Program-made: the position numbers and the translations under genes
Shown here: one piece after another, positions 1-64,000 of the stretch
Numbering within the stretch: the first letter of the stretch is position 1
How the letters are laid out: the number at the start of each line of letters is the position of its first letter
Assembly: GCA_026391775.1 (NCBI GenBank)
Contig: JAPLDK010000011.1
Span: 77,066-141,065 of the forward strand
Length of the DNA: 64,000 nt
Reading direction: 5' to 3'
DNA from: Bacteroidota bacterium
GTDB taxonomy: Bacteria; Bacteroidota; Bacteroidia; Bacteroidales; FEN-979
The notes under the pieces: model-generated
Seen by the model: only the letters and a program-made list of their open reading frames with translations
What the model was told of the DNA's origin: nothing
Database searches by the model: none

Positions 1-1
1 A

Positions 2-433
2 ATCGAACCGGTGATAACCCCGAAAGGGTTCTGGGACCCGAACATATTTCCGTTTGACTCAACCCACCGCTGGAATGTCGATAATTTCGGGCCGATCTGG
101 GTCCCTAAAGCAGGTATGACGGTTAAAATAAACAGTACAACCATCATGCTCTACAAAAGGATCATCGATGTATTTGAAGGGAATGACCTGCAAATACATG
201 ATGGGAAGATCTTTATAAATGGAAAGGAATCTGACTCTTATACATTCCGCATGAATTATTACTGGATGATGGGCGACAACCGACATAACTCGATGGACTC
301 CCGGTATTGGGGTTTCGTGCCCGAAGACCATGTTGTGGGAAAGGCATCATTCGTATGGCTCTCAATTGACCCGAATAAGTCCCTTTTCGACGGGAAAATC
401 CGTTGGAGCAAACTTTTTCATTTTGTAAAATAA
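2..433 (+). CDS. lepB: Signal peptidase I, C-terminal fragment (5' end upstream of window)
   Basis: Frame is open from the window edge. Translation contains the S26 peptidase box GDNRHNSMDSRYWGFVPEDHVVGKA. Confidence 0.85.
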   Translation: MEPVITPKGFWDPNIFPFDSTHRWNVDNFGPIWVPKAGMTVKINSTTIMLYKRIIDVFEGNDLQIHDGKIFINGKESDSYTFRMNYYWMMGDNRHNSMDSRYWGFVPEDHVVGKASFVWLSIDPNKSLFDGKIRWSKLFHFVK

Positions 434-457
434 ACTGTAAGAATTCAGTACTGGCTT

Positions 458-1141
458 ATGAATCTCTCCCGAATCCGTTTCATCTTCCTGCTGATCCCCA
501 CCATACTGCCGGGCCCGGTGAACGTTTATGCCGGGCAACCCTTCGAAGGAGTCATTACATTTAAAATCACCTACCCGGGCAATAAGCTTACCAAAAGCCA
601 ACTTACTTTGTTCCCAAAGGCACTTACCGTTATGATAAAAGGAGTAAGGTCAAGGAGCGATATTCTAACTGGCGGCGGAAGCCGGGTTGAGATAACCGAT
701 CACCAGGATAAAACAAAGATCAAACTGCTGAATATGATGGACCAGAAGTATGCTATTAAATATTCTGCAGAAGATATTGCCAAAGAAACGGCAAAAGAGC
801 CACCAGTCAACGTTGAACTGACCAATGAAACCAAAAATATTGCCGGCTATCCTTGTAAAAATGCTGTCATCACAGTAAACGATAAAAACGGGAAATACAC
901 CATAAACGTATACTACACTCCTGAACTCGGAGGGAAACAGGCAAATTTCGACAAAGGTATTTACAAGGACATTGATGGGGTTCTTATGGAATTTTCAATG
1001 AAAACTGCTGAAATGACAATGAGATTTACCGCCAATTCAGTTGAAAAGAAAGCGGTTTCTCTTAAAGAATTTGAGATCCCTCCGGATTATTCTATACTTT
1101 CAAAGGATGAATTGAAAAGCAAAATCGGGGGCAAGGAATAG
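458..1141 (+). CDS. Secreted hypothetical protein (possibly DUF4412-like)
   Basis: 227-aa ORF with an N-terminal hydrophobic signal-like segment (RFIFLLIPTILPGPVNVYA). No catalytic motif recognised. Confidence 0.55.
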   Translation: MNLSRIRFIFLLIPTILPGPVNVYAGQPFEGVITFKITYPGNKLTKSQLTLFPKALTVMIKGVRSRSDILTGGGSRVEITDHQDKTKIKLLNMMDQKYAIKYSAEDIAKETAKEPPVNVELTNETKNIAGYPCKNAVITVNDKNGKYTINVYYTPELGGKQANFDKGIYKDIDGVLMEFSMKTAEMTMRFTANSVEKKAVSLKEFEIPPDYSILSKDELKSKIGGKE

Positions 1142-1146
1142 AAGCA

Positions 1147-3675
1147 ATGGCAAAGCAATACAATCCTTTAAAAGCGAATACATTCCGGGAGGAAGCCGAT
1201 TCCAACCAGGAATTGTCTCAGCCTGACCAGGAAGAAAACCCCAAATCAAAAAAGATCAGGAAGGAGAAACCTAAAAAGGAGAAACCTGCAAAAAAAGAAA
1301 AACCGCCTAAAAAGAAAAAAGAGCTTACCAAAGAGCAGATTGAAAAGAGGGAAAGAAGGCTCAGGGTCTGGGGCCTTGCTTTTGTTCTGCTGGGGATTTA
1401 CCTGCTTTTATCGTTTACTTCCTATTTGCAAACCTGGAAAACAGATTACAGTTATACCGATACAGTTTTTAAACATTTTTCAATTGAGGCTTTCCGTGCC
1501 GGGGACGTGAAATGTGAAAACTGGATGGGTAGAATAGGTGCTCTCGTTTCTTACATGTTCATTTCCAATTGGTTCGGGGTCGCCTCCTTCCTTTTTGCTT
1601 TCATCCTTCTGATCTGGGGTACCAGGTGGCTGATCAGATTTACTATTCTGCAGCCATGGAAAGCCATGGAATATTGTTTCTTTGGCATTATCTGGCTACC
1701 TGTATTTCTTGGGCTTGTGCTTCCCCCCGACCGCGTTGCCACAGGAGTTATATTTACTGGGGTTTACGGATTCCAGATGAACCTGTGGCTGACGGATTTT
1801 CTTGGGACTTCCGGTCTGGGAATAATACTTGCATTTACATTCCTCAGCTTAATGATCCTTTCGTTTAATTTTCCATTCCGCTGGATGAAAACCGGGAAGC
1901 ATAAGGATGAGTATCTTGAAAATATGACTGCGGATGTGGCAGTCCCTGAACCTGGAGCGGTGCAAGATGAACAGGCTGATGTCCCCAACACAAACCTGTT
2001 CAAAGATGAGCCTGCAGAAGAAATACAACAGATTGATCTGGGTGGTCCCTCAGAGGATTTACCTGCCGAACCATCTCCTGCAGGTATTGAGCTTCAGATC
2101 GAGAGGCATGAAGACGAGGCGCATGGAGAGATTAAAGGCCCTATTCCCCGCCAGGGCTTAGATACTTTATATGACCCAACACTTGATCTCCCAAGTTATA
2201 AATTTCCGACACTGGACCTGCTTAGCGATTATGGGGGAGAATCCATCGCAGTCAGGAAAGAAGAACTTGAAGCCAACAAGGACAAAATCGTTCAAACCCT
2301 TTCGCATTATGATATCAAGATCTCCAAGATCAAGGCAACTATAGGCCCGGCAGTTACTCTGTACGAAATTGTTCCTGAAGCCGGAATACGTATTTCCAGG
2401 ATTAAAAATCTGGAGGATGACATTGCCTTAAGCCTTTCGGCATTAGGCATCCGTATCATTGCTCCCATCCCCGGCAAGGGTACCATCGGAATCGAAGTTC
2501 CTAATCAGAACCCTGAGATCGTTTCAATCAAATCATTACTGGGTTCCGAGAAATTTAAAAATACATCGTTTGAACTACCCTTCGTCCTGGGAAAAACAGT
2601 GTCGAATGAGACATTCATAGCCGACCTTGCCAAGATGCCACACCTCCTGATGGCAGGGGCAACCGGACAAGGGAAATCGGTCGGCCTGAACACCATCATC
2701 ACATCGCTTTTGTATAAAAAGCATCCTTCACAGATAAAGTTTGTGATGATAGACCCGAAAAAAGTTGAATTAACGCTGTTTTCAAGGATTGAACGGCATT
2801 TTCTGGCAAAGTTGCCCGACAGCGAGGAAGCCATTATTACCGATACCAAGAAAGTCATCCGTACCCTGAATTCACTAAATATTGAAATGGACAGCAGATA
2901 CGACCTGCTCCGGGATGCACAGGTCAGGAACATCAGGGAATACAATGAGAAATTCTTCAACCGTAAACTGACTCCAACCGAAGGCCACAGGTTTCTGCCT
3001 TATATAGTGCTGGTAATTGACGAGTTTGCCGACCTTATCATGACTGCCGGCAGGGAGATAGAAACCCCGCTCACGCGACTCGCCCAGCTGGCCCGTGCCA
3101 CGGGGATCCATTTGATAATTGCTACACAAAGGCCCTCTGTGAATATCATCACGGGAACAATTAAAGCAAACTTCCCGGCCAGGATCGCATTCAGGGTAAT
3201 TTCCAAAATAGATTCACGTACCATTCTTGACTCTTCAGGTGCCGACCAGCTGATCGGCCGGGGAGACATGCTCCTGTCAACCGGCAGCGACCTGATCAGG
3301 CTGCAATGCGCCTTTGTGGACACACCCGAGATCGAAAGATTGACCGATTTTATAGGATCCCAGAGAGGCTATCCTCAAGCATTCTCATTACCGGAATATT
3401 ACGATGAAGAAACCGGATCGGGCAAGGACTTTGATCCCAACGAAAGGGATGAGTTCTTTACAGAAGCTGCCAGGCTGGTCGTCCAGCACCAGCACGGCTC
3501 CACTTCACTTTTGCAGCGTAAGCTTAAGCTCGGTTATAACAGGGCGGGACGCATCATTGACCAGCTCGAAGCTGCAGGGATCGTGGGCCCGTTTGAAGGC
3601 AGCAAGGCAAGGGAAGTGAGGTTCAAAGATTCATCTGCCCTTGAGTCCTACCTCCGGGAAATGGGAAGTCAATAG
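1147..3675 (+). CDS. ftsK: DNA translocase FtsK/SpoIIIE
   Basis: 842 aa with a Lys-rich N-terminus and TM segments. Walker A is GATGQGKS in LLMAGATGQGKSVGLN, followed by IVLVIDEFADL, ATQRPS and a C-terminal gamma/winged-helix segment (LLQRKLKLGYNRAGRIIDQLE). Confidence 0.95.
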   Translation: MAKQYNPLKANTFREEADSNQELSQPDQEENPKSKKIRKEKPKKEKPAKKEKPPKKKKELTKEQIEKRERRLRVWGLAFVLLGIYLLLSFTSYLQTWKTDYSYTDTVFKHFSIEAFRAGDVKCENWMGRIGALVSYMFISNWFGVASFLFAFILLIWGTRWLIRFTILQPWKAMEYCFFGIIWLPVFLGLVLPPDRVATGVIFTGVYGFQMNLWLTDFLGTSGLGIILAFTFLSLMILSFNFPFRWMKTGKHKDEYLENMTADVAVPEPGAVQDEQADVPNTNLFKDEPAEEIQQIDLGGPSEDLPAEPSPAGIELQIERHEDEAHGEIKGPIPRQGLDTLYDPTLDLPSYKFPTLDLLSDYGGESIAVRKEELEANKDKIVQTLSHYDIKISKIKATIGPAVTLYEIVPEAGIRISRIKNLEDDIALSLSALGIRIIAPIPGKGTIGIEVPNQNPEIVSIKSLLGSEKFKNTSFELPFVLGKTVSNETFIADLAKMPHLLMAGATGQGKSVGLNTIITSLLYKKHPSQIKFVMIDPKKVELTLFSRIERHFLAKLPDSEEAIITDTKKVIRTLNSLNIEMDSRYDLLRDAQVRNIREYNEKFFNRKLTPTEGHRFLPYIVLVIDEFADLIMTAGREIETPLTRLAQLARATGIHLIIATQRPSVNIITGTIKANFPARIAFRVISKIDSRTILDSSGADQLIGRGDMLLSTGSDLIRLQCAFVDTPEIERLTDFIGSQRGYPQAFSLPEYYDEETGSGKDFDPNERDEFFTEAARLVVQHQHGSTSLLQRKLKLGYNRAGRIIDQLEAAGIVGPFEGSKAREVRFKDSSALESYLREMGSQ

Positions 3676-3702
3676 ACCAAAAAGAAAATTAAATCAGGAA
3701 AA

Positions 3703-4335
3703 ATGAAGAAGCTCATCATTTTATTTCTCTCACTGGCTTTTGTGAGTGCATACAGCCAGAAAGACCAGAAAGCGACCGAACTCCTTGACCAGGTAAGCGC
3801 CAAAACAAAAGCATACAAATCGATCAAAGCAGATTTTTCATATAAGATGGAAAACGCCAAAGCCAGGATCAACGAGGAAAAACAGGGCACCCTCCTGCTT
3901 AGCGGAGACAAGTACAGGATGCAGGCCAGCGGCCAGACAGTGATCTGTGACGGGAAAACGATATGGACGTACATGCCGGAATCCAATGAAGTTCAGGTCA
4001 ATTCGCTCGACAATAAAGATGAAGCACTGACCCCATCCAAACTGTTATCGAACTACAATACCAATTTCAAATCAAAAATACTGCCCGATAAAAGTTCCGA
4101 CCCCAATACAGTTAAGGTCGAATTGTTGCCGAATACCATTAAGAATTACAATCGGGCAGTGCTGGCCGTTGACAAGTTGAAGATGCAAGTCAAATCCTTT
4201 GTTATCTATGATAAAAGCGGAAATATCTTCACATACACTATCACCCGTTTCCAGACTGATCTTCCTGTGAATGTCACGGATTTTAATTTTGACCCTAAAA
4301 AATTTCCGGGAGTTGAAGTCATAGATATGCGATAA
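3703..4335 (+). CDS. lolA: Outer-membrane lipoprotein carrier protein LolA family
   Basis: 210 aa with a signal peptide. Length and sequence pattern (FSYKMEN...LLLSGDKYRM...DGKTIWTY) fit LolA-like proteins, and position after ftsK is typical. Confidence 0.75.
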   Translation: MKKLIILFLSLAFVSAYSQKDQKATELLDQVSAKTKAYKSIKADFSYKMENAKARINEEKQGTLLLSGDKYRMQASGQTVICDGKTIWTYMPESNEVQVNSLDNKDEALTPSKLLSNYNTNFKSKILPDKSSDPNTVKVELLPNTIKNYNRAVLAVDKLKMQVKSFVIYDKSGNIFTYTITRFQTDLPVNVTDFNFDPKKFPGVEVIDMR

Positions 4336-4336
4336 T

Positions 4337-5167
4337 ATGGTTTTCCCACTGACAAACGGAATCTCCAGCTTATGCGAACTGGCAAGAGCAATACGGCAAT
4401 CCGTTGTCAGAAGCCTTGCTGAATCAGGTTCCGGTCATCTTGGAGGATCTATGAGTTCGGCCGACATCCTTACCACTTTGTATTTTTCTGTAATGCGGCA
4501 TAAACCCGGAGAGCCATCATGGTCCGAACGCGACAGATTCATACTTTCCATCGGGCATATTGCACCCCTTTTATATGCCACCCTGGCAGAAGCCGGGTAT
4601 TTCCCAAAAGAAGAACTGTTAAGCCTCAGGAAAATGGGCAGCAGGCTGCAGGGGCATCCGGGCAGGGACCATCATCTTCCCGGACTGGAGCTTTCGGCCG
4701 GTTCTCTCGGCCAGGGGCTTTCCGTTGCAGTAGGAATGGCTATTGCAGCCAAAATGGATGGGCATGACAACTGCATTTTTTGCCTTAATGGTGATGGGGA
4801 ATTGCAGGAAGGTTCCATTTGGGAAGCAGCAATGTCGGCAGCACATTACAAACTCAATAATCTCGTCATGATCATCGACAGGAACGGTCTGCAGATCGAC
4901 GGCAGCACCGAAAAGGTGATGGGACTTGAACCCCTTAAAAAGAAATGGGAGGCTTTCGGATGGGATACACTTGAATGTGACGGTCATGATTTCAGGTCCC
5001 TTCTGAGCGCATTTCAAAAGGCTAAAATTGAACAGACAAGGCCTTCGGTCATCATCGCAAAAACTATTATGGGCAAAGGTATAGCAAGTATTGAAGGAGA
5101 CTATCGCTGGCATGGGAAAGCGCCCTCGAGGGAGCAGGCGACAGAATTTATCAATGAATTATCGTGA
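4337..5167 (+). CDS. Transketolase, N-terminal (TPP-binding) subunit
   Basis: GSGHLGGSMSSADILTTLYF plus the TPP motif GDGELQEGSIWEA. It is the first gene of the split-transketolase pair. Confidence 0.9.
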   Translation: MVFPLTNGISSLCELARAIRQSVVRSLAESGSGHLGGSMSSADILTTLYFSVMRHKPGEPSWSERDRFILSIGHIAPLLYATLAEAGYFPKEELLSLRKMGSRLQGHPGRDHHLPGLELSAGSLGQGLSVAVGMAIAAKMDGHDNCIFCLNGDGELQEGSIWEAAMSAAHYKLNNLVMIIDRNGLQIDGSTEKVMGLEPLKKKWEAFGWDTLECDGHDFRSLLSAFQKAKIEQTRPSVIIAKTIMGKGIASIEGDYRWHGKAPSREQATEFINELS

Positions 5168-5194
5168 ATAATTTGAATAGATGAAAAATGATCA

Positions 5195-6184
5195 TTGAAT
5201 ATTCGAAATTCGCTTGTTAATATGGGAACCAGGGTTATCAACAGGGGCAACAAGGCTGCCAGGGCGGGGTTTGGCGAGGGTTTGCTGGAGGCAGGAGGCG
5301 CGAACAGCAGGGTTGTGGCTATTGGTGCAGATATTACTGCCTCTGTTTGTGTTGACCTTTTTGCCTCAAAGTTCCCACAGCGCTTCATTTCGCTGGGAAT
5401 AGCGGAGCAAAACTGTGTTGGCGTGGCGGCGGGTCTCGCATTATCAGGCAAGATCCCGGTATTTGCAACTTACAGTGTTTTCTCGGCCTTACGTACCACC
5501 GACCAGATCAGGGTCTCACTTTGCTATAACAATCTTCATGTGGTCATAGGCGGAGCCCACGCCGGCGTTTCTGTTGGTCCGGACGGTGCAACTCACCAGG
5601 CACTTGAAGATATTGCCATAATGCGTGTTTTGCCTAATATGTGCGTTCTATCTCCCTGCGATGCAACCCAAGCCAGGCTTGCGGTTATTGCGGCCATCGA
5701 GCTTTGCAAAGGGCCTGTATATTTGAGGTTCGGAAGGGAGGCAATGCCTGATTTCACTTCTCATGATCAGGAGTTCATCTTTGGCAAAGCGCAAATCATG
5801 CATGCCGGCAATGACCTGGCAATAATCGCCACCGGGCATTTGACCTGGGAAGCCCTGCAGGCTGCCTATCAGCTTGAAAAGGAAGGCATTTCTGCGAGGG
5901 TCATCAATATACATACTATAAAACCCCTTGATGAAGCCGCTGTCATACTTGCAGCAAAGGAATGCGGGGCCATTGTCACAGCCGAAGAACACCAGGTTTC
6001 CGGCGGACTGGGATCAGCCGTATCAGAAGTCATAAGCAAGAATTATCCTGTGCCGATGGAGTTCGTTGGGATGAATGACCGTTTCGGGGAATCAGGAACT
6101 CCGCTGGAACTCATGCAGAAATTCGGGCTCAATGCAGGCAATATACATAGAAAGTGCAGGGAAGTGTTGATCCGCAATCAATAA
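5195..6184 (+). CDS. Transketolase, C-terminal (pyrimidine-binding) subunit
   Basis: FISLGIAEQNCVGVAAGLA and GPDGATHQALEDIAIMR motifs. Start could instead be the internal ATG at 5222. Confidence 0.9.
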   Translation: MNIRNSLVNMGTRVINRGNKAARAGFGEGLLEAGGANSRVVAIGADITASVCVDLFASKFPQRFISLGIAEQNCVGVAAGLALSGKIPVFATYSVFSALRTTDQIRVSLCYNNLHVVIGGAHAGVSVGPDGATHQALEDIAIMRVLPNMCVLSPCDATQARLAVIAAIELCKGPVYLRFGREAMPDFTSHDQEFIFGKAQIMHAGNDLAIIATGHLTWEALQAAYQLEKEGISARVINIHTIKPLDEAAVILAAKECGAIVTAEEHQVSGGLGSAVSEVISKNYPVPMEFVGMNDRFGESGTPLELMQKFGLNAGNIHRKCREVLIRNQ

Positions 6185-6236
6185 AAAACCAACCTGGCCG
6201 GAATTCAGATCAGTTATTTGTGTCAATAAGGGTATT

Positions 6237-6989
6237 TCACCCTGTTATTTCCTCCGGGTAATTCACATGGTGCAGGAACAACCCGCAAGCAGGCACCGAA
6301 TCCCCTGCATCGGAACGGTTCTTCGCTTCAATCACAAGTTTGAGGTCCCTCAGGCTCATTTTATCTGTTCCCAAATCGAGAAGGGTCCCTACAATTGCCC
6401 TCACCATATTCCTCAGGAACCTGTCGGCCGAAATTGTGAACACAAGCAAGTTCCCACTTCTCTCCCACCCGGCATGGCTGATTTTGCAGATTTTTGTTTT
6501 GGTATCGGAATCAACCTTGGAGAACGAAGTGAAATCGGAATATTTCATGATGAGTTCAGCGCCCCGGTTCATTATATCGATATCGATAGGGCCGTAATGA
6601 TAGAATGATTGATTGACCAGAAAGGGGTCCTTAACAAGGGTAATATGATATTGATATGTGCGAAGAGTTGCGCTGAACCGGGCATGGGCATCAGGTCTTA
6701 CACGAAAAATCTGTCGAATGGCAATATCTTTTCCAAGGTAGGAATTCAGTTTAAAAACCAGTTTGTCCGCCTGAATCCGGGTTAAGTCTTTTTCAAGGTC
6801 CATATGTGCAAAATACTCCCGGGCATGCACACCGGTATCAGTCCGTCCGCAGCCGGCAAGACTTACATTTTCCTTCAGCATCATGCTTAAAGCATCTGAA
6901 ATTACTTTCTGTATGCTGATGGCATTCTTCTGGGCCTGCCATCCATGGTAGCTGGTTCCGTCGTAGGATAATCTGATAAAGTATCTCAT
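6237..6989 (-). CDS. truA: tRNA pseudouridine(38-40) synthase TruA
   Basis: MRYFIRLSYDGTSYHGWQ.Q N-terminus and catalytic-Asp motif GCGRTDTGVHA. Confidence 0.92.
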   Translation of the reverse strand: MRYFIRLSYDGTSYHGWQAQKNAISIQKVISDALSMMLKENVSLAGCGRTDTGVHAREYFAHMDLEKDLTRIQADKLVFKLNSYLGKDIAIRQIFRVRPDAHARFSATLRTYQYHITLVKDPFLVNQSFYHYGPIDIDIMNRGAELIMKYSDFTSFSKVDSDTKTKICKISHAGWERSGNLLVFTISADRFLRNMVRAIVGTLLDLGTDKMSLRDLKLVIEAKNRSDAGDSVPACGLFLHHVNYPEEITG

Positions 6990-7111
6990 CGGTTTTAATA
7001 CTCACCAAAGGTAATTTGTTACTTCAAATATAATGAAGATTATAGTAATATGATAATTATACATAATTTATCTGTTTTTTCACTTAAATTTGTTATTTGA
7101 TAAACAGTACA

Positions 7112-7828
7112 ATGGGGCCCAGGAAAGATAAAGAAACCCAATGTGAACTCTGCCATCAGGCTTATCATAAATTTTTCATATGCCTCGACAGGGCCGACAT
7201 GCAATATCTTAACTCAGAAAGAGAGGTAAGGCTGTACCGTAAAGGGCAATATATTTTCGAAGAAGGTCATAAAACACATGGCATTTTCTGTATAAAAGAA
7301 GGACAGGTCAAACTCTATAAAAACGGTTTTGACGGGAGGGAACATATCACAAGAATAGCGTTCCCTGGTGATTTTATAGGAATGAGAGCGTTGTTAAGCG
7401 GACGTGATTATTCTGTGAATGCCACTGCAATGGAGGATACGACTGCTTGTTTTATCTCAAAGGCGGATTTTTTTCAACTGATGATAAAATATCCCGATTT
7501 TTCAAGGAGATTAATGGTCGTCCTCACTCAACTCCTTGCTGAAGCAGAGGCCCGGCTGATAAGTATCGCCCATCGTCCCTTAAAGGAACGTCTTGCCGAA
7601 TCCCTCCTTTTTTTGCATAATTCATTTCATAACACATCCCCTTCATTTCCAATACCTTACCTTAATTTGACAAGAACCGACCTGGCGAATATCATAGGAA
7701 CAACACCTGAAACAGTCATACGCATGTTATCCGCCCTTAAAGAAGAAAGAGTTATCAGTATCAAAGGCAGGAAGATCTATATTCTTGACCGCCCCAGGCT
7801 TGAATTTATTGCAAACGCGAAGTATTAA
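7112..7828 (+). CDS. Crp/Fnr-family transcription factor with an FNR-like cysteine set
   Basis: cNMP-binding beta-roll and a C-terminal HTH (LTRTDLANIIGTTPETVIRMLS). N-terminal CELCHQAYHKFFIC plus a Cys in AMEDTTACFISKADF, which aligns with E. coli FNR ALETSMVCEIPFETL. ATG at 7112 preferred over the TTG at 7097. Confidence 0.85.
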   Translation: MGPRKDKETQCELCHQAYHKFFICLDRADMQYLNSEREVRLYRKGQYIFEEGHKTHGIFCIKEGQVKLYKNGFDGREHITRIAFPGDFIGMRALLSGRDYSVNATAMEDTTACFISKADFFQLMIKYPDFSRRLMVVLTQLLAEAEARLISIAHRPLKERLAESLLFLHNSFHNTSPSFPIPYLNLTRTDLANIIGTTPETVIRMLSALKEERVISIKGRKIYILDRPRLEFIANAKY

Positions 7829-7879
7829 ACTTATGCGCTTTCCTTCATAAGTTAATATATTTTAAACATCCTGAAAAAC

Positions 7880-7893
7880 ATGATATAAATCAT
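7880..7893. promoter_or_regulatory. FNR/CRP-type inverted repeat ATGAT-N4-ATCAT
   Basis: ATGATATAAATCAT matches the core of the FNR consensus TTGAT-N4-ATCAA. It is centred about 42 nt upstream of the transcription start predicted from the -7-like element TTCATTTG at 7916-7923. Confidence 0.45.
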
Positions 7894-7920
7894 TTTTTTA
7901 CCGGTAATCTTTTACTTCAT

Positions 7921-7938
7921 TTGTTAACAAATTAACAA
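7921..7938. promoter_or_regulatory. Rex operator (perfect match to TTGTTAA-N4-TTAACAA)
   Basis: TTGTTAACAAATTAACAA lies 5 nt upstream of the hdrA-like start codon. A rex gene is present in the same window. Confidence 0.7.
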
Positions 7939-7942
7939 ATAG

Positions 7943-9748
7943 ATGAGAAGCAAAGAGATCACCGGTTTGTTCTTTTACAACCATTCGGGTTTGTATCCGG
8001 ACCCCATCGATTATTCAGAGTTAATCAGGTATTCATATTTATTTGAAAACGTAGCCAAAGCCTATACCTACTCTGATTTCATCTGGAATGAGAAAAACAT
8101 TCTGAAGAAAATCGAGGAGAATAATTTTAAGCGAATCATTATTGCAGGCTTGATTCCAGGGACCGTCAAGGCATTGTTTTCCAAAGCCATGGCGCTTGCA
8201 GGCAAAGATCCGGAGAAAGTCCTTCTTGCAAGTTTCAACGATTACTGTACAGGTACTTTATTCAATCCGGAGCGGCTTAAAATCGTTCTTGCTTCGATCA
8301 TATCAGGTATCCCTTATGAATTCACCGGGATTCCGGATGAACTGCCGGTTAATAATGCAACTCTTGTAGTAGGAGGAGGAATTTCAGGGATACAGGCTGC
8401 CCTGGAAATTGCTTACAGCAACAACCTGGTATACCTGGTGGAAAAAAGCGGTACCATAGGGGGGAAAATGGCCACATTTGACAAAACCTTCCCGACCCTT
8501 GACTGTGCTGCCTGTATACTTACTCCAAAAATGGTAGAGGTAAACCAGCATCCGAACATACGGCTGATGAGCTATTCCGAGATTATTGAAGTTACCGGCA
8601 GACCCGGAAATTTTAATGTCAAAGTGTTAAAAAAAGCCCGGAAGGTAAATGTGCAAACCTGTATCGGATGCGGAACCTGTGCCGAAAAGTGTCCTGCCCA
8701 GGCCCCAAGCGAGTTTGATGCCGGCACCTGCATGAGAAAAGCAATCTATATCCCTTTTCCACAGGCTGTTCCAAACAAATACCTTGTAGATGCGGAAAAC
8801 TGCATTTATCTGAAAAACGGAAAATGCAAAGCCTGTGTGAAAGCCTGTCCTGTCCCCGGCTGCATAGACCTGGATGAACAAGACTCTGAAGTCATTATTA
8901 ATGTCGGAAATATTATTATTGCCACCGGGTATAAGCCTTTCGATGCAGGGCGGATGACACAGTTCGGGTATGGGCAGTTCCCGAATGTCCTAAATTCGCT
9001 GGAGTTTGAAAGACTACTGAATGCTTCCGGCCCAACCAGCGGCAATATCCATTTCAGGAGTCAGGATAAAAAAGGGAATTGGATATTTAATACATCAACC
9101 GGAAAGCCGGAAAAGATCGCAATTATTCATTGTGTAGGCAGCCGTGACAAGAATTTCAATAAATATTGCTCGAGGGTGTGTTGTATGTACTCCCTGAAAT
9201 TCGCCCATCTGATCATGGAGAAACTTCCCGAAGCTGAAATTTTCGAATACTTTATCGACATGCGTTCCTTTGGTAAAGGTTATGAAGAGTTCTATGAGAG
9301 AATAAAGCAGGAGGATGTGTCTATTATCAGGGGTAAAACTGCAAAGGTCGAGCAGCATGGAGAAAAATTGTTTCTTAGGGGAGAAGACATCCTTAAAGGT
9401 GAGATCCTTGAAAACCTTGTGGACATGGTTATTTTATCGGTTGGCCTTGAATCAGGTGAGGATGCAGGGAAGATCAGTGAAATGCTGAACATTGCCACGA
9501 ATACTGACGGATGGTTTGAAGAGGCGCATTACAATCTTGACCCCACAGGAACCTGCCGCGGGGGCATCTTTCTGGCCGGCACATGCCAGGGGCCAAAAGA
9601 CATACCCGATTGTGTAGCCCAGGGATCTGCTGCTGCCGCCAGGGTTATTCAAAGCATTCTGAAAGGCAGGATACGCGACGATTCGATGTCGGTATCACTT
9701 GAACATGTGGAACGCAAAATAGAAGAATTATCTACTGTACCAATTTAA
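7943..9748 (+). CDS. HdrA/QmoA-type FAD and FeS flavoprotein, paralog 1
   Basis: FAD fold VVGGGISGIQAALEIA, HdrA hallmark HCVGSRDKNFNKYCSRVCCMYSLKF, and inserted ferredoxin motifs CIGCGTCAEKCP and CKACVKACP. Confidence 0.88.
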   Translation: MRSKEITGLFFYNHSGLYPDPIDYSELIRYSYLFENVAKAYTYSDFIWNEKNILKKIEENNFKRIIIAGLIPGTVKALFSKAMALAGKDPEKVLLASFNDYCTGTLFNPERLKIVLASIISGIPYEFTGIPDELPVNNATLVVGGGISGIQAALEIAYSNNLVYLVEKSGTIGGKMATFDKTFPTLDCAACILTPKMVEVNQHPNIRLMSYSEIIEVTGRPGNFNVKVLKKARKVNVQTCIGCGTCAEKCPAQAPSEFDAGTCMRKAIYIPFPQAVPNKYLVDAENCIYLKNGKCKACVKACPVPGCIDLDEQDSEVIINVGNIIIATGYKPFDAGRMTQFGYGQFPNVLNSLEFERLLNASGPTSGNIHFRSQDKKGNWIFNTSTGKPEKIAIIHCVGSRDKNFNKYCSRVCCMYSLKFAHLIMEKLPEAEIFEYFIDMRSFGKGYEEFYERIKQEDVSIIRGKTAKVEQHGEKLFLRGEDILKGEILENLVDMVILSVGLESGEDAGKISEMLNIATNTDGWFEEAHYNLDPTGTCRGGIFLAGTCQGPKDIPDCVAQGSAAAARVIQSILKGRIRDDSMSVSLEHVERKIEELSTVPI

Positions 9749-9761
9749 AACCAAGTATACC

Positions 9762-10892
9762 ATGAGTGTACGTGTTCAACCGGAGCTTAGGAACCAATTG
9801 ATTCAATTTGGCATTGGTGACTGGAATGCATGCTATCATTGCGGCACCTGCACTGCCCAATGCCCTCTTTCGGAAGAAGGCTTTCTTTTCCCGAGGAAAA
9901 AGATCCGCCTGATGCAGATGGGCCTGAAAAACGAGCTGGAAGCCAGTGTGGAGCCGTGGCTTTGTTATTATTGCGGCGACTGCTCAACATCCTGCCCCAG
10001 GGATGCCAATCCGGGCGAACTGATGATGTCGCTGAGAAGATATCTCACCTCAATCTATGACTGGACAGGTATGTCAAAGAAATTCTACACTTCTGAATTG
10101 TGGGAACTGGGCTTTATCATAGCGTTTGCCGCACTCGTTGTATTGTCGTTCCTAATCGTGCTTCCTTCTATGGGATATCATTTCACCAGGGAGCTGACAG
10201 CTGAAGGCGGAGTACAGGTCAATGCTTTCGCTCCAATCCATGTTGTCGAGACATTTGACTGGACCATGGCCGCCATAGTGGCATCCCTGCTTATTTCGAA
10301 CATTCTGAGGATGTATTACAAGATCATCTGGAAATATGGCAATATGAAAGTCAGCATATGGGTGCATATCAGGGAATTCTGGCTGCTTATCTTAAATTTC
10401 ACAGTACAACCGAAATTCAATAAATGCGATGACAAACGCTACTGGCTCTCACATTGGTTCCTGATGTCGGGGTACACTATCATGTTCATTGTTATTGTCG
10501 TCTATCTTCCATGGTTCCAAACAGAGAAGATCCTGCCGGTATGGCATCCTCAAAGGCTCCTCGGTTACTATGCAACCTTCGGGCTGCTCTTTGGTTTGTT
10601 CGTGGCTATAATCGGACGTATTCAACGGAAGGACATCAAATTTTTGTTTTCGCATATCAGTGACTGGCTTTTCCTCGCTATGCTAACCCTGACCGCAATT
10701 ACCGGCATACTGATCCATATTTTCAGGATAACCGGGATGCCGGTGGCCACATACATATCATACATTGCCCATATGTCGGTGCTGGTCCCGATGATTCTTA
10801 TCGAAGTGCCATTTTCAAAATGGTCCCATCTTGCCTACCGGCCTTTTGCCGTATATTTTCAACAGCTTAAAAAATATGCAGTTCCAAGGTAA
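9762..10892 (+). CDS. QmoC-like subunit: HdrC-type 2x[4Fe-4S] domain fused to a His-rich polytopic membrane domain
   Basis: N-terminal CYHCGTCTAQCP and CYYCGDCSTSCP are followed by at least five long hydrophobic segments with many His (WLSHWF, LIHIF, YIAHM, KWSHL). Confidence 0.7.
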   Translation: MSVRVQPELRNQLIQFGIGDWNACYHCGTCTAQCPLSEEGFLFPRKKIRLMQMGLKNELEASVEPWLCYYCGDCSTSCPRDANPGELMMSLRRYLTSIYDWTGMSKKFYTSELWELGFIIAFAALVVLSFLIVLPSMGYHFTRELTAEGGVQVNAFAPIHVVETFDWTMAAIVASLLISNILRMYYKIIWKYGNMKVSIWVHIREFWLLILNFTVQPKFNKCDDKRYWLSHWFLMSGYTIMFIVIVVYLPWFQTEKILPVWHPQRLLGYYATFGLLFGLFVAIIGRIQRKDIKFLFSHISDWLFLAMLTLTAITGILIHIFRITGMPVATYISYIAHMSVLVPMILIEVPFSKWSHLAYRPFAVYFQQLKKYAVPR

Positions 10893-10919
10893 TCCGATCA
10901 TCCCTGAAAAACAAAAATT

Positions 10920-12644
10920 ATGGAAGAACCGAGAATAGGGGTTTATGTCTGCTGGTGCGGCACCAATATCTCCAAAATGGTGGATGTGGAAGCTGTGACC
11001 AAGGAAGTCAGCACCCTGCCGAGCGTGGTCCTGTCAAAAAACTACAAATACATGTGTTCCGATCCAGGGCAGGATCTGATCATCAAGGATATCAAATCGC
11101 ATAATCTGAACCGGGTTGTTGTCGCTGCCTGCTCTCCCCGTCTTCACGAACTTACTTTCCGCAATGCCTGCGAGAAGGCAGGTATTAATCCCTACCTTTT
11201 CGAGATGGCAAACATTCGGGAGCAGGATTCCTGGGTACATACCGACCGCACTGAGGCAACCAAAAAAGCCATCGACCTTGTTATCGCAGCCATCAGAAGA
11301 GTAAGATACCACGAATCTTTGCAGAAACGCTCGGTGAATGTTGACCCGTCCACCCTTATCATTGGTGGAGGCATATCAGGAATGACTGCAGCTCTGGAGA
11401 TCGCAAATGCCGGCAAAAAAGTTTTCCTGATTGAAAAGGCCGACCATCTTGGTGGTCAGGTTGCGAGGTTCGACCTCACTTTCCCCCACCTCTCAAGCGC
11501 ACAACAGATGATAGGGCCAATGATACAGCGGGTTGAGAACCATCCCATGATCAATGTGTACCTGAACACTGAACTGAAAGAAGTCAAAGGGTACATAGGG
11601 AACTTCACGGCCAGGCTGCAGTTCATGGGTGTTGAACAGCCTGAGATAACCTTTGGCAATATCATAGCAGCTGTCGGCCTCAAACCGTTTGACCCATCAG
11701 TGATTGAAGAATACAGTTACGGCAAATTCCCGGATGTGATCACATCACTTGAATTCGAGGATAAGCTGAGGGCCGGCAGGATCCTTACAAAGTACGGCAA
11801 AGAGCCAAGGAATGTGGCAATCATACATTGCGTGGGCAGCCGAAACAAGAAATATCATGAGTACTGCTCCAGGGTCTGTTGCATGGTAGCATTGAAATTT
11901 GTCCATGAGATCCGCGCAGCACTGCCCGATGCCAATATTTTTGAGATTTATGCCGACATGAGGGCATATGGCAAAGGGCATGAAGAGTTCTATGCCATGA
12001 CCACGCATAAACAAATCATTTTTCTGATGTACGACCAGCAGAAACGCCTGCCCGTGATAAGTGAAGCTCACCGCGATGATGATTGCAATATGCTGATCGA
12101 AATGAATGAGCTTCTTTCGGGGATTGATATTGAAGTGCCTGTGGATATGGTGATACTGATGGTCAATATGGAGGCCCATGATAATGTCAAGGAAGTGGTC
12201 CGCGCTATTGGGGTGAGTTTATGCGGTAACCAGTTCTTTATTGAGAAACATCCGAAACTGGATCCGGTCGCCACGACTACCGGTGGTGTCTATATTGTCG
12301 GTACATGCCAGGGGCCTAAAGATATCCCGGATTCTGTTGCCCAGGCTAAAGCTGCTGCAGCCAGGATACTTGGGACTATTGCCCAGGGTTCTGTAGCGGT
12401 TGAAGTCACTACGGCCGTCGTTAACGAATCTCTTTGCTGTGGCTGCCAGACCTGCATCAGTGTATGCCCATATACGGCATTATCATATGATGAAATTAAA
12501 AAAGCATCGGTGGTCAATGAAGTATTATGTAAAGGTTGCGGAACCTGCGGAGGGTGTTGTCCGGCCGGGGCCATTACAAGTAAACATTTCACCGACCGCC
12601 AGATCCTTTCAGAGATTGAAGGTATAATGTCCATGTCATATTAA
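10920..12644 (+). CDS. HdrA/QmoB-type FAD and FeS flavoprotein, paralog 2, with C-terminal 2x[4Fe-4S] ferredoxin domain
   Basis: N-terminal IGVYVCWCGTNISK, IIGGGISGMTAALEIA, HCVGSRNKKYHEYCSRVCCMVALKF, and C-terminal CCGCQTCISVCP and CKGCGTCGGCCP. Confidence 0.88.
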   Translation: MEEPRIGVYVCWCGTNISKMVDVEAVTKEVSTLPSVVLSKNYKYMCSDPGQDLIIKDIKSHNLNRVVVAACSPRLHELTFRNACEKAGINPYLFEMANIREQDSWVHTDRTEATKKAIDLVIAAIRRVRYHESLQKRSVNVDPSTLIIGGGISGMTAALEIANAGKKVFLIEKADHLGGQVARFDLTFPHLSSAQQMIGPMIQRVENHPMINVYLNTELKEVKGYIGNFTARLQFMGVEQPEITFGNIIAAVGLKPFDPSVIEEYSYGKFPDVITSLEFEDKLRAGRILTKYGKEPRNVAIIHCVGSRNKKYHEYCSRVCCMVALKFVHEIRAALPDANIFEIYADMRAYGKGHEEFYAMTTHKQIIFLMYDQQKRLPVISEAHRDDDCNMLIEMNELLSGIDIEVPVDMVILMVNMEAHDNVKEVVRAIGVSLCGNQFFIEKHPKLDPVATTTGGVYIVGTCQGPKDIPDSVAQAKAAAARILGTIAQGSVAVEVTTAVVNESLCCGCQTCISVCPYTALSYDEIKKASVVNEVLCKGCGTCGGCCPAGAITSKHFTDRQILSEIEGIMSMSY

Positions 12645-12654
12645 CCGTAACAGT

Positions 12655-13092
12655 ATGAATTTCAGACCCACAATTGTAGCTTTCCTTTGCAACTGGTGCG
12701 CCTATACAGGCGCAGACCTTGCAGGCACATCGAGGCTTCACTATGCGCCGAATGTGCGTATCATCCGGATTATGTGTTCAGGCAGAATTGAACCCACTTT
12801 TATCCTGAAGGCCTTTAAAGAAGGAGCTGATGGTGTTCTTGTCTGTGGATGTCATCCGGGCGACTGCCATTACCAGGAAGGAAATTATAAATGCCTCAGG
12901 CGGTTTAAGCTGCTGGAAAAATTCGTCAGCCAGATGGGCATTGAAAAGGAACGGCTTAAGCTGGAATGGATCAGCGCCAGCGAAGGTAAACAGTTTGCCG
13001 AACTGATAAATGAGATGACAAAGACCATACTTCAGCTTGGTCCTGGCAAAGTGAATAAAACACTGGAATTTGAACATTTTAAAACGAAGTAA
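12655..13092 (+). CDS. mvhD: MvhD/FlpD-type hydrogenase delta subunit ([2Fe-2S])
   Basis: FLCNWCAYTGADLAG...IRIMCSGRIEP...GADGVLVCGCHPGDCHY is the classic MvhD signature. Confidence 0.92.
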   Translation: MNFRPTIVAFLCNWCAYTGADLAGTSRLHYAPNVRIIRIMCSGRIEPTFILKAFKEGADGVLVCGCHPGDCHYQEGNYKCLRRFKLLEKFVSQMGIEKERLKLEWISASEGKQFAELINEMTKTILQLGPGKVNKTLEFEHFKTK

Positions 13093-13094
13093 TC

Positions 13095-14075
13095 ATGGCT
13101 CAGGAATCCACCAAACCAAAACTTAAACTGGCAATATACTGGGGCGCTGCCTGCGGAGGCTGTTGTGTTTCCGTGCTCGACACGCATGAAAAGCTTCTTG
13201 ATATTGTTGCTGCAGCCGATCTTGTATTCTGGCCGATCGCGATGGATATTAAATACAAGGATGTTGAGAATATGCCCGATAAATCGATCGACCTGACACT
13301 TTTCAATGGGGCGGTCCGTAACAGTGAAAATAAACATTTGGCCCAGCTGCTCCGGCAAAAATCAAAAATCCTGGTGGCGTATGGCTCCTGCGCTTATATG
13401 GGGGGGATACCAGGCCTTGCAAACTTCTTCTCTCGCAATGAAATCTTTAAAAGGGCTTACGAGGAAACCGAATCTACCTTAAACCCTGATAAAACCATTC
13501 CTTTGCATAGTTTTAAAGTTAAAGAAGGAATCCTGGAGATCCCTGAAATGTTCAATGATGTTTTTCCCCTGAACCAGATCGTGGATGTGGATTATTATAT
13601 TCCCGGATGTCCTCCTCAGAGTGAGAGGCTGCTGGAAGTATTTTCAGCGATTGTATCCGGGATAGGGCTTCCGCCGGCCGGCTCGGTTGTCGGAGCCAAT
13701 GACAAGACCAACTGTGATGAGTGCAAGCGGAAAAAGTCCGATAAGAAGCAGATCAAAAGATTTTACAGACCCTGGGAGATCCAGGATGATAAAGAAACTT
13801 GTTTTATTGAACAGGGGGTTATCTGCATGGGTCCTGCAACCCGCGGAGGGTGCGGAGTCCGTTGTGTGGAAGGCAACTCTCCATGCCGGGGATGCTACGG
13901 ACCACCTCCCGGAGCAACCGACCCGGGCGCAAAAATGATGGCAGCAATCGGGACCATGATAGCTGCCGACAAACCTGAAGAGATTGATGAAATAATTGAA
14001 ACTATTGTTGACCCGGCCGGACTGTTCTACCGTTTCAGCCTGCCCGGCTCTATCTTGGGGAGGAAGATACTATGA
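13095..14075 (+). CDS. mvhG: [NiFe] hydrogenase small subunit, MvhG-like (group 3 type)
   Basis: No Tat signal. N-terminal WGAACGGCCVS, GCPP, and a C-terminal Cys-rich cluster region (CMGPATRGGCGVRCVEGNSPCRGCYGP). It sits directly upstream of the large subunit. Confidence 0.88.
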   Translation: MAQESTKPKLKLAIYWGAACGGCCVSVLDTHEKLLDIVAAADLVFWPIAMDIKYKDVENMPDKSIDLTLFNGAVRNSENKHLAQLLRQKSKILVAYGSCAYMGGIPGLANFFSRNEIFKRAYEETESTLNPDKTIPLHSFKVKEGILEIPEMFNDVFPLNQIVDVDYYIPGCPPQSERLLEVFSAIVSGIGLPPAGSVVGANDKTNCDECKRKKSDKKQIKRFYRPWEIQDDKETCFIEQGVICMGPATRGGCGVRCVEGNSPCRGCYGPPPGATDPGAKMMAAIGTMIAADKPEEIDEIIETIVDPAGLFYRFSLPGSILGRKIL

Positions 14076-15535
14076 AGCATATAAGCATTGATCCGATTAC
14101 AAGGCTTGAAGGCCATGGGAAGATAGAAATCTACCTCAACAATGAAGGGGAAGTTGAGAATGCCTACTTCCAGGTCCCCGAGCTGAGGGGTTTTGAAAAG
14201 TTTTGTGAAGGCCGGCCGGTTGAAGAACTGCCATCCATCGTCACAAAAATATGTGGTGTTTGTCCTGGCTGCCATCATATGGCTTCAGGCAAAGCCGTTG
14301 ATGGTGTTTTCGGTGTTGAACCACCCCCTACCGCTAAAAAATTAAGAGAACTTTTCTACATGGCTCATTTTGTCCACAGCCATATTGCCCACTTTTATGC
14401 TCTGGCAGCTCCCGACTTCGTTGTAGGCCCTACTGCAAACCCGGCTGAACGGAATATACTCGGGGTCATCGGTAAAGTAGGCCTGCAGATAGGGTCAGAA
14501 GTCATCAAACAGCGCCGAATTGCCCAGGAAATACAAGCACTTATCGGAGGTCACCAAACGCATGTCGTCATGAATACCCCCGGCGGGGTAAAAAAAGGCA
14601 TCACTCCGGAGCAACGGGATGATATTATAAAAAAAGCAGAAGGATTCGTTGAATTTGCAAAATTCTCGATTCAATTGTTCAAGGATGTGGTACTCGGAAA
14701 TAAGGAGTATGTCGAGCTCATCCTGCACGGCCCTTATTCATTGACACTGCATTCCATGGGGCTGGTCGATGAACAGAATAAAGTCAATTTCTATGACGGG
14801 AAAGTAAGGGTCGTAGATACCATTGGTAAAGAACTTTACAAGTATGCGCCAGGGCAGTACCTTGATTTCGTTGAGGAGCGGGTCGAACCATGGACATACC
14901 TGAAATTCCCATACCTTAAAAAGATCGGGTGGAAGGGCTTCACCGACGGCCAGGAATCAGGAGTTTACCAGGCTACACCACTGTCAAGACTGAATGCAGC
15001 TGACGGGATGGCAACGCCTATAGCTCAGCAGGAGTATGATTTTATGTATAAAACCCTTGGTGGGAAGCCGGTCCATGCTACACTTGCTATGCATTGGGCC
15101 AGGCTGATCGAATTGATATACGCAGCTGAACATTGCCTTGAACTCGCATTGGATCCGGAAATAACAGGTAAAGAACTTCGGGCCCCATTGGGGAAAATAG
15201 TCGGCGAAGGAATAGGAATTGTCGAAGCCCAGAGAGGAACACTCACCCATCATTACTGGACTGATGACAGAGGATTGGTCAGAAAAGTCAACCTGATCGT
15301 AGGAACCACCAACAATCATGCAGCGATCTGCATGTCAATTAAAAAAGCTGCCCAGGGCCTTATCAAAAAAGGCAGCGAGATAACGGAAGGGACACTGAAC
15401 ATGATTGAAATGGCCTTCAGGGCCTATGATCCTTGCTTCTCATGTGCCACTCATTCCCTTCCCGGCCAGATGAAGATGGTCCTTAACATCAGGGATATTG
15501 AAGGCAATATCATTGATTCATTCAGTAGAAAATAA
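14072..15535 (+). CDS. mvhA: [NiFe] hydrogenase large subunit, MvhA-like
   Basis: RLEGHGKIEI N-terminus, L1 motif KICGVCPGCHH, and C-terminal DPCFSCATH followed by a 26-aa tail expected to be cleaved. ATGA overlap with mvhG. Confidence 0.93.
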   Translation: MKHISIDPITRLEGHGKIEIYLNNEGEVENAYFQVPELRGFEKFCEGRPVEELPSIVTKICGVCPGCHHMASGKAVDGVFGVEPPPTAKKLRELFYMAHFVHSHIAHFYALAAPDFVVGPTANPAERNILGVIGKVGLQIGSEVIKQRRIAQEIQALIGGHQTHVVMNTPGGVKKGITPEQRDDIIKKAEGFVEFAKFSIQLFKDVVLGNKEYVELILHGPYSLTLHSMGLVDEQNKVNFYDGKVRVVDTIGKELYKYAPGQYLDFVEERVEPWTYLKFPYLKKIGWKGFTDGQESGVYQATPLSRLNAADGMATPIAQQEYDFMYKTLGGKPVHATLAMHWARLIELIYAAEHCLELALDPEITGKELRAPLGKIVGEGIGIVEAQRGTLTHHYWTDDRGLVRKVNLIVGTTNNHAAICMSIKKAAQGLIKKGSEITEGTLNMIEMAFRAYDPCFSCATHSLPGQMKMVLNIRDIEGNIIDSFSRK

Positions 15536-15544
15536 TGTTAAATT

Positions 15545-16036
15545 ATGGAAACAGAAAAAATTCTTGTTCTGGGCATAGGTAATGACATCCTCACGGATGA
15601 TGGTATCGGGCCAAAACTGGTCAGAGACCTAACTAATATGAAGCTGAACGTTGAGATTACATTTGAAACTGCTGCAGTGGGAGGCCTGGAGTTGCTGGAA
15701 ATTGTATCTGGGTATTCCCGCATTTTTATGATAGACGCCATCAGGACTTCAGGAGGGAAACCAGGGAATGTATACTTTCTCTCTCCGGATGATTTCAGGG
15801 AAACCATGCACATTTCAAACCTGCATGACATTAACTTCTTTACGGCACTTGAACTTGGCAACAAACTGAATTACCCTCTCCCCTCTGAGATTATGATAAT
15901 AGCCGTGGAGATAGCGGAAGACCTTGAATTCAGCGAACAACTAAGCCCGGCACTTCAAAAGCGCTATCCTGAAATCCTTTCGAAGGTCTCAAAGTTTCTT
16001 CTTGAGGCTCTGCTATTCCAGAAATTCAAAGCCTGA
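15545..16036 (+). CDS. Hydrogenase maturation endopeptidase (HyaD/HycI/FrhD family)
   Basis: ILVLGIGNDILTDDGIG motif, about 160 aa, immediately downstream of the large subunit. Confidence 0.88.
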   Translation: METEKILVLGIGNDILTDDGIGPKLVRDLTNMKLNVEITFETAAVGGLELLEIVSGYSRIFMIDAIRTSGGKPGNVYFLSPDDFRETMHISNLHDINFFTALELGNKLNYPLPSEIMIIAVEIAEDLEFSEQLSPALQKRYPEILSKVSKFLLEALLFQKFKA

Positions 16037-16051
16037 GACTCCTTCAGGATG

Positions 16052-19000
16052 TTAATAGGTTGTCCGGGCTGTGTAGTGTGTATGCAGCAGGTCTTCTGCC
16101 ACAGGGCCCATTGGATCGAGCAGGAATTCTTCATATGCTGCCAGGGCTTCTGGATTTTCATTAGCCTTCCGCAGATCAAGTCCCATTTCTTCAGCATATA
16201 ATGCCTGAACCCTTTTCAAGCGGATGTCAGGATTGGTGGGTATCGGCTGCCCCCCTCCGCCAAGGCATCCTCCGGGGCAAGCCATGATCTCGATAAAATG
16301 GAATTGGGAATCTCCGTTCCTAATCATTTGCATCAGGGTTTTTGCATGTGCCAGTCCATGAGCAACGGCAACTTTTAATTCCAAACCGTTCATGAAATTC
16401 CATTGTTCAAGACAATCCTGGATAGGCAGAGTGAGTTCCTTAATGCCATCCATACCACGGACCGGCCTGATGATCAGGTTTTCATATGGAACATCCCTGC
16501 CCGTGATCTTGTCATATACTGTGCGCAGTGCCGATTCCATAACACCTCCGGTGGCTCCGTAAATAACGCCTGCTCCGGAAGACCTGCCCATGAGGTCATC
16601 ATAATGGTCATTGGGCAGGGTTTTGAAATCAATGCCTGCCTGTATAATCATAATAGCCAGTTCACGGGTAGTAAGGACGAAGTCGACATCCTTAAACCCG
16701 CTGCCTCTCATCTCGGGGCGGTCAGCCTCAAACTTCTTCGCCGTACAGGGCATAATAGATACAGTGACAATATTTTCAGGCTTGATCTGGCGCTTTTTTG
16801 CATAGTAAGTTTTTGCCAGTACGCCAAACATCTGCTGAGGGGATTTACAGGTGGAAAGATGAGGCAGAAGATCCGGGAAATAATGCTCGCAGTATTTGAT
16901 CCATGCCGGGGAACAGGAAGTGATCATGGGTAGCTTTACAGTGTCATCATGAAAGTCCATTTTCTTTCGGAGCCTGTCGAGCAACTCTGCACTTTCTTCA
17001 ATGGTAGTGATATCGGCTGAAAATGCAGTATCCAGAACAGTATCAAATCCCAGTCTTCTCAGTGCGCTGACAAGCTTTCCTGTCACGCGTTTCCCGGGCT
17101 CGATGCCCAGGTCCTCCCCTATGGCGACCCTGACAGCAGGCGCTGTTTGAACAATCACATGCTTTTCTTTGTTCCATATGGCATGCCAGACTTCTTCAAT
17201 ATAATTCTTTTCAACCAAAGCGCCTGTCGGACAGCGGTCAATGCATTGTCCGCAATTAGTGCAGAATACTTCATACATGGATTTTCCCATATACGTTGAG
17301 ATCTTCATATTACTGCCCTTATGAGCCACCCAAACGGCACTCACACCCTGTATCTCGGAACAAGTGCGCACACAGCGCTGGCACCGCACACATTTACGGT
17401 CATCCTTGACAATTGCAGGAGAGAGTGTATCGAGTGTAATTCTTTCCTCATGGTGAAGAGGGATAAAAGTGGGATTAATAATCTTGAATTCAGATGCCAG
17501 GTTCTGAAGTTCACATTTGCCACTTTTATAGCAATTGGTGCAATCTGTAAAATGTTCCGATAGGAGCAATTCAAGCATTGCTTTCCGGGCGGTCCGAACA
17601 TTCATGCTGTTGGTTAATATGACCATGCCTTCTTCCAGAGGAGTAGAGCAGGAAGTAACCAGGTGTTTCGATTTTTCCAGTTCCACAATGCAGATCCTGC
17701 AATTCCCTGCTATCTTCAGGTCCTTGTGATAGCAAAGGGTCGGAATATGGATATTCATTGATCTGGCGGCATCCAGTATAGATAATCCTTCTTCAACGAA
17801 TACGGTCTGCCCGTCTAAAGTGACTTTGATTTTTTTCTTTAATGTCACTTCTTTTGATAACCCCACATAAAGGTCATACTTCTCGGCAATCTCATCCTGT
17901 GCAAGCTGGAGGGGTATACTTATATGGTCATATAAATCCTGTTTGCTGAAATGATAATCTTTTGACTGAAGGAGGTAATTGTTGATGGACTCGGCGAAAA
18001 TACCGAGCAGGGCGCTGATCTCAGCGCCGGTAAACCCTTCCTCGAAACGAGGCTGGGCAATATCATCCGTATAATTGATGATCAGGCTACGGTCTCCGTT
18101 GAGGATGGTTGAAGCCAGAACATTAAACAGTGTTAAGAGAACCAGATTAAGTTCCTGGATATCCATATGCTGATAATGCGACAGATCGACCGTGCTGCTT
18201 TCGGAATTTACCCTTACAATCATGGTATTGACCAGGTTCTCCTTGTCCCTTAAAAGAATTTCATAGATAAGGAGGTTTGTACGTACGGAAATGTGCCGTA
18301 AAGCAGCTTCATTCTTCACCTGCCATTCCATAGGATTGCTTTTCATCCTGGCAAGGAGGAACATCAGCCTTCTCATGATATGAAGGCGTGCAAGTGGTTC
18401 CCAACCCAGGGCCTGCCTGGTGTAGGAAGCATCCGTATCGAGTTTGAGGTCAAGATATTTCAGCATCCAGAAGCGTTCAAAAGGTACGGGTGTAAGTCTA
18501 AGCTTTCCCATGGCGATCCGGACTGCAATACCCGGATAAGCAAGGAGTCTTGGAATAAAGAATGGCTTTATAGCTTTCCCGAAAAAGTCTTTTGTTGCGA
18601 TCCCGAACAACTCCTTATGCGAAGTGCTCCCGTCGTGGCTGGCTGCATAAATATCAAATTGAGGCAGAAGGTGGCTTTTCTGCAAAACAATCACAATAAG
18701 CCTTGCCAGGTCGTGGATGTGAATATATGGCACGGCAGACTCGCCTTTCCCACCAAGAATCCTTGAGTCATATCCATTTGACAACCATGTCCCGAGAAAT
18801 TTGTACAGGGGTGGGTATTCGCAGAAATCACTGAACACAGCGGCAAAACGGATAACAATGGCGGGAATATCTTTGGAATTGTTCCTCAGCAGTTCTTCCC
18901 CTATTTTCTTGGTTTTGGCATATGCGAAATCTGCATCCGGTGAGGTCTTCTCACTGATAAAGTGGTCCGGGCCAGGGAAATTGCAGGCGGCCAGTGAACT

Positions 19001-19366
19001 GGCGAAAATAAAACGCTTGATTTTAAGCTGCCTTGCCAGGTCAAGGACATTCCTGGTCCCGTCAATATTCGTCCTCTGGTAAGCAATATCATCAGAATAA
19101 CTAAAATCATAAAAAGCAGCCAGATGCAGGAGGAAATCTGCACCCCCATTCAAATGTATCTCCTTGTAAACTTCCCTGATCTGCGCTGAATGAGCAATAT
19201 CCCATTGGATCCAATGGATATTTGGATGCTCGGCAATATTAGCTTCTTTCGCGGACCTTCGAGCAATGGCAAAAACCGTGAATTGTTCCTTGACAAATTC
19301 AAGAAAATACCGGCCTATAAAACCGGATGCGCCTGTGATTATAAGTGAAGGCAGACTGGAGTTCAT
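16052..19366 (-). CDS. Fusion protein: extended-SDR (NAD-dependent epimerase/dehydratase-type) domain, helical linker, then full-length M3-type [FeFe] hydrogenase
   Basis: One uninterrupted 1104-aa ORF. N-terminus has ITGASGFIGRYF (GxxGxxG), FASSLAA and YAKTK (YxxxK). From about residue 515: 2Fe-2S and FeS domains (CYHKDLKIAGNCRICIV, EHFTDCTNCYKSGKCELQ, CVRCQRCVRTC, CTNCGQCIDRCP). H-cluster motifs are TSCSPAW, MPCTAKKFE and EIMACPGGCLGGGGQP. Confidence 0.85.
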   Translation of the reverse strand: MNSSLPSLIITGASGFIGRYFLEFVKEQFTVFAIARRSAKEANIAEHPNIHWIQWDIAHSAQIREVYKEIHLNGGADFLLHLAAFYDFSYSDDIAYQRTNIDGTRNVLDLARQLKIKRFIFASSLAACNFPGPDHFISEKTSPDADFAYAKTKKIGEELLRNNSKDIPAIVIRFAAVFSDFCEYPPLYKFLGTWLSNGYDSRILGGKGESAVPYIHIHDLARLIVIVLQKSHLLPQFDIYAASHDGSTSHKELFGIATKDFFGKAIKPFFIPRLLAYPGIAVRIAMGKLRLTPVPFERFWMLKYLDLKLDTDASYTRQALGWEPLARLHIMRRLMFLLARMKSNPMEWQVKNEAALRHISVRTNLLIYEILLRDKENLVNTMIVRVNSESSTVDLSHYQHMDIQELNLVLLTLFNVLASTILNGDRSLIINYTDDIAQPRFEEGFTGAEISALLGIFAESINNYLLQSKDYHFSKQDLYDHISIPLQLAQDEIAEKYDLYVGLSKEVTLKKKIKVTLDGQTVFVEEGLSILDAARSMNIHIPTLCYHKDLKIAGNCRICIVELEKSKHLVTSCSTPLEEGMVILTNSMNVRTARKAMLELLLSEHFTDCTNCYKSGKCELQNLASEFKIINPTFIPLHHEERITLDTLSPAIVKDDRKCVRCQRCVRTCSEIQGVSAVWVAHKGSNMKISTYMGKSMYEVFCTNCGQCIDRCPTGALVEKNYIEEVWHAIWNKEKHVIVQTAPAVRVAIGEDLGIEPGKRVTGKLVSALRRLGFDTVLDTAFSADITTIEESAELLDRLRKKMDFHDDTVKLPMITSCSPAWIKYCEHYFPDLLPHLSTCKSPQQMFGVLAKTYYAKKRQIKPENIVTVSIMPCTAKKFEADRPEMRGSGFKDVDFVLTTRELAIMIIQAGIDFKTLPNDHYDDLMGRSSGAGVIYGATGGVMESALRTVYDKITGRDVPYENLIIRPVRGMDGIKELTLPIQDCLEQWNFMNGLELKVAVAHGLAHAKTLMQMIRNGDSQFHFIEIMACPGGCLGGGGQPIPTNPDIRLKRVQALYAEEMGLDLRKANENPEALAAYEEFLLDPMGPVAEDLLHTHYTARTTY

Positions 19367-19752
19367 ATTGATCGTATATAAAGCCTGTATGAAATCAAAA
19401 TAGCCAACCCCATCATCAGATCACCAGCTCCCGAAAAGAGTACCATAATTATTGGCCTGTCGAACAGATAATATGAAAACAGGAAGACGGCTGCTGTGAA
19501 TTTGGTCACACATGATAAAATTACCAACTTTTTTGAATTCTCAGGAGCCAGGGCCGCCATAATATAAGCCAGGCTGATGATCAGATGGAAAACACCACCC
19601 TGGTCGGCAAAGAATTTTTCCTGTAACTGAAATCCGAAAAATTCTATCCATCCTGACGGAAAAATTATCAGGGCTAACCCAAAACATATGGAATGAATGG
19701 CGATAAGCCAAAGTACCCATTGCAATAAAAGACGGCTGTTTGACGAGGTCAT
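19363..19752 (-). CDS. Small integral membrane protein (about 4 TM), co-transcribed with the SDR-hydrogenase fusion
   Basis: 129-aa ORF made almost entirely of hydrophobic helices. Its stop overlaps the fusion gene start in an ATGA junction (19363-19366). Confidence 0.6.
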   Translation of the reverse strand: MTSSNSRLLLQWVLWLIAIHSICFGLALIIFPSGWIEFFGFQLQEKFFADQGGVFHLIISLAYIMAALAPENSKKLVILSCVTKFTAAVFLFSYYLFDRPIIMVLFSGAGDLMMGLAILISYRLYIRSI

Positions 19753-19791
19753 TTTGGTTTAATTTTCCGTAAAGTTAAAAAAATATTTTAA

Positions 19792-19809
19792 TTGTTATTT
19801 AATTAACAA
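19792..19809. promoter_or_regulatory. Rex operator between divergent hydrogenase operons
   Basis: TTGTTATTTAATTAACAA has one mismatch to TTGTTAA-N4-TTAACAA. It lies 10 nt upstream of the plus-strand -7 motif TAATTTTG (19820-19827). Confidence 0.65.
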
Positions 19810-19884
19810 AAGAAAGATGTAATTTTGCGCCAGATAGTTTAGTAAAAGTTTTAAAATAGGCAACTTATTAAAAACCAATATACA

Positions 19885-20352
19885 ATGGCTACAAACAACA
19901 ACAATTACATCGGTGAATTAGTCGAGCAGTACGGAAGAACCCGTTCCAGCCTGATGCCAATTCTGCAGGGAGTGATTGAGAAAAAGAACTTTATTTCAGA
20001 CATGGACATGACTGAAATTGCAAAAGAACTCGATCTTTCTGCAGCTCAGGTTTACGGTACTGCAACCTTCTATGCATTTCTTGAAACACAACCACGCGGA
20101 CAATATGTGATCCGTGTCTGCAAAACTATTACCTGCGACATGCATGGCAAAAAAACTATCGTACAGACGATTGAAGACATGCTGAAGATCAAAGCCGGAG
20201 AAACCACCCCGAACAAAAAGTTCACTTTGCTTGAGACCAATTGCCTTGGCTGGTGCCATGAAGGACCGGCCATGCTGATCAATGAGAAACCTTATTCCGG
20301 TCTTACACCCGAGAAGGTCCATGACATTTTAAGTGAGTATATGCATAAATAA
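19885..20352 (+). CDS. NuoE/HydC-like [2Fe-2S] subunit (set 1)
   Basis: Thioredoxin-like ferredoxin pattern CKTITCDMHG ... CLGWCHEGPAMLIN. Confidence 0.88.
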   Translation: MATNNNNYIGELVEQYGRTRSSLMPILQGVIEKKNFISDMDMTEIAKELDLSAAQVYGTATFYAFLETQPRGQYVIRVCKTITCDMHGKKTIVQTIEDMLKIKAGETTPNKKFTLLETNCLGWCHEGPAMLINEKPYSGLTPEKVHDILSEYMHK

Positions 20353-20373
20353 TTTAACATAAGGAGATTGACA

Positions 20374-21540
20374 ATGTCTGATACCAAACTAAAACGAGTT
20401 GACCTTATTTTTGGCGAATATTCCAATGTTAAGTATAAGGTTCTGGAGGATACACTAAAACGTTCTACTGACGAGATCCTTGAAGACCTGCTGGAATCGG
20501 GTTTGCGTGGCCGCGGCGGTGCAGGTTTTCCGACCGCCATGAAATGGAAATATACAGCTCAGGCCCCGGGAGAGGAAAAATATGTTGTTTGTAATGCCGA
20601 CGAAGGTGAACCAGGTACATTTAAAGACCGTGAGATCCTGACCCGTGTTCCAAGGAAAGTATTTTCGGGCATGGCGATCTGCGGTAAGGTGATTGGTGCA
20701 AAGAGAGGCTATATCTATCTCAGAGGAGAATATAAATTCCTATTGCCAGATCTTAATAAAGAACTTACAGATTATCACGAGCATGCTAAGACTATTGGCC
20801 TGGATTTTCTGATCGAGATCAAGCTGGGCAGCGGGGCATATATTTGCGGTGAAGAAAGCGCTCTTTTTGAATCCATGGAAGGGAACCGCGGTGAGCCAAG
20901 AAACAAACCTCCCTACCCCACAACTTATGGATACCTTGGGAAACCCACGGTTATCAATAATGTGGAAACTTTTGTAAATGTGCTGATGATCATGCGTCTC
21001 GGCCCCATACAGTTCAAAATGCTGGGGACTACTGACTCACGTGGATCAAAAGTATTTTCGGTTTCGGGCGATACTCCTATTCCTGGCATTTACGAACTGG
21101 AATTAGGGATGCCCCTCGATCGTTTTGTTGATGAATTCGGCGACGGTGACGCCAAGGCTGTCCAGGTTGGAGGTGCTTCCGGATTCTGTGTACCGCGCAA
21201 AAAATTTAAAGATACAGTTATAGGATTTGAAGGTGTTCCCACCGGAGGCTCCATGATGCTCTTCAACAGCTCCAGATCCATGTTCAATGTTTTACACAAT
21301 TATCTCGAATTCTTTGAAGAAGAATCCTGCGGACAATGTACTCCCTGCCGTGTCGGCTGCCAGCAACTCCGCAAGGGCATTGAAGCAGTGAAGAAAGGTG
21401 ACAAGAAATCTCTTTATCTAGACCAGCTCCTGAAACTTTCCGAAAGCATGAGGCTGACGGCAAAATGCGGTCTCGGCCAGTCAGTCGCCAACTCATTCTC
21501 ATCTATCGTATATAACTTCAAAGAAGAAATGATTTACTAA
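20374..21540 (+). CDS. NuoF/HydB-like FMN/NAD(H)-binding subunit, minimal form without accessory ferredoxin domains (set 1)
   Basis: GLRGRGGAGFPTAMKWK, GSGAYICGEESALFESMEG, ESCGQCTPCR...KCGLGQ. The protein ends directly after the N3-type cluster motif. ATG at 20374 preferred (AAGGAG 7 nt upstream) over the TTG at 20368. Confidence 0.88.
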   Translation: MSDTKLKRVDLIFGEYSNVKYKVLEDTLKRSTDEILEDLLESGLRGRGGAGFPTAMKWKYTAQAPGEEKYVVCNADEGEPGTFKDREILTRVPRKVFSGMAICGKVIGAKRGYIYLRGEYKFLLPDLNKELTDYHEHAKTIGLDFLIEIKLGSGAYICGEESALFESMEGNRGEPRNKPPYPTTYGYLGKPTVINNVETFVNVLMIMRLGPIQFKMLGTTDSRGSKVFSVSGDTPIPGIYELELGMPLDRFVDEFGDGDAKAVQVGGASGFCVPRKKFKDTVIGFEGVPTGGSMMLFNSSRSMFNVLHNYLEFFEEESCGQCTPCRVGCQQLRKGIEAVKKGDKKSLYLDQLLKLSESMRLTAKCGLGQSVANSFSSIVYNFKEEMIY

Positions 21541-21553
21541 AGGAACACTAAGC

Positions 21554-23368
21554 ATGAAAAATACTAAGAACGAAACTATAAAACAGATCAGCCTTACCAT
21601 AGACGGGATTCAGGTAAGTGTTGATGAGGGTAAAACAATACTTGAAGCCGCGCGCCAGCTCAACATACACATCCCGACACTCTGCTTTCATGAAGACCTG
21701 TGTGTTGCAGGTAACTGCCGCGTATGTATCGTGGAACAGGAGAAAGTAAAATCACTTCCTGCTTCCTGTGCCATGCCTGTTTCTGAAGGCATGGTTATTC
21801 ATACCAACAGTATGAAGGTAAGGCTTGCCCGGAAACATATTGTAGAGCTGCTACTGTCGGAACATAACGCGGATTGTACGAAGTGTTATAAGAACGGTAT
21901 TTGCGAGCTTCAGGGACTTGCATCCCAGATGCTCACGGGCGACCATATGTTCCTTGACCTTGTACCGGAACATAAATATTCTATCGACATGTTCAACACT
22001 GCAATTATCAAGGACGACAGCCGTTGTATACGTTGCCAGCGTTGCGTGAGGACATGTGAGGAACTTCAGGGTGTTAGCGCACTCGGGGTAGCATACCGGG
22101 GCAACTACATGAAGATCTCTACCTTCTTTGAACACCCATTGTTCGAAGTTGTTTGCACCAATTGCGGCCAGTGCGTGAACCGTTGTCCGACAGGTGCCCT
22201 TATCGAAAGGAATTACATTGACCAGGTGTGGGATGCCATTTATGACCCTACCAAGCATGTCGTTGTTCAAACTGCTCCTGCAGTACGTATTGCCCTTGGT
22301 GAATCTCTTGGATTGCCACCGGGAAAAATTGTAACAGGTAAAATGGTCGCTGCCTTAAAACGTCTTGGCTTCAGCGCAGTTCTCGACACCGATTTTACAG
22401 CAGACCTTACGATTATCGAAGAAGGCAATGAGCTCCTGACCAGGCTTAAGAAAGCCCTTCTCGACAAGGACCCCAATGTATGCCTGCCCATGGCAACTTC
22501 ATGTTCACCAGGCTGGATTAAATTCATTGAGCACACATTCCCTGAATTTTTGGGAAACCTTTCGACCTGTAAATCGCCTCAGCAGATGTTTGGCGCACTT
22601 GTTAAAACATACTATTGCCAGAAACGCAAGCTGGATGCCAAGAACGTTGTATCAGTTTCAATCATGCCTTGTACTGCAAAGAAATTTGAAGCCAATCGTC
22701 CTGAAATGCGTTCCAGTGGCTATAAAGATGTTGATTATGTTTTGACCACCCGCGAACTGGCCATTATGATCAAACAGGCAGGCCTCGATTTTGAGTCCTT
22801 GCCTGATGAACATTTCGACAGCCTCATGGGAGCTTCGACAGGAGCTGCAGTAATTTTCGGAACCACCGGCGGTGTGATGGAAGCCGCTCTGCGTACTGTA
22901 TATGAAGTTGTCACCGGGCGGGAGATCCCATTCGAAGGCCTTAATATCACTGCTGTGCGTGGAACTGAAGGCGAGGTTCGAGAAGCTTCATTGAAGATTG
23001 AAAAAACCAAACCTGAATGGAAATTCCTTGATGGCGTTGAACTGAAATGCGTTGTTGCCAATGGCCTTGCACATGCCAAAAAAGTCATGCAGGATGTTAA
23101 GGAGGGGAAAGCCCATTATCACTTTATCGAGATCATGGCTTGCCCCGGAGGATGCCTTGGAGGCGGCGGACAGCCGATTCCCACGAACAAGGACATCCGC
23201 ACAAAGAGGAAACAGGCTATTTATGAAGAAGATATGGGAATGTCGATCCGTAAATCTCATGAGAACCCCGAAGTACAACTGATCTACAAAGAATTCCTCG
23301 GACATCCTCTTGGCCATAAATCCCATGAACTATTACATACGCATTACACTCCCAGAAAGAGGTACTAG
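21554..23368 (+). CDS. hydA: [FeFe] hydrogenase catalytic subunit HydA (set 1), TSCSP variant
   Basis: M3 architecture (CFHEDLCVAGNCRVCIV, EHNADCTKCYKNGICELQ, CIRCQRCVRTC, CTNCGQCVNRCP). H-cluster motifs are TSCSPGW, MPCTAKKFE and EIMACPGGCLGGGGQP. Confidence 0.93.
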   Translation: MKNTKNETIKQISLTIDGIQVSVDEGKTILEAARQLNIHIPTLCFHEDLCVAGNCRVCIVEQEKVKSLPASCAMPVSEGMVIHTNSMKVRLARKHIVELLLSEHNADCTKCYKNGICELQGLASQMLTGDHMFLDLVPEHKYSIDMFNTAIIKDDSRCIRCQRCVRTCEELQGVSALGVAYRGNYMKISTFFEHPLFEVVCTNCGQCVNRCPTGALIERNYIDQVWDAIYDPTKHVVVQTAPAVRIALGESLGLPPGKIVTGKMVAALKRLGFSAVLDTDFTADLTIIEEGNELLTRLKKALLDKDPNVCLPMATSCSPGWIKFIEHTFPEFLGNLSTCKSPQQMFGALVKTYYCQKRKLDAKNVVSVSIMPCTAKKFEANRPEMRSSGYKDVDYVLTTRELAIMIKQAGLDFESLPDEHFDSLMGASTGAAVIFGTTGGVMEAALRTVYEVVTGREIPFEGLNITAVRGTEGEVREASLKIEKTKPEWKFLDGVELKCVVANGLAHAKKVMQDVKEGKAHYHFIEIMACPGGCLGGGGQPIPTNKDIRTKRKQAIYEEDMGMSIRKSHENPEVQLIYKEFLGHPLGHKSHELLHTHYTPRKRY

Positions 23369-23384
23369 CTGACTCACTAAAAAA

Positions 23385-23412
23385 GAAGCCGTCCAAACGA
23401 CGGCTTCTTTTT
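23385..23412. terminator. Rho-independent terminator, apparently bidirectional
   Basis: Perfect 9-bp stem GAAGCCGTC / GACGGCTTC with a 5-nt loop. An A-run lies on the left and TTTTT on the right, between convergent genes. Confidence 0.8.
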
Positions 23413-23509
23413 ATTTATAGCTGCCAAATCCCAAAGGCAGCCTTTTACACATCACTAACAACGGTATATTAAGAACGAACTGGAATTAAATCTTTGTTGA
23501 ACGGGATTG

Positions 23510-24358
23510 TTATTTCTTTGGTTCTGCAGGAGGTGCCGGGCTTTCAGGCTGTTCAGCATTATCCTTGTCGTCTTCTGTTTTAATAATTACCTTAATATCT
23601 TTCTGATTCTTCATCCCTCTTGGTGCCCTTACCTGATGTCGGGGTCCGTTGAAATATATGATCCGGTCATTGTGTTCGAAATAAGGACCATCCTCCAAAT
23701 CAATAACGATGCGCTTCCCTCCTTTCTTGTCAATTATTTTATACGATTTTACCCTGCTCATGGGGATATCGCCAAGGACATCCGAAAGAGATTCCCCTCT
23801 TTTTGGCATCGAAAACACCTGGGGGCCGGGAGTCCACTGGTTGAAGAAGTCATTATTAAAATCTTCCGGGCCTTCAGGAGGTTCAGGCACATCGGGCATT
23901 TCAAAGTTATAGTTAAACGCTTGGGGGCATTCCTTTATCCGGATCTTCGGACATCCCGGGGTACCGGGAAATTTGAACATGTATTTATGATGCCCGCTGG
24001 AATCGTTCACTGAGGAATCATTCATGGAACCAATGTATAATTCAATATCTTTCATCTGATCTCCCACCTCTTTCATTTTTGAATTTACTTTTTCCATCAG
24101 TACTTCCAGTTCTTTCCCGTCAATGCCTCCTTTTGACGAGATCACAGTATCGATCTCCGTTTTCTTTCCATTTTCTTCCTTTATAATATGGACATTGATT
24201 TTCCCATCCTTGTCCTTGGAGTCAGATTTTGCAACAACAGTCACTTTCTGCTCTTTTTTATCCTGTGCCTTAGAAGGAGAAGCAACAAAGACAGTAATCA
24301 GTAATGCTGTGACTCCTGTAAGGATCGCAGCCGGCCGGTGGAAATTGTTCATTTTCAT
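23510..24358 (-). CDS. Secreted hypothetical protein, Lys/Asp/Pro-rich
   Basis: 282-aa ORF with a signal peptide (AAILTGVTALLITVFVASPSKAQ). No recognised domain. Divergent from the kinase at 24486. Confidence 0.55.
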   Translation of the reverse strand: MKMNNFHRPAAILTGVTALLITVFVASPSKAQDKKEQKVTVVAKSDSKDKDGKINVHIIKEENGKKTEIDTVISSKGGIDGKELEVLMEKVNSKMKEVGDQMKDIELYIGSMNDSSVNDSSGHHKYMFKFPGTPGCPKIRIKECPQAFNYNFEMPDVPEPPEGPEDFNNDFFNQWTPGPQVFSMPKRGESLSDVLGDIPMSRVKSYKIIDKKGGKRIVIDLEDGPYFEHNDRIIYFNGPRHQVRAPRGMKNQKDIKVIIKTEDDKDNAEQPESPAPPAEPKK

Positions 24359-24485
24359 AGGTTTTTCATTTGACTGTACAAAAATACTCCGGGATTATGG
24401 TGAGAAATGTTAAGGAAGAGTTAAACTTGGTTAATGAAACGTTAATCTGCTGACATATCATGGTTTCTTTATATATTTTTGTACC

Positions 24486-26312
24486 ATGAATAAGCGGATG
24501 CTATATACCCTGATTGTCCTGATTTGTCTTTCATTGTTGGGGATCATTATCGTTCAGCTCTTCTGGATTACGAATGCTATTCAGGTGAAAGAAGCCCAAT
24601 TCAGCCGAAGTGTTAATGACGCCATGGGAGTTGTGGTTAGCAAACTTGAGACAAAGGAGAGCGTGCACCTTCTTATCAGGACGAGTATCAACGATAGTAT
24701 TAATGCCATTCTCAGGGAATACCCAGAGGAAAGTTTTTCTGATTCTCCTCCGCCGAGGGAAAATGTGATCCGTGAAAAAATGTATGTCAATAATGTTAAG
24801 AAGCAAAAGAAAGTAGTTGACAGTATCATGAAACAGTTCCGTCATGTCACCGTCAATGTTAATCCGCTCTTCACAGAAATGCAGTTTGAATGGAATGACA
24901 GCGAGCTGAAGAAGATTGATTCCATTATGCAGCTTCATGCTGAAGCCATGCCGGATCCGCAGTTCGAATACAGGATTGAGGAGGAATGGGACGCCTCACC
25001 TGAAGTGATCTTTAATACCCCTTCCCAGTCCCATACCATTCAATTCTATAATTCAGGTCCCGGACATTCAAACAGGAACGGATATTTAATGAGGCAGTTT
25101 CCTCCTCCCCCGCCGGGTTCTGCCTCTTCGGAGGTGATGGACCGGGTTAAAAGGCTAACTGAAAAGACCCGGAAATTAAAGGATATACTTCAGAAGCTGA
25201 CCGTTGAATCGGAAACCAAACCAAAGCCAATTGCCGACAGGGTCCCAAAAGACACCCTTGAACAGATAATAAGGAAAGCTCTTTCGGATAAAGATATCAG
25301 GATACCTTTTGAATATGCGGTTTATTCGCCCTCTAGTGACTCAAATCATTTTCCCGTCAAATCGGTAAATTTCGGACCTGAAAATCTGAGTACAGAGCAT
25401 AAGGTTACACTTTTCCCAAATGATTTAATCACGAAGCCCAATCAGCTACTACTGTTTTTTCCCAGCCAGAAAGGGCAAATACTCAGTTCATTGTCATTGT
25501 TAATGATCAGTTCGATTATCTTTACCCTGATCATTGTTTTATCTTCGGGCGCAAGTATAGTGGTCATGATACGGCAGAAAAAGATATCCGACATCAAAAC
25601 AGATTTCATTAACAACATGACCCATGAGTTTAAAACACCGATTGCAACAATATCCATCGCTGCCGATTCTATTGTAAATTCAAAGGTGATACTGGAACCA
25701 GAAAAGATCCGTAACTTCACCAGGATCATCAAGGAAGAAAACAACCGGATGAACACCAGGGTTGAACAGGTACTTCAGATGGCTCTGCTCGACAGCCGTG
25801 ATTTCAAACTGAAACCGATACTCACCGAGATGCACAGGATGATACACAGGGCCGTGGACCATTACCGTTTGCAAATCGAAAAGCGTGATGGGATTATTAC
25901 AACCCAGTTTGATGCGGTAAATGCCTTTGTGGAAGTTGATGAGGACCATATTCGGAATGTGCTGATGAACCTTCTCGACAACGCCAATAAATACTCAGGT
26001 TCCAGACCCGAGATCAGGGTTTTCACTTTCAACAGGGGAGAAAAATTTTACTTTGGTGTTGAAGATCACGGGGAGGGAATGAGCCTTGAGACCCAAAGAA
26101 AGGTTTTTGATAAATTCTTCAGGGTGACATCCGGGAACATCCATAATATAAAAGGTTTCGGCCTGGGATTAAGCTATGTAAAGGCCATTGTTCTGGCACA
26201 TCATGGGGAAATCAGCCTGCAGTCGGAAGTCGGTAAAGGAAGCCGTTTTGAGATCAGCCTTGCTTTTATGCCCGGTCAGGGAGACAAGGTTGTGTACGAC
26301 GGACAATTATAA
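24486..26312 (+). CDS. Membrane sensor histidine kinase
   Basis: N-terminal TM, second TM around residue 340, H-box FINNMTHEFKTPIATI, N-box LLDNANKYS, and G-boxes HGEGM and GFGLGLSYV. Confidence 0.9.
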   Translation: MNKRMLYTLIVLICLSLLGIIIVQLFWITNAIQVKEAQFSRSVNDAMGVVVSKLETKESVHLLIRTSINDSINAILREYPEESFSDSPPPRENVIREKMYVNNVKKQKKVVDSIMKQFRHVTVNVNPLFTEMQFEWNDSELKKIDSIMQLHAEAMPDPQFEYRIEEEWDASPEVIFNTPSQSHTIQFYNSGPGHSNRNGYLMRQFPPPPPGSASSEVMDRVKRLTEKTRKLKDILQKLTVESETKPKPIADRVPKDTLEQIIRKALSDKDIRIPFEYAVYSPSSDSNHFPVKSVNFGPENLSTEHKVTLFPNDLITKPNQLLLFFPSQKGQILSSLSLLMISSIIFTLIIVLSSGASIVVMIRQKKISDIKTDFINNMTHEFKTPIATISIAADSIVNSKVILEPEKIRNFTRIIKEENNRMNTRVEQVLQMALLDSRDFKLKPILTEMHRMIHRAVDHYRLQIEKRDGIITTQFDAVNAFVEVDEDHIRNVLMNLLDNANKYSGSRPEIRVFTFNRGEKFYFGVEDHGEGMSLETQRKVFDKFFRVTSGNIHNIKGFGLGLSYVKAIVLAHHGEISLQSEVGKGSRFEISLAFMPGQGDKVVYDGQL

Positions 26313-26322
26313 GGGAAAAATT

Positions 26323-27021
26323 ATGGAAGCGAAGAAAATATTGCTGGTTGAGGATGATCCGAATTTCGGATCAATCATGAAGTCGTATCTTGAGATGAAC
26401 GATTACCAGGTAAGTTTGAAAGTCGAGGGGAAACAGGGATTATCAGCATTCAAAGCACAGAAATTTGATATCTGCATACTGGATGTGATGATGCCCGAGA
26501 TGGACGGTTTTACGCTGGCAAGAGAGATTAAGAAAGTAAACTCCAGGATTCCCTTCATTTTCCTGACAGCAAAATCTTTAAAAAGCGATATGCTTGAGGG
26601 GTTTAAAACAGGGGCCGACGATTATATTACAAAACCATTTGATTCAGAAGTTTTATTGTATAAGATCGCCGCTATCCTGAAACGGAAATCTTCTGCCGAT
26701 CCTGATTCCGAAATAAATGAATACAGGATAGGAAAATTTGTATTTCATTATGTCTTAAGGACGCTTACCATTAATGGGGAAACGCAGCAGATATCACCTA
26801 AAGAAGCAAAGTTGCTGCGTATGCTGTGTACTTCTAAAGATGGCATTCTGATACGAAAGGATGCGCTTGAAACCATCTGGGGAGCCGACAATTATTTCAA
26901 TGGCCGCAGCATGGATGTCTTTATTGCCAAGCTTCGTAAATACCTGAAAGCCGACCCCGGTATTGAGATCGTCAACATTCATGGAAATGGATTCAGGATG
27001 ATTTCTCCAAAGGAAGTGTAA
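26323..27021 (+). CDS. OmpR/PhoB-family response regulator
   Basis: KILLVEDDPNFG, ILDVMMPEMDG, LTAK, and a winged-helix C-terminus (LRKYL...IHGNGFRM). ATG at 26323 preferred; the 26188 extension overlaps the kinase gene. Confidence 0.9.
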   Translation: MEAKKILLVEDDPNFGSIMKSYLEMNDYQVSLKVEGKQGLSAFKAQKFDICILDVMMPEMDGFTLAREIKKVNSRIPFIFLTAKSLKSDMLEGFKTGADDYITKPFDSEVLLYKIAAILKRKSSADPDSEINEYRIGKFVFHYVLRTLTINGETQQISPKEAKLLRMLCTSKDGILIRKDALETIWGADNYFNGRSMDVFIAKLRKYLKADPGIEIVNIHGNGFRMISPKEV

Positions 27022-30000
27022 AATAAAAAGTACTGCCTGCACCTTCTTCGCTGCTAACCCATATTTTTCCATTATTTTTCTCAATAAAGTCTTTGCTTAA
27101 TATCAGACCCAGGCCGGTTCCCATTTCATTATTTGTACCCCTGGTTACCATCCGTTTTTCAATTTTAAACAGGTTAGACAGGATGTTGGGCGACATCCCG
27201 AAACCTGTATCCTTAACTGATACAAGTATCTGACCTGTTTCCTGATGACCGACATTGATAGTAATACTTCCTCCTGGAAAAGTAAATTTAATGGCATTTG
27301 AAATAAGATTTCTGACAATAGTATTGATCATATTGCGATCGGCCATTACTAAAAGATTCTTTTCAACACTTTGTTTGATCAGAATGTCCTTACTATGTGC
27401 GGCCGATTCAAAAAGCATGATATTTTCATGAACGATATCCAGCATATCGAACTTTTCAGGTGAAAAAGGCAATAATCCCTTTTGAACTCTTGCCCAGGTC
27501 AACAAGTTTTCAAGTAAATCGATTGTCCTGGTTGCTGCAGTTTTTAGCCTCATCAACATCACCTGCCGTTCCCTGTCGGAATATTCGGAATAGTCTTTTG
27601 TAAGCAGTTCGAGCATCCCGAGAATAACATTGAATGGGCTTTTCAGGTCATGAGCAATGATTGAGAAGAAATTATCTTTAGCCTGATTGCTTTCTTTCAA
27701 CATCTGCTCGGAATGTTCAAGCTCTTTTGTACGTTCAGAGACCATTTTTTCGAGCCTGACATTATATCTGATGATCAGGACATAACGTCCGGTCAAGAAA
27801 CCGATTACTCCTAAAATAATAATTGCTGTCATCAGGAACCACCAACTGAACCAAAAGGGTTGTTTAACCTTTATTACAGATGAACAAACAGGATCACACC
27901 AGACGCCCAGTGAATTCCTGGCTTTTACACAAAAACGGTAAGTTCCGGGTTTAAGGTTATTGTACCTCACCGAATTATTCAGGTAAAAAACATCATTGGA
28001 CCAGGATGTATCCAGACCATCCAGCTTGTATTTATATACAACCAATTTTTCATCGATAAAGGAGATTGCCCTGAAATGAAAGATCAGATTGTTCATGTTG
28101 GATGGCAATCTAAGTGGAATTGCAGGATTTAGCGTGTCTTTCCCCGACTCTAAATATTGAAGACTCAACAATGGAGGTGAGACTTGCTTAGGATCAAAAT
28201 TTGTTACCGGATCATAAACTGTTAATCCATTATTGGTCCCAAACCAGAGGCGATGCCTGAAATCCATAAAGCCGGCGCTTCGATTGATCTCTTGCCCGGA
28301 AATCCCCTCAGAAGTTGAAAAATGATCCAGGGTCTTCTCATCCCAGCGATAAATGCCATGATCGGTACCAAACCATAATCTTCCAACGTTATCTTCCAGG
28401 ATAAGATAAATAGGACGGTTGATATTCGGGCTGGAAGTTCCTGATCTGACAAGCATTGTATCACTTATAAGATATAATCCAGCCGCTGTTCCCACCCATT
28501 TTCGGCTTTTTGAATCAATGAGGAAAGAAAAAACATTATTGGCAAGGTCGTTTTCGGTCGACCTGTATCTGATCACTTTGTCATTCCTGACTTCCATGAT
28601 TCCCCAACTGATTGTTGAAATAAAAATCGATTTTCCCTTTCCGGGATAAATTTTCCTGATAGCCATATAGCGGGTTTCATGCTCATGAATCTTTACAAAC
28701 CTGTCTCCGGTCAATACGTATAAGCCTGTAGTTGTACCGGCATATAATTTTCCATCTGAACTGGAAAGCACTGAAAACACGATTCCATCCAGGCCCTGCG
28801 CTGACCTGTACCAATATATTTTTCTGTTCAAATCAATCCTGGCCAGTCCTTTCGAGCTTACAGCCGCCCATAGATTTCCCTGAAAATCTTTAGCAATATC
28901 CAGGACCCTGCTTTCATAGTTTCTGTTATACGTGGTATGGTCAAGAATTAATGGACTGAAAGTTCTTCCATCATAGAAAGAAAGCACACCGTCATGTCCG
29001 AAAACATAATTACCGGGCCTGTATTCCAGACCGGAAGCTACCTCATTGCTAAAAAGTCCGTCAATATCGTAAAAACTGGCAAACTGTCTCGACTGTATCT
29101 TTGTGATTCCCCTGTAACCGCTGATCCATGTATTAAACTCACGGTCGACAAGGACCGAACTTCCACCTTCAGATATCAGGCCATTGTTTCGCTTTAAACT
29201 CTCCAGGCTCTCGCTTTCTTGATTATAGCAAAATACTTTGAACATGTTCCCAAAGTATATTCTTCCCTTTCTGTCTGGTTGTATAAAACAATGCCTGCCA
29301 TTTAGCTTTACAGGAAGCAGGAAATTTTCAGATATTAAAGTGAACTTTCCTTCGCATAGGGAAGCAAGCCAGCTTTCCCCCAGTAGATAAAGGACATTTC
29401 CTTCAACCGACATAGCGAGAATGTTTTTTGAAAGATATGGGACGCCCTTGAAGAAGTTTTTCCTGATACCATTGTTTTGCATAACTGATAATCCCTTGTC
29501 AGTTGCCACAAAAACCATCTCTTTAAATTGCAGAATACTATTTACAGTGTTACTGGGCAAACCATCGGTTGTTTGATACTGTGTCCACTGGAAGTTTTGA
29601 AATTTAAACAAACCGTCCTTTTCTGAACCTACCAAAACCACCGGTTCGGCATTCTGGTAATAGACGTTAAAAGCGGTGTAAGTCATGCTGATAATTGATT
29701 TCAGCCCCTGACGGCTGGAGATTGTCTTCCATCGTTTGCCTTCATAAGTAGATATTATAAGATCTCCGCTTTCGACCAGGGCCCATAATTTGTTTTTTGG
29801 ATCTATCTGCAGAAAGGAATAGCTTGTTGACTTCAGTCCGTCGGATACATTGTAATTTTTAAAACTAATCCCGTCATAGGATGAAACTCCTGATCGTCTT
29901 GCAATCCAGATTATTCCCGAGGAATCCTGTTTAAGATCATAGATCATGGAGTTAGCCAGGCCGTCGGCTTCTGTATAGGTTCGCACAGGATACCTCTGGG

Positions 30001-30133
30001 CAGCCACTTGTATTCCAGATAAAAGAAGCAGCATGAATATCAGGCAGAGTGACCTTAAAAGATTCTGAATAGTAAGCACTGGACCTGAAAATTCTGACAG
30101 CCTGCTCACCGTTTTCAGCGTAGAGGACTTCAT
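26993..30133 (-). CDS. Periplasmic beta-propeller (Y_Y_Y-type) sensor histidine kinase
   Basis: 1046 aa with long repeated propeller-like segments (WIGT/WFGT, GL..Y repeats) and one TM. H-box FFSIIAHDLKSPFN and HATPase motifs NAIKFT, DTGFGM and GTGLGL. No receiver or HTH domain. Confidence 0.85.
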   Translation of the reverse strand: MKSSTLKTVSRLSEFSGPVLTIQNLLRSLCLIFMLLLLSGIQVAAQRYPVRTYTEADGLANSMIYDLKQDSSGIIWIARRSGVSSYDGISFKNYNVSDGLKSTSYSFLQIDPKNKLWALVESGDLIISTYEGKRWKTISSRQGLKSIISMTYTAFNVYYQNAEPVVLVGSEKDGLFKFQNFQWTQYQTTDGLPSNTVNSILQFKEMVFVATDKGLSVMQNNGIRKNFFKGVPYLSKNILAMSVEGNVLYLLGESWLASLCEGKFTLISENFLLPVKLNGRHCFIQPDRKGRIYFGNMFKVFCYNQESESLESLKRNNGLISEGGSSVLVDREFNTWISGYRGITKIQSRQFASFYDIDGLFSNEVASGLEYRPGNYVFGHDGVLSFYDGRTFSPLILDHTTYNRNYESRVLDIAKDFQGNLWAAVSSKGLARIDLNRKIYWYRSAQGLDGIVFSVLSSSDGKLYAGTTTGLYVLTGDRFVKIHEHETRYMAIRKIYPGKGKSIFISTISWGIMEVRNDKVIRYRSTENDLANNVFSFLIDSKSRKWVGTAAGLYLISDTMLVRSGTSSPNINRPIYLILEDNVGRLWFGTDHGIYRWDEKTLDHFSTSEGISGQEINRSAGFMDFRHRLWFGTNNGLTVYDPVTNFDPKQVSPPLLSLQYLESGKDTLNPAIPLRLPSNMNNLIFHFRAISFIDEKLVVYKYKLDGLDTSWSNDVFYLNNSVRYNNLKPGTYRFCVKARNSLGVWCDPVCSSVIKVKQPFWFSWWFLMTAIIILGVIGFLTGRYVLIIRYNVRLEKMVSERTKELEHSEQMLKESNQAKDNFFSIIAHDLKSPFNVILGMLELLTKDYSEYSDRERQVMLMRLKTAATRTIDLLENLLTWARVQKGLLPFSPEKFDMLDIVHENIMLFESAAHSKDILIKQSVEKNLLVMADRNMINTIVRNLISNAIKFTFPGGSITINVGHQETGQILVSVKDTGFGMSPNILSNLFKIEKRMVTRGTNNEMGTGLGLILSKDFIEKNNGKIWVSSEEGAGSTFYFTLPLEKSS

Positions 30134-30239
30134 TTTGTAAAAATAATAAAAATATAATTTATTTATACCTGGTTATAAGCATCATTCCGATATAAATATA
30201 CATTTGTATTCGTTAATTTACATATATAGATTATATAAT

Positions 30240-31946
30240 ATGAACAATTTATTAATTATTCCCTGCCTGTTCCTGGTAACACTTTGCCCGGCACAAAATT
30301 TTTTCAGCAAGCTGCAGAAAGGCCTCACCAAATCGATGACGGTAAAAAGCGACAATCTTGCTGAAATAAAAATTGACGCGGGTATGATAGTTAATACTTA
30401 TCCGAAGTCCTTGAACCCTGACGCAGATAATATTTTTCTGCAGCTGAACAGCATCTGGCCCGAAAAACCGGGCAATCTGGTCTATATTTCGCTGATGCAG
30501 CGCACGTCTTTTAAATTTGTCGAACTCACCGGAACAGTTGAGATCGACGGACAGCCCTTGGCAAATCTTGGATCGGGGTATTACGGCAAACAGGTGCAGG
30601 AAATAAGACCTTATAATATTCATATTAAAAGTTCCAGAGGGCAGGAAATTGCTTTTATGGTAAATCCAGTGGAACCCTTTAAAATTAATGAACCGTCCAC
30701 TATAGAATTGCGCGATGGCTTTACCGTCAAACTTGAAAGCACGAATCCCGGCAACCCTTCACAGGTAAGGTTATTTTTATATTCGAAACCCTCCGTAACC
30801 CAGCATGGTTGGTCGGGGATCGACTATTTTTCCTGTATTCAGGAAATCAAAGTACCATCAATTTATTTCGTTGATGACAATAATGACTGGGCATACACCT
30901 ACCACCGTTATCTGGTAAACGGCAAATCCTGGCTGTTGGCTGAACGCTACCGCATCGACATTCCCAGGATAGACTCTTCTGCCTCAGGGCCTGTAAAGAT
31001 CGTTTCGAGATTTATGGATGTTAAGGAGATCAATGTGGAATACCCTCCCGTTTCGGCTAATTTTGCCAGGTCCGACAGGCCTGAAGATGGGGTCAGGATC
31101 AACAACCAGGGCATTGTGGTCGAACAAAAGGATAACAAGAAAAAGAATATACCAGGTTACAAATTCTTTACCTTATTCGGCAACGGCGGAGCTATTGGTA
31201 ATATTAAAAAGGCTGCTATTATATGCTTTAATGTGGATGTTTCCGAGCTTGAACAAACAAAGGAAGAACTTGCCTGGATTGATTATGAGTATGGTGTGCA
31301 CGATGGGCAACTAACCATCGATAAAGTCAAGCATTATGATGAGATTACCCATCGGTTCCCTCATTTGCCCGTCAAGGTTTGGGATGACTACACAAATAAG
31401 ATATATGGCGAGTTTACATCCCTGCTCCACCAGGACTTCGGCATTGAAGTGATCCCTGTTTCGGAAGTAAAATCGGCACTTTCATACAGAAACCTTGCCG
31501 AGTCCCAGAAAGTATACAATTATGAATCCTTTTCCACAACTTATGCTGGATTAAAAAAATACGCATCCAGGAGCCTTTCCCAAGCCTTTACAAACCTTAT
31601 TATTACCCAGGCAAACCTTATCAGCGAGTTAAAGGTGGATGCCCTGATCTTTGTTTATTATGATATTACGATGGATTTCGACTGGTCGCTGAATCCCATT
31701 CTCAGGGTTGAAATCAACGGTGCACCAACGGGTTATGAGACATATGAAACCAAAATGTTTCTGTACGGATCTGCATTAGCGCATTGTCGGCCGCTTTCCA
31801 AAACTGAGCTTGCCAACCCCGGGCCCGACATCCTGAATAATGCCATTGATGATAAAACACTTTTCTCCTCCTTTTCGGAAGCTGTTATTGAATTGAAAAA
31901 AGAAGAAGAAGCTTCAAGGTATTACGAGATTATCAGGCAAAAGTAA
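30240..31946 (+). CDS. Secreted hypothetical protein
   Basis: About 568 aa from the ATG at 30240, with a signal-like N-terminus MNNLLIIPCLFLVTLCPAQ. No recognised motif. Confidence 0.5.
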   Translation: MNNLLIIPCLFLVTLCPAQNFFSKLQKGLTKSMTVKSDNLAEIKIDAGMIVNTYPKSLNPDADNIFLQLNSIWPEKPGNLVYISLMQRTSFKFVELTGTVEIDGQPLANLGSGYYGKQVQEIRPYNIHIKSSRGQEIAFMVNPVEPFKINEPSTIELRDGFTVKLESTNPGNPSQVRLFLYSKPSVTQHGWSGIDYFSCIQEIKVPSIYFVDDNNDWAYTYHRYLVNGKSWLLAERYRIDIPRIDSSASGPVKIVSRFMDVKEINVEYPPVSANFARSDRPEDGVRINNQGIVVEQKDNKKKNIPGYKFFTLFGNGGAIGNIKKAAIICFNVDVSELEQTKEELAWIDYEYGVHDGQLTIDKVKHYDEITHRFPHLPVKVWDDYTNKIYGEFTSLLHQDFGIEVIPVSEVKSALSYRNLAESQKVYNYESFSTTYAGLKKYASRSLSQAFTNLIITQANLISELKVDALIFVYYDITMDFDWSLNPILRVEINGAPTGYETYETKMFLYGSALAHCRPLSKTELANPGPDILNNAIDDKTLFSSFSEAVIELKKEEEASRYYEIIRQK

Positions 31947-32072
31947 ATTTACCCTCTCCCAAGAACTGAACCCAATTCAGGTTTGACTTTTTTTTAACAC
32001 AGCATCATATAATTACTTAGCATCTGTATTACAGCGTGTTAAAATTATTTTTTTAAATATTTCTAATATTTC

Positions 32073-32090
32073 TTGTGATTTTATTAACAA
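32073..32090. promoter_or_regulatory. Rex operator upstream of hydrogenase set 2
   Basis: TTGTGATTTTATTAACAA: left half resembles TTGTGAA, right half is a perfect TTAACAA. It lies 47 nt upstream of the -7 motif TAATTTTG (32138-32145). Confidence 0.6.
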
Positions 32091-32221
32091 TGTGAAAAAA
32101 ATAACACCGAAAGCTTGCACAACATTTATAAAGGTTATAATTTTGCAGCCAGAAACTATGAAAAATAGTTTTAAACAGATTAACAAATTAAGCCGGATCA
32201 CTAATTTTCAACATAATACAT

Positions 32222-32611
32222 ATGACAAAACTGGAATCAAAAAAGTCTTTGATGGACCTCAGAGAGAACCTGAAGGCCAAAAATGCAGCTTTGTCACAAA
32301 AAGACAATCCTCAAAGCATCATTCAGGTCAAGGTGACAATGGCTACATGCGGGATAGCATCCGGATCACGGCCTGTTTATGAATATATGAAAGAGGAGCT
32401 TAGCAAACGGAATATTCCAGCCAGGGTAAGCCAGGTTGGTTGTATGGGTTTCTGCTATGCCGAACCCACAATCGAGATCACCATGCCGGGGAAAGGTCCT
32501 TTGATGTTTGGCTTTGTGAACACTAAGAAGGCCGACGAGATCATTGAGCGCTTTATCCGTAAAAGTGAGGCGATTGAAGGGGTGATTCCAATGAATTACG
32601 AAACAGCATAG
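32222..32611 (+). CDS. Stand-alone thioredoxin-like [2Fe-2S] ferredoxin (HydB N-terminal domain as a separate protein)
   Basis: VKVTMATCGIASGS ... VGCMGFCYAEPTIEI. The same domain is fused to the N-terminus of the set-3 NuoF-like protein. Confidence 0.8.
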   Translation: MTKLESKKSLMDLRENLKAKNAALSQKDNPQSIIQVKVTMATCGIASGSRPVYEYMKEELSKRNIPARVSQVGCMGFCYAEPTIEITMPGKGPLMFGFVNTKKADEIIERFIRKSEAIEGVIPMNYETA

Positions 32612-32613
32612 AT

Positions 32614-34074
32614 ATGGCAAGACAAATCAGGATAGCATTACGTAACTGTGGCGTCATAGACCCTGAGCGGATCGAAGATTATATTGCCCGTGACGGTTAT
32701 ATGGCACTTGCCAAAGTTTTGACCGAGCTTTCACCTGAAGCCGTTATTGAGATTATAAAGAAGTCGGGCCTGCGAGGCCGCGGTGGCGGAGGGTTCCCTG
32801 CCGGCATGAAATGGGAGATCACACGGAAAGTTCAGGCCGACCAGAAATATGTAGTTTGCAATGCCGACGAAGGCGACCCGGGTGCATTTATGGACCGTTC
32901 CATTCTCGAAGGTGACCCCCACGCAGTGCTTGAAGCAATGACCATAAACGGTTACTGCACAGGCGCTTCCAAAGGGCTGATCTATATTCGCGCTGAATAC
33001 CCTCTGGCTGTTGAAAGGTTGAAAACCGCTATGAGCCAGTCACGGGAGACGGGGTTACTCGGAAACGATATCCTTGGAACAGGATTTAACTTTGATATTG
33101 ACATCCGATATGGAGCAGGAGCCTTTGTTTGCGGAGAGGAAACCGCCCTGATCCATTCCATGGAGGGACTTCGCGGTGAACCAACCGTAAAACCCCCCTT
33201 CCCTTCGGTTGAAGGTTATCTTAAAAAACCCACTAACGTAAATAATGTTGAAACTTTTGCCAATGTACCGGTCATTATAAATAAAGGATGGGAATGGTTT
33301 TCCTCCATTGGCACTGAGAGATCAAAAGGCACAAAAGTTTTTGCACTTGCAGGAAAAATCAATAATGTAGGACTTGTTGAAGTACCCATGGGAACAACCC
33401 TTCGCGAAGTTATTTATGAAATCGGCGGAGGCATACAGGGAGGAAAGGAATTTAAGGCAGCACAGACTGGCGGACCCTCGGGTGGTTGCCTTACAAAAAA
33501 ACATCTTGATACGCCTATTGATTACGATAACCTGATAGCTGCAGGATCCATGATGGGATCGGGCGGATTGATCGTAATGGACGAGGATGACTGCATGGTT
33601 GCCATAGCCAAGTTTTATCTTGGCTTTACTGTTGAAGAATCCTGCGGAAAATGTTCTCCCTGCCGCATAGGGAACAAGCGTTTGTTCGAACTTCTTGAAA
33701 AGATCACCCAGGGCAACGGCACGATGGAAGATATAGACAAGCTGCGAAACCTGAGTACTGTGATTAAAGACACTTCGCTCTGCGGGCTGGGACAGTCCTC
33801 CCCCAACCCCGTACTCTCAACCATTGAAAATTTCATGGAAGAGTACCATGAGCATGTGAAAGATAAAAAATGCCGCTCCAAAGTGTGCAAATCACTTATG
33901 CAATATCTGGTCGTACCAGAAAAATGCATAGGATGTACCCTTTGTGCACGTAACTGTCCGGTGAACGCCATCAGCGGTGAACGCAAACAGGCCCATCTGA
34001 TCGATCAGGAAAAGTGCATCAAATGCGGCGCCTGCATGGAAAAGTGCAAATTCAACGCTATCATCATCAATTAA
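32614..34074 (+). CDS. hydB: NuoF/HydB-like FMN/NAD(H) subunit with C-terminal 2x[4Fe-4S] domain (set 2)
   Basis: GLRGRGGGGFPAGMKWE, GAGAFVCGEETALIHSMEG, ESCGKCSPCR, CGLGQ, then CIGCTLCARNCP and CIKCGACMEKC. Confidence 0.92.
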   Translation: MARQIRIALRNCGVIDPERIEDYIARDGYMALAKVLTELSPEAVIEIIKKSGLRGRGGGGFPAGMKWEITRKVQADQKYVVCNADEGDPGAFMDRSILEGDPHAVLEAMTINGYCTGASKGLIYIRAEYPLAVERLKTAMSQSRETGLLGNDILGTGFNFDIDIRYGAGAFVCGEETALIHSMEGLRGEPTVKPPFPSVEGYLKKPTNVNNVETFANVPVIINKGWEWFSSIGTERSKGTKVFALAGKINNVGLVEVPMGTTLREVIYEIGGGIQGGKEFKAAQTGGPSGGCLTKKHLDTPIDYDNLIAAGSMMGSGGLIVMDEDDCMVAIAKFYLGFTVEESCGKCSPCRIGNKRLFELLEKITQGNGTMEDIDKLRNLSTVIKDTSLCGLGQSSPNPVLSTIENFMEEYHEHVKDKKCRSKVCKSLMQYLVVPEKCIGCTLCARNCPVNAISGERKQAHLIDQEKCIKCGACMEKCKFNAIIIN

Positions 34075-34089
34075 GGAAAAAGGAACGTT

Positions 34090-35862
34090 ATGAATAGGAT
34101 TAAGCTTATCATTGACGGAAAGACGACAGAGGTTCCTGAAAATACCACGCTTTTAAAGGCAGCCAAGACCGTTGGCATCGATATACCTACTCTCTGCTAC
34201 TTCGAACTGAAGGACATGAACATTGAAAACCGTCCTGGTGGATGCCGCGTTTGTGTGGTTGAAGTCAAGGGAAGACGGAATCTCGCACCAGCCTGCAATA
34301 CAATGGTGGCAGAGGGTATGGAAGTTTACACACATAACATCAGGGTATTGAATGCACGCAGAACCGTTCTGGAGCTCATACTATCAGATCATCCTGCTGA
34401 ATGTCTTACCTGTGCCAAATCGGGAAGCTGTGAGCTCCAGAGCATGGCACAGCAACTTGGCGTGAGGGAGATACCCTACCAGGGTGAGCAGTCGAAGTAC
34501 CGCAAGGATACTTCGCCTGCAATCATCCGGGATGTGGATAAATGTATCATGTGCCGGCGGTGTGAAATGATGTGTAACGACGTTCAGACGGTGGGCGCGC
34601 TGAGCGCCGTCAACAGAGGCTTCATGGCAGTGGTGGCCCCGGCATTCGAAATGAATCTCGAGAAATCTCCCTGCACTTACTGTGGACAATGTGTATCTGT
34701 TTGCCCCACCGGTGCCCTGACCGAAGTAGACCACTCGCGCAACGTAATTAATGCACTCGCAGACCCTACCAAGACTGTTGTTGTTCAGACAGCGCCTGCC
34801 GTCAGAGCTGCTTTAGGAGAAGAATTTGGCCTAGCGCCAGGCACCCTTGTAACGGGTAAGATGGTCGCCGCACTACGACGACTTGGATTTGACTATGTAT
34901 TCGATACTGACTTCGCCGCTGACCTTACGATCATGGAAGAAGGCACTGAACTACTCGACCGTCTTACCCGTTACCTCAAGGGTGACAAGGATGTGAAACT
35001 TCCTATCCTCACCTCCTGTTGCCCCGGCTGGGTCAACTTCTTCGAACATCATTTCCCCGAAATGCGCGATATTCCTTCAACGGCAAAATCGCCCCAGCAG
35101 ATGTTCGGGCCCATTGCCAAAGAATATTTTGCCAAAAAACTCGGAATCGACCGCCGAAATATGATCGTGGTCTCCATTATGCCCTGCCTTGCCAAGAAAT
35201 ACGAATGCCAGCGCGACGAATTCAAGGTGAACGGCGATCCGGATGTGAATTTTTCACTTTCGACACGCGAACTTGCCCATCTTATCAAAGCTTCAAATAT
35301 TGACTTTAATTCACTGTCTGCGGATGACTTTGATAACCCTCTCGGAGAGTCTACCGGCGCCGCCGTTATTTTCGGCGCAACCGGCGGAGTGATCGAGGCT
35401 GCGTGCCGTACAGCATATGAATTGTATACAGGTAAAAAACTGCTAAAAGTTGATTTTACTGAACTTCGTGGCCTTGAAAACGTCAGGAAAGCCACCCTGG
35501 ACTTTGACGGACTTCCTATCAATATTGGTATCGCCCATGGACTTGGAAATGCCCGCAAATTACTTGAAGATATCCGCGATGGCAAGAGCCAGTTCCACGC
35601 CATTGAGATCATGGCGTGCCCCGGCGGATGCATAGGAGGTGGAGGACAGCCCTTCCATCACGGCGATTCGGAAATTATCAAGCAGAGAGCTTCGGCAATT
35701 TACCGCGAAGATGCCGGAAAGCCTATCAGGAAGTCTCATGAAAACCCATTCATACTTGAATTGTATAAAGACTTTTTGGGAAAACCCTGCGGGGAAAAAT
35801 CATACAACCTGCTGCATACTCATTACTTTGATAAGAGTGCAGGGGTGTTTGTGGAAGAATGA
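34090..35862 (+). CDS. hydA: [FeFe] hydrogenase catalytic subunit HydA (set 2), canonical motifs
   Basis: M3 FeS domains plus TSCCPGW, MPCLAKKYE and EIMACPGGCIGGGGQP. Confidence 0.94.
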   Translation: MNRIKLIIDGKTTEVPENTTLLKAAKTVGIDIPTLCYFELKDMNIENRPGGCRVCVVEVKGRRNLAPACNTMVAEGMEVYTHNIRVLNARRTVLELILSDHPAECLTCAKSGSCELQSMAQQLGVREIPYQGEQSKYRKDTSPAIIRDVDKCIMCRRCEMMCNDVQTVGALSAVNRGFMAVVAPAFEMNLEKSPCTYCGQCVSVCPTGALTEVDHSRNVINALADPTKTVVVQTAPAVRAALGEEFGLAPGTLVTGKMVAALRRLGFDYVFDTDFAADLTIMEEGTELLDRLTRYLKGDKDVKLPILTSCCPGWVNFFEHHFPEMRDIPSTAKSPQQMFGPIAKEYFAKKLGIDRRNMIVVSIMPCLAKKYECQRDEFKVNGDPDVNFSLSTRELAHLIKASNIDFNSLSADDFDNPLGESTGAAVIFGATGGVIEAACRTAYELYTGKKLLKVDFTELRGLENVRKATLDFDGLPINIGIAHGLGNARKLLEDIRDGKSQFHAIEIMACPGGCIGGGGQPFHHGDSEIIKQRASAIYREDAGKPIRKSHENPFILELYKDFLGKPCGEKSYNLLHTHYFDKSAGVFVEE

Positions 35863-35934
35863 TAAACAGTTACTAGGAACTGGGTACTAGGCAACTAGTA
35901 AACCCAAAACCCAGAGCCCAGAAACCAGAAAATT

Positions 35935-36414
35935 ATGGCGAAAATAAAATTATCGGAGAAGAAGATCCAGGAGCTGAAAGATGTTTGCAAAACTTTCCAT
36001 AACGATAAGGGCGAACTGATTAACATACTTCATAAGGCTCAGAGTTTGTTCGGTTATCTTCCAGCTGAGCTGCAGGAAGTAATAGCAAAGGAGCTCAATG
36101 TTTCCGTTGCCCATGTTTACGGTGTGGTCACTTTTTATTCTTTCTTCACCATGCAGCCTAAGGGCAAGCATCCTGTTTCTATCTGTCTTGGAACCGCTTG
36201 CTATGTGCGTGGTTCCGAAAAAGTACTCGAGGAATTCAAACGACAATTAAACATACAGGTTGGCCAGACCACTGCCGACGGCAAGTTTTCCCTCAGCTGT
36301 CTCAGGTGTGTTGGCGCTTGTGGACTGGCTCCGGTTGTACTTGTAGGTGAAAAAGTATATGGACGTGTGGCCCCAGATGGCGTATCCGACATCATCGCGG
36401 AATACAATATTTAA
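35935..36414 (+). CDS. hydC: NuoE/HydC-like [2Fe-2S] subunit (set 2)
   Basis: CLGTACYVRGS ... CLRCVGACGLAPVVLV. Confidence 0.9.
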   Translation: MAKIKLSEKKIQELKDVCKTFHNDKGELINILHKAQSLFGYLPAELQEVIAKELNVSVAHVYGVVTFYSFFTMQPKGKHPVSICLGTACYVRGSEKVLEEFKRQLNIQVGQTTADGKFSLSCLRCVGACGLAPVVLVGEKVYGRVAPDGVSDIIAEYNI

Positions 36415-36445
36415 GATTGGTTTTTTGGTTAATACTTGATGTGAG

Positions 36446-36480
36446 GCCCGCAGTAGATTGATAACTGCGGGCTTTCCCTT
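36446..36480. terminator. Rho-independent terminator between convergent genes
   Basis: Stem GCCCGCAGT / ACTGCGGGC with a 9-nt loop, followed by TTTCCCTTT. Confidence 0.7.
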
Positions 36481-36512
36481 TCCAGGCAGGGATTTTAAAA
36501 GTCCCTGTTTTG

Positions 36513-37697
36513 TCAGAAAAATTTCATCGAAACTTCTTTCATGAACTTTTCATCGAGAGTCCGGGCAATACGGTGAACAACAGTCCGGCGCAACTCAAGC
36601 TCCATGGGCAGGGTCGGATCCTGGTGGGCCACGTTAATGTTTGTACCAACAATAAAATGGATCTCATCGCTTTCAAGAATAGCCTTTACAATAAGGTCAG
36701 CCGGGCCTTTGCCAAGCTCGTAAGCTGAATTATGCTTTTTAAGCAGTTCACTTACCTTACTCAATGTAAGTATCCCTTCGGTGATCAGCTCAACCCCTTC
36801 CATATGAGACACAGGAGGTAGTTCCGGATCGCTCATCACATTCGTATCAACAATTTCTTTACCCCATTCACGGGCAATCATATCGCCGGTTGTGGCTCCC
36901 GAAATAATCTTCCTGCCTTCAAACTGCTGAAGCAGCCCTGCAAACATTTTGTCGTTGGCAGTATCCACTGGCGGACCGCTGCAGATCATCAGTTTCCTGG
37001 GTTGCCGGTAATAAATAACAGCGCAGGAAATATCATCGCGGGGATGGAAACCATCGTTCAGGTTAGCCCTGTCAATAACTTTAGAAGCAAGCCGGTCAGC
37101 CGAAATAGTGTGTTCCTCCTGGATTGCATCGTTTAACATCATTTCCAGGTTTTCCTGTCCGAAACCTAATGGGTATTTATCAGAACCCAGCCCGGATTGT
37201 ACCACCCCATCGGAACAAAAAATAATACGGTCTTCCTTTAAAGGACTGAAACTTGTAGTCAGTACCTCCTTTCCTGCATGCTTCACCCCTTCCAGAACAA
37301 CTACGTTCCATTGGGGCTCAAACAGTCTGACTCCCCTGAAAAACAAGGTCTTCGGATTCTCGTATTCCAGAACCTTCACATCCCCGTCCACATCAATATC
37401 AGCAATTGTAAAGGTTGAATAGTTCATTTCCTTAACACTGTCGACAGGCAGGGTATTCATTATTGTTGCAGCGATTGACTCCACACTCTTATGCTCCTGA
37501 GTGAGATTAAGGGCAAGTGTGGATGTGAGTGTCGCCAGAATATTAGCTTTTATGCCATGCCCCATACCATCGGAAAGTACAGCAATAATGCGGCCTTCCT
37601 CCGATATCCGTTTAGTATAAAAAACATCTCCGCAAACCCTGGCTTCGCCGTGATTCTTCTGTTTGCATACAACTTCGATATAGAATTTTTCGTCCAT
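36513..37697 (-). CDS. PP2C/SpoIIE-family protein Ser/Thr phosphatase with an uncharacterised C-terminal half
   Basis: CGDVFY ... IIAVLSDGMGHGIKANILA ... FCSDGV ... DDISCAVIYY are SpoIIE-type PP2C motifs. It starts 10 nt downstream of the HydS-like gene. Confidence 0.85.
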   Translation of the reverse strand: MDEKFYIEVVCKQKNHGEARVCGDVFYTKRISEEGRIIAVLSDGMGHGIKANILATLTSTLALNLTQEHKSVESIAATIMNTLPVDSVKEMNYSTFTIADIDVDGDVKVLEYENPKTLFFRGVRLFEPQWNVVVLEGVKHAGKEVLTTSFSPLKEDRIIFCSDGVVQSGLGSDKYPLGFGQENLEMMLNDAIQEEHTISADRLASKVIDRANLNDGFHPRDDISCAVIYYRQPRKLMICSGPPVDTANDKMFAGLLQQFEGRKIISGATTGDMIAREWGKEIVDTNVMSDPELPPVSHMEGVELITEGILTLSKVSELLKKHNSAYELGKGPADLIVKAILESDEIHFIVGTNINVAHQDPTLPMELELRRTVVHRIARTLDEKFMKEVSMKFF

Positions 37698-37706
37698 TGG
37701 CCGGAC

Positions 37707-39575
37707 TTACTTTTTATTCTGCGACTGATGGGATTCGATAATGGCATTGAGCATCTGCTCTGTTTTTGCAGCCCCTTCGCCAAGCAGGAAGGCAATCTTC
37801 TGCACCATATCAAAATTCTGGTCTATCACTTCCTTCATGCGTGTGATGATCTGCTCCTTATAGACTTCGGGCATGTACATATCACGGATGATACCCCCGA
37901 CAAACTTTTTGGAACGCAGCGGAAATACCGATACATTCAGGATGCCGCTTCCATACTGTACGTCTTTACGCTCAACACTTTCATCCGAAGAAAGCACAAA
38001 GGAAAATATCTTGTAAAAGTGAATTGGCAGTAAGGACTTAAGATCGGCACCTTCCAGGCCGGGGATTACCTCGTCGACCATAGCAGCTTCTTCTCCCAGG
38101 ATGCGGATAAAAGCTTTATTTGCATGCAGTATCCTGAGGTTTTCGTCAACAATAATAACTCCGGAAACAAGCTGCTGGAGCATGGAAGAAATAAGCCCGG
38201 ATGTTTCTTGCTGGCTTTCCTTCTCATGCTTTGCTTTTTCCTCGGAAATCCTAAGCGCTTCCTGGGTCTTTGCAAGTTTTTCGTTGGTAGTACGAAGAGT
38301 CCTTATATATTCCTGGCGGTTCCTCCCGCTGAAAATATGACACATATCAGTCGTAGCCAGGCCCTGAGCAATGGCAATGGCAAAATCACGACAGTTTGAA
38401 TAACCGCAGGATTCACAGCCAATCTCATTATTTTTCTGATCCTGGCGGTTGATCATTCTGAGTACTTCATCAATTTTTTCTTCGGAAGGCAAAGGGAGAC
38501 GCTGGTCGTCAGCCGAATAAATCCGGTTGAGGTCCAGTCCCGAAAAACCGTCAATATCCCTCTTCCAGGCATCCGGGTCAAGGGTTTTCAGACGTTTATT
38601 GGCATACTCTGTAACGAGTGTATGGCGCAGGAATTTCTCGCCTCCCTGGGAAGTACCTGGCCCCATCAAACATCCGTCATCATAAAAAATATTAAAATGT
38701 CGGCGGATGAGGTCAATGCGGGTATCAAACTCCTTTACCGCGTTCAGCATATTATTGCGGCCCTCGGTTGTGATGATGTTCCCGCTGAGCAGGTGCTCGT
38801 TGATGTCGACGGCCTGCAGGATACCATTGCTTATAGGATATAAAGAGCCCCTATTTCCAAGAGGAGCATCGAATTCAGAGAATTCAAGATGGCTCTCACG
38901 GATGTTGAATTCATTGAAAAGCTGCCTCAACTCAACAAACGTCAAAACCGAATCGATCTTGCCATCTCCCTCAAACCTTAAGGCTTCATCCTTGGCTGCA
39001 ATACAGGGACCAATTGCCACAATTTTAATATCCTGGCCATAACACTGGTGGATTACTTTGGCTGCTGCTACCATGGGTGAAACTAAGGGTGCAAGGTTAC
39101 TGATCAATTCAGGATAATATTTTTCAATAAAAAACACCACGGCCGGGCAATTGGCCATGATATGATATTTACCTTTGAAATCTTCAAGCAACTCCTTATA
39201 TCCCCTGGCGACAAGGTCAACCCCGAACGACACCTCTGTAACATAGGCAAATCCAAGATTTCGGATCATCTGGACAAATTTGCGGTAATCGGTGATGTCG
39301 TGGAATTCACCCGAGATAGCCGGATCACAGATAGCAGCCACTTTTTTCCCTGAAGCGATAAGTTCCCTGGTCTCAGAAATTGAAGACCTGTATGTTATTG
39401 CTGCAGGTGAACAGGCCATGTAACAGCTACCGCAACCAATGCAACGTTCACGTATAATTGAAGGAAATTCCGTATTCACATCAACCTTTATAGCTTTGAC
39501 AGGACATATCCTTACACAGGAGTAACATTTTATGCAGGTTTCGTGATGAATTTCGAATAATGGGGAATCCGTCAT
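37707..39575 (-). CDS. Sensory-type [FeFe] hydrogenase-like protein with C-terminal PAS domain (HydS-like)
   Basis: CIKCYSCVRICP and CIGCGSCYMACS. H-domain-like motifs are MANCPAV, IGPCIAAKDE and DDGCLMGPG. A Cys cluster CESCGYSNC...MC and a PAS-like C-terminus follow. ATG at 39575 preferred over the TTG at 39623. Confidence 0.82.
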   Translation of the reverse strand: MTDSPLFEIHHETCIKCYSCVRICPVKAIKVDVNTEFPSIIRERCIGCGSCYMACSPAAITYRSSISETRELIASGKKVAAICDPAISGEFHDITDYRKFVQMIRNLGFAYVTEVSFGVDLVARGYKELLEDFKGKYHIMANCPAVVFFIEKYYPELISNLAPLVSPMVAAAKVIHQCYGQDIKIVAIGPCIAAKDEALRFEGDGKIDSVLTFVELRQLFNEFNIRESHLEFSEFDAPLGNRGSLYPISNGILQAVDINEHLLSGNIITTEGRNNMLNAVKEFDTRIDLIRRHFNIFYDDGCLMGPGTSQGGEKFLRHTLVTEYANKRLKTLDPDAWKRDIDGFSGLDLNRIYSADDQRLPLPSEEKIDEVLRMINRQDQKNNEIGCESCGYSNCRDFAIAIAQGLATTDMCHIFSGRNRQEYIRTLRTTNEKLAKTQEALRISEEKAKHEKESQQETSGLISSMLQQLVSGVIIVDENLRILHANKAFIRILGEEAAMVDEVIPGLEGADLKSLLPIHFYKIFSFVLSSDESVERKDVQYGSGILNVSVFPLRSKKFVGGIIRDMYMPEVYKEQIITRMKEVIDQNFDMVQKIAFLLGEGAAKTEQMLNAIIESHQSQNKK

Positions 39576-39654
39576 AATGGTCAAAATTACAAATATATCA
39601 GCTCTTTCGACAAGATTCTCCAAATTTTTTCTTCCGAAATACCTAACCCTTTTA

Positions 39655-39672
39655 TTGTTTATTTATTAACAA
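39655..39672. promoter_or_regulatory. Rex operator between the HydS-like gene and hydrogenase set 3
   Basis: TTGTTTATTTATTAACAA has one mismatch to TTGTTAA-N4-TTAACAA. It lies 47 nt upstream of the -7 motif TATTTTTG (39720-39727). Confidence 0.62.
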
Positions 39673-39799
39673 TGATAATTTTTTCACAATAAATATTTTT
39701 ATAATTGAAATTATTACCTTATTTTTGTATATAATTGAAAGAAAGATTTATGGGGATGATAACCATTTAGTGAGGAATTAAAAGCAATATAAATACTGT

Positions 39800-40252
39800 A
39801 TGGATCATATTTTTGAAAAGTACGCCCTGAGGAAACCCGAGAACCTGATCCCTCTTCTCCAGGAACTTCAAAAAGAAAACGGTTATCTTACCGACGAGAT
39901 CGTTGAAAAGGTATCGCTACATTTACATATTCCTACTAATAGGATCTATGGAGTTGCCACTTTTTACGACCAGTTCCGTTTCAGGCAGAGGGGGTTGTAT
40001 CACATTCAGGTTTGCCGGGGGACTTCATGTTATCTATGCAGTTCCGAATCCTATCTGAAAGAAATTGAAAAACTTCTGAAAGTCCAGGCAGGTTCTGTGA
40101 CCAGGGATAAAAGGTTCAGCCTTGAAACAGTAAACTGTATGGGTGGCTGCAGCCAGTCACCGGTCATCAGGATCAACGATACATATTATCACCACTTGAG
40201 TGTGGCCGATCTGTCAGAGGTCCTCCGTATATTTAGAGAAAAAACCGAGTAA
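39800..40252 (+). CDS. NuoE/HydC-like [2Fe-2S] subunit (set 3)
   Basis: VCRGTSCYLCSS ... NCMGGCSQSPVIRIN. Confidence 0.88.
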   Translation: MDHIFEKYALRKPENLIPLLQELQKENGYLTDEIVEKVSLHLHIPTNRIYGVATFYDQFRFRQRGLYHIQVCRGTSCYLCSSESYLKEIEKLLKVQAGSVTRDKRFSLETVNCMGGCSQSPVIRINDTYYHHLSVADLSEVLRIFREKTE

Positions 40253-40253
40253 C

Positions 40254-42203
40254 ATGCCAGCACAAGATTTAACCGACAACAGGGTATTTCTGATCGAGAA
40301 AGTCATTAAGAATTATTCCGGAATATTCGATAAAACGACAACCGACAGGCTGGCAATGCTGAGGCGTGATAAAGTTACACGTCCGGTGATCTATATAGGG
40401 ACAGGGACCTGCGGTATCATATCGGGAGCTAAGTCCACCCTGGGAAAAGTGAGGAATTATCTCTCTGAAAATAATATCATTGCTGATATCATAGAGGTAG
40501 GGTGTAATGGCTTCTGTTCTGCCGAACCCTTGCTTGATATACAGTTGCCCGGCAAGACAAGGTTATCATTCCGGAATGTAACTTGGGACAAAGCCGAGGA
40601 CATTTTGAATTCATCGCTGAACCACACCTTGCTGCCTGATCAGGTCCTTGGGCAGTATCAACAACCAGGACTTGAAGAATGGCCGAATGTGCAATTGCTT
40701 GATCAAATCCCCTGGTTCAGTCTTCAAAGAAGGTGCATACTTAAAAACGCAGGGATTATCTGTCCGGTTTCAATAGAAGACTACATTGTCAGGGGCGGTT
40801 ATAAACCTCTTTACAAGACGGTTTTAAATTACCCGGCCGATAAAATCTGCGAGATTATTGAGCAAAGCGAGTTAAGGGGCCGTGCGGGCGGAGGATTTCC
40901 AACCGGTAAAAAATGGAAGATAGCCCTTGACACTGCAGGTGATCAGAAATATATGATTTGCAATGCAGATGAGAGTGATCCCGGGGCTTTTATGGACAGG
41001 GCAATGATCGAAAGCGACCCTCACCGGGTCCTTGAAGGCATTGCCATCGCCTCATATGCGATCGGTGCGAGCCAGGCAATCATCTATGTCAGGTCAGACT
41101 ATGAAAACTCTCTGAATATTCTTGAGATGGCTATCAGGCAGGCGAAAGACTATGGCCTGTTGGGTGAGAACATCTTTGGAAGCGGGTTTAACCTCTCGGT
41201 AAGCATACGGCAGGGAGCCGGAGCTTTTGTATGCGGTGAGGAAACAGCCTTGGTTTCGAGTCTTGAAGGTCAGAGGGGATTACCGGGATCAAAACCTCCC
41301 TACCCTGCTGAGAAAGGCCTTTGGGGTCAACCAACAGTGATCAATAATGTGGAAACCCTGGCCAATATTCCCGGAATTCTTGAAAACGGTCCGGCATGGT
41401 TCAAAACCCTGGGCACGAAGTCTTCAAAAGGCACCAAATTATTCTCGGTTGCAGGAAAATCTGTCTCGACAGGATTCATCGAAGTACCCATGGGGACAAC
41501 GTTTTCTGCAATTATCAACAATATTGCTGGAGGAGTAAAGGACGGGAAAGCCTTAAAAGCTGTTCAACTTGGTGGACCTTCCGGAGTATGCATTCCTCCG
41601 GCTGATCTTGATACGCCTATTGATTTTGAATCTCTTTCCGAGATAGGGGCTACACTGGGGTTAGGCGGCCTGATCATCCTTGACGAGAAAACATGCATGG
41701 TCAATCTTGCCAGGTATTTCATGAATTTCCTGCAAAATGAGAGTTGCGGAAAATGTATTCCATGCAGGGAAGGCACAAGAATGATGCTGGATATTCTGGA
41801 AGGCATAACAAAGAGGCCGAAGGAGGAAACCACGCATGAGACCCTGGAACGCTTCAAAGGAGTTGTTCAGCTTGAAAGCCTTGCCGAGGTCATCCGTGAC
41901 ACTTCGCTTTGCGGGCTGGGGCAAAATGCGCCTAACCCGGTCCTCAGCTCTTTGAAATGGTTCAGGGAAGAATTTGAAGAACATATTTTCGACCGCCGGT
42001 GTTCGGCAGGTGTCTGCCATGATTTGCGTACGTTTTTTATCGATGTGGAATTTTGCAACGGATGTAATATCTGTCAGAAAAAATGCCCCGAGAACGCAAT
42101 TATAGGTTCTCTTAAACAACCTCATTTCATCATTGAATCCAAGTGTACAGGTTGCGGGATTTGCTTTGATGCCTGTAAATTCAGCGCAATCTATTTTAAA
42201 TAA
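40254..42203 (+). CDS. NuoF/HydB-like subunit with fused N-terminal Trx-like [2Fe-2S] and C-terminal 2x[4Fe-4S] domains (set 3)
   Basis: GTGTCGIISGA...VGCNGFCSAEP, ELRGRAGGGFPTGKKWK, GAGAFVCGEETALVSSLEG, ESCGKCIPCR, CGLGQ, CNGCNICQKKCP, CTGCGICFDAC. The ATG at 40254 follows the upstream stop by 1 nt. Confidence 0.9.
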   Translation: MPAQDLTDNRVFLIEKVIKNYSGIFDKTTTDRLAMLRRDKVTRPVIYIGTGTCGIISGAKSTLGKVRNYLSENNIIADIIEVGCNGFCSAEPLLDIQLPGKTRLSFRNVTWDKAEDILNSSLNHTLLPDQVLGQYQQPGLEEWPNVQLLDQIPWFSLQRRCILKNAGIICPVSIEDYIVRGGYKPLYKTVLNYPADKICEIIEQSELRGRAGGGFPTGKKWKIALDTAGDQKYMICNADESDPGAFMDRAMIESDPHRVLEGIAIASYAIGASQAIIYVRSDYENSLNILEMAIRQAKDYGLLGENIFGSGFNLSVSIRQGAGAFVCGEETALVSSLEGQRGLPGSKPPYPAEKGLWGQPTVINNVETLANIPGILENGPAWFKTLGTKSSKGTKLFSVAGKSVSTGFIEVPMGTTFSAIINNIAGGVKDGKALKAVQLGGPSGVCIPPADLDTPIDFESLSEIGATLGLGGLIILDEKTCMVNLARYFMNFLQNESCGKCIPCREGTRMMLDILEGITKRPKEETTHETLERFKGVVQLESLAEVIRDTSLCGLGQNAPNPVLSSLKWFREEFEEHIFDRRCSAGVCHDLRTFFIDVEFCNGCNICQKKCPENAIIGSLKQPHFIIESKCTGCGICFDACKFSAIYFK

Positions 42204-42211
42204 GGGGAATT

Positions 42212-43924
42212 ATGCTTCTTAATATCGAAATAAACGGTCAGCAGGTCAGTGCCAAACGGGGAGAAACCATACTAACGGTATTGAACCGAATTGGTGTGAA
42301 AGTCCCTACACTCTGTTATCTGAGCAGCCTTTCACCAAGCGGAGCCTGCCGCATGTGCGTTGTTGAAGTTGAGGGCCTGTCCCATCTTGTCCCGGCCTGT
42401 TCCCACCAGGTGGAGGAATGGATGCAGATCCATACTCATTCACCCAGGGTGCTCAAAGCCAGGAAAACCCTTGTTGAACTTCTGCTTGCCAATCATCCTG
42501 ATGACTGCCTTTACTGTGACCGTAACGGTACCTGCGAACTTCAGGGTTTATCGGAGGAACTTCAGGTAAGGGATCGTAAATATATCAGCAGGCATAAACC
42601 GGTCCAGATCGACAAAGCCTGCCCTTCAATCCAGAGGGATCCTGCAAAATGTGTTCTTTGCGGTCGTTGCAGCAGAGTTTGCCGGGAGATCATCGGAGTT
42701 GCTGCCATCGACGCCGTTGGTAGAGGATCGCATACAAGAATCGGGACTTCTTACAACCGGGGTCTTAATTTCAATGCCTGTGTCAAATGCGGGCAATGTA
42801 TCATAGCCTGCCCCACCGGTGCCCTTACTGAAAGAAAGGCACTTCCCATGGTTATAGAAGCCCTGGGGAATCCGGAGCTTTACCCAGTTGTACAGTTTTC
42901 CCCGACTGTTCCTGCCGCCATTGCCGAAGAATTCAGTTTGAAATCCAATAAGGATATCCTCAATCTTCTGCGTTCTGCCCTCAAGAAAATGGGGTTCCGG
43001 CAGAGTTTTGACGTTTCCCTGGCCGCCGACATTAACATTATGGAAGAAGCAGCGATTTTCCTTGAACGCTGGCCCAGGAATAAAATGCTTCCCTTGTTTA
43101 CCAGCTGCTGTCCGGCCTGGGTCAGGTACCTGGAAGTTTTCAGACCTGAATTCCGAGATCATTTATCTCCTGTTAAATCCCCGCAGCAGATCATGGGAAC
43201 GGTAATCAAACAATATATTACAAGCAGTGCCGGCATCAAATCCGATAAAGTATTTGTTGTGTCAGTCATGCCATGTACTGCGAAAAAGGCTGAAGCCGAA
43301 TTCGACAATAACGGGAACAAACCCGTAGATGCGGTCATCACGATCAGGGAGCTGGTGAGGATGATCAGGCTTTTGGGGATCGATTTCAGCAGTTTAGAAC
43401 CCGAGCCTACCGACACAGCTTTCAGCCTGAGCAGTTCAGCAGGAAGATTGTTTGGAATTTCGGGCGGTCATCTTGAAGGGTTGATACGGAGCATTTATTT
43501 CATGAGTACCGGGCAGGATATGAACCCTGCTAAAATTAATGACCTGAGAGGCTTAAAACCCAGGAAAGAAGCCAGGATAAAAATAAACAAACAACCCATA
43601 AATGTTGTTGCTGTGAGCGGTCTGGCAAATGCCATTGCACTTTTAGACGAGATTGAAAACGGCCGCGATGACATTCAGATCGTCGAAGTTATGGCCTGTC
43701 CGAATGGCTGTATCAACGGCGGAGGCCAGAAAATCGGATCTGATGAGAAAAGTCTCAAAGGTAGGATGAAGGCTCTTTACGATGTAGATGAAGAAGAAAT
43801 GGTTAAAATGGCACATAAAAATCCAACCATCACCGACCTTTTCGATAAATTTCTTTCCAAACCAAACAGTACAAGGAACCAGGAGATTTTGCACAAAGAC
43901 CACTCCAAATCATCAGAGGTATGA
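42212..43924 (+). CDS. [FeFe] hydrogenase-type subunit (set 3), divergent second-sphere residues
   Basis: M3 FeS domains (NHPDDCLYCDRNGTCELQ, CVLCGRCSRVC, CVKCGQCIIACP). Motifs are TSCCPAW, MPCTAKKAE and EVMACPNGCINGGGQK. Confidence 0.85.
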   Translation: MLLNIEINGQQVSAKRGETILTVLNRIGVKVPTLCYLSSLSPSGACRMCVVEVEGLSHLVPACSHQVEEWMQIHTHSPRVLKARKTLVELLLANHPDDCLYCDRNGTCELQGLSEELQVRDRKYISRHKPVQIDKACPSIQRDPAKCVLCGRCSRVCREIIGVAAIDAVGRGSHTRIGTSYNRGLNFNACVKCGQCIIACPTGALTERKALPMVIEALGNPELYPVVQFSPTVPAAIAEEFSLKSNKDILNLLRSALKKMGFRQSFDVSLAADINIMEEAAIFLERWPRNKMLPLFTSCCPAWVRYLEVFRPEFRDHLSPVKSPQQIMGTVIKQYITSSAGIKSDKVFVVSVMPCTAKKAEAEFDNNGNKPVDAVITIRELVRMIRLLGIDFSSLEPEPTDTAFSLSSSAGRLFGISGGHLEGLIRSIYFMSTGQDMNPAKINDLRGLKPRKEARIKINKQPINVVAVSGLANAIALLDEIENGRDDIQIVEVMACPNGCINGGGQKIGSDEKSLKGRMKALYDVDEEEMVKMAHKNPTITDLFDKFLSKPNSTRNQEILHKDHSKSSEV

Positions 43925-45900
43925 GCCACGCCTATCACAGGCAACTCGTGTTTACGGTAAAGGATAAATGCCGTGTATGCTATACTTGTGTTCGCGAATG
44001 TCCTGTAAAGGCTATTAAAATCATAAGGACACAGGCAGAAGTGATCAATGAACGATGTATTGGCTGCGGGAACTGTGTTAAGGTTTGCAGCCAGGGAGCA
44101 AAGTATCCGCTGCGTTCAATTGATGAAGTGAATGAGCTTCTGAAATCCGAAAAGAAAATAGCTGCATGCATTGCCCCCAGTTTCCCTGCAGAATTCACCG
44201 AGGTCCCCGATCACCGTATGTTTGTAGGAATGATCCGGGCTTTGGGATTCGATTATGTAGCGGAGGTTGCTTTTGGGGCCGACATGGTGGCCAGGGAATA
44301 CGAAAACAGGATCAAGAGGTCGGAAGGCGATGGTCAGATAAGCTCAGACTGCCCGGCTATTGTCTATTTCATCAGGCATTACCATCCGGAACTTGTGGGC
44401 AACCTTGCCCCTGTCGCTTCACCGATGCTGGCCATGACCCGGATCATGAAAAAGAAATACGGGGAAGATCTGAAGGTGGTCTTTATCGGCCCCTGTTTTG
44501 CAAAGAAAGCCGAGACGGATGAAATTGATGAAGTACTCACTTTCAGAGAGCTAAGAGAGATGTTCCAGGAAAAAGGAATCATCTGGGAAAATTCCAGTCC
44601 GTCAGTTTTTGATCCCCCGGTAAGCGGGAAAGGCGCTATCTTCCCGATCAGCCGCGGCCTGTACTTCACTGCTAATTCCACTGAAACCATTCCGGAAGAA
44701 CAGGTGGTGGTCGCTGAGGGCAGGGTAAATTTCAAGGAAGCCGTCAGGGAATTTGAGGAAGGCCTTATCCGGAATAAACATCTGATGCTGCTCTGTTGCG
44801 AAGGATGCATTATGGGCCCCGGCACTTCTCCCGGGGGCAAACGATTTGCAAGGAGTGCCGCTGTAGGAGAATATGTAAGTAAAAAACTGGCCACTGTCGA
44901 TAAAGAGCAATGGGAAAATCAGGTTGAGGAATTCAGCGGCCTCGATTTTTCCCAGCAATTCAGTCCGGAAGACCGCCGCTTCGAGATCCCGGCCGAAGAT
45001 AAAATTCTTGAAGCACTGCATGCTATGGGTAAGTTCAAACCCGGGGATCACCTCAATTGCGGAACCTGCGGATATGATACTTGTGTGGAACACGCGATTG
45101 CGATCGTAAAAGATCTTGCGGAAACGGAAATGTGTCTGCCCTATACGATTGAGAAACTGCATGACTCGATCAACAACCTGAATGTTTCCAACGACAAGCT
45201 TGCAAAGGCCAAGCAGGCCCTGAAGCAGTCGGAGAAGCTAGCCCATATGGGGCAGCTTTCGGCAGGGATTGCACATGAGCTTAACAACCCCCTGGGGGTC
45301 ATCACGATGTATTCGAATATCCTTATCGATGAATCTCCTGAAAACGATCCCATGCGGGATGACCTGAAACTTATTGCCGAACAGGCCGACCGCTGTAAGA
45401 AGATCGTAAGCGGCCTGTTAAATTTTGCACGAAAGAACCAGGTCACTCTGAGCGAAACTGATATTGTTAAATTCATGAGGCATAGTATTGATTCCATAAT
45501 TAAACCTTCAAACATTGAGATTGCATTCGAACCAAAAATAGCCGATCCTCAAGCCCGGCTTGACATCGATCAGATGATGCAGGTGCTTACGAACCTGGAA
45601 AAAAATGCTGTTGAAGCGATGCCTGACGGCGGAACGCTTACAGTAGGTGTTGAAGGGGACCAGAAAGAGATACGGTTTATTATTGCCGATACCGGAACAG
45701 GGATATCCAAAGAATATATGGATAAAATTTTTACTCCGTTTTTTACAACCAAGGAAATGGGAAAGGGCACGGGACTTGGACTGGCTCTTATCTACGGGAT
45801 TGTCAAGATGCACAAAGGGAAAATACATGTTGAATCGAATGATGATGTTACAAAAGGGAACACAGGAACGACGTTTACGATAACCTTACCAAGAACATGA
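43921..45900 (+). CDS. HydS-like sensory [FeFe] hydrogenase domain fused to a histidine kinase
   Basis: CRVCYTCVRECP and CIGCGNCVKVCS. H-domain-like motifs are SSDCPAIV, IGPCFAKKAE and LLCCEGCIMGPG. Cys cluster CGTCGYDTC...MC. Then H-box SAGIAHELNNPLG, N-box LEKNAVEAM, DTGTGI and GKGTGLGLA. ATGA overlap with the upstream hydrogenase gene. Confidence 0.85.
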   Translation: MSHAYHRQLVFTVKDKCRVCYTCVRECPVKAIKIIRTQAEVINERCIGCGNCVKVCSQGAKYPLRSIDEVNELLKSEKKIAACIAPSFPAEFTEVPDHRMFVGMIRALGFDYVAEVAFGADMVAREYENRIKRSEGDGQISSDCPAIVYFIRHYHPELVGNLAPVASPMLAMTRIMKKKYGEDLKVVFIGPCFAKKAETDEIDEVLTFRELREMFQEKGIIWENSSPSVFDPPVSGKGAIFPISRGLYFTANSTETIPEEQVVVAEGRVNFKEAVREFEEGLIRNKHLMLLCCEGCIMGPGTSPGGKRFARSAAVGEYVSKKLATVDKEQWENQVEEFSGLDFSQQFSPEDRRFEIPAEDKILEALHAMGKFKPGDHLNCGTCGYDTCVEHAIAIVKDLAETEMCLPYTIEKLHDSINNLNVSNDKLAKAKQALKQSEKLAHMGQLSAGIAHELNNPLGVITMYSNILIDESPENDPMRDDLKLIAEQADRCKKIVSGLLNFARKNQVTLSETDIVKFMRHSIDSIIKPSNIEIAFEPKIADPQARLDIDQMMQVLTNLEKNAVEAMPDGGTLTVGVEGDQKEIRFIIADTGTGISKEYMDKIFTPFFTTKEMGKGTGLGLALIYGIVKMHKGKIHVESNDDVTKGNTGTTFTITLPRT

Positions 45901-46301
45901 GCACTAAAAACAAACTGATCCTGATCGTTGATGATGACCAGGATTACCTTTACCAGATGAAAACCAGGGTCGAATCCTTTGGATTTCAGACACTTCTTGC
46001 CGAGAGCCAGAAAGAGGCTGAAGAACTGATTGAAAAAACAAAACCGGATCTTGCCATTGTTGACCTGATGATGGAAAACGAGGATAGCGGCTTTATCCTG
46101 TGTTATAAAATGAAGAAAAAATACCCGGAAGTCCCTATCATTATTGCAACGGGTGTTGCAGCTGAGACCGGGATATCCTTTGACATTAACGATGAGAACA
46201 ACCGGAAATGGATCAAGGCAGATCGTTTCCTTGAGAAAGGAATCCGGAAAGAGAAACTTAAAGAGGAAATAGATAAACTATTGATCAAAATTAACAGCTG
46301 A
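45897..46301 (+). CDS. Single-domain response regulator (receiver only)
   Basis: LILIVDDDQD, AIVDLMM, IIIATG, LEKG. No output domain. ATGA overlap with the kinase gene. Confidence 0.88.
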   Translation: MSTKNKLILIVDDDQDYLYQMKTRVESFGFQTLLAESQKEAEELIEKTKPDLAIVDLMMENEDSGFILCYKMKKKYPEVPIIIATGVAAETGISFDINDENNRKWIKADRFLEKGIRKEKLKEEIDKLLIKINS

Positions 46302-46333
46302 TGTTGAAATACAGGTTTTTTCCCTTATTTTTG

Positions 46334-46351
46334 ATGTGATTATATTAACAT
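46334..46351. promoter_or_regulatory. Weak Rex-box-like inverted repeat overlapping the start of the receiver-kinase gene
   Basis: ATGTGATTATATTAACAT resembles the set-2 box (TTGTGAT-N4-TTAACAA), but both outermost positions are mismatched. Confidence 0.3.
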
Positions 46352-47483
46352 GTCTACTCTAAAGATTCTTGTAATAGATGATGAACCAGGCATCAGGAGC
46401 GGGATAAGCCGTATCCTGCGAAACTTCAGAGTGGACTACCCGTTCATGGAAGAAGCGTTCGATTTTGAGGTTCACGAAGCTTCAACCGGTGAAGCCGGGA
46501 TTGAACTTATCGAAAAAGACAAACCCGACATCCTGCTGCTTGACAATAAACTGCCTGGAATTCAGGGGATTGAGGTGCTGGAATACATCCGTAAAAAACA
46601 GATGAACATCATTGTGGTGATGATCACTTCCTATGCCTCGCTTGAACTTGCAGTGAAGGCCACGAGTGACGGAGCATACGACTTTATCCCCAAACCCTTC
46701 ACTCCTCAGGAACTTAAGTCTTCGATCGAAAATATCACTAAACGGGTATTCCTGAAGAAAATGACCAACAAACTTCAGGAGACTGGCAAACAGATCAGGT
46801 TTCAGTTTCTTTCTGTTCTTTCACATGAGCTCAAGGCGCCTCTTAACTCCATAGAAGGGTATTTGCAAATGATCAAGGAAAGACAGGCAGGTCCACAACT
46901 TGAGAGTTATGATTACATGGTCGACCGCATGCTGGAAAGAATTAAAGGGATGAGGACGCTGATTCTTGATTTACTGGATCTGACAAAAGCTGCCTCAGGA
47001 AAGGGGAAACGGGATATCAGGGAACTTAATCTAGTGGACATTGCTAACACTGCAATCGATACAATGAGGCCGTATTCAATTCAGAAAGATGTAAAGCTGA
47101 ACCTTCACGGGAATGATACGGTCAAAATCATGGCAGATAGCGAGGAGATGGAAATCATCTTTAACAACCTGATCAGCAATGCCATTAAATACAATAAGGA
47201 AGGCGGCACTGTAGATTGTACCATAAGTGAAAACGGAAATTGTGTTGAAATACTTGTGGAAGATTCAGGTATTGGTATGAACCCTGAGGATATTACCAGG
47301 ATTTTCGACGATTTTGTAAGGATTAAAACCGAAAAAACCAGAAATATAACCGGCAGCGGGCTCGGGCTCGCCATTGTAAAAAAGCTAATCGACACTTATA
47401 TGGGGAAAATTGAGGTTACCAGCCAGCCGGATAAGGGCAGTAAATTTAAAGTCAAACTTCCAATTGATAAACCATGTTCATAA
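46350..47483 (+). CDS. Receiver-histidine kinase hybrid (REC-HisKA-HATPase)
   Basis: ILVIDDEPGI, ILLLDNKLPG, MITSY, PKPF, then H-box LSVLSHELKAPLN, N-box LISNAIKYN, DSGIGM and GSGLGLA. Confidence 0.9.
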   Translation: MSTLKILVIDDEPGIRSGISRILRNFRVDYPFMEEAFDFEVHEASTGEAGIELIEKDKPDILLLDNKLPGIQGIEVLEYIRKKQMNIIVVMITSYASLELAVKATSDGAYDFIPKPFTPQELKSSIENITKRVFLKKMTNKLQETGKQIRFQFLSVLSHELKAPLNSIEGYLQMIKERQAGPQLESYDYMVDRMLERIKGMRTLILDLLDLTKAASGKGKRDIRELNLVDIANTAIDTMRPYSIQKDVKLNLHGNDTVKIMADSEEMEIIFNNLISNAIKYNKEGGTVDCTISENGNCVEILVEDSGIGMNPEDITRIFDDFVRIKTEKTRNITGSGLGLAIVKKLIDTYMGKIEVTSQPDKGSKFKVKLPIDKPCS

Positions 47484-48115
47484 AAAACCTACCTCACAAG
47501 ACGGTCGAACGTCTCAGCCAGTATCGTCGTGCTCTTCTGATGATATTATCAAAAGAGAAGACCCATGTATTTTCTCATGAGATTGCCCAGATGCTGCATA
47601 TCACACCCGTTCAGGTCAGACGTGACCTGATGCTTATTGGCTATTCAGGGAACCTGAGAAAAGGCTATGACATCAAGGAGCTGATCGAACTTATCGGAAA
47701 AATTATAGATTCAGAGCGTGGTCAACGGGTTGCCGTAGTCGGATTGGGCAATCTGGGGAAAGCGTTCATCAGCTATTTTAAAGGGAAGCGTTCCAAGCTT
47801 AGTATGATCGCTGCTTTTGACATCAATCCTGAAAAAATCAACAGGGTTTTTGACGGTGTTCCCTGTTACCATATCAACCAACTAACCGATATCATAAAAC
47901 AAAATAATATCTCCATCGGCATCATTACTGTACCCTCGGAACAGGCCCCTGAGATCGCCGAATCTCTTGTTTTATCGGGGATCAAAGGAATACTAAATTA
48001 CACTCCCAAGCCTCTCAATGTCCCGGCTTATGTATACCTCGAAGAATATGACATGATAACATCCCTGGAAAAAGTCGCATTCTTCGCCAAGAAAAACGAC
48101 GAACGATTTAAGTAA
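47474..48115 (+). CDS. rex: Redox-sensing transcriptional repressor Rex
   Basis: RLSQYRRAL, S.E.A......PVQVRRDL...G..GKGY-type winged helix, Rossmann VVGLGNLGKA, and GIKGILNYTPKPLNVP. Collinear with B. subtilis Rex by eye. It overlaps the upstream gene by 10 nt. Confidence 0.9.
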   Translation: MFIKNLPHKTVERLSQYRRALLMILSKEKTHVFSHEIAQMLHITPVQVRRDLMLIGYSGNLRKGYDIKELIELIGKIIDSERGQRVAVVGLGNLGKAFISYFKGKRSKLSMIAAFDINPEKINRVFDGVPCYHINQLTDIIKQNNISIGIITVPSEQAPEIAESLVLSGIKGILNYTPKPLNVPAYVYLEEYDMITSLEKVAFFAKKNDERFK

Positions 48116-48123
48116 AATTTAAA

Positions 48124-49053
48124 GTGAGGATTTTTAGGAATTTTAATGAAGTCGGGGAAATCCGGAATGCTGTTGTAACTACCGGTTCCTTCGACGGAGT
48201 GCATATTGGACACAAAGTAATTTTGCAGCATTTAAGGAATCATGCTGACGAAATAGGCGGTGAGACCGTTCTGATCACTTTTCACCCCCATCCCAGAAAG
48301 GTCCTTTACCCGGAAACTGCAGGGAAAGACCTGTATCTCATCAATTCACAGCGCGAAAAGATATATCTCCTGGAAAAAGCCGGGCTTGACAGCCTGATCA
48401 TTGTTGACTTTACTGTTGAATTCTCAAAGATCACTTCGGTGGAGTTTGTCAGAAACATTCTTTTGAACAAGCTGCATGCCAGGAAGATCATTATCGGTTT
48501 TAACCATCATTTCGGGCATAACCGTGAAGGGGATTACGAAGCCCTGCGCAAACTCGGATATGAAAACGGATTTGAGGTAGAGGAAATCCCTGAGCAGGAC
48601 ATCCAAAACGAATCTGTTAGTTCGACCAAGATCAGGAAGTCGCTTCTCGAAGGGAATATTCAGAAAGCCAACGCCTATCTTGACCATTTTTATATTGTTA
48701 TGGGGCCGGCAAAACCAAGTAACATCATGCTGGCCGAAATAGGATTCCCCAGTTACACGATACAGGTGGAAGAAGACTGCAAGCTTGTACCACCTAACGG
48801 GGTATATGCAGTTACTGTCAACGGTGGTGTAAAGCCGCAGAAAGGCATGTGTTTCATCAGGAAAAACCAGGAATCACCAATAGACACATTGGTTGAGGTA
48901 CATCTTACCGACAGTAATGAGCAGCTGGCCAACAAAGTTCTGTCCCTGTATTTTCACAAACGTCTGAGAGAGGAGAAAACAATGATCTCTATTGAAGATC
49001 TTAGGAAACAACTAATGATCGACAAATCACAGATCGACGAACTGATATTCTGA
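48124..49053 (+). CDS. ribF: Bifunctional riboflavin kinase / FAD synthetase
   Basis: VVTTGSFDGVHIGH, ITFHPHPR, and a C-terminal riboflavin kinase region (SSTKIR). GTG start. Confidence 0.9.
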   Translation: MRIFRNFNEVGEIRNAVVTTGSFDGVHIGHKVILQHLRNHADEIGGETVLITFHPHPRKVLYPETAGKDLYLINSQREKIYLLEKAGLDSLIIVDFTVEFSKITSVEFVRNILLNKLHARKIIIGFNHHFGHNREGDYEALRKLGYENGFEVEEIPEQDIQNESVSSTKIRKSLLEGNIQKANAYLDHFYIVMGPAKPSNIMLAEIGFPSYTIQVEEDCKLVPPNGVYAVTVNGGVKPQKGMCFIRKNQESPIDTLVEVHLTDSNEQLANKVLSLYFHKRLREEKTMISIEDLRKQLMIDKSQIDELIF

Positions 49054-49838
49054 TGAAAACCTCCAGTGACAAACAGATCAAAGTAACCTTTTTAGGCACC
49101 GGCACTTCCATAGGAGTACCTGTAATCACCTGTGATTGCCCGGTATGCCAGTCGGGAGATCCTCATGATAAAAGACTGAGGACATCAGCTATGATAGAGG
49201 TGAACGGCTGCACCTTTGTGATTGACTGCGGACCAGACTTCAGGATTCAGATGCTTAGGGAAAATGTGAACAATCTTGATGCGGTTATTTTTACTCATGA
49301 GCACCGTGATCATATAGCAGGCCTGGATGATATCAGGGCCTTTAATTATGTTTTGAATAAAAAGATCGACATCTACGGCACACGCCAGGTAATGGGAGCT
49401 ATCCAAACTGAATTCCCCTATATTTTTTCGGAAGCGAGGTATTTTGGAGCTCCCCAACTCACCATGCACCACATTGATGAGGCACCGTTTAAAATCCGGG
49501 AAGTGGTTTTCATGCCTGTAAAAGTGCTCCATGAAAAGCTTCCCGTGACAGGTTACCGTATAGGTGATTTTACTTATATCACAGATGCATCCTATATTTC
49601 GGAGAAAGAGCTTGAAAAAATAAAGGGCTCAAAAGTAATCGTTTTAAATGCCCTTCGCAATTCCAAACATGTTTCCCATTTTTCGATAAGAGAAGCAGTG
49701 GATATTCTGACTAAACTCCAGCCCGAGGCTGCATATCTCACACACCTCAGTCATTTTGTTGGCCTCCATGATGAGGTCAACAGCAAACTTCCTGATTTTA
49801 TCAGGCTTGCATATGACGGTTTAATCCTGACTATCTGA
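49053..49838 (+). CDS. MBL-fold metallo-hydrolase (PhnP-like)
   Basis: FLGTGTS.GVP, a CxC..C zinc-ribbon-like insert, and the [13 protein letters not shown] (HxHxDH) motif. Confidence 0.85.
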
Positions 49839-49840
49839 GT

Positions 49841-50518
49841 ATGAAAATCGATATCCTGACTTTGTTTCCCGAAATGTTTGATGGACCTTTTTCGCATTCC
49901 ATCATTAAAAGGGCCATGGACAAAGGCTTGGCCGAGATAGGCCTGTACAATATCAGGGACTGGTCGGCAGGCAAGCATAAAACGGTCGACGATTCCCCGT
50001 TTGGCGGGGGTGCCGGCATGGTAATGATGATAGAACCTATCGCACGCTGCATAGAAGAACTGCGCGAAAAGACAGCATATGACGAAGTGATATACCTAAG
50101 CCCCGATGGGGAAATGCTGGACCAGAAAATGGCGAACCGGCTTTCAATGAGTAAGAACCTCCTTTTGCTCTGCGGCCATTATAAGGGTATTGATGAAAGG
50201 ATACGTGAACATTTTATTACACTTGAAGTATCGGTTGGTGATTATGTATTGTCGGGAGGCGAACTTGCCGCGGCAGTCCTTGCCGACGCAGTAATAAGGC
50301 TGCTGCCGGGTGTCCTCAACGACGAAACCTCCGCTCTTTCCGATTCTTTCCAGGATAACATTCTTTCTCCTCCTGTATACACCCGCCCTTCGGATTTCAG
50401 GGGCTGGAAAGTCCCCGACGTACTGTTATCCGGCAACGATAAAGAAATCACAAAATGGCGCTATGAACAGAGCCTTGAAAGGACACTCAAACGCCGACCG
50501 GGATTATTGGAGAAATGA
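49841..50518 (+). CDS. trmD: tRNA (guanine37-N1)-methyltransferase
   Basis: [49 protein letters not shown]. Confidence 0.95.
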
Positions 50519-50531
50519 TTCCGTGATTTGA

Positions 50532-50561
50532 TTTGTAATTCAGAAAAAAATCCTATATTTG
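50532..50561 (+). promoter_or_regulatory. Bacteroidota-type promoter for rplS
   Basis: TTTG (50532-50535), an 18-nt spacer, then TATATTTG (50554-50561). This matches the -33 TTTG / -7 TAnnTTTG consensus. Confidence 0.6.
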
Positions 50562-50601
50562 CAAACTTTTTGTACAGAACCCCATTAATTATTTTGACGT
50601 C

Positions 50602-50958
50602 ATGAATAAAGCTGAGATCATTAAGTTTGTAGAGGACACAGTAATCGAAAAGAAGGAATATCCCAGGTTTAAAGCTGGTGATACCATTACAGTTCACTAT
50701 AAAATCAAGGAAGGTAATAAAGAACGTATACAGAATTTCCAGGGTGTCGTATTGCAGCGTGCCGGCAAAGGCATTAACGCCACTTTCACTGTGCGCAAGA
50801 TCTCTGGCAATATTGGTGTTGAAAGAATTTTTCCTCTTTCCTCCCCTTTCATCGATAAGATCGATGTAAACAAGCGAGGTGTAGTACGCAGGGCAAGGAT
50901 CTTCTACATGAGGGAACTCAGGGGCAAGAAAGCCCGTATCAAGGAAGAAAGGATTTAA
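50602..50958 (+). CDS. rplS: 50S ribosomal protein L19
   Basis: [28 protein letters not shown]...[17 protein letters not shown]. Confidence 0.96.
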
Positions 50959-50982
50959 TCCTGAAAGTATTAATTAAAAAAA

Positions 50983-51013
50983 AGGCCGTCTCTTTGAGCG
51001 GCCTCTTTTTTTT
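50983..51013 (+). terminator. Rho-independent terminator after rplS
   Basis: AGGCCG ... CGGCCT stem followed by a T-run (CTTTTTTTT). Confidence 0.75.
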
Positions 51014-51289
51014 AGTTCATCACCAGTCTGATGATCCCTGTTTCTTGTGTTTTCAGTATTGCAAGTGCTTGAGAGTAGTTCAGTATATTTCGGATCACCG
51101 AATCGCTGGGAGAAACTTTCTTGCAGGTTTTCCTACATTCAGTGGAAAAACCGTTCTCCTTTGGATTTCTGGAATTCAAAGAATAAATCGTAGCGTGTCT
51201 CTTCATAGGCATTCCGTTGATTTTTAATGACGTTCATAATAAATAAACGGAGATGCCTATGGGGTTATTTTACGCGATGAAAAATAATT

Positions 51290-51871
51290 TTATACAGTAA
51301 GTATGACTTCATTCTCCTTCACCAGCTTGCGAAGGTTGATAAGTGCGTAACGCATACGGCCAAGGGCTGTATTGATGCTGACATTAGTAAGCTCGGCAAT
51401 ATCCTTAAAACTCATATCGGAATAATGCCTTAGTACCAGCACTTCCTTTTGCTCCTTGGGCAGATATTCGATCAGCTTTTTCACATCCTTATGGATCTGT
51501 TCTGTGATAATCATCTCCTCAACCGATTCAACAGGAATGCGCACCTTTTCAAAGATATCGTAATCATTGCTGTTTTCAATGAGAGGGAGGCGGTTTGATT
51601 TCCTGAAATGGTCGATTATCAGATTATGGGCAATCCTCATGACCCATTGAATAAATTTGCCTTCTTCCTTATACTGCCCCGAACGGATAGTATTTATAAC
51701 CTTAATAAAGGTATCCTGGAACAGATCCTCAGCAAGTTCCTTATCCTTGACTACCATAAGGATATAAGCAAATATTCTGCTTTTATGACGGTGGATTAGC
51801 TTTTCGAGGGAAGATTGTTGACCTGCTATATAAGCATTAATCAACTCATGGTCACTGACTTGGGAAATCAT
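51290..51871 (-). CDS. RNA polymerase sigma-70 family factor (ECF-like)
   Basis: Region 2 (DLFQDTFIKV, W...IAHNLIIDHFR) and region 4 (LVLRHYSDMSFKDIAELTNVSINTALGRMRYAL). Confidence 0.88.
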   Translation of the reverse strand: MISQVSDHELINAYIAGQQSSLEKLIHRHKSRIFAYILMVVKDKELAEDLFQDTFIKVINTIRSGQYKEEGKFIQWVMRIAHNLIIDHFRKSNRLPLIENSNDYDIFEKVRIPVESVEEMIITEQIHKDVKKLIEYLPKEQKEVLVLRHYSDMSFKDIAELTNVSINTALGRMRYALINLRKLVKENEVILTV

Positions 51872-52056
51872 GTCACTACGTTTTAAGGTTCAAAGCGTAG
51901 ACTTGTGGCCGATAGAGTCCCTCCTATATTTATGCACTTTTTGTCAGTGCTGGTTATTAATCAGATACGTTTTTTACCTCGAAAGGTTTCGCAAATATAA
52001 GCAAAAAATTAAAAAAGCAAGTTTTATTCATAATTTTGCAGCCGTTTAATCATAAT

Positions 52057-54888
52057 ATGAAAAAATTTAACCCCGATGTACTCGACCCCAAGGACTATAT
52101 AATAATAAAAGGCGCAAGGGTTAACAATCTCAAGAACATCAGCCTTGCCATACCCAGAAATAAATTTATAGTAATTACCGGGCTTTCCGGTTCGGGAAAA
52201 TCTTCACTGGCTTTTAATACACTGTATGCTGATGGCCAGAGAAGGTATGTTGAAAGCCTGAGTGCATATGCAAGGCAGTTTCTTGGCCGGATGAGCAAAC
52301 CCGATGTGGACTATATCAAGGGCATTGCCCCGGCTATTGCAATCGAGCAAAAAGTAAACACACTGAATCCCAGGTCCACTGTAGGCACATCAACCGAGAT
52401 TTATGAATATATAAAATTGCTTTTTGCCCGTATTGGTACAACGTATTCACCTGTTTCAGGGGAAATGGTCAAGCGCGACACGGTTTCGGATGTTGTGGAC
52501 TTTATCTTATCGTTGCCCGGACAAACAAAAGTCAGCATATATGCTCCTGTTTCACTGACTGCATCAAATGGCGACCTGAGATCCAAATGTAATGTCCTTC
52601 TGCAGCAGGGATTTACAAGGATTCTTATTGACGGTGAGATTATCAGGGTTGAAGATGCCATGGAAATGAGCAAAAAGCCTTTTTCTTCCTTATCGGTCCT
52701 CATTGACCGCATCATTGTGAAACATGAAGATCAGGATCTTGCAGGCAGGCTTGCCGACTCGGTACAAACGGCATATTTCGAAAGCCATGGTTACTGCAAC
52801 TTGGAATGGATAAACGGATCAACCTCAAATCGTTCATTTTCCAACAAATTTGAAGCTGACGGCATTGTATTTGAAGCACCATCAGTGAATCTTTTCAGTT
52901 TCAACAACCCATACGGTGCATGTAAAACATGTGAAGGATTCGGAAACATCATTGGTATTGACGAAGACCTGGTTGTCCCAAACAAGAATCTTTCCGTTTT
53001 CGAAGAAGCCATCGCTTGCTGGAGAGGTGAGAAAATGAGTGAATGGAAGAACGAACTTGTGATGAATGCCTACAAATTTGACTTCCCTGTTCACAAGCCC
53101 TTTCATGAGCTGTCCGAAGAGCAGAGAGCCTTGCTTTGGAGCGGCAATGAATATTTTCATGGCCTCAGGGATTTCTTTGATTTCATTGAAAGTCAGAACT
53201 ACAAGGTTCAGTACCGTGTGATGATGTCGAGATACCGTGGTAAAACTGGTTGCCCTGACTGCAAGGGAACAAGGCTCAGGAAAGATGCAGCCTACGTTAA
53301 GATCAACGGGAAGTCGGTACTTGACATGGTTCTGATGCCGGTAACCCGGCTAAGCAGATTCTTCCGTGAGCTCAGGCTTGGTGAGCATGAAAAGACTATC
53401 TCCAAACGCCTTCTCATTGAAATTAATAACCGTCTGGATGTCCTGAACGATGTCGGGCTGGGATACCTGACCCTGAACCGTCTCTCTTCCTCTCTCTCGG
53501 GAGGCGAATCGCAGAGGATAAACCTGTCGACAGCCCTCGGCAGCAGCCTCGTAGGTTCAATGTACATACTGGATGAACCCAGTATCGGGCTGCACCCCAG
53601 GGATACACAAAGGCTTATAAAAGTTCTTATGAGATTAAGGGACCTTGGCAACACGGTTATCGTGGTTGAGCATGACGAAGAGATCATCAGGTCAGCCGAT
53701 GAGATCATCGATATAGGTCCGCTGGCAGGCCGGAATGGCGGAGAAGTCATTTTCCAGGGAAATTTCAAGTCGCTTGTGAAGGATAAAAAAAGCCTCACAG
53801 GCCGTTACCTGAGCCGGGATTTGAAAATTGAAGTACCTCTCAGACGAAGAAAATGGAAAGAATCCATCCTGGTCAGAGGAGCCCGTGAAAACAACCTCAA
53901 GAACATTGATGTAAAAATCCCCCTGCATGTGATCACAGCAATCACAGGAGTGAGTGGAAGTGGCAAGACATCCCTTGTCAAAAGGGTCCTTTATCCCAGC
54001 CTGAAGAAAATTTATGGAGGATATGGGGAAAAGACCGGCAAATTCGACAGGCTGGACGGCGACATCAGCCGCGTAGGCGCAGTTGAGCTTGTAGACCAGA
54101 ATCCTATAGGCCGTTCCTCCCGGTCAAATCCCGCTACTTATATAAAGGCCTTCGATGATATCCGCAGCCTGTTTGCAGATCTACCTCTGGCCAGGGCAAG
54201 GGGATACAAGCCGGGATATTTTTCGTTTAATATTGAAGGGGGAAGGTGCGAGGAATGCGAGGGAGAAGGGGTTGTTAAAATAGAAATGCAATTCATGGCC
54301 GACATCTACCTTACTTGTGAAAGCTGCAAGGGGAAGAGGTTCAGGGAAGAGGTATTGGATGTCAAACTAAAGGAAAAGAACATTGTCGATATCCTTAATA
54401 TGACAGTGGATGAAGCTATTGATTTCTTCGGAAAGGAGAGCAAACATGCCGGAGAGAAACGTATTGCTTCAAGGCTTAAATCACTTCAGGATGTCGGCCT
54501 CGGGTACCTTCATCTGGGGCAGTCTTCTTCAACTTTATCAGGGGGCGAAGCCCAGCGTATTAAACTTGCCTTCTTTTTATCGAAAGGCGCTACCGAAAAG
54601 CCTACCCTCTTTATTTTCGATGAACCCACGACAGGCCTTCACTTTCACGACATCCACAAACTCCTTATATCATTTGAATCACTTATACAGCACGGGCATT
54701 CGGTACTGGTCATAGAACACAATCAGGAAGTCGTCAAATTTGCCGATTGGGTAATCGATCTCGGAAAAGAGGGTGGAGATCCAGGTGGATATATTGTTTT
54801 TGAAGGCACTCCCGAAGGACTTGCGGCATGCAATGACTCCTATACAGGATTCTATCTAAAGGAAAAAATTTATACCGGGCCCAGGTAG
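52057..54888 (+). CDS. uvrA: Excinuclease ABC subunit A
   Basis: [14 protein letters not shown], two Walker A sites ([22 protein letters not shown]), LSGGE signatures and zinc-finger Cys pairs. The upstream TTG start at 52036 lies inside the -7 motif TAATTTTG (52031-52038), so the ATG at 52057 is preferred. Confidence 0.95.
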
Positions 54889-54949
54889 CGAGCCGTTTTT
54901 TTTCCGAAAATTCTTCCTATGTTTGCGCCCAAATTAAAAACAAAAAAAC

Positions 54950-55684
54950 ATGAAGAGAACTGTATTCATTACAATTTGTTTACTGTTTGCCGGCATTTTG
55001 AATGTTTCGGCACAGAAAGGACTTTCGATAGGCGTAGGAGGTAATGTCAATGCCATTTTTATCCTGAACCAGAATGCTTACGGAATGGAAGAACTGGATT
55101 ACAAGCAATCCATCGGAGGTGCTGTCAACCTCGGAATTGGTTATAATTTCACTAACTGGCTGGGGCTTAAAACCGAAATCGGTTATACCCGAATGGGCCA
55201 GCAATACTACGACAACAAAGACAATCCTGTTGTTACAAGAAATGTAAAACTAAACTATATTACTGTTCCTCTTCTTCTCAGGTTAAGTGTTGGTGGTAAA
55301 GTTCTTCGCTTCTATATGGCAGCCGGTCCCCAATTTGCCTTCCTCACATCGGCAACGCAGGATTATCTGAAAAACGGGACTCCCCTTACAAGGTTTTACA
55401 ATCCTGAGCTTAAAGATTCTATCAATATTTCCCAGAATGATATCAAGGATAGATACCAGAGTATGGATGTCATGGCCAGGGTTGACTTTGGTCTTGATAT
55501 TATCCTTCTCCGGCATCTTGCGATTAATTTTGGTCTCTCGTCAGCTTATGGCCTCACCGACATCAATGCTTCCGCATGGAGATTAAAGAACGGCAAGGGA
55601 GAATACAAGCCCTCACACAATATGTATGCAGGTTTTAATTTTGGCATAAGATATTGTTTCGGCAGTTTTGGTAAAAAAGATTAA
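54950..55684 (+). CDS. Outer-membrane beta-barrel protein (porin / PorT-like family)
   Basis: Signal peptide, alternating-hydrophobicity strands and a C-terminal aromatic (FGIRYCF). The -7 motif TATGTTTG lies at 54918-54925. Confidence 0.7.
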   Translation: MKRTVFITICLLFAGILNVSAQKGLSIGVGGNVNAIFILNQNAYGMEELDYKQSIGGAVNLGIGYNFTNWLGLKTEIGYTRMGQQYYDNKDNPVVTRNVKLNYITVPLLLRLSVGGKVLRFYMAAGPQFAFLTSATQDYLKNGTPLTRFYNPELKDSINISQNDIKDRYQSMDVMARVDFGLDIILLRHLAINFGLSSAYGLTDINASAWRLKNGKGEYKPSHNMYAGFNFGIRYCFGSFGKKD

Positions 55685-55692
55685 ACGTTTCT

Positions 55693-57051
55693 ATGAAAAG
55701 CATTAACCCTGCTCTGAATCAGCTGATCAGGGAATATCCCGAACACAGCCAAGAAGAAGTTGCGGCCATTGTTGAAAGGACGTCCCGGTCCGGGATTTCA
55801 TGGAGGAAAACATCGTTTGCATACCGGGGAGAACTGTTCCGCAGGCTCGCCGGTATGCTTCGTTCGGATAAAGAGCGGCTCTCAAGACTGATGACGGAAG
55901 AAATGGGAAAAATCATCATGGAATCCCATGCTGAAATTGAGAAATGCGCCCTTGCCTGCGACTTTTATGCTGAACATGCCGGAAGCATGTTACAAGACGA
56001 AATTGTTGAAACGGAGGCCAGCAGGAGCCTTGTTGTTTTCCAGCCCCTGGGCGTAATATTTGCTGTAATGCCATGGAACTTCCCGTTTTGGCAGGTGTTC
56101 CGTTTTGCAGTTCCGTCCCTGATGGCAGGAAATGTTGGTTTGCTGAAGCATGCTTCCAATGTTCCCGGCTGTGCCCTGGCTATTGAAGACCTCTTCATTA
56201 AGGCAGGTTTCCCCGATAATGTGTTCAGTACCCTGATGATCCCTTCCTCGATGGTGGAAGAGGTCATTGCAAATCCTCTGGTACATGCTGTAACCCTAAC
56301 AGGCAGCGGACCGGCAGGCAGCAGTGTTGCATCCTTTGCAGCCAGATATATTAAAAAGGCTGTACTTGAACTTGGGGGCAGCGATGCCTATATCGTACTG
56401 GAAGATGCCGACCTTGAAAAAGCTGTTCGTGTGGCCGTGAACGCCCGTATGATCAACCAGGGTCAAAGCTGTATTGCAGCAAAACGGTTTATTGTTATTG
56501 AAACCCTTGTTGAAGAATTTACTTCAGGATTGGAAAAAATTGTTTCTGAATTAAAAACCGGCAACCCATTTGATCCCTCAATACAGATAGGCCCCCTGGC
56601 CCGTCCCGATCTTGTGGACGATATTGACAGACAGGTCAGGGAATCCCTTGATGCAGGCGCAAAACTGGTATGCGGAGGCAAACGCCCTAAGATGACCGGA
56701 TGCTATTATGCTCCGACCATACTCGGAAATGTAAAAAAAGGGATGCCTGCATACCATGAAGAGACCTTTGGCCCGGTATTCAGTATTATTTCTGTGACAT
56801 CAGAGGAGGAAGCTATTTCAGTCGCCAACGACAGCCAATTCGGGCTTGGTGGCAGCATCTGGACAAGGGACCTGGAGCGGGGTGAAAAACTTGCCAGACA
56901 AATCGATACAGGAGCCGTATTTGTCAACGGGATGACGAAATCGGATCCCCGCCTTCCTTTCGGGGGCGTTAAAAAATCAGGGTATGGACGTGAACTCGCG
57001 GCATACGGGATCAAAGAGTTCGTCAATATCAAGACGATCTGGATCGGATAA
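55693..57051 (+). CDS. NAD(P)-dependent aldehyde dehydrogenase (succinate-semialdehyde dehydrogenase-like)
   Basis: PWNFPFWQ, LELGGSDA and the catalytic-Cys region NQGQSCIAAKRF, plus EETFGPV and PFGGVKKSGYGRE. Confidence 0.88.
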   Translation: MKSINPALNQLIREYPEHSQEEVAAIVERTSRSGISWRKTSFAYRGELFRRLAGMLRSDKERLSRLMTEEMGKIIMESHAEIEKCALACDFYAEHAGSMLQDEIVETEASRSLVVFQPLGVIFAVMPWNFPFWQVFRFAVPSLMAGNVGLLKHASNVPGCALAIEDLFIKAGFPDNVFSTLMIPSSMVEEVIANPLVHAVTLTGSGPAGSSVASFAARYIKKAVLELGGSDAYIVLEDADLEKAVRVAVNARMINQGQSCIAAKRFIVIETLVEEFTSGLEKIVSELKTGNPFDPSIQIGPLARPDLVDDIDRQVRESLDAGAKLVCGGKRPKMTGCYYAPTILGNVKKGMPAYHEETFGPVFSIISVTSEEEAISVANDSQFGLGGSIWTRDLERGEKLARQIDTGAVFVNGMTKSDPRLPFGGVKKSGYGRELAAYGIKEFVNIKTIWIG

Positions 57052-57058
57052 AATTTTC

Positions 57059-57089
57059 TTTGCCGGTTTGCCTGGAATTAATACCTTTG
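57059..57089 (+). promoter_or_regulatory. Bacteroidota-type promoter for the tRNA gene
   Basis: TTTG (57059-57062), a 19-nt spacer, then TACCTTTG (57082-57089). The tRNA begins 16 nt downstream. Confidence 0.6.
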
Positions 57090-57104
57090 CACCCTTAAAA
57101 AAAT

Positions 57105-57178
57105 GGCGCGGTAGCTCAGCTGGTTAGAGCGTCGGATTCATAACCCGGAGGTCACGAGTTCAACTCTCGTCCGCGCTA
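57105..57178 (+). tRNA. tRNA with CAT anticodon (Met; a lysidine-modified Ile2 cannot be excluded)
   Basis: Manual cloverleaf. Acceptor GGCGCGG/CCGCGCT, D arm GCTC-AGCTGGTTA-GAGC, anticodon loop TTCATAA, variable AGGTC, T arm ACGAG-TTCAACT-CTCGT, discriminator A. CCA is not encoded. Confidence 0.88.
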
Positions 57179-57185
57179 CTAAACG

Positions 57186-57216
57186 GGCCGCCTATTAGCA
57201 AGGGCGGCCTTTTTTT
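57186..57216. terminator. Rho-independent terminator shared by the tRNA and the convergent glycosyltransferase gene
   Basis: GGCCGCC / GGCGGCC 7-bp stem with a 10-nt loop, followed by TTTTTTT. Confidence 0.8.
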
Positions 57217-57218
57217 GA

Positions 57219-58370
57219 TTACCCGCCCGCTACCTGATCGTATAGTTTCTCAAGTTCGGCCTCTTTTTTCCTGATATCCAGGGTTCCCAATGCATATTCC
57301 CGGGCCGCAATGCCAACTTTTTTGCGCAAGGATGCATCCCCGGCCAGGATGATTATAGCCCGGGTAAGTTCTTCAATATTGTTTTCCCGGATCAGCAGAC
57401 CTGTTTCATTATTCTTAATTATATAGGGGATGCCGGCATGAAAAGTGGTTATTACGGGCAGCCCCGAAGCCATAGCCTCAACAACAGCACCGGGAATCCC
57501 TTCCTTCTCGCCATTTGCCGATTGCCGGCTGGGGTGGACAAAGACATCCGCAGTCATTAATGAAGAAAAATGTTCATCAGAGCCGAACTGAACGGACCCG
57601 CAAAACTGTATACGGTCCGTTCCGGTTTCAGCAATCCGGGAACGTAATTCACCTTCAAGCTCACCTTTACCATAAATTTTCAGCCTGATTGGAACTGATG
57701 TCTGAGCGATGGCATTTACAAACGCTTTAATGAGCACATCATGACCTTTTTTCGGATCAAGCATGCTGATCATAAGGAAAGTCAGTTCACCGCTCTCCCT
57801 GTATTCACGCAAACGGTTGAACCGCAAAGTGTCAATACCGTGATAATATATCCTGATTTTACCGGCGGGACAACCCAAGGCCAGAAGGTCATTTTCCATA
57901 TCGGGCGACATAGCAGTGATCGCTTTGACCATTGGGTTATTGAAAACATTTTTCCTGAGCAGATAGCCTCCAATACCGAAGGCACGCGAAGGAAAAGCTG
58001 TACAATCATGGCCATAGAAAGAAACGAGGGAGGGAATATTCACCGATTTGAGCACCGTTGCGAAAAGGGCAGCTTCAACTCCATAGTGAATATGAGCAAG
58101 ACCGGGTTTCGTTTCCGAAAGCCTTTTAACAAGCCGATGCCTGTCAGCGGGTGCAAACAACAGCATATGATCACACAGCCATTGCCCATGCTTGGAACCA
58201 ATAGGGGACCATGTGGAATATTTTGAGGAGATCTCATTGAAAAAAGGACTCTCATTCCGCTCAGTATAGACCACGGAGGGTTCATAACGGATATGATTCA
58301 TGATCTGGTTCCTGACAAAGGATGTCATAGGAGGAAGAAAATTCCGGATCAGGTGAACAACTGATGGCAT
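57219..58370 (-). CDS. Glycosyltransferase, GT4/GT-B family
   Basis: C-terminal GT1/GT4 signature ADVFVHPS...EGIPGAVVEAMASGLPVITT. Confidence 0.88.
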   Translation of the reverse strand: MPSVVHLIRNFLPPMTSFVRNQIMNHIRYEPSVVYTERNESPFFNEISSKYSTWSPIGSKHGQWLCDHMLLFAPADRHRLVKRLSETKPGLAHIHYGVEAALFATVLKSVNIPSLVSFYGHDCTAFPSRAFGIGGYLLRKNVFNNPMVKAITAMSPDMENDLLALGCPAGKIRIYYHGIDTLRFNRLREYRESGELTFLMISMLDPKKGHDVLIKAFVNAIAQTSVPIRLKIYGKGELEGELRSRIAETGTDRIQFCGSVQFGSDEHFSSLMTADVFVHPSRQSANGEKEGIPGAVVEAMASGLPVITTFHAGIPYIIKNNETGLLIRENNIEELTRAIIILAGDASLRKKVGIAAREYALGTLDIRKKEAELEKLYDQVAGG

Positions 58371-58392
58371 ATTTGAACTATGGAGTTTTCAA

Positions 58393-59907
58393 ATGTATAG
58401 AAATTTCATTAATCTTGCATTACCGAAAAGAATGTATATGAAAGAGGAATCTTCATTTCGCAAGAGCCTGAACCTGTTTGACTCCACTGCAATTGTCATG
58501 GGATCCATGATAGGCTCCGGGGTATTCATTGTGGGTGCCGACATTGCAAGGCAGGTTGGTTCGCCGGGCTGGCTTATCATGACCTGGGTCATCACCGGCT
58601 TTCTTACTGTTTTTGCAGCCCTTAGCTATGGTGAACTCGCCGGAATGTTTCCTCATGCAGGCGGCCAATATGTTTACCTTCGTAAAGCATATAATCCTTT
58701 AACTGGTTTTCTTTACGGATGGACACTTTTCCTGGTCATTCAGACCGGTACCATTGCCGCAGTAGGCATGGCATTTGCAAAATTCACCGGCGTTCTTTTT
58801 CCCTGGGTGTCGGAAAATGTCATATGGTATAAGGCCGAATTTTTCACATACGTTTTCAAATTCGGTCCTGTTCAGATTGTGGCGATACTCTCTATTTGCA
58901 TCCTGACCTGGATCAACCTTAAAGGTGTACGGGAAGGGAAAAGAGTTCAGAACATTTTCACTTCCGGAAAATTCCTGCTCGTTCTCGGTTTTATCCTTGT
59001 GGGATTTCTCTTCGCTGCAAATTCCGGTTCCATTGCTAAAAACATGGCTATTTTCTGGGAACCTGCCGTGAAAAATTCCAGCGGACAATGGATCCCACTT
59101 ACCGGCATGACCCTTATTGCTGCTCTGGGCATGGCACAGGTTGGGAGCCTGTTTTCCTCAGATGCCTGGAATAATATAACGTTCACAGCCGCTGAGGTAA
59201 TCAACCCGAAGAAAAATATCCCTATGAGCCTGTTCCTGGGGACCTTTATTGTGACCATTCTTTTCATTCTCACCAATATGGTTTATATCACTGTTCTTCC
59301 GCTAAGGGGAGACCCGGCAGGGGTTAATGTAATTGACAAGGGAATTCAGTATGCCCTTAACGACAGGCTTGCCACAGCTGCAGTTCATAATGTTTTCGGA
59401 GTTTATGCCGCTTCCGTCATGGCCCTGTTTATCATGATCTCCACTTTCGGATGCAATAACGGACTGATACTTTCAGGAGCCAGGGTGTATTATGCCATGG
59501 CTGCCGACGGGCTGTTTTTTAAGAAAGTCGGGATACTGAATTCAAAAGGGGTTCCTGCGCTGGGGCTCGTATTGCAGGCGACATGGGCCTCTATGCTTTG
59601 TATTTCAGGGACTTACGGCCAGCTTCTCGATTACGTGGTATTTGCAGTCCTGATCTTTTATGTACTTACGATTGCCGGCATCTTCATTCTCAGGAAAAAG
59701 ATGCCTGATGCGGAAAGGCCTTACAGGGCTTTTGGGTACCCCGTAATCCCTGCAGCATATATTATCCTGGCAACGATAATTATGCTGATCCTTCTTATTT
59801 ACAAACCAGATTATACCTGGCCTGGCCTGACCATCGTTATTCTGGGGATACCAGTGTACTTTTTCTGGAAAAAAAACCCGCCTAAGCTAAGGGATCATGA
59901 TTTTTAA
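58393..59907 (+). CDS. APC-superfamily amino-acid permease
   Basis: About 12 TM segments and the N-terminal motif STAIVMGSMIGSGVF. Alternative in-frame ATGs lie a few codons downstream. Confidence 0.88.
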   Translation: MYRNFINLALPKRMYMKEESSFRKSLNLFDSTAIVMGSMIGSGVFIVGADIARQVGSPGWLIMTWVITGFLTVFAALSYGELAGMFPHAGGQYVYLRKAYNPLTGFLYGWTLFLVIQTGTIAAVGMAFAKFTGVLFPWVSENVIWYKAEFFTYVFKFGPVQIVAILSICILTWINLKGVREGKRVQNIFTSGKFLLVLGFILVGFLFAANSGSIAKNMAIFWEPAVKNSSGQWIPLTGMTLIAALGMAQVGSLFSSDAWNNITFTAAEVINPKKNIPMSLFLGTFIVTILFILTNMVYITVLPLRGDPAGVNVIDKGIQYALNDRLATAAVHNVFGVYAASVMALFIMISTFGCNNGLILSGARVYYAMAADGLFFKKVGILNSKGVPALGLVLQATWASMLCISGTYGQLLDYVVFAVLIFYVLTIAGIFILRKKMPDAERPYRAFGYPVIPAAYIILATIIMLILLIYKPDYTWPGLTIVILGIPVYFFWKKNPPKLRDHDF

Positions 59908-60718
59908 GCTGTTTCAAAAGGCCGCAACCATTCTTTTCATATTGTCACCTTTCCTGATGAAAGCACAGTGTTACCAAGGTAATACGGTTTTCGGTGACGG
60001 TGAGGATATCAGCTACACTATTCACTATAACTGGGGGCCTATATGGGTTGATGCAGGAGTGGTCACCTTTAAAGCAAAACTTGAGAAAAAGGGAGAAAAA
60101 CAGGTGTGGCATTTAACAAGCACAGGAAAGACTTTTCCCTCCTATGATGCATTGTTCAAGGTAAGGGACTATTATGATACCTGGGTGGATCCTGAAACAT
60201 TTCATACCATAAACTTCAAAAGGTACATTTACGAAGGAGGTTACACCCTCGTTAACACCCTGAATTTCGATCACGAAAAGAAAAAAATCTACTCATCCAC
60301 CAAAAGCAACAATAATCCGGTCAGATTCGACACCATTTCAATTCAGGCCTGCTCGTTTGATATGCTCGCTGCCGTATATTTTACGAGGACTATTGATATG
60401 GGACATATCCCTATGTACCAGAAAAGGCAGGTTTCGGTTGTAATTGATGACCAGGTCTACAATATATATATCAGGCCGCTTGCAAAAGAGGTGGTTGAAA
60501 ATAATGATGGGAAAAAGTACAATTGTATAAAAATGTCGGCCAAGATGGTGGAAGGGACGATTTTTAAAGGAGATGAGGACGTGCTTGTTTGGATAACCGA
60601 TGATGATAACCGTATTCCGGTATACATAGAAGCCAAGATCCTTGTTGGCACCGTTAAAGCATACCTCCATGAAGCAAAGGGCTTAAGAAATCCAATGAAA
60701 GCCCTGATCAAAAAATAA
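59897..60718 (+). CDS. Secreted protein, probably DUF3108 family
   Basis: Signal peptide and a beta-rich sequence with the pattern YTIHYNWGPIWVDAGVVTF. Assignment is from memory of the family pattern only. Confidence 0.55.
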   Translation: MIFKLFQKAATILFILSPFLMKAQCYQGNTVFGDGEDISYTIHYNWGPIWVDAGVVTFKAKLEKKGEKQVWHLTSTGKTFPSYDALFKVRDYYDTWVDPETFHTINFKRYIYEGGYTLVNTLNFDHEKKKIYSSTKSNNNPVRFDTISIQACSFDMLAAVYFTRTIDMGHIPMYQKRQVSVVIDDQVYNIYIRPLAKEVVENNDGKKYNCIKMSAKMVEGTIFKGDEDVLVWITDDDNRIPVYIEAKILVGTVKAYLHEAKGLRNPMKALIKK

Positions 60719-60731
60719 ACACTAATCTCGT

Positions 60732-61571
60732 ATGAAACTCATCGTCGACAGCGGTTCAACCAAAGCAAGCTGGGGATTGCTTGAAGGGAAAGAGCATAAA
60801 ACAACCATACATACGGCCGGGCTCAACCCATACTTCCATACCTCTGAGAGCATCACTGCTATCCTCAAAGCAGAACTTCTCCCATTCATAGTAACGGACC
60901 ATATAAGGGAAATTCATTTCTACGGAGCGGGATGCAGCACCGAAAATAATGATGAGCTGATCAGGGAAGCCTTGTTAAGCTTTTTTCATCATGCAAGGGT
61001 ATATGTATATCACGATATCCTCGGGGCTGCGAGAGCCCTGTTCGGCAACACATGCGGGATATCATGTATCCTGGGCACAGGTTGCAATTGCTGTTATTAT
61101 GATGGGAAAGAAATCAATTCCAAAGTTGATTCACTTGGATATTTGTTTGGTGATGAGGGAGCGGGTTCTTACCTGGGGAAAAAACTGATTGCCGACTACC
61201 TCAGGAAGACATTGCCCGGGGACCTTATGGAGGAATTTAACAGGATTTACAGGTTCTCACTCGAAGATATTCTGAATTCTTTATACAACCTCCCCTATCC
61301 TAACCGTTTTCTTGCCTCTTTCAGCGATTTTATGGCTCCCCGGCAGGAACATCCGTATATTCACAAACTGGTCAAAGATTCATTTCTGGCATTTTTTGAT
61401 GCACAGGTCAGACATTATGAGGGTTACCGCACACTGCCGGTGAGTTTTGTGGGTTCAATTGCCCATTATTATCATAGGATTCTTGAAGAAGCAGCATCCG
61501 GAGAAGGGATTCATATCGGATCCGTCATAAAAGCCCCGATGGAGGGTTTGCTGAGGTTTCATTCATCCTGA
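60732..61571 (+). CDS. BadF/BadG/BcrA/BcrD-type ATPase (N-acetylglucosamine kinase-like)
   Basis: MKLIVDSGSTKASW, YGAGC, ILGTGCNC and GYLFGDEGAGSYLG are ASKHA-fold phosphate motifs. Confidence 0.8.
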   Translation: MKLIVDSGSTKASWGLLEGKEHKTTIHTAGLNPYFHTSESITAILKAELLPFIVTDHIREIHFYGAGCSTENNDELIREALLSFFHHARVYVYHDILGAARALFGNTCGISCILGTGCNCCYYDGKEINSKVDSLGYLFGDEGAGSYLGKKLIADYLRKTLPGDLMEEFNRIYRFSLEDILNSLYNLPYPNRFLASFSDFMAPRQEHPYIHKLVKDSFLAFFDAQVRHYEGYRTLPVSFVGSIAHYYHRILEEAASGEGIHIGSVIKAPMEGLLRFHSS

Positions 61572-62482
61572 TCTGGCATTTCGTTGAGGATCAGATCGAG
61601 TATGGGCTTGATGTCATCAGGTCTGAACCAATGGATCTCTTTATCCTTTCTGAACCAAGTCATCTGTCGCTTGGCATACCTCCGGGTATTAGTCTTTATT
61701 TTCTCAACCGCTTCACTGTACCTCATCTTTTCGGCAAAATGATCGAATATTTCTTTATATCCCAAGGTGTTCAATGCATTGCAATCGCGGAATTTATAAA
61801 GGTCCCTGGCTTCGTCAAGCCAGCCGCTTGCAAGCATAAGGTCAACCCGTTCATTAATCCTTTTATTCAATTCTTCCCTGGGGAGTTCCAGGCCGATCTT
61901 CAGTACTTTGAAAGGACGGAGGCGGGGTTTCTGGCTGCGCAGTGAAGAATAGGGTAATCCGGTCGAAATACACACCTCGAGGGCCCTGATCAGCCGTGAA
62001 GCATTATTCAAGTCGACAGTTCCATGATAAATCGGATCCAGGTTGAGCAGCTTTTCCTGCAAAGCCTGAATGCCTTTCTCAGCCAGCAATTCCTTTAATT
62101 CAGTTCTAAGCTGTGGTTCAGGGTCGGGAAGTACATCAATACCATGACAAACCGCATGAATATATAAGCCAGAGCCCCCGGTCATTATAATTACAGGGTA
62201 GGTATTAAAAAGCACGTCGAGACGGTCAAGTGCATCTTTTTCAAACCGTGATACATTATAGGAATCTGTTACAAGTAAATGGCCCACGAAATGATGAGGT
62301 ATCCCGGCAAGCTGGTCCTCTGAGGGGTAAGCCGTCCCGATCTTCATTTCTTCGTAAAACTGTCTGGAGTCTGCCGAAATGATCTCCGTTTTCAGGAATT
62401 TTGCAAGCTCAATGGCAAGGGCTGTCTTCCCTGAAGCGGTCGGACCGCAAATTACAATAAGAAGTTTTTTCTCAATAGTCAT
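61559..62482 (-). CDS. miaA: tRNA dimethylallyltransferase
   Basis: P-loop ICGPTASGKTALAIELA, ISADSRQFY, and MTGGSGLY. ATG at 62482 preferred over the upstream ATG at 62545. Confidence 0.92.
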   Translation of the reverse strand: MTIEKKLLIVICGPTASGKTALAIELAKFLKTEIISADSRQFYEEMKIGTAYPSEDQLAGIPHHFVGHLLVTDSYNVSRFEKDALDRLDVLFNTYPVIIMTGGSGLYIHAVCHGIDVLPDPEPQLRTELKELLAEKGIQALQEKLLNLDPIYHGTVDLNNASRLIRALEVCISTGLPYSSLRSQKPRLRPFKVLKIGLELPREELNKRINERVDLMLASGWLDEARDLYKFRDCNALNTLGYKEIFDHFAEKMRYSEAVEKIKTNTRRYAKRQMTWFRKDKEIHWFRPDDIKPILDLILNEMPDQDE

Positions 62483-63266
62483 CCGAGCCTTCCCGGTAAT
62501 TGGAATACCTTTCATCGATCTGGTCCAAATCTCCGAATTCCTCAATATGCTCTATCTTCTCATCCTCTCCATATCCGGATTCCTCTCCGTCTTCGGTAGT
62601 TGCGACCTGGCTTTCAACTTCAAATTTTTGAGGAGCTTCTTCCTCAAGAATATCAGCAAGTTCAGCATCAATGGTTTTGATCTCATCGAGATCTTCTTCT
62701 ATCGCATCCAGTTTTGAAGTTTCAACCGGTTTAGGCAAAGGGCCGGGTTTCACCTTAAGGGGTTTGACCAAAGGCGGAATGTCATCGGCATCAGGAATGT
62801 GATGAACGGATGGCAGCTCTGCAATCTTTCTCAATTCACCGGTCTTTCTTGCAAGCCTGGGATAGGAGATCATGTTTTCGGATTGCAATATTTTAAACAG
62901 TTCTATATGCATGGTAAAAGTTTCTTTACCATGGAATTCATAGTTCATTGTCTGGTGAGGATCTTCAATGTAGTTTTTAAGTTTGGAATTTTTCATCAGT
63001 GGCATAGTCACCGTTTCAATGACAACTTCCCCAAGATCATCGTCAAACCTGCGTACCTGCTTTTTTGTTGTTTTGTGAGTGATCTCATGCCTGACCTTAT
63101 TTTTCTTATCCGTCATAAAGAAAATCGCCCCAATGCTGTTCCTGAGCTCAGCTGTTTCAACAAGGAGATGATGAAAATCGAGAAAAGTCTGGTTGGGCTG
63201 GATCTCAATCTCCCTTAAAAAATCGTCATGGTCATTAGCAGTAACTCTGAAACGGTATATCAGCAT
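62472..63266 (-). CDS. Hypothetical protein with a strongly acidic C-terminal tail
   Basis: 264-aa ORF. The N-terminal about 130 aa look globular. The C-terminus is Asp/Glu-rich (EEDLDEIKTIDAELADILEEE...GEESGYGEDEKIEHIEEFGDLD). Overlaps the miaA start by 11 nt. Confidence 0.55.
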   Translation of the reverse strand: MLIYRFRVTANDHDDFLREIEIQPNQTFLDFHHLLVETAELRNSIGAIFFMTDKKNKVRHEITHKTTKKQVRRFDDDLGEVVIETVTMPLMKNSKLKNYIEDPHQTMNYEFHGKETFTMHIELFKILQSENMISYPRLARKTGELRKIAELPSVHHIPDADDIPPLVKPLKVKPGPLPKPVETSKLDAIEEDLDEIKTIDAELADILEEEAPQKFEVESQVATTEDGEESGYGEDEKIEHIEEFGDLDQIDERYSNYREGSDDY

Positions 63267-63305
63267 TGTTGTGTATTCTATTGACGGGGTAAAAATAAAG
63301 AAAAC

Positions 63306-64000
63306 TTAAGTACGAATAGGTTTCAATCCCTGTTTTTTCCCTTCCTCGATCATCAGCCTGAATGCGGCTTCATAATCATTGGGGATCTGGCCTTCAAGGA
63401 TGGCTTCGGTGATCACATCCTTAATTTCACCGACCAGCCTGGAAGGTGGGATTCCGAAGGTTCTCATAATCAGGTCGCCTGAAATTGGCGGTTGCCAGTT
63501 TCTCATCTTGTCCTTCTCTTCAATCTCAACAAGTTTTCGTCTCACAATCTCAAAATTCTCAAGAAAGTTCTTCACTTTGACCTGGTTTTTAGAAGTAATA
63601 TCAGCCTCACACAGCAACATGAGTTCATCCACATCGTCGCCGGCTTCAAACAGAAGCCTTCTCACAGCTGAGTCGGTCACCGATTCCTCGGCAAGTACGA
63701 TCGGCCTGAGATGAAGAAGAACCATTTTTTCCACGAACTTCATCTTCTCATTCATGGGAAGTTTCAGCCTGCGGAAAATCTTTGAAACCATTTTCGAACC
63801 CTTGAAATCATGGGCATGGAATGTCCAGCCTGTGCCCTGAACAAATTTTTTAGTAGCAGGTTTTGCTATGTCGTGCAAAAGAGCCGACCATCTCAGCCAG
63901 AGGTTTTCGGAAGTTAGGGCAACATTATCAAGTACGGCAAGGGTATGGTAGAAATTATCCTTATGACCTTTTCCGTCAATAGTCTCGACTCCTTTCAGTT
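63306..64000 (-). CDS. HD-domain tRNA nucleotidyltransferase/poly(A) polymerase family protein, C-terminal part (5' end beyond window)
   Basis: Frame stays open to the window edge (my translation: ...[20 protein letters not shown]...). It contains the HD motif LLHDIAKP and a C-terminal tRNA-binding-like region. Confidence 0.8.

Follow-up and report, generated by a model that had tools for sequence, protein, structure and literature searches.

The palindromes scattered through the 64,000 nucleotides analysed here (the window) are, taken together, very probably operators of the redox-sensing repressor Rex encoded at 47474-48115. Predicted Rex sites front four hydrogenase clusters, the gene of an FNR-like regulator, and probably rex itself (Table 1), and the Rex reading is strong because of a comparison with 132 related loci. 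The window comes from a Bacteroidales bacterium of a lake-sediment type, whose kin are freshwater and anoxic-sediment MAGs.

Four 18-bp palindromes had been reported in an initial annotation, and each was recovered to the nucleotide. Compared with TTGTTAA-N4-TTAACAA, the box at 7921-7938 (TTGTTAACAAATTAACAA) has no mismatch, those at 19792-19809 (TTGTTATTTAATTAACAA) and 39655-39672 (TTGTTTATTTATTAACAA) have 1 each, and the one at 32073-32090 (TTGTGATTTTATTAACAA) has 2, or 1 if G is permitted at position 5. The TTGTTAA form had been given as a clostridial variant, TTGTTAANNNNTTAACAA being the Clostridiaceae consensus (PMC8457756), but the N6 spacing given for the other form was mistaken, as the canonical operator is TTGTGAA-N4-TTCACAA (PMC6391272, PMC8376106). 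Intergenic DNA, 2,664 of the 64,000 bp, holds all five matches with ≤2 mismatches. The spacers are only 20-27% G+C and sets 1-3 are paralogous operons, features that would suit functionless palindromes arising by chance in AT-rich DNA or left over from duplicated promoters, an explanation to which we assign almost no probability. AT-richness does not account for the boxes, because dinucleotide-preserving shuffles of the same four spacers (5,000) rarely yield them: 5 matches with ≤2 mismatches were seen versus 0.095 expected, 3 with ≤1 mismatch versus 0.0066 expected, and 4/4 spacers were hit versus never more than 2/4 in any shuffle. Over the whole window, 18 matches with ≤3 mismatches compare with 4.98 ± 2.27 in shuffled sequence (0/100 shuffles reached 18). 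When a PWM trained exclusively on sites from other genomes was applied to the 64-kb window, its 8 best matches (13.6-24.4 bits) all fell in these promoters, the next one (10.6 bits) lying in coding DNA. The further claim that every other half-site lacked a partner holds in part: second boxes adjoin two of the sites (32090-32107 and 39672-39689), another box lies at 7090-7107, and 32169-32186 has only 2 mismatches, but this last match is absent at the orthologous place in the relatives L001, L004, and L006 and is probably not functional.

Table 1. Genes, predicted operators, and promoter elements of the window (positions relative to predicted TSS)
Feature	Position	Strand	Remarks
−7 box TAAATTTG of FNR-like regulator gene	7085-7092	+	exact TAnnTTTG; TSS predicted ~7097
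Rex-like box TTGTTATTTGATAAACAG at FNR-like gene	7090-7107	.	overlaps −7 box and TSS, −7 to +11
Crp/Fnr-family regulator	7112-7828	+	Pfam cNMP_binding and HTH_Crp_2; N-terminal Cys motif CELCHQAYHKFFIC
FNR-type palindrome TGATATAAATCA	7881-7892	.	centre ~−41.5 from predicted hdr TSS
−7-like box TTCATTTG of hdr/mvh promoter (putative)	7916-7923	+	1 mismatch to TAnnTTTG; TSS predicted ~7928
Rex operator 1 (predicted), perfect TTGTTAA-N4-TTAACAA	7921-7938	.	−7 to +11; 4 nt before hdrA1 ATG
Hdr/Mvh-type [NiFe] hydrogenase operon: HdrA-like, Fe-S protein, HdrA-like, MvhD, small subunit, large subunit, maturation protease	7943-16036	+	Pfam and NCBIfam
Divergent operon: 129-aa protein of unknown family (hyp129), SDR/epimerase-[FeFe] hydrogenase fusion (SDR-HydA, 1104 aa)	16052-19752	-	
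−7-like box TAACTTTA of hyp129/SDR-HydA operon	19770-19777	-	putative
Rex operator 2 (predicted), common to two divergent promoters	19792-19809	.	PWM 24.4 bits
−7 box TAATTTTG of hydC1-hydB1-hydA1	19820-19827	+	TSS predicted ~19832
Set 1 HydC/HydB/HydA NADH-dependent (bifurcating-type) [FeFe] hydrogenase	19885-23368	+	
Composite 35-bp double Rex operator, set 2 (predicted), ATGTGAAAAAAATAACAC	32073-32107	.	−77 to −43
−7 box TAATTTTG of set 2	32138-32145	+	TSS predicted ~32150
Rex-like match TTTTAAACAGATTAACAA, 2 mismatches	32169-32186	.	PWM only 5.0 bits
Set 2 operon: 2Fe-2S ferredoxin-like, HydB2, HydA2, HydC2	32222-36414	+	
Sensory [FeFe] hydrogenase HydS with PAS domain; PP2C/SpoIIE phosphatase	36513-39623	-	divergent from set 3
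Composite 35-bp double Rex operator, set 3 (predicted), ATGATAATTTTTTCACAA	39655-39689	.	−77 to −43
−7 box TATTTTTG of set 3	39720-39727	+	TSS predicted ~39732; kept in nearly all loci
Set 3 operon: HydC3, HydB3, HydA3, HydS-histidine kinase fusion, stand-alone receiver	39800-46301	+	
Internal −7 box TATTTTTG before receiver/kinase-rex pair	46326-46333	+	TSS predicted ~46338
Weaker Rex box ATGTGATTATATTAACAT (candidate)	46334-46351	.	−4 to +14; PWM 18.8 bits, 5th best in window
Hybrid receiver/histidine kinase	46350-47483	+	Pfam Response_reg, HisKA, HATPase_c
rex, redox-sensing repressor	47474-48115	+	Pfam PF06971 and PF02629; NCBIfam Rex NF003995

The regulator itself, which the initial annotation had correctly recognised within the island from its sequence, is a bona fide Rex. 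Besides its Pfam domains, it scores 200 bits against the NCBIfam Rex model (cutoff 126) and matches solved Rex structures at E = 1.5e-34 to 8.8e-26 (B. subtilis Rex, 2vt2, at E = 1.5e-34), the alignment taking in the recognition helix (VRRDL) and both the GxGxxG and FD(I)NP motifs; the Rossmann NAD(H) domain is retained. Its recognition-helix residues R49/R50 are the counterparts of Arg50/Arg51, with which S. agalactiae Rex contacts the bases (PMC8376106), and its wing arginine is one residue off register in the alignment with known Rex. Across the loci L001-L006, rex is 97-99% identical and the neighbouring genes are 82-96% identical.

Each box is kept upstream of the orthologous operon down to ~55-60% protein identity while flanking DNA drifts, conservation being confined to the boxes and −7 elements with a fixed distance between them, which also argues against functionless remnants (only these elements are conserved, to ~55% protein identity). 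Boxes occur before hydC3 in ~45 loci, hydC1 in ~35, hyp129 in ~20, hdrA1 in 11, and, in 3 closely related loci, the ferredoxin gene of set 2; because the comparison loci are homologous, these are not fully independent observations. Where rex belongs to the operon, 34/34 loci have a box, and where it lies upstream, 9/13 do, versus 0/8 rex-less loci, and this co-occurrence, the footprinting, and the identity of rex together support the proposal that Rex operators precede all four hydrogenase loci of an island that also encodes rex. A motif scan of the 64-kb window and the 10-kb flanks of the relatives found, outside masked promoters, 21 matches with ≤1 mismatch in ~1.7 Mb; 11 of these precede hydG (TIGR03955, 495 bits), most others precede set-2-like operons, and ~5 are without explanation. 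Elsewhere in the AT-rich DNA of these genomes the motif thus scanned hardly occurs, contrary to the concern that it might be common in such intergenic DNA regardless of gene function.

The outer T and A of the boxes and A7/T12 of the Rex consensus are conserved, position 5 is mainly T, not G, and in one clade box B has C at position 4. The Rex consensus contains the CRP core TGTGA-N6-TCACA, and a Crp/Fnr regulator gene lies directly upstream of operator 1. We nevertheless consider it very improbable that this regulator (7112-7828), or another factor, binds the boxes in place of Rex. The conserved outer positions and A7/T12 speak for Rex, in loci without a crp gene the boxes occur where rex does (34/34 versus 0/8), other phyla have a box 36-40 bp ahead of rex itself, as predicted in Caldithrix (PMC5317091), and a separate conserved TGAy-N4-rTCA at −41.5 of the hdr promoter is the more natural site for a Crp/Fnr protein.

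All TSS were predicted from the −7 motif alone, using the pattern TAnnTTTG of Bacteroidetes sigma-A type; the Bacteroidetes −7 box covers −12 to −5 (PMC9723704). In the first of three layouts, the predicted Rex box would sit on the −7 element and the TSS, as at the FNR-like gene, hdr/mvh, and the receiver/kinase-rex pair; in the second, a single box would lie across the −33 regions of both promoters of a divergent pair (hydCBA of set 1 and hyp129/SDR-HydA); in the third, found at sets 2 and 3, a composite 35-bp double operator would span −77 to −43. Rex bound in the first two layouts would repress by direct occlusion, and in the third would most likely block upstream RNA polymerase contacts, which is the least certain step. 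A rise in NADH would then cause Rex to let go.

At the FNR-like gene, the box at 7090-7107 (18.2 bits, the 6th best window match to the PWM from other genomes) keeps its half-sites in L082-L084 while its 4-bp spacer varies, and in L099 and L100, whose crp genes are 48-53% identical, a box with ≤2 mismatches adjoins the ATG. TTG 7097 was rejected as the start of the gene in favour of ATG 7112, because in L082 an in-frame stop codon precedes that ATG. The top NCBIfam matches of the product are Fnr/FnrL, under cutoff. Among 8 FNR-type matches in the window, the palindrome at 7881-7892 alone is intergenic, and TGAy-N4-rTCA followed by a T-tract is kept upstream of hdrA1 in 10 relatives, making it a probable site of the adjacent FNR-like regulator. 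The −7-like box at 7916-7923 stands in the same register to its Rex box as in the FNR-like gene promoter and may be the hdr/mvh promoter element; the Rex box itself (22.8 bits) is kept, often perfect, in L082-L084, L085, L087-L089, L095, L099, L100, and L106. With a Rex box at the FNR-like gene and an FNR-type site at hdr/mvh, a feed-forward arrangement would run from Rex through the FNR-like regulator to hdr/mvh.

Relative to P(hydC1), operator 2 covers −40 to −23; relative to P(hyp129), it covers ~−44 to −27. The box upstream of hydC1 is kept with a gap of 9-10 nt to the −7 box in 29/30 distinct sequences, the −7-like box of hyp129/SDR-HydA is kept in L081-L084 and L105, and the hyp129 and SDR-HydA gene pair is kept across L081-L132. 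Relatives with a long set 1 spacer have two boxes, one for each divergent promoter. Control by Rex would make physiological sense here, because HydA1 (863 bits), HydA2 (891 bits), and the SDR-HydA fusion (811.7 bits) all exceed the cutoff (765) of the NCBIfam model for NADH-dependent [FeFe] hydrogenase (FeFe_hydrog_A6).

Sets 2 and 3 had been credited with a single box each; what precedes them instead is a tandem double operator, in which the two boxes have one base pair in common and centres 17 bp apart. In set 2, box A (32073-32090, 23.0 bits), box B (32090-32107, 16.6 bits), and the −7 box are all kept in L001, L004, and L006. In the set 3 operator, box A is at 39655-39672 and box B, with 3 mismatches versus the strict consensus, at 39672-39689; the pair is kept in ~44 distinct Bacteroidales sequences, and in 43/44 a gap of 27-30 nt separates box B and the −7 box. 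Neighbouring boxes are offset by exactly 17 bp in 53/55 pairs, Lentisphaerae locus L061 included. Synteny of the HydS-PAS/PP2C region is kept in L001-L047.

For sets 2 and 3 we infer both the sign and the mode of control, because these operators, like those before hydG in relatives, sit upstream of the core promoter, an unusual position for a simple steric repressor. Box centres at ~−68.5 and ~−51.5 are typical of activators, and their gap to the −7 box is constant, so Rex at −77 to −43 of these sets (and of hydG in relatives) might instead activate transcription, counteract an activator, or provide the DNA-binding output of, or a partner for, the H2-sensing phosphorelay of the same operon, which we regard as unlikely overall. 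RNA polymerase upstream contacts extend to ~−55, which makes occlusion from −43 to −60 plausible. The HydS-kinase, the receiver, and the hybrid receiver/kinase lack a DNA-binding domain (for the hybrid kinase, none was found with Pfam), the start of rex runs 10 nt into the end of the hybrid kinase gene, its linkage to preceding kinase genes is kept in several phyla, and activation by Rex has been suggested, not demonstrated (PMC8457756). All characterised Rex proteins are, however, repressors (PMC6391272, PMC8376106), and rex-less relatives retain the phosphorelay, followed by hydGFE with no substitute regulator, so the relay needs no cis-encoded Rex. Were Rex such an output or partner of the phosphorelay, a single site would combine the signals of H2 pressure and NADH/NAD+.

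Repression by Rex would extend to its own gene. The weaker copy noted in the initial annotation is present and overlaps ATG 46350 of the hybrid receiver/kinase gene ahead of rex; it is kept in the closest relatives L001-L006 only and is degenerate further out, its −7 box being kept in Prolixibacteraceae-like relatives. We treat it as a candidate autoregulation site: as rex is last in the set 3 operon and is also served by a predicted internal promoter, the circuit would be autoregulated. Also interleaved with the operons are HydS-PAS/PP2C, the HydS-histidine kinase with its phosphorelay, and two more two-component systems. One NADH/NAD+ switch, as proposed in the initial annotation, is too simple a description, because an FNR-type site (at hdr/mvh, beside the FNR-like regulator gene), two sensory hydrogenases, and two-component systems are present.

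The Rex-ROP paradigm of Streptomyces coelicolor, Thermus, and Streptococcus agalactiae shares with the window the winged-helix and Rossmann domains and Arg-Arg base contacts, and comprises the consensus TTGTGAA-N4-TTCACAA and NADH-driven release (PMC8376106); the window departs from it at box positions 5 and 4 and in the register of the wing arginine. In Ruminococcus albus, as summarised in two reports (PMC10084766, PMC5707799), HydS with PAS, a phosphatase, and Rex cluster with HydABC, as in the window, and are proposed to control it jointly by H2/redox. The window differs in having two sensory hydrogenases, one PAS/PP2C-linked and one histidine-kinase-fused with a phosphorelay, and in having operators mapped and footprinted over many genomes. 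Caldithrix abyssi (Calditrichaeota), likewise of the FCB group, has rex clustered with hydABC and a Rex site predicted 38 bp ahead of rex (PMC5317091), a layout that recurs in L050, L057, L061, and L064. Window rex instead lies downstream, behind sensor kinase genes, and its boxes stand at four hydrogenase loci and a regulator gene, not at one operon. Rex control of [FeFe] and [NiFe] hydrogenases, hydG, and rex, predicted in Caldithrix, is already established in Clostridia: Rex binds before such genes in Caldicellulosiruptor bescii by EMSA (PMC6391272) and before the same kinds of genes in C. thermocellum by DAP-seq (PMC8457756). These species and C. acetobutylicum match the window in regulator family, in the 18-bp palindrome (TTGTTAA-N4-TTAACAA / TTGTGAA-N4-TTCACAA), and in targets, namely bifurcating [FeFe] hydrogenase, [NiFe] hydrogenase, hydG (here in relatives), and rex (PMC6391272, PMC8457756). 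Unlike them, the window host is a Gram-negative Bacteroidales with sigma-A −7/−33 promoters and a regulon predicted from sequence, its rex closes a hydrogenase/H2-sensor operon instead of standing as a separate gene, and two of its operons carry the 35-bp double operator with fixed 17-bp offset upstream of the core promoter. The regulatory logic is well known; here it is met in a phylum that has been studied less, and its double-site layout is conserved.

The four hydrogenase loci of the window, namely the [NiFe] hdr/mvh operon and the three [FeFe] hydrogenase operons (sets 1, 2, and 3), share their surroundings with a gene for a Rex-type regulator, and Pfam and NCBIfam scans bore out the gene descriptions of the initial annotation. 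According to Pfam, the rex product combines a winged-helix DNA-binding domain (PF06971, 2.9e-13) with a Rossmann NAD(H)-binding domain (PF02629, 8.9e-20). It scores above cutoff with NCBIfam models NF003995 (200.1 bits, cutoff 126) and NF003996 (185.2 bits, cutoff 138), and all solved Rex structures match it with E-values of 1.5e-34 to 8.8e-26. In alignments to 3keo, 2vt2, and 5zz5, the VRRDL recognition helix, the GLGNLG form of the GxGxxG motif, and AFDINP are kept, and structure-sequence alignment makes R49 and R50 of the window Rex the equivalents of Arg50 and Arg51 of S. agalactiae Rex, which touch operator guanines (PMC8376106). On sequence grounds, its domains, arginines, and glycine motif make this protein a member of the Rex family. 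HydA1, HydA2, and the SDR-HydA fusion all exceed the NCBIfam cutoff of the "NADH-dependent [FeFe] hydrogenase" model, and NADH-driven release of Rex from its operators would de-repress such NADH-linked hydrogenases.

Hydrogenase and regulatory genes of the window, and placement of Rex-like boxes at predicted promoters. All TSS positions were predicted from the -7 motif alone.
Feature	Window position	Strand	Box position relative to predicted TSS
Hdr/Mvh-type [NiFe] operon	7943-16036	+	
129-aa unknown protein and SDR-[FeFe] hydrogenase fusion	16052-19752	-	
Set 1, HydC/B/A	19885-23368	+	
Set 2	32222-36414	+	
HydS-PAS and PP2C phosphatase	36513-39623	-	
Set 3, HydC/B/A	39800-43924	+	
HydS-histidine-kinase fusion, receiver, hybrid receiver/kinase	43921-47483	+	
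rex	47474-48115	+	
P(fnr-like)			box, -7 to +11
P(hdr)			box, -7 to +11
P(hydC1)			box, -40 to -23
P(hyp129)			box, about -44 to -27 (same box as P(hydC1))
P(set 2)			composite, -77 to -43
P(set 3)			composite, -77 to -43
P(receiver/kinase-rex)			box, -4 to +14

Four 18-bp palindromes are present where the initial annotation had proposed Rex operators, at 7921-7938 (hdr/mvh), 19792-19809 (set 1), 32073-32090 (set 2), and 39655-39672 (set 3), with 0, 1, 2, and 1 mismatches to TTGTTAA-N4-TTAACAA. The Rex operator consensus is TTGTGAA-N4-TTCACAA or this TTGTTAA-N4-TTAACAA variant (PMC6391272, PMC8457756); the N6 spacing quoted in the earlier proposal is wrong, the canonical spacing being N4 (PMC6391272, PMC8376106). 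Orthologous sites give the operator motif T-T-G-T-[T/G]-A-[A/T]-N4-[T/A]-T-[A/C]-A-C-A-A. Throughout the window there are 18 matches with up to 3 mismatches, versus 4.98 ± 2.27 in shuffles, and the 5 with at most 2 mismatches are all intergenic, in a window where intergenic DNA amounts to 2,664 of the 64,000 bp. Because the four spacers are AT-rich, with just 20-27% G+C, the spacers themselves were also shuffled with dinucleotides preserved (n = 5,000). This control gave 0.095 expected matches with up to 2 mismatches versus 5 observed, and 0.0066 versus 3 with up to 1 mismatch; more than two spacers with matches never occurred in the 5,000 shuffles, compared with four of four in the real sequence. 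Together with the scarcity of the motif across 1.7 Mb of comparison DNA outside masked promoters, these numbers exclude a chance origin of the palindromes. A further match at 32169-32186 was rejected as a functional box, being unconserved in relatives and scoring just 5.0 bits with a position weight matrix (PWM).

This matrix was trained on the sites of other genomes only and then run on the window, where its top eight matches start at 19792, 32073, 7921, 39655, 46334, 7090, 32090, and 39672 (24.4-13.6 bits), and the ninth, at 10.6 bits, lies in coding DNA. For comparison, 80 loci from genomes, centred on homologues of HydB3, and 52 from metagenomes, centred on the SDR-HydA fusion, were collected, and the window proteins were mapped onto them. 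Boxes co-occur with rex in these loci. When rex is part of the operon, a box with up to 2 mismatches stands ahead of hydC in 34 of 34 loci; when rex is upstream, a box precedes rex in 9 of 13; and none of the 8 loci without rex nearby has a box. These rex-less Bacteroidales loci (L051, L054, L059, L062, L066, L067, L069, and L075) contain the same hydCBA/HydS-kinase/receiver/hybrid-kinase operon, with the hybrid kinase gene running straight into hydG-hydF-hydE, and a search of them for a substitute DNA-binding regulator found none, only hydG-hydF-hydE at that place. Outside the masked promoters, the 1.7 Mb contained 21 matches with up to 1 mismatch, 11 of them ahead of hydG (TIGR03955) in Lentimicrobiaceae-like loci and most of the remainder ahead of set-2-like operons, with about 5 unexplained. 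The Lentimicrobiaceae-like loci L023-L047 have a perfect or one-mismatch box 39-50 nt upstream of the -7 box of hydG, for example at 20323-20340 of L024, ahead of hydG at 20416-21852 (TIGR03955, 495 bits). Since matches outside the masked promoters are scarce and mostly precede hydG or set-2-like operons, the motif is not common in the AT-rich intergenic DNA scanned regardless of gene function, the outcome that the initial annotation had named as contrary to its proposal.

The closest loci come from Bacteroidales/Bacteroidota MAGs, with HydB3 identities of up to 89% (94% in a partial match, L032). About 47 Bacteroidales loci keep the gene order HydS-PAS/PP2C, hydC3-B3-A3, HydS-kinase, receiver, hybrid kinase, rex, ribF; in Lentisphaerae, Planctomycetota, Caldisericota, and Fibrobacterota, rex is directly upstream of hydC, and the boxes of other phyla are found 36-105 bp ahead of rex. 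The box of hdrA1, often perfect, is kept in 11 loci, that of set 2 in all three close relatives with the same arrangement, and that of hydC3, the first gene of set 3, in some 45 loci, among which HydB identity goes as low as 55%. At hydC1, the first gene of set 1, 29 of 30 distinct sequences have TTGTTAGTTTATTAACAA, then 9-10 nt, then TAATTTTG. In the window and its close relatives one box is common to the divergent promoters of hydC1 and hyp129, the gene of the 129-aa protein; in relatives with a long spacer hyp129 has its own second box. The rex gene may be autoregulated: it is the last gene of the operator-bearing set 3 operon, it is preceded by the internal box at 46334, whose conservation is limited to L001-L006, and boxes precede it in other phyla. 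The sequences of the operators, their conservation, their geometry, and their co-occurrence with rex are observed directly, and the window carries a genuine, well-supported Rex regulon signature. In the more distant relative L099, a rex gene (58-696, 85% identical) is situated some 9 kb away from the set 1 cluster and not after set 3, which shows that the placement of rex with respect to the hydrogenase loci is not constant.

The closest loci being Bacteroidales/Bacteroidota, the spacers accordingly hold the Bacteroidetes sigma-A -7 box TAnnTTTG, which occupies -12 to -5 (PMC9723704; also PMC7366714). Relative to the predicted TSSs, boxes overlap the core promoter at the FNR-like gene, hdr/mvh, set 1, and receiver/kinase-rex, and do not at sets 2 and 3. 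Box positions at P(fnr-like), P(hdr), P(hydC1), P(hyp129), and P(receiver/kinase-rex) suit steric repression.

At sets 2 and 3, each box reported in the initial annotation proves to be one half, the left one, of a 35-bp composite operator. The second boxes begin at the last base of the first, at 32090-32107 (ATGTGAAAAAAATAACAC) for set 2 and 39672-39689 (ATGATAATTTTTTCACAA) for set 3. Among unique sequences scoring at least 11 bits with the PWM, 53 of 55 pairs of neighbouring boxes across all loci are offset by exactly 17 bp, including L061 (Lentisphaerae, ahead of rex) and the set-2-like operons of L085, L095, and L107. The gap from the right-hand box (box B) to the -7 box is 27-30 nt in 43 of 44 sequences, which places the composite at about -77 to -43. 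A -7-like element following box B of set 3 (TATTTTTA, 39694-39701), which as the true promoter would make box B overlap -33, was rejected because it is not conserved beyond close relatives.

We prefer the reading that these composites, which lie outside the core promoter, may occlude upstream polymerase contacts. Alternatively, the conserved 35-bp double operator, whose distance to the -7 box is constant in Bacteroidales and whose tandem form recurs ahead of rex in Lentisphaerae, may mark a mode of Rex action different from promoter occlusion, in which two dimers would serve as activator, anti-activator, or DNA-bound endpoint of the H2-sensing HydS-kinase phosphorelay. This relay belongs to the same operon and lacks a DNA-binding output of its own; in such a scheme, a single DNA site would combine the signals of H2 partial pressure and NADH/NAD+. 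However, rex-less loci keep the relay with no substitute regulator, which argues against an obligatory link between relay and Rex, and we regard such a mode as improbable beside upstream occlusion.

An additional layer of control may be present at the hdr promoter. The Crp/Fnr-family gene nearby (7112-7828) starts at ATG 7112, and its annotated TTG start at 7097 is wrong, since an in-frame stop precedes this ATG in L082. A box missing from the initial annotation, at 7090-7107, overlaps the -7 box of this FNR-like gene, its register matching that of the hdr promoter, and in the distant relatives L099 and L100 a box abuts the ATG of the gene. That the 7090 box is merely a -7 element was rejected, given the box in these distant relatives and given that its half-sites are kept and its spacer is variable in L082-L084. 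Upstream of the FNR-like gene promoter, a block at 7040-7075 (atatgataattatacataattt) is nearly identical in the close relatives L082-L084. The hdr promoter has a second palindrome, TGAy-N4-rTCA, at 7881-7892 (TGATATAAATCA, then a T-tract), conserved in 10 relatives. Judged against the FNR/CRP-type pattern of a TTGAT-N4-ATCAA-type palindrome near -41.5 with a Crp/Fnr regulator encoded nearby, it is probably an FNR-like site separate from the Rex box, its centre being at about -41.5 of the predicted TSS. The regulator itself has an N-terminal Cys motif (CELCHQAYHKFFIC) and scores 85 bits, below the NCBIfam Fnr cutoff of 228. It could in principle be the protein that binds the boxes. This is unlikely, as a separate conserved FNR-type site exists for it, flanking positions specific to Rex are preserved in the boxes, and box presence follows that of rex in loci lacking crp.

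Several other features of the gene content stand out. SDR-HydA is an unusual fusion protein of 1104 aa, in which an NAD-dependent epimerase/SDR domain is followed by a complete [FeFe] hydrogenase of the NADH-dependent type, and it is always preceded by the 129-aa protein, which has no family match; the pair is kept in more than 40 metagenome loci. In HydB3 (40200-42203, 667 aa), some 200 additional N-terminal residues stand ahead of the FMN-binding domain, and the GTG listed as the start gives a 53-nt overlap with hydC3. The stretch 43921-48115 encodes a HydS-like sensory hydrogenase-histidine kinase fusion, a stand-alone receiver, a hybrid receiver/kinase, and rex, with a 10-nt overlap between rex and the gene before it; DNA-binding domains are absent from all of the relay proteins, and the relay-rex linkage is kept across several phyla. 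Between sets 1 and 2, 23510-31946 holds genes for 282-aa and 580-aa proteins without family match, an OmpR-type two-component pair (24486-27021, ORF overlap about 125 nt), and a 1046-aa Reg_prop/Y_Y_Y histidine kinase; in many relatives, synteny with set 1 extends to the OmpR-type pair and the gene of the 282-aa protein. At 9762-10892, between two HdrA-like genes, only 4Fe-4S dicluster matches and no CCG-domain match were found, and an HdrB/C label is therefore unjustified by the scans run.

In the searchable literature, no description was found of a Rex regulon in Bacteroidales, including Bacteroides, or of 17-bp tandem Rex operators; two predicted sites are mentioned for S. aureus ldh1, their geometry not given. 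A review-style statement has Rex apparently missing from most Gram-negative bacteria (PMC8376106). What the analysis adds is an operator map, a conserved double-operator layout, an extra FNR-like layer, and a tight H2-sensor linkage. The map offers six promoters, three layouts, and a matrix usable on whole MAGs, and leaves a well-defined puzzle, a double operator of constant 17-bp offset that lies upstream of the core promoter and beside an H2-sensing phosphorelay with no obvious output. Uncultured Bacteroidales of this kind are frequent in peat, digesters, and anoxic lakes and contribute to setting the H2 fluxes there.

Specialists would have expected the main result and will hardly be surprised by it. 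Experiments have documented Rex control of hydrogen metabolism in Firmicutes, and, to judge from these genomes, it probably extends to uncultured Bacteroidales. In Caldithrix abyssi, a rex-hydABC cluster has a predicted site (PMC5317091), and joint HydS/Rex control has been proposed for R. albus (as cited in PMC10084766 and PMC5707799). The Clostridiaceae Rex consensus is the TTGTTAA-N4-TTAACAA variant (PMC8457756). EMSA in C. bescii (PMC6391272) and DAP-seq in C. thermocellum (PMC8457756) showed that Rex controls [FeFe] and [NiFe] hydrogenases, hydG, and rex; hydG, the gene behind the box of the Lentimicrobiaceae-like relatives, is thus a known Rex target in these two species.

Follow-up and report, generated by a model that had tools for sequence, protein, structure and literature searches.

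The window analysed here is a stretch of 64,000 nt from a genome of the Bacteroidales lineage FEN-979 (GCA_026391775.1, contig JAPLDK010000011.1, positions 77,066-141,065, forward strand), and it carries an operon of seven open reading frames on the plus strand between positions 7943 and 16036. From 5′ to 3′, these encode a QmoA-like HdrA paralogue (7943-9748, 601 aa), a QmoC-like subunit (9762-10892, 376 aa), a QmoB-like HdrA paralogue (10920-12644, 574 aa), the [2Fe-2S] adaptor MvhD (12655-13092, 145 aa), the MvhG-type small subunit (13095-14075, 326 aa) and the MvhA-type large subunit (14072-15535, 487 aa) of a [NiFe]-hydrogenase, and a hydrogenase maturation endopeptidase (15545-16036, 163 aa). 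An earlier note on this DNA had described seven packed genes on the same strand; its coordinates proved exact in an open reading frame check, with gaps that range from -4 to 27 nt (13, 27, 10, 2, -4 and 9 nt in gene order), and its assignment of a pair of HdrA proteins, an HdrC-type membrane protein, MvhD/G/A and an endopeptidase was upheld by Pfam and NCBIfam matches. As judged from these matches, the operon is an Mvh-type hydrogenase joined to a membrane-anchored QmoABC-like module, predicted to replace the usual soluble HdrBC.

A gene for a Crp/Fnr-family regulator (7097-7828, plus strand; PF00027 and PF13545, with Fnr as the best NCBIfam match) lies upstream of the operon. Its translation contains the FNR-like cysteines C16, C19, C29 and C118, and a homologue is found directly 5′ of the module in about 24 related loci. 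Furthermore, the palindrome TGATATAAATCA, of the form TGAy-N4-rTCA and without strand assignment, occupies positions 7881-7892, 62 nt 5′ of the first start codon, and constitutes a putative box for a Crp/Fnr-type regulator. The strict motif occurs just twice in the 64-kb window, and the box recurs at -61 to -65 in L001, L002, L004, L005, L009-L012, L014 and L018, being missing in those loci where the module comes after mvhA. The product of the FNR-like neighbour gene probably controls the expression of the operon.

The hydrogenase subunits have their best NCBIfam matches in VhuG (1.8e-66, together with PF01058) for the small subunit and VhuA (4.9e-112) for the large one, and MvhD is recognized by PF02662 (4.9e-57) and VhuD (2.3e-40), the VhuA, VhuG and VhuD scores lying under the equivalog cut-offs. 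Among PDB chains, the large subunit is closest to the MvhA chain 5odc_F (7.6e-120), ahead of 7t2r_D and 5xf9_D; the bit scores, taken as a proxy for the HydDB class, were 404 and 379 for Mvh, 360 for HydABCSL, 319 for the NAD-reducing enzyme and at most 132 for Frh, sulfhydrogenase and group 1, and the mvhD/mvhG context agrees with group 3c. The large subunit presents an N-terminal CGVC, a C-terminal DPCFSCATH and a cleavable C-terminal tail. The endopeptidase (TIGR00072, 4.4e-28; PF01750) also closes the operon in related loci, as seen in the comparison of neighbourhoods. Reading of the N-terminus of the small subunit revealed no twin-arginine signal, and the hydrogenase is therefore predicted to be cytoplasmic. 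Taken as a whole, the window forms a hydrogenase island in the genome of an anaerobe that lives by fermentation and that has several [FeFe] hydrogenases besides.

The first and third genes of the operon encode two HdrA-like flavoproteins, both matched by the HdrA model NF040770 (E-values of 1.6e-165 and 6.4e-172). The 601-aa protein, which aligns to 5odc_A (1.9e-139), combines an FAD domain with an N-terminal domain devoid of cysteines, and contains in addition a loop of the Cys197 type (C188/C191), a 2x[4Fe-4S] ferredoxin domain present as an insertion and, as the flavin-domain cluster, C397/409/413/414; the C-terminal ferredoxin domain is absent from it. The alignment of the 574-aa protein to 8rvu_a (3.1e-149) falls into two segments, between which the inserted domain is passed over. 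The N-terminal cluster of this protein has C11/13/46/71 as ligands and its flavin-domain cluster C304/316/320/321; it also presents an FAD domain and the C-terminal 2x[4Fe-4S] ferredoxin domain that had been noticed earlier in the second flavoprotein and is confirmed here (C506/509/512/516 and C537/540/543/547), and both the Cys197-type loop and the inserted ferredoxin domain are absent from it. The losses are thus complementary, the 574-aa protein keeping the N-terminal cluster as well as the ferredoxin domain at the C-terminus and the 601-aa protein the reverse, and these Cys patterns are conserved in 33 orthologues of the 601-aa protein and 36 of the 574-aa protein. Jointly, the pair retains every element and cofactor site of the published Mvh-Hdr bifurcation path. 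Since each paralogue is devoid of different domains and ligands, an HdrA heterodimer is implied, in line with the reading of complementary HdrA ligand losses as obligate heterodimers (Chadwick et al., 2022; PMC9012536). In particular, the 601-aa protein is matched over its residues 137-576 by the true QmoA of L064, a sat-aprBA-qmoABC locus, with 13 of the 15 tracked cysteines common to both, and the true QmoB of the same locus aligns to the 574-aa protein, with 15 of 17 in common, and then runs into a fused MvhD domain (residues 603-732), of which the free-standing MvhD of our operon is the counterpart.

The second gene encodes a 376-aa protein that matches the NCBIfam QmoC model (NF038018) over positions 6-359 of 360 with an E-value of 1.7e-57; its score of 195 bits lies below the equivalog cut-off of 300 and places it therefore in a paralogous subfamily. 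It is 48% identical to the true QmoC of a sat-aprBA-qmoABC locus, with which it has eight cluster cysteines and four invariant histidines in common. Its N-terminal HdrC-type 2x[4Fe-4S] domain carries two CX2CX2CX3CP motifs (C24/27/30/34 and C68/71/74/78) and matches HdrC chains in the PDB, and it is followed by six predicted transmembrane helices (AF2 model, pLDDT 80). The membrane domain had been called His-rich, which was overstated: the membrane part has nine histidines, and in 81 members of the family four of them (H231, H319, H337 and H356) do not vary. C222 is likewise invariant. Mapping of the conserved histidines on the predicted helices, proposed in the earlier note, located all four on or beside transmembrane helices. 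Regarding the families that this note had suggested for the protein, that of HdrC was found, whereas the NarI family (PF02665) gave no match to the window protein itself; PF02665 does match 9 of 34 close relatives (best E-value 2.8e-5) and 2 of 33 diverse ones. A Foldseek search with the model retrieved EtfD (9ojn) with a probability of 1.00 and NarI with probabilities of 0.82-0.89, every E-value being above 0.1, and both hhalign and a PDB profile search of the membrane domain against NarI were negative. The putative relation of the membrane domain to the NarI/HdrE-type cytochrome b thus follows indirectly, from QmoC homology. On the basis of this homology and of the four invariant histidines, the subunit is predicted to bind two haems b and quinone.

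An HdrB-like partner was searched for through its CCG domain. No such reading frame was found in the operon, as had been stated before, nor in the 64-kb window (Pfam and a regular expression), to which the statement can now be extended, nor within 10 kb of 42 loci that carry the QmoA-, QmoC- and QmoB-like genes in this order (hereafter A-C-B; regular expression). The sole match of the expression in the window belongs to the 574-aa protein, within its ferredoxin domain; as a positive control, the same expression picks up CCG proteins adjoining QmoC in six other loci. Likewise, tblastn with the Sat, AprB and AprA sequences of L064 matched L064, L071, L073 and L075 alone, neither the window nor an A-C-B locus being among the matches. 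CCG proteins adjoin QmoC in the relatives L057 and L071, and variants in Rikenellaceae carry GcvH-like domains.

The neighbourhoods of homologues, whose survey the earlier note had recommended, reveal that the A-C-B module directly adjoins mvhDGA in 29 of 33 informative loci, the hydrogenase genes lying downstream or upstream of the module depending on the genome. The same gene set is present in dozens of species-level genomes, a recurrence that argues against a chance arrangement. It was considered whether the arrangement is peculiar to Bacteroidota, which can be ruled out, as it also exists in metagenome-assembled genomes (MAGs) of Chlorobiota, Ignavibacteriales and Aminicenantes. A separate arrangement in L058, where a fused A+B protein is followed by QmoC and then by MvhDGA, preserves the same link. 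Moreover, in a SAR324 locus (L033) the A-C-B module and MvhD are followed by a Flx-like NAD(P)H module in place of MvhGA, and this swap reveals a modular design in which an input module, MvhD, the HdrA pair and QmoC succeed one another. Some genomes (L011, L018) have a second A-C-B module. Taken with the QmoA and QmoB alignments, the 48% identity to QmoC and the best match to MvhA, this synteny across phyla supports the layout put forward previously, namely an Mvh-type hydrogenase to which a split QmoA / QmoC / QmoB+MvhD set is joined, without HdrB.

On these grounds, we propose that the seven genes would give rise to a single membrane-bound complex on the cytoplasmic face, acting as a flavin-based bifurcating H2:menaquinone and ferredoxin oxidoreductase, a reading whose chances we hold to be about even; complex formation, the binding of haem and quinone, bifurcation and the direction of electron flow are all inferred. 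The Mvh-type MvhA/G would oxidise H2, and the electrons would pass via MvhD to the QmoA/QmoB-like heterodimer, whose 574-aa subunit would take them up at its C-terminal ferredoxin domain, from where they would reach an FAD, the site of bifurcation. In the high-potential branch, electrons would leave by the flavin-domain [4Fe-4S] cluster, cross the QmoC-like subunit by way of its pair of HdrC-type clusters and then of its two haems of the b type, and finally arrive at menaquinone. The low-potential branch would run from the N-terminal cluster, with ligands contributed by the cysteines of the 574-aa subunit and by the Cys197-type cysteine of the 601-aa subunit, to the inserted ferredoxin domain of the latter and then to ferredoxin. 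The net reaction would be 2 H2 + MK + 2 Fd(ox) -> MKH2 + 2 Fd(red) + 2 H+, possibly reversible, since it lies near equilibrium at sediment-level H2. The complex would work as MvhADG-HdrABC does, the quinone pool reached via QmoC substituting for the heterodisulfide reached via HdrBC. Since FAD motifs and flavin-domain clusters are retained in the two flavoproteins alike, the real electron path may differ from the one drawn here. EtfABCX/FixABCX offers a precedent for quinone as the high-potential acceptor in bifurcation. The analogy with Qmo is no proof of it, because bifurcation by canonical Qmo is itself undemonstrated.

It is this last point that gives room to a simpler enzyme, a cytoplasm-facing H2:menaquinone oxidoreductase that does not bifurcate, in which the flavoproteins merely hand electrons on from MvhD to QmoC, without ferredoxin as a substrate; indeed, the connection of H2 with a quinone module of the Qmo type, which such an enzyme would preserve, is the best-supported part of our model. 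We nevertheless regard it as unlikely, as two FAD proteins would be needless for a plain relay, and so would the inserted ferredoxin domain and the N-terminal cluster, conserved across phyla, which in Mvh-Hdr form the ferredoxin branch.

The acceptor, in turn, could be other than quinone, the QmoC-like subunit serving mainly as a membrane anchor or conduit, while the high-potential acceptor would be a protein in solution or a system of thiols (of the HdrB/DsrC, AprAB or another type) whose genes lie elsewhere. The QmoA of canonical complexes has AprAB as an interaction partner (Ramos et al., 2012; PMC3333476), our view of the genome covers 64 kb, and CCG proteins and GcvH-like domains are seen in the relatives mentioned above. 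However, the partners in question are encoded beside the module where they are present, and neither the window nor the surroundings of the 42 A-C-B loci contain a CCG, Apr or Sat gene; in addition, the four invariant histidines of the membrane domain favour haems over a passive anchor, making this option quite unlikely.

A third view would have the complex run in reverse, confurcating electrons from reduced ferredoxin and menaquinol to H2 during fermentation at very low H2. The mean donor potential calculated from textbook potentials, about -290 mV, comes near that of the H+/H2 couple under an H2 pressure of about 10 Pa, so that the reaction would be near equilibrium, and the hydrogenase island of a fermentative anaerobe is a fitting context. 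Feasibility solely at very low H2, the movement of electrons against the membrane potential if the quinone site faces outwards, as proposed for Qmo (Ramos et al., 2012), and the several [FeFe] hydrogenases already at the disposal of the organism for H2 evolution lead us to judge this direction improbable. Finally, that hydrogenase and Qmo-like module are separate enzymes under common regulation, as their variable order and the second A-C-B modules of some genomes could suggest, is very improbable, given that MvhD is the known MvhAG-HdrA adaptor and the same domain is fused to QmoB, that the two are neighbours in 29 of 33 loci, which belong to several phyla, and that the swap to the Flx-like module leaves MvhD in place.

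The proposed bifurcating complex bears on two questions of sulfate-reducer bioenergetics that are as old as the description of Qmo: whether Qmo-type complexes use menaquinone in a flavin-based bifurcation or confurcation, and which partner binds to QmoB at its MvhD domain, for which a hydrogenase is among the candidate partners already considered (Ramos et al., 2012). Here, a candidate partner is encoded within the operon; the electron donor, H2, is thus known and the hypothesis is directly testable. If it holds, fermenters could send electrons from H2 to the quinone pool, for instance for fumarate respiration, while regenerating low-potential ferredoxin. Besides, the survey definition of bifurcating Mvh requires HdrABC (Poudel et al., 2018), and surveys built in this manner would overlook these hydrogenases, just as annotations of the type “group 3c, heterodisulfide-linked” in MAGs of Bacteroidota and related groups may name the wrong acceptor. 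More tentatively, and at somewhat less than even chances, this could be the first HdrA-based, membrane-bound bifurcating hydrogenase using the quinone pool, representing a class that is widespread among anoxic Bacteroidota, Chlorobiota, Ignavibacteriales and Aminicenantes and confined to uncultured organisms; the long-sought third-partner logic of Qmo would then come to light, in which the MvhD domain of QmoB docks a hydrogenase or dehydrogenase input module.

We did not find in the literature a published description of an enzyme of this make-up; the arrangement is a variant on the known Mvh-Hdr and Qmo systems. Desulfovibrio Qmo is stated, in a passage of Ramos et al. (2012; PMC3333476) that cites Pires 2003, to exchange electrons with quinols. 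The operon resembles QmoABC in its two complementary HdrA-like flavoproteins with a matching Cys-ligand pattern, in a subunit that unites an HdrC domain with a membrane domain of six helices, and in the MvhD module after the B subunit. It differs in the order A-C-B instead of A-B-C, in a separate 145-aa MvhD that is not fused to QmoB, in the additional Cys-less N-terminal domain of the A subunit, and in its linkage to mvhGA instead of apr or sat. With the group 3c MvhADG-HdrABC of methanogens (PDB 5ODC) it has in common the best matches of MvhA, MvhG and MvhD, the HdrC-type di-cluster domain and, across its pair, the HdrA fold with all its cofactor sites; unlike that complex, it has no HdrB/CCG catalytic subunit, a membrane domain is attached to its HdrC part, two complementary paralogues share the role of HdrA where methanogens have a homodimer of a single four-domain protein, and the predicted acceptor is quinone and not CoM-S-S-CoB. 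The 376-aa protein shares with the HdrDE and NarI-type dihaem anchors, including EtfD of M. smegmatis (9ojn), an HdrC-like Fe-S domain next to a predicted b-type cytochrome-like helical bundle, but not the CCG domain. As in FlxABCD-HdrABC of Desulfovibrio, an input module would dock on the HdrA module via an MvhD-type subunit (FlxD), with a hydrogenase in place of NAD(P)H as the input and QmoC in place of HdrBC.

All seven plus-strand reading frames in which the earlier note had seen a split Qmo set plugged into an Mvh-type hydrogenase were found exactly in place (7943-16036), separated by intergenic gaps of 13, 27, 10, 2, -4 and 9 nt. Two of the products are HdrA homologues, namely the 601-aa protein (NF040770, E 1.6e-165; 5odc_A, 1.9e-139) and the 574-aa protein (NF040770, E 6.4e-172; 8rvu_a, 3.1e-149). 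Between their genes is encoded a 376-aa protein with two CX2CX2CX3CP motifs, which matches an HdrC chain (7bkb_C, 2.2e-13) and, over its full length, the NCBIfam QmoC model (E 1.7e-57; 195 bits, under the 300-bit equivalog cut-off). MvhD (PF02662, 4.9e-57) follows, and downstream of it lie a VhuG-like small subunit, a VhuA-like large subunit and a maturation protease, all on the plus strand. The large subunit obtains its best score among PDB chains with MvhA of the Mvh-Hdr structure (5odc_F, 7.6e-120, 404 bits), compared with 379 bits for a second Mvh, 360 for HydABCSL, 319 for the NAD-reducing enzyme, and 132 or lower for Frh, sulfhydrogenase and group 1 enzymes. As had been claimed, the operon is devoid of HdrB: no protein with a CCG (HdrB/HdrD) domain is encoded in it or in the whole 64-kb window.

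Species-representative genomes were scanned with the 376-aa protein, which yielded at least 570 loci, and the best 80 were examined. Among these, L064 has been verified as a sat-aprB-aprA-qmoA-qmoB-qmoC cluster, whose QmoC shares 48% identity with the window protein across residues 1-371. The QmoA of L064 (421 aa) aligns with residues 137-576 of the 601-aa protein and has retained a single Cys of the two in the Cys197-type loop, together with all eight of the inserted ferredoxin domain and the four of the flavin-domain cluster. The QmoB of this cluster (739 aa) can be aligned with the 574-aa protein, shares with it the Cys of the N-terminal and flavin-domain clusters and all eight of the C-terminal ferredoxin domain, and then runs on into an MvhD domain. 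From these alignments, the window module corresponds to QmoA with an added Cys-less N-terminal domain (A), QmoC (C) and QmoB minus its MvhD domain (B), in the order A-C-B, which bears out the proposed split layout. The sulfur-metabolism role of canonical Qmo-AprAB was rejected, given that apr, sat and dsr genes are absent both from the 64-kb window, which lacks hyp genes as well, and from the vicinity of the A-C-B loci, and that among the best 80 loci Apr and Sat were found only beside four of canonical order. A neighbour-joining tree of QmoC does not cleanly part A-C-B from A-B-C loci, and therefore no claim of A-C-B monophyly is made.

The two flavoproteins are complementary, with Cys patterns that are conserved across 33 orthologues of the 601-aa type and 36 of the 574-aa type. 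The 601-aa type has no N-terminal cluster Cys, carries the Cys197-type loop (C188/C191), predicted to complete the partner's N-terminal cluster, and contains an inserted ferredoxin domain with 8 Cys. The 574-aa type has the N-terminal cluster (C11/13/46/71), has lost the loop (sequence FPHLSSAQQ) and is without the inserted domain. A flavin-domain cluster is present in both (C397/409/413/414 and C304/316/320/321, respectively), and a ferredoxin domain at the C-terminus exists in the 574-aa type, being absent from the other. The same complementarity of N-terminal domain and Cys197 has been described in tandem HdrA genes, where it was read as heterodimer formation, and one electron branch of the Mvh-Hdr structure reaches HdrBC via the flavin-domain cluster (Chadwick et al. 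2022, PMC9012536). Jointly, the window pair holds exactly one copy of each element of the Mvh-Hdr electron path.

Regarding the membrane subunit, the eight cluster Cys, C222, H231, H319, H337 and H356 are invariant or nearly so in 81 QmoC-type sequences, and H298 is conserved in 94% of them. The AlphaFold2 model of the 376-aa protein (pLDDT 80, pTM 0.79) predicts six long membrane helices (residues 112-136, 159-191, 228-247, 263-288, 299-324 and 327-351), with the invariant His inside them or at their ends. If the Fe-S domain is cytoplasmic, the cytoplasmic side would hold H231 and H356, with H319 and H337 lying toward the outer side, a modelled placement that fits two predicted bis-His haems. 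The NarI/HdrE-type membrane domain suggested in the earlier note is weakly supported. Matches to PF02665 were obtained for 9 of 34 close relatives (best E 2.8e-5) and for 2 of 33 diverse ones, with none in the window protein itself. Comparison of family alignments A1 and A2 with E. coli NarI by hhalign gave no relation (prob 0.1 and 0.6), and a PDB profile search with alignment A2 matched the HdrC domain alone and nothing in the membrane part. Foldseek with the model returned no match at E <= 0.001; the only high-probability ones, at E > 0.1, were M. smegmatis EtfD (1.00) and NarI (0.82-0.89), so that a likeness to the EtfD/NarI fold may be taken as a weak lead. Haem b and quinone interaction are therefore argued from homology to QmoC, which in Desulfovibrio is reported as a cytochrome b subunit of a quinol-reactive complex (Ramos et al. 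2012, PMC3333476, citing Pires et al. 2003).

The association with the hydrogenase is conserved. The A-C-B order, full or truncated, occurs in 42 of the 80 loci (the best of at least 570; all 80 are from MAGs and none from cultured isolates), and mvhD-mvhG-mvhA directly adjoins the module in 29 of the 33 A-C-B loci with enough flanking sequence. A downstream hydrogenase, the arrangement of the window, is seen in many MAGs of Bacteroidales, Prolixibacteraceae, Marinilabiliales and Cyclobacteriaceae, as well as in MAGs of Chlorobiota (L025), Ignavibacteriales (L032) and Aminicenantes (L049), and an upstream one in six loci (L031, L036, L038, L045, L048, L061). In two loci (L018, 8184-20566; L011, 1376-14995), a second A-C-B paralogue stands beside the first, and the two modules, with about 40% QmoC identity, flank or adjoin a single mvhDGA set. 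Another Aminicenantes locus (L058, 6661-14409) encodes an A+B fusion of 1098 aa, with QmoC and MvhD-G-A after it in that order, and is another route to the same Qmo-type/Mvh link. The four exceptions among the 33 are one SAR324 and three Rikenellaceae loci. In the SAR324 MAG (L033, 7785-16330), two Fe-S proteins and a NAD_binding_1/DHODB_Fe-S flavoprotein come after A-C-B and MvhD instead of MvhGA and make up a Flx-like NAD(P)H input module, which implies an NAD(P)H-driven counterpart. The Rikenellaceae MAGs (L026, 6976-14664; L024; L029) carry an A-C-B variant without hydrogenase, in which the A subunit has a response-regulator receiver domain and a GcvH-like (lipoyl-carrier-like) domain fused on at its N-terminus. 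This domain pair recurs in the next gene, and the arrangement recalls the lipoate-binding proteins known from sulfur-oxidising Hdr-like systems.

A regular expression for the CCG domain had no match in any of the 42 A-C-B loci, and it did pick up real CCG proteins (confirmed by PF02754) adjoining QmoC in six loci of other order. A Ca. Methanoperedens locus (L057, 8985-17252) encodes, in succession, an HdrD-like CCG protein, QmoC, a fused HdrA (1084 aa), MvhD, HdrA and MvhD. Many Qmo-like loci of A-B-C order (L035, L050, L067 and similar) possess a separate, small MvhD-like gene upstream, along with a conserved ORF of about 95-130 aa between the B and C genes. Neither apr nor sat is found near these loci, and therefore Qmo-type complexes unrelated to APS reduction seem common.

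We consider it probable that Mvh and the Qmo-like module belong to a single H2-to-quinone complex; the full bifurcating model, which is the one with the best support and is Mvh-Hdr-like with QmoC and the quinone pool in place of HdrBC and the heterodisulfide, could equally well hold or fail. According to that model, H2 would be oxidised at MvhAG, the high-potential branch would lead from the flavin-domain cluster through the two HdrC-type clusters and haems b to menaquinone (MK), and the low-potential one would reach ferredoxin (Fd) from the shared N-terminal cluster by way of the A subunit's inserted ferredoxin domain. With textbook potentials of -414 mV for H2, about -75 mV for MK and about -500 mV for Fd, the reaction comes out as exergonic under 1 bar H2 and close to equilibrium at about 10 Pa, so that both directions are conceivable; uptake of H2 is the likelier one, since several [FeFe] hydrogenases are already available to the organism for producing H2.

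A Crp/Fnr-family gene (7097-7828) precedes the operon by a 114-nt gap, and its translation contains the FNR-like Cys C16, C19, C29 and C118. The palindrome TGATATAAATCA (7881-7892), 62 nt before the first start codon, is a putative Crp/Fnr box; it was found by eye and regular expression, the inverted-repeat finder having missed so short a box. The strict motif TGAy-N4-rTCA occurs just twice across the window. Such a box stands at -61 to -65 in most loci carrying the Crp/Fnr gene upstream and is missing where the module comes after mvhA, which suggests an operon start at 7943 under redox or oxygen control. Sigma-70 and terminator scans, unsuited to Bacteroidota, performed no better than on shuffled sequence.

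The window is a hydrogenase island, with three HydABC-type sets and an SDR fusion in addition to the [NiFe] enzyme. Convergent with the end of the Mvh operon, a minus-strand gene (16052-19366) encodes a 1104-aa protein composed of an N-terminal NAD-dependent epimerase/SDR domain, a linker of about 270 aa and an entire group A [FeFe] hydrogenase (NF040763; the score of 812 bits exceeds the cut-off). This fusion looks unusual, and it is found full length and in the same position in 8 related loci, with 65-89% identity. Directly upstream, with a 4-nt overlap, lies a gene for a 129-aa hydrophobic protein without family match (19363-19752, minus strand). The HydABC-type [FeFe] sets (NuoE-like, NuoF-like, HydA) are on the plus strand at 19885-23368, 32614-36414 and 40200-43924. 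Two sensory-type [FeFe] hydrogenase-like proteins map to 36513-39623 (minus strand) and to the region of 43921-47483 and 47474-48115 (plus strand). One has a PAS domain and adjoins a SpoIIE/PP2C phosphatase; the other is a direct histidine kinase fusion, after which come a hybrid response-regulator/kinase and a Rex-like redox repressor. These proteins, taken with their neighbours, suggest a regulatory circuit that senses H2.

In the open literature, to which the main review of HdrA modules does not belong, no account of a Qmo-type module coupled with Mvh was found. A hydrogenase has been named among the possible unknown partners of QmoB (Ramos et al. 2012, PMC3333476). MAG papers on related phyla report "group 3c, heterodisulfide-linked" hydrogenases and do not draw the distinction between Qmo-type and HdrBC, and the definition of bifurcating Mvh as requiring HdrABC (Poudel et al. 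2018) would leave out the window enzyme. The finding is not categorically new, the Mvh-Hdr and Qmo parts being all known; the combination of Mvh with a Qmo-type module is conserved, widespread in uncultured anaerobes and informative on mechanism.

Follow-up and report, generated by a model that had tools for sequence, protein, structure and literature searches.

An uninterrupted open reading frame of 1104 aa occupies 16052..19366 on the minus strand of the window (the whole 64,000-nt stretch of DNA that was analysed) and encodes, in one polypeptide, an SDR domain, a globin-fold domain, a linker and an M3-type [FeFe] hydrogenase, here termed HydA' (Table 1). Pfam placed Epimerase at residues 9–234, Fer2_4 at 511–587, NADH-G_4Fe-4S_3 at 594–629, Fer4_Nqo3 at 650–717, Fe_hyd_lg_C at 735–1038 and Fe_hyd_SSU at 1047–1101, and the same scan found no family at about 335–510. 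The upstream gene for a four-transmembrane (4-TM) protein is coupled to this ORF through an ATGA overlap that can be read directly in the DNA (...CGATCAATATGAACTCC...), as the initial annotation had proposed.

Table 1. Features of the fused gene and its surroundings, in window coordinates.
Feature	Position	Strand	Basis
4-TM membrane protein, 129 aa	19363..19752	-	ORF, ATGA overlap
Extended SDR domain, residues 1-335	18362..19366	-	Pfam Epimerase, AF2 model, motifs
Globin-fold domain (predicted), residues 336-505	17852..18361	-	AF2 model, Foldseek, Pfam RsbRD_N
Variable Lys-rich linker, residues 506-515	17822..17851	-	Alignment, pLDDT, A-rich DNA
F-domain of HydA', residues 516-730	17177..17821	-	Pfam; [2Fe-2S], His-ligated [4Fe-4S], 2x[4Fe-4S]
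H-domain of HydA', residues 731-1104	16052..17176	-	Pfam; motifs TSCSP, MPC, CPGGCLGGGGQP
CRP/FNR-like palindrome TTGTTATTTAATTAACAA	19792..19809	.	Within 132-bp divergent promoter region
hydC-hydB-hydA operon, divergent from fused gene	19885..23368	+	Pfam, synteny
Hdr-like / MvhD-G-A [NiFe] cluster + HycI protease, convergent with fused gene	7943..16036	+	Pfam
Crp/Fnr-family regulator	7097..7828	+	Pfam cNMP_binding + HTH_Crp_2

The SDR-globin-HydA' fusion is real, and at least 22 uncultured Bacteroidales species have conserved it. Intact fused ORFs of 1102–1106 aa recur in 22 other species-level Bacteroidales MAGs that different groups produced with different assemblers; one of these MAGs (L018, OY820914.1) is at chromosome level. 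The earlier reading of a single SDR-hydrogenase ORF thus stands, and close homologues are fused rather than split. Nineteen of the 22 orthologues align to the window protein without gaps and share its junction position. At saturated dS, dN/dS was 0.02–0.07 in all four domains (SDR, about 0.04; globin-fold, 0.03–0.07; F-domain, 0.02–0.04; H-domain, about 0.04), a sign of strong purifying selection on both halves. Furthermore, the SDR-globin half and the HydA' half each form one main clade, which points to a single old fusion event. The linker of about 10 residues before HydA' has 0 invariant columns and a mean identity of 37% in the fused-protein alignment, its dN/dS (0.06–0.18) is above that of the domains, and its A-rich DNA includes an A7 run; with pLDDT below 50 at residues 507–515 of the AF2 model, it is predicted to be flexible. 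In the literature searched, including two survey papers, no description of this architecture was found, in agreement with the initial annotation. The fused architecture is present in public MAGs and is not unique to the window.

The SDR domain (Pfam Epimerase, E = 6e-28) was modelled by AF2 with a pLDDT of 89, and its best Foldseek matches were RmlB and GalE (TM on target 0.74–0.82). The motifs TGASGFIGRY, FASSLAA and YAKTK are kept in all 20 aligned fused proteins; across the family (about 80 diverse members), GxxGxxG, S123/S124, Y149 and K153 vary little or not at all, and C182, E183, H216, H250, W300 and other residues of the substrate-binding lobe are invariant. The nucleotide-binding and catalytic motifs are therefore intact, as first described, and this half is not a decayed remnant. 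An invariant A35-R36-R37 stands where NAD-dependent relatives have Asp, and because it supplies basic residues after beta2, the domain is predicted to bind NADP(H). Its closest SDR relatives (RmlB, GalE, thioester reductases and 3beta-HSD/OleD-type proteins) are true enzymes. Dedicated SDR-fold sensors such as NmrA lack the catalytic Tyr, so the invariant Ser-Tyr-Lys triad and lobe residues argue for a working SDR enzyme. Rossmann/SDR folds also serve as sensors or tethers on redox machinery, among them NmrA, HSCARG, Tic62, which tethers a flavoenzyme to the membrane, and NDUFA9, a complex I subunit seated on NuoE/F/G-type machinery. Several of these have basic residues after beta2 for NADP(H), as predicted for the fused SDR, but the latter keeps the catalytic Tyr and Lys, unlike NmrA. 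No specific sequence relationship to these four proteins was detected, the best PDB matches listed being nucleotide-sugar enzymes, and the likeness lies in a possible way of working, not in membership.

The initial annotation had recognised no motif in the helix-rich region that follows, which turns out to have a globin-like fold with sub-threshold similarity to RsbRD_N. AF2 modelled residues 328–510 with a pLDDT of 87, and the top 50 Foldseek matches in the PDB were all globins or phycobiliproteins, the best of them weak (E = 6.5e-3; TM on target 0.6–0.68). Pfam RsbRD_N was matched by 24 of 80 family members (best E = 2e-4), and cropped domains covered profile positions 3–103 of 104 with 22.7 bits, below the cut-off of 24.3. 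Residues 336–505 are thus modelled as a globin-fold domain that is remotely RsbR-like. This domain is probably non-haem: across the family alignment it has no invariant His, nor any invariant Cys or Met able to ligate haem. RsbR globins of the stressosome are non-haem sensor domains (PMC8717448) that, like the domain here, combine a globin-like fold without proximal His with a position N-terminal to a variable 'output'; the domain here differs in being preceded by an SDR, in lacking a STAS domain after it, and in its similarity below the Pfam cut-off.

HydA' scored 811.7 bits against NCBIfam FeFe_hydrog_A6 (cut-off 765) and matched Fe_hyd_lg_C (E = 9e-95) and Fe_hyd_SSU. Every Cys/His ligand pattern of its F-domain is legible in the translation, and its H-cluster motifs are kept in the 20 aligned fused proteins. 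The earlier claim of a full M3-type hydrogenase with all motifs thus holds for the domains and for the FeS and H-cluster ligands, except that the L1 motif reads TSCSP where TSCCP is canonical, so that Ser replaces one of the Cys ligands of the [4Fe-4S]H subcluster. Since active A. woodii HydA1 carries the same substitution (PMC10021017), with which our alignment agrees, TSCSP is not a sign of decay. Residues 513–1101 align end to end with HydA of the HydABC complexes of T. kivui (8a6t, E = 1e-169) and A. woodii (7q4v, E = 1e-167), with which HydA' shares the M3 cluster set. In contrast to HydABC HydA, the fused protein has about 515 additional N-terminal residues (SDR, globin and linker) and a dedicated 4-TM partner gene, and HydA' comes in addition to the adjacent canonical HydA, encoded on the strand opposite to hydCBA. 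HydA and HydA' are 62% identical and form sister clades; HydA' stems from an old duplication of hydA next door.

As in HydABC-type systems, NuoE/NuoF-type hydC and hydB adjoin the gene: hydC-hydB-hydA lies divergently beside it in 17 of 18 informative loci, and the fused locus L063 lacks hydCBA in the 8 kb upstream of it. HydB and HydC are the presumed diaphorase partner of HydA', and with these genes adjoining, the SDR is not needed for nucleotide specificity. HydB (390 aa) has GGASG instead of GGPSG and no extra FeS domains, the non-bifurcating pattern (PMC7311640) also found in S. wolfei Hyd1ABC and S. aciditrophicus HydAB, and it is thus predicted to be non-bifurcating and NADH-dependent. 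In every locus with enough flanking sequence the Hdr/Mvh cluster lies downstream of the fused gene, and it also adjoins 12 unfused loci.

The palindrome TTGTTATTTAATTAACAA is kept in 17 of 17 orthologous intergenic regions, 40–90 nt from hydC. The window holds 4 copies where 0.32 would be expected, and each of them lies in the promoter region of a hydrogenase operon. One copy, at 7921-7938, lies directly downstream of the Crp/Fnr regulator gene, whose product is a candidate binder of the palindrome. Unfused loci carry it between hoxEF and the 4-TM gene, and L063 upstream of the 4-TM gene. The SDR-globin/4-TM pair in Bacteroidota thus shares a CRP/FNR-like operator with an NAD-linked hydrogenase operon.

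What was initially taken for a lone SDR domain joined to a hydrogenase is a pre-existing two-domain protein of SDR and RsbR-like globin. SDR-globin is a widespread stand-alone family of about 550 aa in many anaerobes, almost always with a 4-TM gene, and its globin-fold domain, found in only 129 clusters among 1.84 billion representatives, nearly always directly follows an SDR. The nearest relatives of the fused clade are the 15 of 66 stand-alone loci that lie within Hox, Hyd or Mvh islands, and in Bacteroidota the unfused gene often has an NAD-linked hydrogenase operon (Hox or Hyd) on one side and an Hdr/Mvh cluster on the other; the link to hydrogenases is thus independent of the fusion. Within 8 kb of the other 51 stand-alone loci there is no hydrogenase, which means that the module was not hydrogenase-specific in its ancestral role. 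In one Bacteroidales clade the C-terminal tail of SDR-globin has been replaced by a duplicated HydA. Elsewhere the module is fused to a PAS domain (P0177), a receiver domain (P0189), a C-terminal Rieske domain (P0213) or a pyridine-nucleotide-disulphide oxidoreductase (L081).

The 4-TM gene, whose co-occurrence the initial annotation had proposed to test, lies upstream of SDR-globin, whether fused or not, in 85 of 95 unique loci, and is the only constant gene around it; no conserved substrate pathway was found nearby. The protein has eight invariant residues (H20, S21, Q51, G53, H56, Y63, K84 and D111), its database homologues are all annotated 'hypothetical', and it matched no Pfam family above threshold (DUF6632, DUF4345 and DUF4267 weakly). 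Archaeal HydA-HyhS hybrids and the 'hyd6TM' genes beside archaeal group A hydrogenases (PMC11216029) offer a precedent for a foreign N-terminal module on HydA and for association with a small TM protein, although the archaeal partner is a [NiFe] small subunit, an electron-transfer protein, whereas here it is SDR-globin.

We tentatively favor, at a probability of roughly 40%, a reading in which the fused protein is an alternative catalytic subunit for the HydBC diaphorase with an NADP(H)- or ligand-sensing, membrane-docking cap. HydA' would be a catalytically competent alternative alpha-subunit using the adjacent HydB-HydC, and H2 and NAD(P)H would thereby be linked through the HydB flavin, as in known HydABC. 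SDR enzymes perform hydride chemistry, and because this polypeptide contains no flavin that could turn single electrons from the FeS chain into a hydride, the SDR-globin cap is expected to lie outside the electron path. It may sense the NADP(H) pool, perhaps together with a hydrophobic ligand bound in its globin pocket, and dock onto the 4-TM protein, thereby gating or localising H2 turnover. The cap would sit directly on the N-terminal [2Fe-2S] domain, whose counterpart in HydABC (cluster A4) is on the main electron chain to HydB (PMC10021017). A sensory character is suggested by the globin fold, the RsbRD_N similarity and the PAS and receiver fusions, membrane docking by translational coupling to the 4-TM gene and its presence at most loci, and co-regulation by the shared palindrome. 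Sensor, catalytic coupling and tether, the three roles initially considered, all remain candidates, with the sensor globin, the PAS/receiver fusions and the operator shifting weight toward sensor and tether. The fusion may point to a new mode of hydrogenase control or anchoring.

Alternatively, and in our view rather unlikely, the SDR domain could be a working NADP(H)-dependent oxidoreductase that receives a hydrophobic or membrane-associated substrate from the globin pocket and/or the 4-TM protein. In this main rival, a HydA'-HydB-HydC complex would supply H2-derived NAD(P)H for use on the spot, or turn NAD(P)H from the SDR into H2, making the protein an H2-driven reductase or an H2-evolving dehydrogenase. 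The conserved S/Y/K triad, GxxGxxG and substrate lobe and the enzymatic nature of the nearest SDR relatives are consistent with catalysis, but GalE and RmlB, the closest structural relatives, hold NAD+ as a non-exchanging prosthetic group and so use no external reductant, and covalent fusion is unnecessary for a freely diffusing nucleotide. Redox partners in the Rieske and disulphide oxidoreductase fusions fit this alternative, whereas the PAS/receiver fusions and the sensor-globin domain suit signalling better. Also in its favor, RsbR-type globins may bind fatty acids (PMC8717448), and HydB subunits of the NuoF type are able to work with NADP, T. kivui HydABC being an example (PMC10021017); however, the constant neighbor is the 4-TM gene alone, not a substrate pathway.

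An electron conduit is improbable. Here the globin-like domain and/or the 4-TM protein would bind a redox cofactor such as haem, and electrons would travel from the H-cluster along the FeS chain and N-terminal [2Fe-2S] to the cap and the membrane or quinone pool, giving a membrane-coupled respiratory [FeFe] hydrogenase with a structural SDR, like NDUFA9 in complex I. Invariant H20, H56, K84 and D111 in or beside the TM helices could serve such a route, but the 4-TM protein matched no cytochrome b or quinone-binding family. Residues 336–505 do have a globin fold, yet they lack invariant haem ligands, and RsbR-type globins are non-haem. The module is C-terminally fused to FeS proteins in two lineages (HydA and Rieske) and associates with NuoE/F/G-type modules of Hyd and Hox; NDUFA9, however, is not one of the top 60 PDB sequence matches that were listed with the SDR as query, so that parallel is an analogy only.

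Mis-assembly, a missed stop or frameshift, or recent neutral read-through of adjacent genes has almost no probability left: the A-rich junction run is slippage-prone, some copies are split, truncated or deleted (L014, L001 and L028), and an 83% identical protein (P0001) stops just past the junction, but P0001 agrees with the L024-type junction until a frameshift in the poly-A run and is a frameshifted version of this spot in the linker, and the independent intact orthologues with one junction position, the selection on both halves and the single clades refute this reading for the family.

Putative sensory HydS hydrogenases (group C) also join a hydrogenase covalently to a signal-transduction-type domain, with PAS fused to their H-domain, or a histidine kinase or phosphatase linked to it. 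In group C, however, the sensor domain follows at the C-terminus and the hydrogenase is the presumed input, whereas the extra SDR and globin of the fused protein are N-terminal and HydA' belongs to the catalytic type, group A; its F-domain is complete and its motifs are common to active enzymes. Two group C HydS-type genes lie elsewhere in the window, at 37707-39623 and 43921-45900.

The single reading frame proposed in the initial annotation was borne out by the DNA itself: a 1104-codon gene follows a 129-codon ORF encoding a 4-TM protein, and the TGA stop of the latter overlaps the ATG of the former (ATATGAAC). In the fused protein, an SDR domain (residues 1-335), a helical domain (336-505), and a short linker (506-515), together termed the cap, precede an [FeFe] hydrogenase half, here called HydA'. 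Pfam places Epimerase/SDR models on residues 9-234, no model on residues ~335-510, and five models on the hydrogenase half: Fer2_4 (511-587), NADH-G_4Fe-4S_3 (594-629), Fer4_Nqo3 (650-717), Fe_hyd_lg_C (735-1038), and Fe_hyd_SSU (1047-1101).

Features of the hydrogenase island in the window, in order of position
Feature	Position	Strand	Remarks
Crp/Fnr-family regulator	7097-7828		
Palindrome copy	7921-7938		Hdr/Mvh
Two HdrA-like genes, MvhD/G/A, HycI protease	7943-16036		
Fused gene	16052-19366	minus	single 1104-codon ORF, no interruption
Junction linker	17822-17851		A-rich run (AAAGAAAAAAATCAAAG)
4-TM ORF	19363-19752	minus	129 codons, precedes fused gene
Palindrome TTGTTA-N6-TAACAA	19792-19809		CRP/FNR-like; 132-bp divergent promoter region, 4TM-hydA' with hydCBA
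Divergent hydC-hydB-hydA	19885-23368		
Palindrome copy	32073-32090		second hyd set
Second set, hydB-hydA-hydC	32614-36414		
PAS-containing HydS-like gene	36513-39623	minus	span includes the adjacent SpoIIE phosphatase gene
Palindrome copy	39655-39672		hydS with third hyd set
Third set, hydC-hydB-hydA	39800-43924		
HydS-like gene fused to histidine kinase	43921-45900	plus	

The domain architecture, for which the initial annotation had suggested a search, recurs in Bacteroidales and Prolixibacteraceae MAGs, according to a pattern scan that took one genome for each GTDB species and a subsequent BLAST comparison of every ORF in the loci retrieved. A second, alignment-seeded scan enlarged the collection to 95 unique loci. 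The gene is fused in 25 of these, with intact ORFs of 1102-1106 aa in 22 of the 25 (exactly 1104 aa in 18); the intact ORFs were assembled in different studies with different assemblers, one of them in a chromosome-level MAG (OY820914.1). Lake Pavin and the ELA lakes are among the sampling sites of the related MAGs. Alignment of the window protein with the 19 orthologues of the first set gave 1104 columns with zero gaps, in which TGASGFxG, the ASS region, YxxxK, TSCSP, MPC, and CPGGCLGGGGQP are kept and only ~10-12 residues at the junction vary. Relative to the three closest orthologues, and with dS near saturation, dN/dS was 0.02-0.07 for each of the four domains (SDR, helical, F, and H) and rose to 0.06-0.18 for the linker, so that all domains are under purifying selection. 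Intact orthologues, a gapless alignment, and purifying selection together exclude an assembly artefact or a split gene.

In NJ trees, each half of the fused proteins yields one clade, that of the hydrogenase halves being sister to the clade of neighboring HydA proteins; this fits a single old duplication-and-fusion event behind the fused genes. HydA' descended from the neighboring hydA. One locus, L063, is fused yet stands apart from the main fused clade in both trees, and may be either an early offshoot or a second fusion event, between which distance trees do not discriminate. Some copies have decayed: that of locus L001 (protein P0003) ends right after the L1 motif and gives way to AT-rich non-coding DNA, that of L014 is split, and that of L028 has an internal deletion. 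A database protein of 520 aa (P0001, 83% identical) was rejected as a "two-gene" homologue. Since it lacks the C-terminal tail of the stand-alone proteins, and its sequence (EVIQKKSCSI...) leaves an L024-type junction (EVIQKKK followed by IKVTIDG) within the lysine/poly-A run, we regard it as a frameshifted read of a fused gene. This fragment and the split copy in L014 suggest that the junction is prone to frameshift errors or to real slippage, and automated annotation may therefore call the fused gene as two.

Judged from its sequence, HydA' is a catalytic group A, M3-type HydA member whose closest likeness is to the NAD-linked multimeric [FeFe] hydrogenases. Residues 513-1101 match NCBIfam NF040763, FeFe_hydrog_A6 ("NADH-dependent [FeFe] hydrogenase, group A6"), with 811.7 bits against a cut-off of 765, and TIGR02512 is also passed (497 versus 406). 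The claim of a full M3 hydrogenase held for the FeS ligands, all of which are present, with the spacings for a [2Fe-2S], a His-ligated [4Fe-4S], and two [4Fe-4S] clusters of the F-domain readable in the translation, and for the canonical L2 (MPCxxKxxE) and L3 (ExMxCxxGCxxGGGQP). It needs amending at L1, which reads TSCSPAW versus the canonical TSCCPxW, a Cys-to-Ser replacement at a [4Fe-4S]H ligand. The neighboring HydA also has TSCSP, and by alignment the same serine is present in A. woodii HydA1 (7q4v), part of an active enzyme with normal H-cluster spectra (PMC10021017); TSCSP as the mark of an inactive hydrogenase is thus ruled out. Whereas sensory group C proteins (HydS) have a C-terminal PAS domain or kinase/phosphatase linkage and lack the N-terminal [2Fe-2S]/His-ligated [4Fe-4S] part of the F-domain, the fused protein has a full M3 F-domain and no PAS, histidine kinase, or FeS (PF04060) domain; the window's own group-C-like genes differ from it on these points. 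The scanned ORFs of the window included no hydE, hydF, or hydG.

Divergent hydCBA is present in 17 of the 18 fused loci with enough flank, and Hdr/Mvh lies downstream wherever flank allows, L063 being the exception to both; Bacteroidota loci show synteny between the Hdr/Mvh cluster and the SDR-globin gene whether or not the latter is fused. The HydB encoded beside the fused gene (20368-21540; 390 aa) has GGASG and no extra FeS or C-terminal ferredoxin domain, that is, not the GGPSG and extra FeS domains of bifurcating HydABC (group A3). The bifurcating pattern, GGPSG together with C-terminal 2x[4Fe-4S] ferredoxin domains, is seen in both remaining NuoF-like proteins of the window. By the criteria of Losey et al. 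for sorting bifurcating from non-bifurcating HydB (PMC7311640), the adjacent HydB is predicted to be of the non-bifurcating NADH-dependent type, in agreement with the NCBIfam name.

Unfused SDR-globin/4-TM pairs also lie in hydrogenase islands (15 of 66 stand-alone loci), and the nearest relatives of the fused clade in the NJ tree are these island-linked forms. Nine of the 15 adjoin a HoxEF-U-Y-H operon for an NAD-linked [NiFe] hydrogenase, most of them also with a full HdrA-Mvh cluster. In these nine, L083 (2290-7342, minus strand), L085 (12579-17121, plus strand), and seven similar Bacteroidales loci, HoxEF(fused)-HoxU-HoxY-HoxH stands beside the pair and holds the position of the window's hydCBA; the gene order was Pfam-verified in L083, and the L027 operon is incomplete because its contig ends within hoxU. 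In a Saprospiraceae MAG (L054), the unfused pair immediately precedes hydC-hydB-hydA, with which it shares its strand and apparently an operon. This locus has two divergent SDR-globin paralogues, at 5473-7203 (minus) and 7986-9617 (plus), the second of which is followed by the hyd genes, and its HydA is 69% identical to that of the window. The remaining five island loci have Mvh/Hdr or single hydrogenase genes nearby.

A common operator accompanies these arrangements. The palindrome between the 4-TM gene and hydCBA is kept in 17 of 17 orthologous intergenic regions, and the window holds four copies versus 0.32 expected, each in the promoter region of a hydrogenase operon. In unfused loci it also occurs between hoxEF and the 4-TM gene, and in L063 it precedes the 4-TM ORF by ~65 nt. 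This distribution places the 4TM-hydA' operon within a hydrogenase regulon, which looks like a dedicated one, and we infer that the operon is controlled by a Crp/Fnr-type factor such as the regulator encoded in the same island.

With pLDDT 89, the AF2 model of the SDR half can be superposed over ~350-400 columns on extended SDRs of the RmlB/GalE type, sequence similarity to PDB entries being remote (best E 5e-10). The SDR half has the TGxxGxxG Rossmann motif, YxxxK triad, and C-terminal substrate-binding lobe of an extended SDR. The motifs originally described as intact are so (TGASGFIG, S123/S124, Y149, and K153 show little or no variation), and the Ser/Tyr/Lys triad and many substrate-lobe residues are invariant across the family. 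Under the established cofactor rules for SDRs, basic residues instead of Asp after beta2 specify NADP(H); since an invariant A35-R36-R37 replaces the Asp of NAD-dependent relatives, the SDR half is predicted to bind NADP(H). Membership of the NmrA-type non-enzymatic sensors is ruled out because the catalytic Tyr is kept (Y149 and K153 invariant), and the Pfam NmrA score is far under threshold (17 versus 27 bits). The cap may work in a mode similar to that of SDR-fold nucleotide sensors or tethers, but it is not an NmrA family member. NDUFA9 was absent from the best 60 PDB sequence matches listed for the SDR, so that kinship with this complex I subunit is unsupported by those matches and the likeness is one of analogy only.

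Foldseek with the whole N-terminal model gave SDR matches only, and the helical domain was therefore modelled by itself (pLDDT 87, 80-sequence alignment). Its best 50 PDB matches were all globins or phycobiliproteins (target TM at most 0.68; best E weak, 6.5e-3), including the ApcE bilin domain, Hell's Gate globin, myoglobin, cytoglobin, and phycocyanins. The region is thus helical, as first described, but not devoid of recognizable features, given its globin-like fold and a sub-threshold similarity to RsbRD_N (PF14361). The RsbRD_N profile matched 24 of 80 family members weakly (best E 2e-4) and, with cropped domains, aligned over positions 3-103 of 104, scoring at best 22.7 bits (gathering score 24.3); it gave no match to the window's own helical domain, and a PDB sequence search with that domain likewise gave none. 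No invariant His occurs among the conserved columns of residues 336-505, and heme binding is improbable for want of a conserved axial ligand. RsbR-type globins are non-heme sensor domains that may bind fatty acids, according to a globin survey (PMC8717448). The cap resembles them in its possible working mode, sharing the globin-like fold and the missing heme His, though the RsbRD_N model is only nearly matched.

These two domains existed together before the fusion. Residues 1-506 used as the query matched more than 1000 proteins, of which almost all are stand-alone and ~550 aa long, with 98% query coverage and ~50% identity, from Ignavibacteria, Melioribacter, and other anaerobes; relatives of this length identify the SDR plus helical region as a pre-existing two-domain protein. 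In an exhaustive phmmer search of 1.84 billion representatives, the helical domain was found in only 129 clusters, where an SDR nearly always immediately precedes it. The C-terminus of stand-alone members is a conserved tail (LLPDCKELQ..IRQLSAFYQ), in whose place the fused clade has the hydrogenase. The proposed co-occurrence of the 4-TM gene was confirmed: it lies upstream of the SDR-globin gene in 85 of 95 loci, usually overlapping by 4-8 nt, and it is the sole consistently kept neighbor in stand-alone loci lacking a nearby hydrogenase (42 of 53). Those 53 loci revealed no third conserved partner or substrate pathway; other neighbors were a radical-SAM gene (10), PAS/sigma-54 regulators (7), thioredoxins (5), and a disulfide reductase (5). 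The 4-TM family has weak DUF matches only in Pfam and no name in the database sources, and its invariant polar residues in or beside the helices are H20, S21, Q51, G53, H56, Y63, K84, and D111.

HydA' would pair with the adjacent HydB and HydC, in which case NAD(P)H and H2 would be coupled through the flavin of HydB. SDRs transfer hydride, and the fused polypeptide has no flavin for one-/two-electron interconversion, so the cap would lie off the electron path. Rather, it may be a sensor for NADP(H), a ligand, or both that docks to the 4-TM protein and acts on the N-terminal [2Fe-2S] domain of HydA'; in HydABC, the corresponding domain is on the main path to HydB (PMC10021017). We give this reading as a whole, HydA' working with HydBC and bearing a sensing and docking cap, a probability of roughly 0.4. 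The main alternative is that the SDR is catalytically active and that a HydA'BC complex supplies or removes its NAD(P)H. The strongest argument for this is the invariant catalytic triad; we consider it rather unlikely. That the cap serves as an electron conduit could be argued from the invariant His of the 4-TM protein and the FeS fusion partners of the module, but the globin domain has no cofactor ligand and this explanation is very improbable.

Classes and predicted roles of [FeFe] hydrogenases rest largely on domain architecture and partner genes, and a catalytic-type HydA with an N-terminal SDR, a sensor globin, and a dedicated membrane partner is absent from current schemes. The initial view that the architecture is undescribed stands insofar as we found no SDR- or globin-fused HydA in the literature searched, with targeted reading of the largest recent surveys of hydrogenases and globins (PMC11216029, PMC8717448), and no name for the fused protein in database sources; the genes themselves are already present in public MAGs. 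The fused protein is of clear interest to hydrogenase specialists. Related bacteria have this accessory pair next to [NiFe] Hox operons, so that regulation or localization of NAD-linked hydrogenases by such a pair may be general and so far overlooked in anaerobic Bacteroidota, a group of fermenters that abounds in anoxic lakes, sediments, and digesters. A bolder and quite unlikely extension is that the 4-TM and SDR/non-heme-globin proteins constitute an unrecognized accessory system that serves NAD-linked hydrogenases of both the [NiFe] Hox and the [FeFe] Hyd kind, joining soluble H2 metabolism to the membrane through redox- or ligand-gated docking or through an electron/hydride outlet to a membrane-bound acceptor, the fused protein then representing a new type of [FeFe] hydrogenase, coupled to the membrane. 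A catalytic cap would make the protein a naturally occurring H2-driven reductase and thereby of interest to biocatalysis. If, as we favor, the cap is a sensor of NADP(H) or of a lipid ligand, H2 turnover would be controlled post-translationally within a single polypeptide, in contrast to the transcriptional HydS circuits of the same island.

The island also has features of its own. Three hydA/B/C sets fall within one 64-kb window, and the Hdr/Mvh cluster, here in a non-methanogen, encodes two HdrA-like flavoproteins, an FeS protein, MvhD/G/A ([NiFe] group 3c-like), and HycI. The HydS-like protein encoded beside the SpoIIE/PP2C phosphatase gene has Fer4, H-domain, FeS, and PAS domains; the other is a fusion with HisKA/HATPase_c, and a receiver-histidine-kinase gene comes next to it downstream (43921-47483, plus strand).

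In a few of the 129 clusters, the SDR-globin module carries a C-terminal extra: in other lineages PAS (P0177), a receiver domain (P0189), or a Rieske [2Fe-2S] domain (P0213), or else, as in the fused protein here, the hydrogenase (P0122). A tandem double-SDR form also exists (P0136). In two Ignavibacteria/Melioribacter loci (L002, 5618-7756; L034, 5689-7433), ArsR-type HTH and thioredoxin/DsbD-type genes precede the stand-alone pair, which may have a thiol-redox context outside Bacteroidota. In a Melioribacteraceae MAG (L081, 3227-5986), the module is joined to a pyridine-nucleotide-disulfide oxidoreductase; the globin domain is truncated there, and this fusion may be a deletion artefact.
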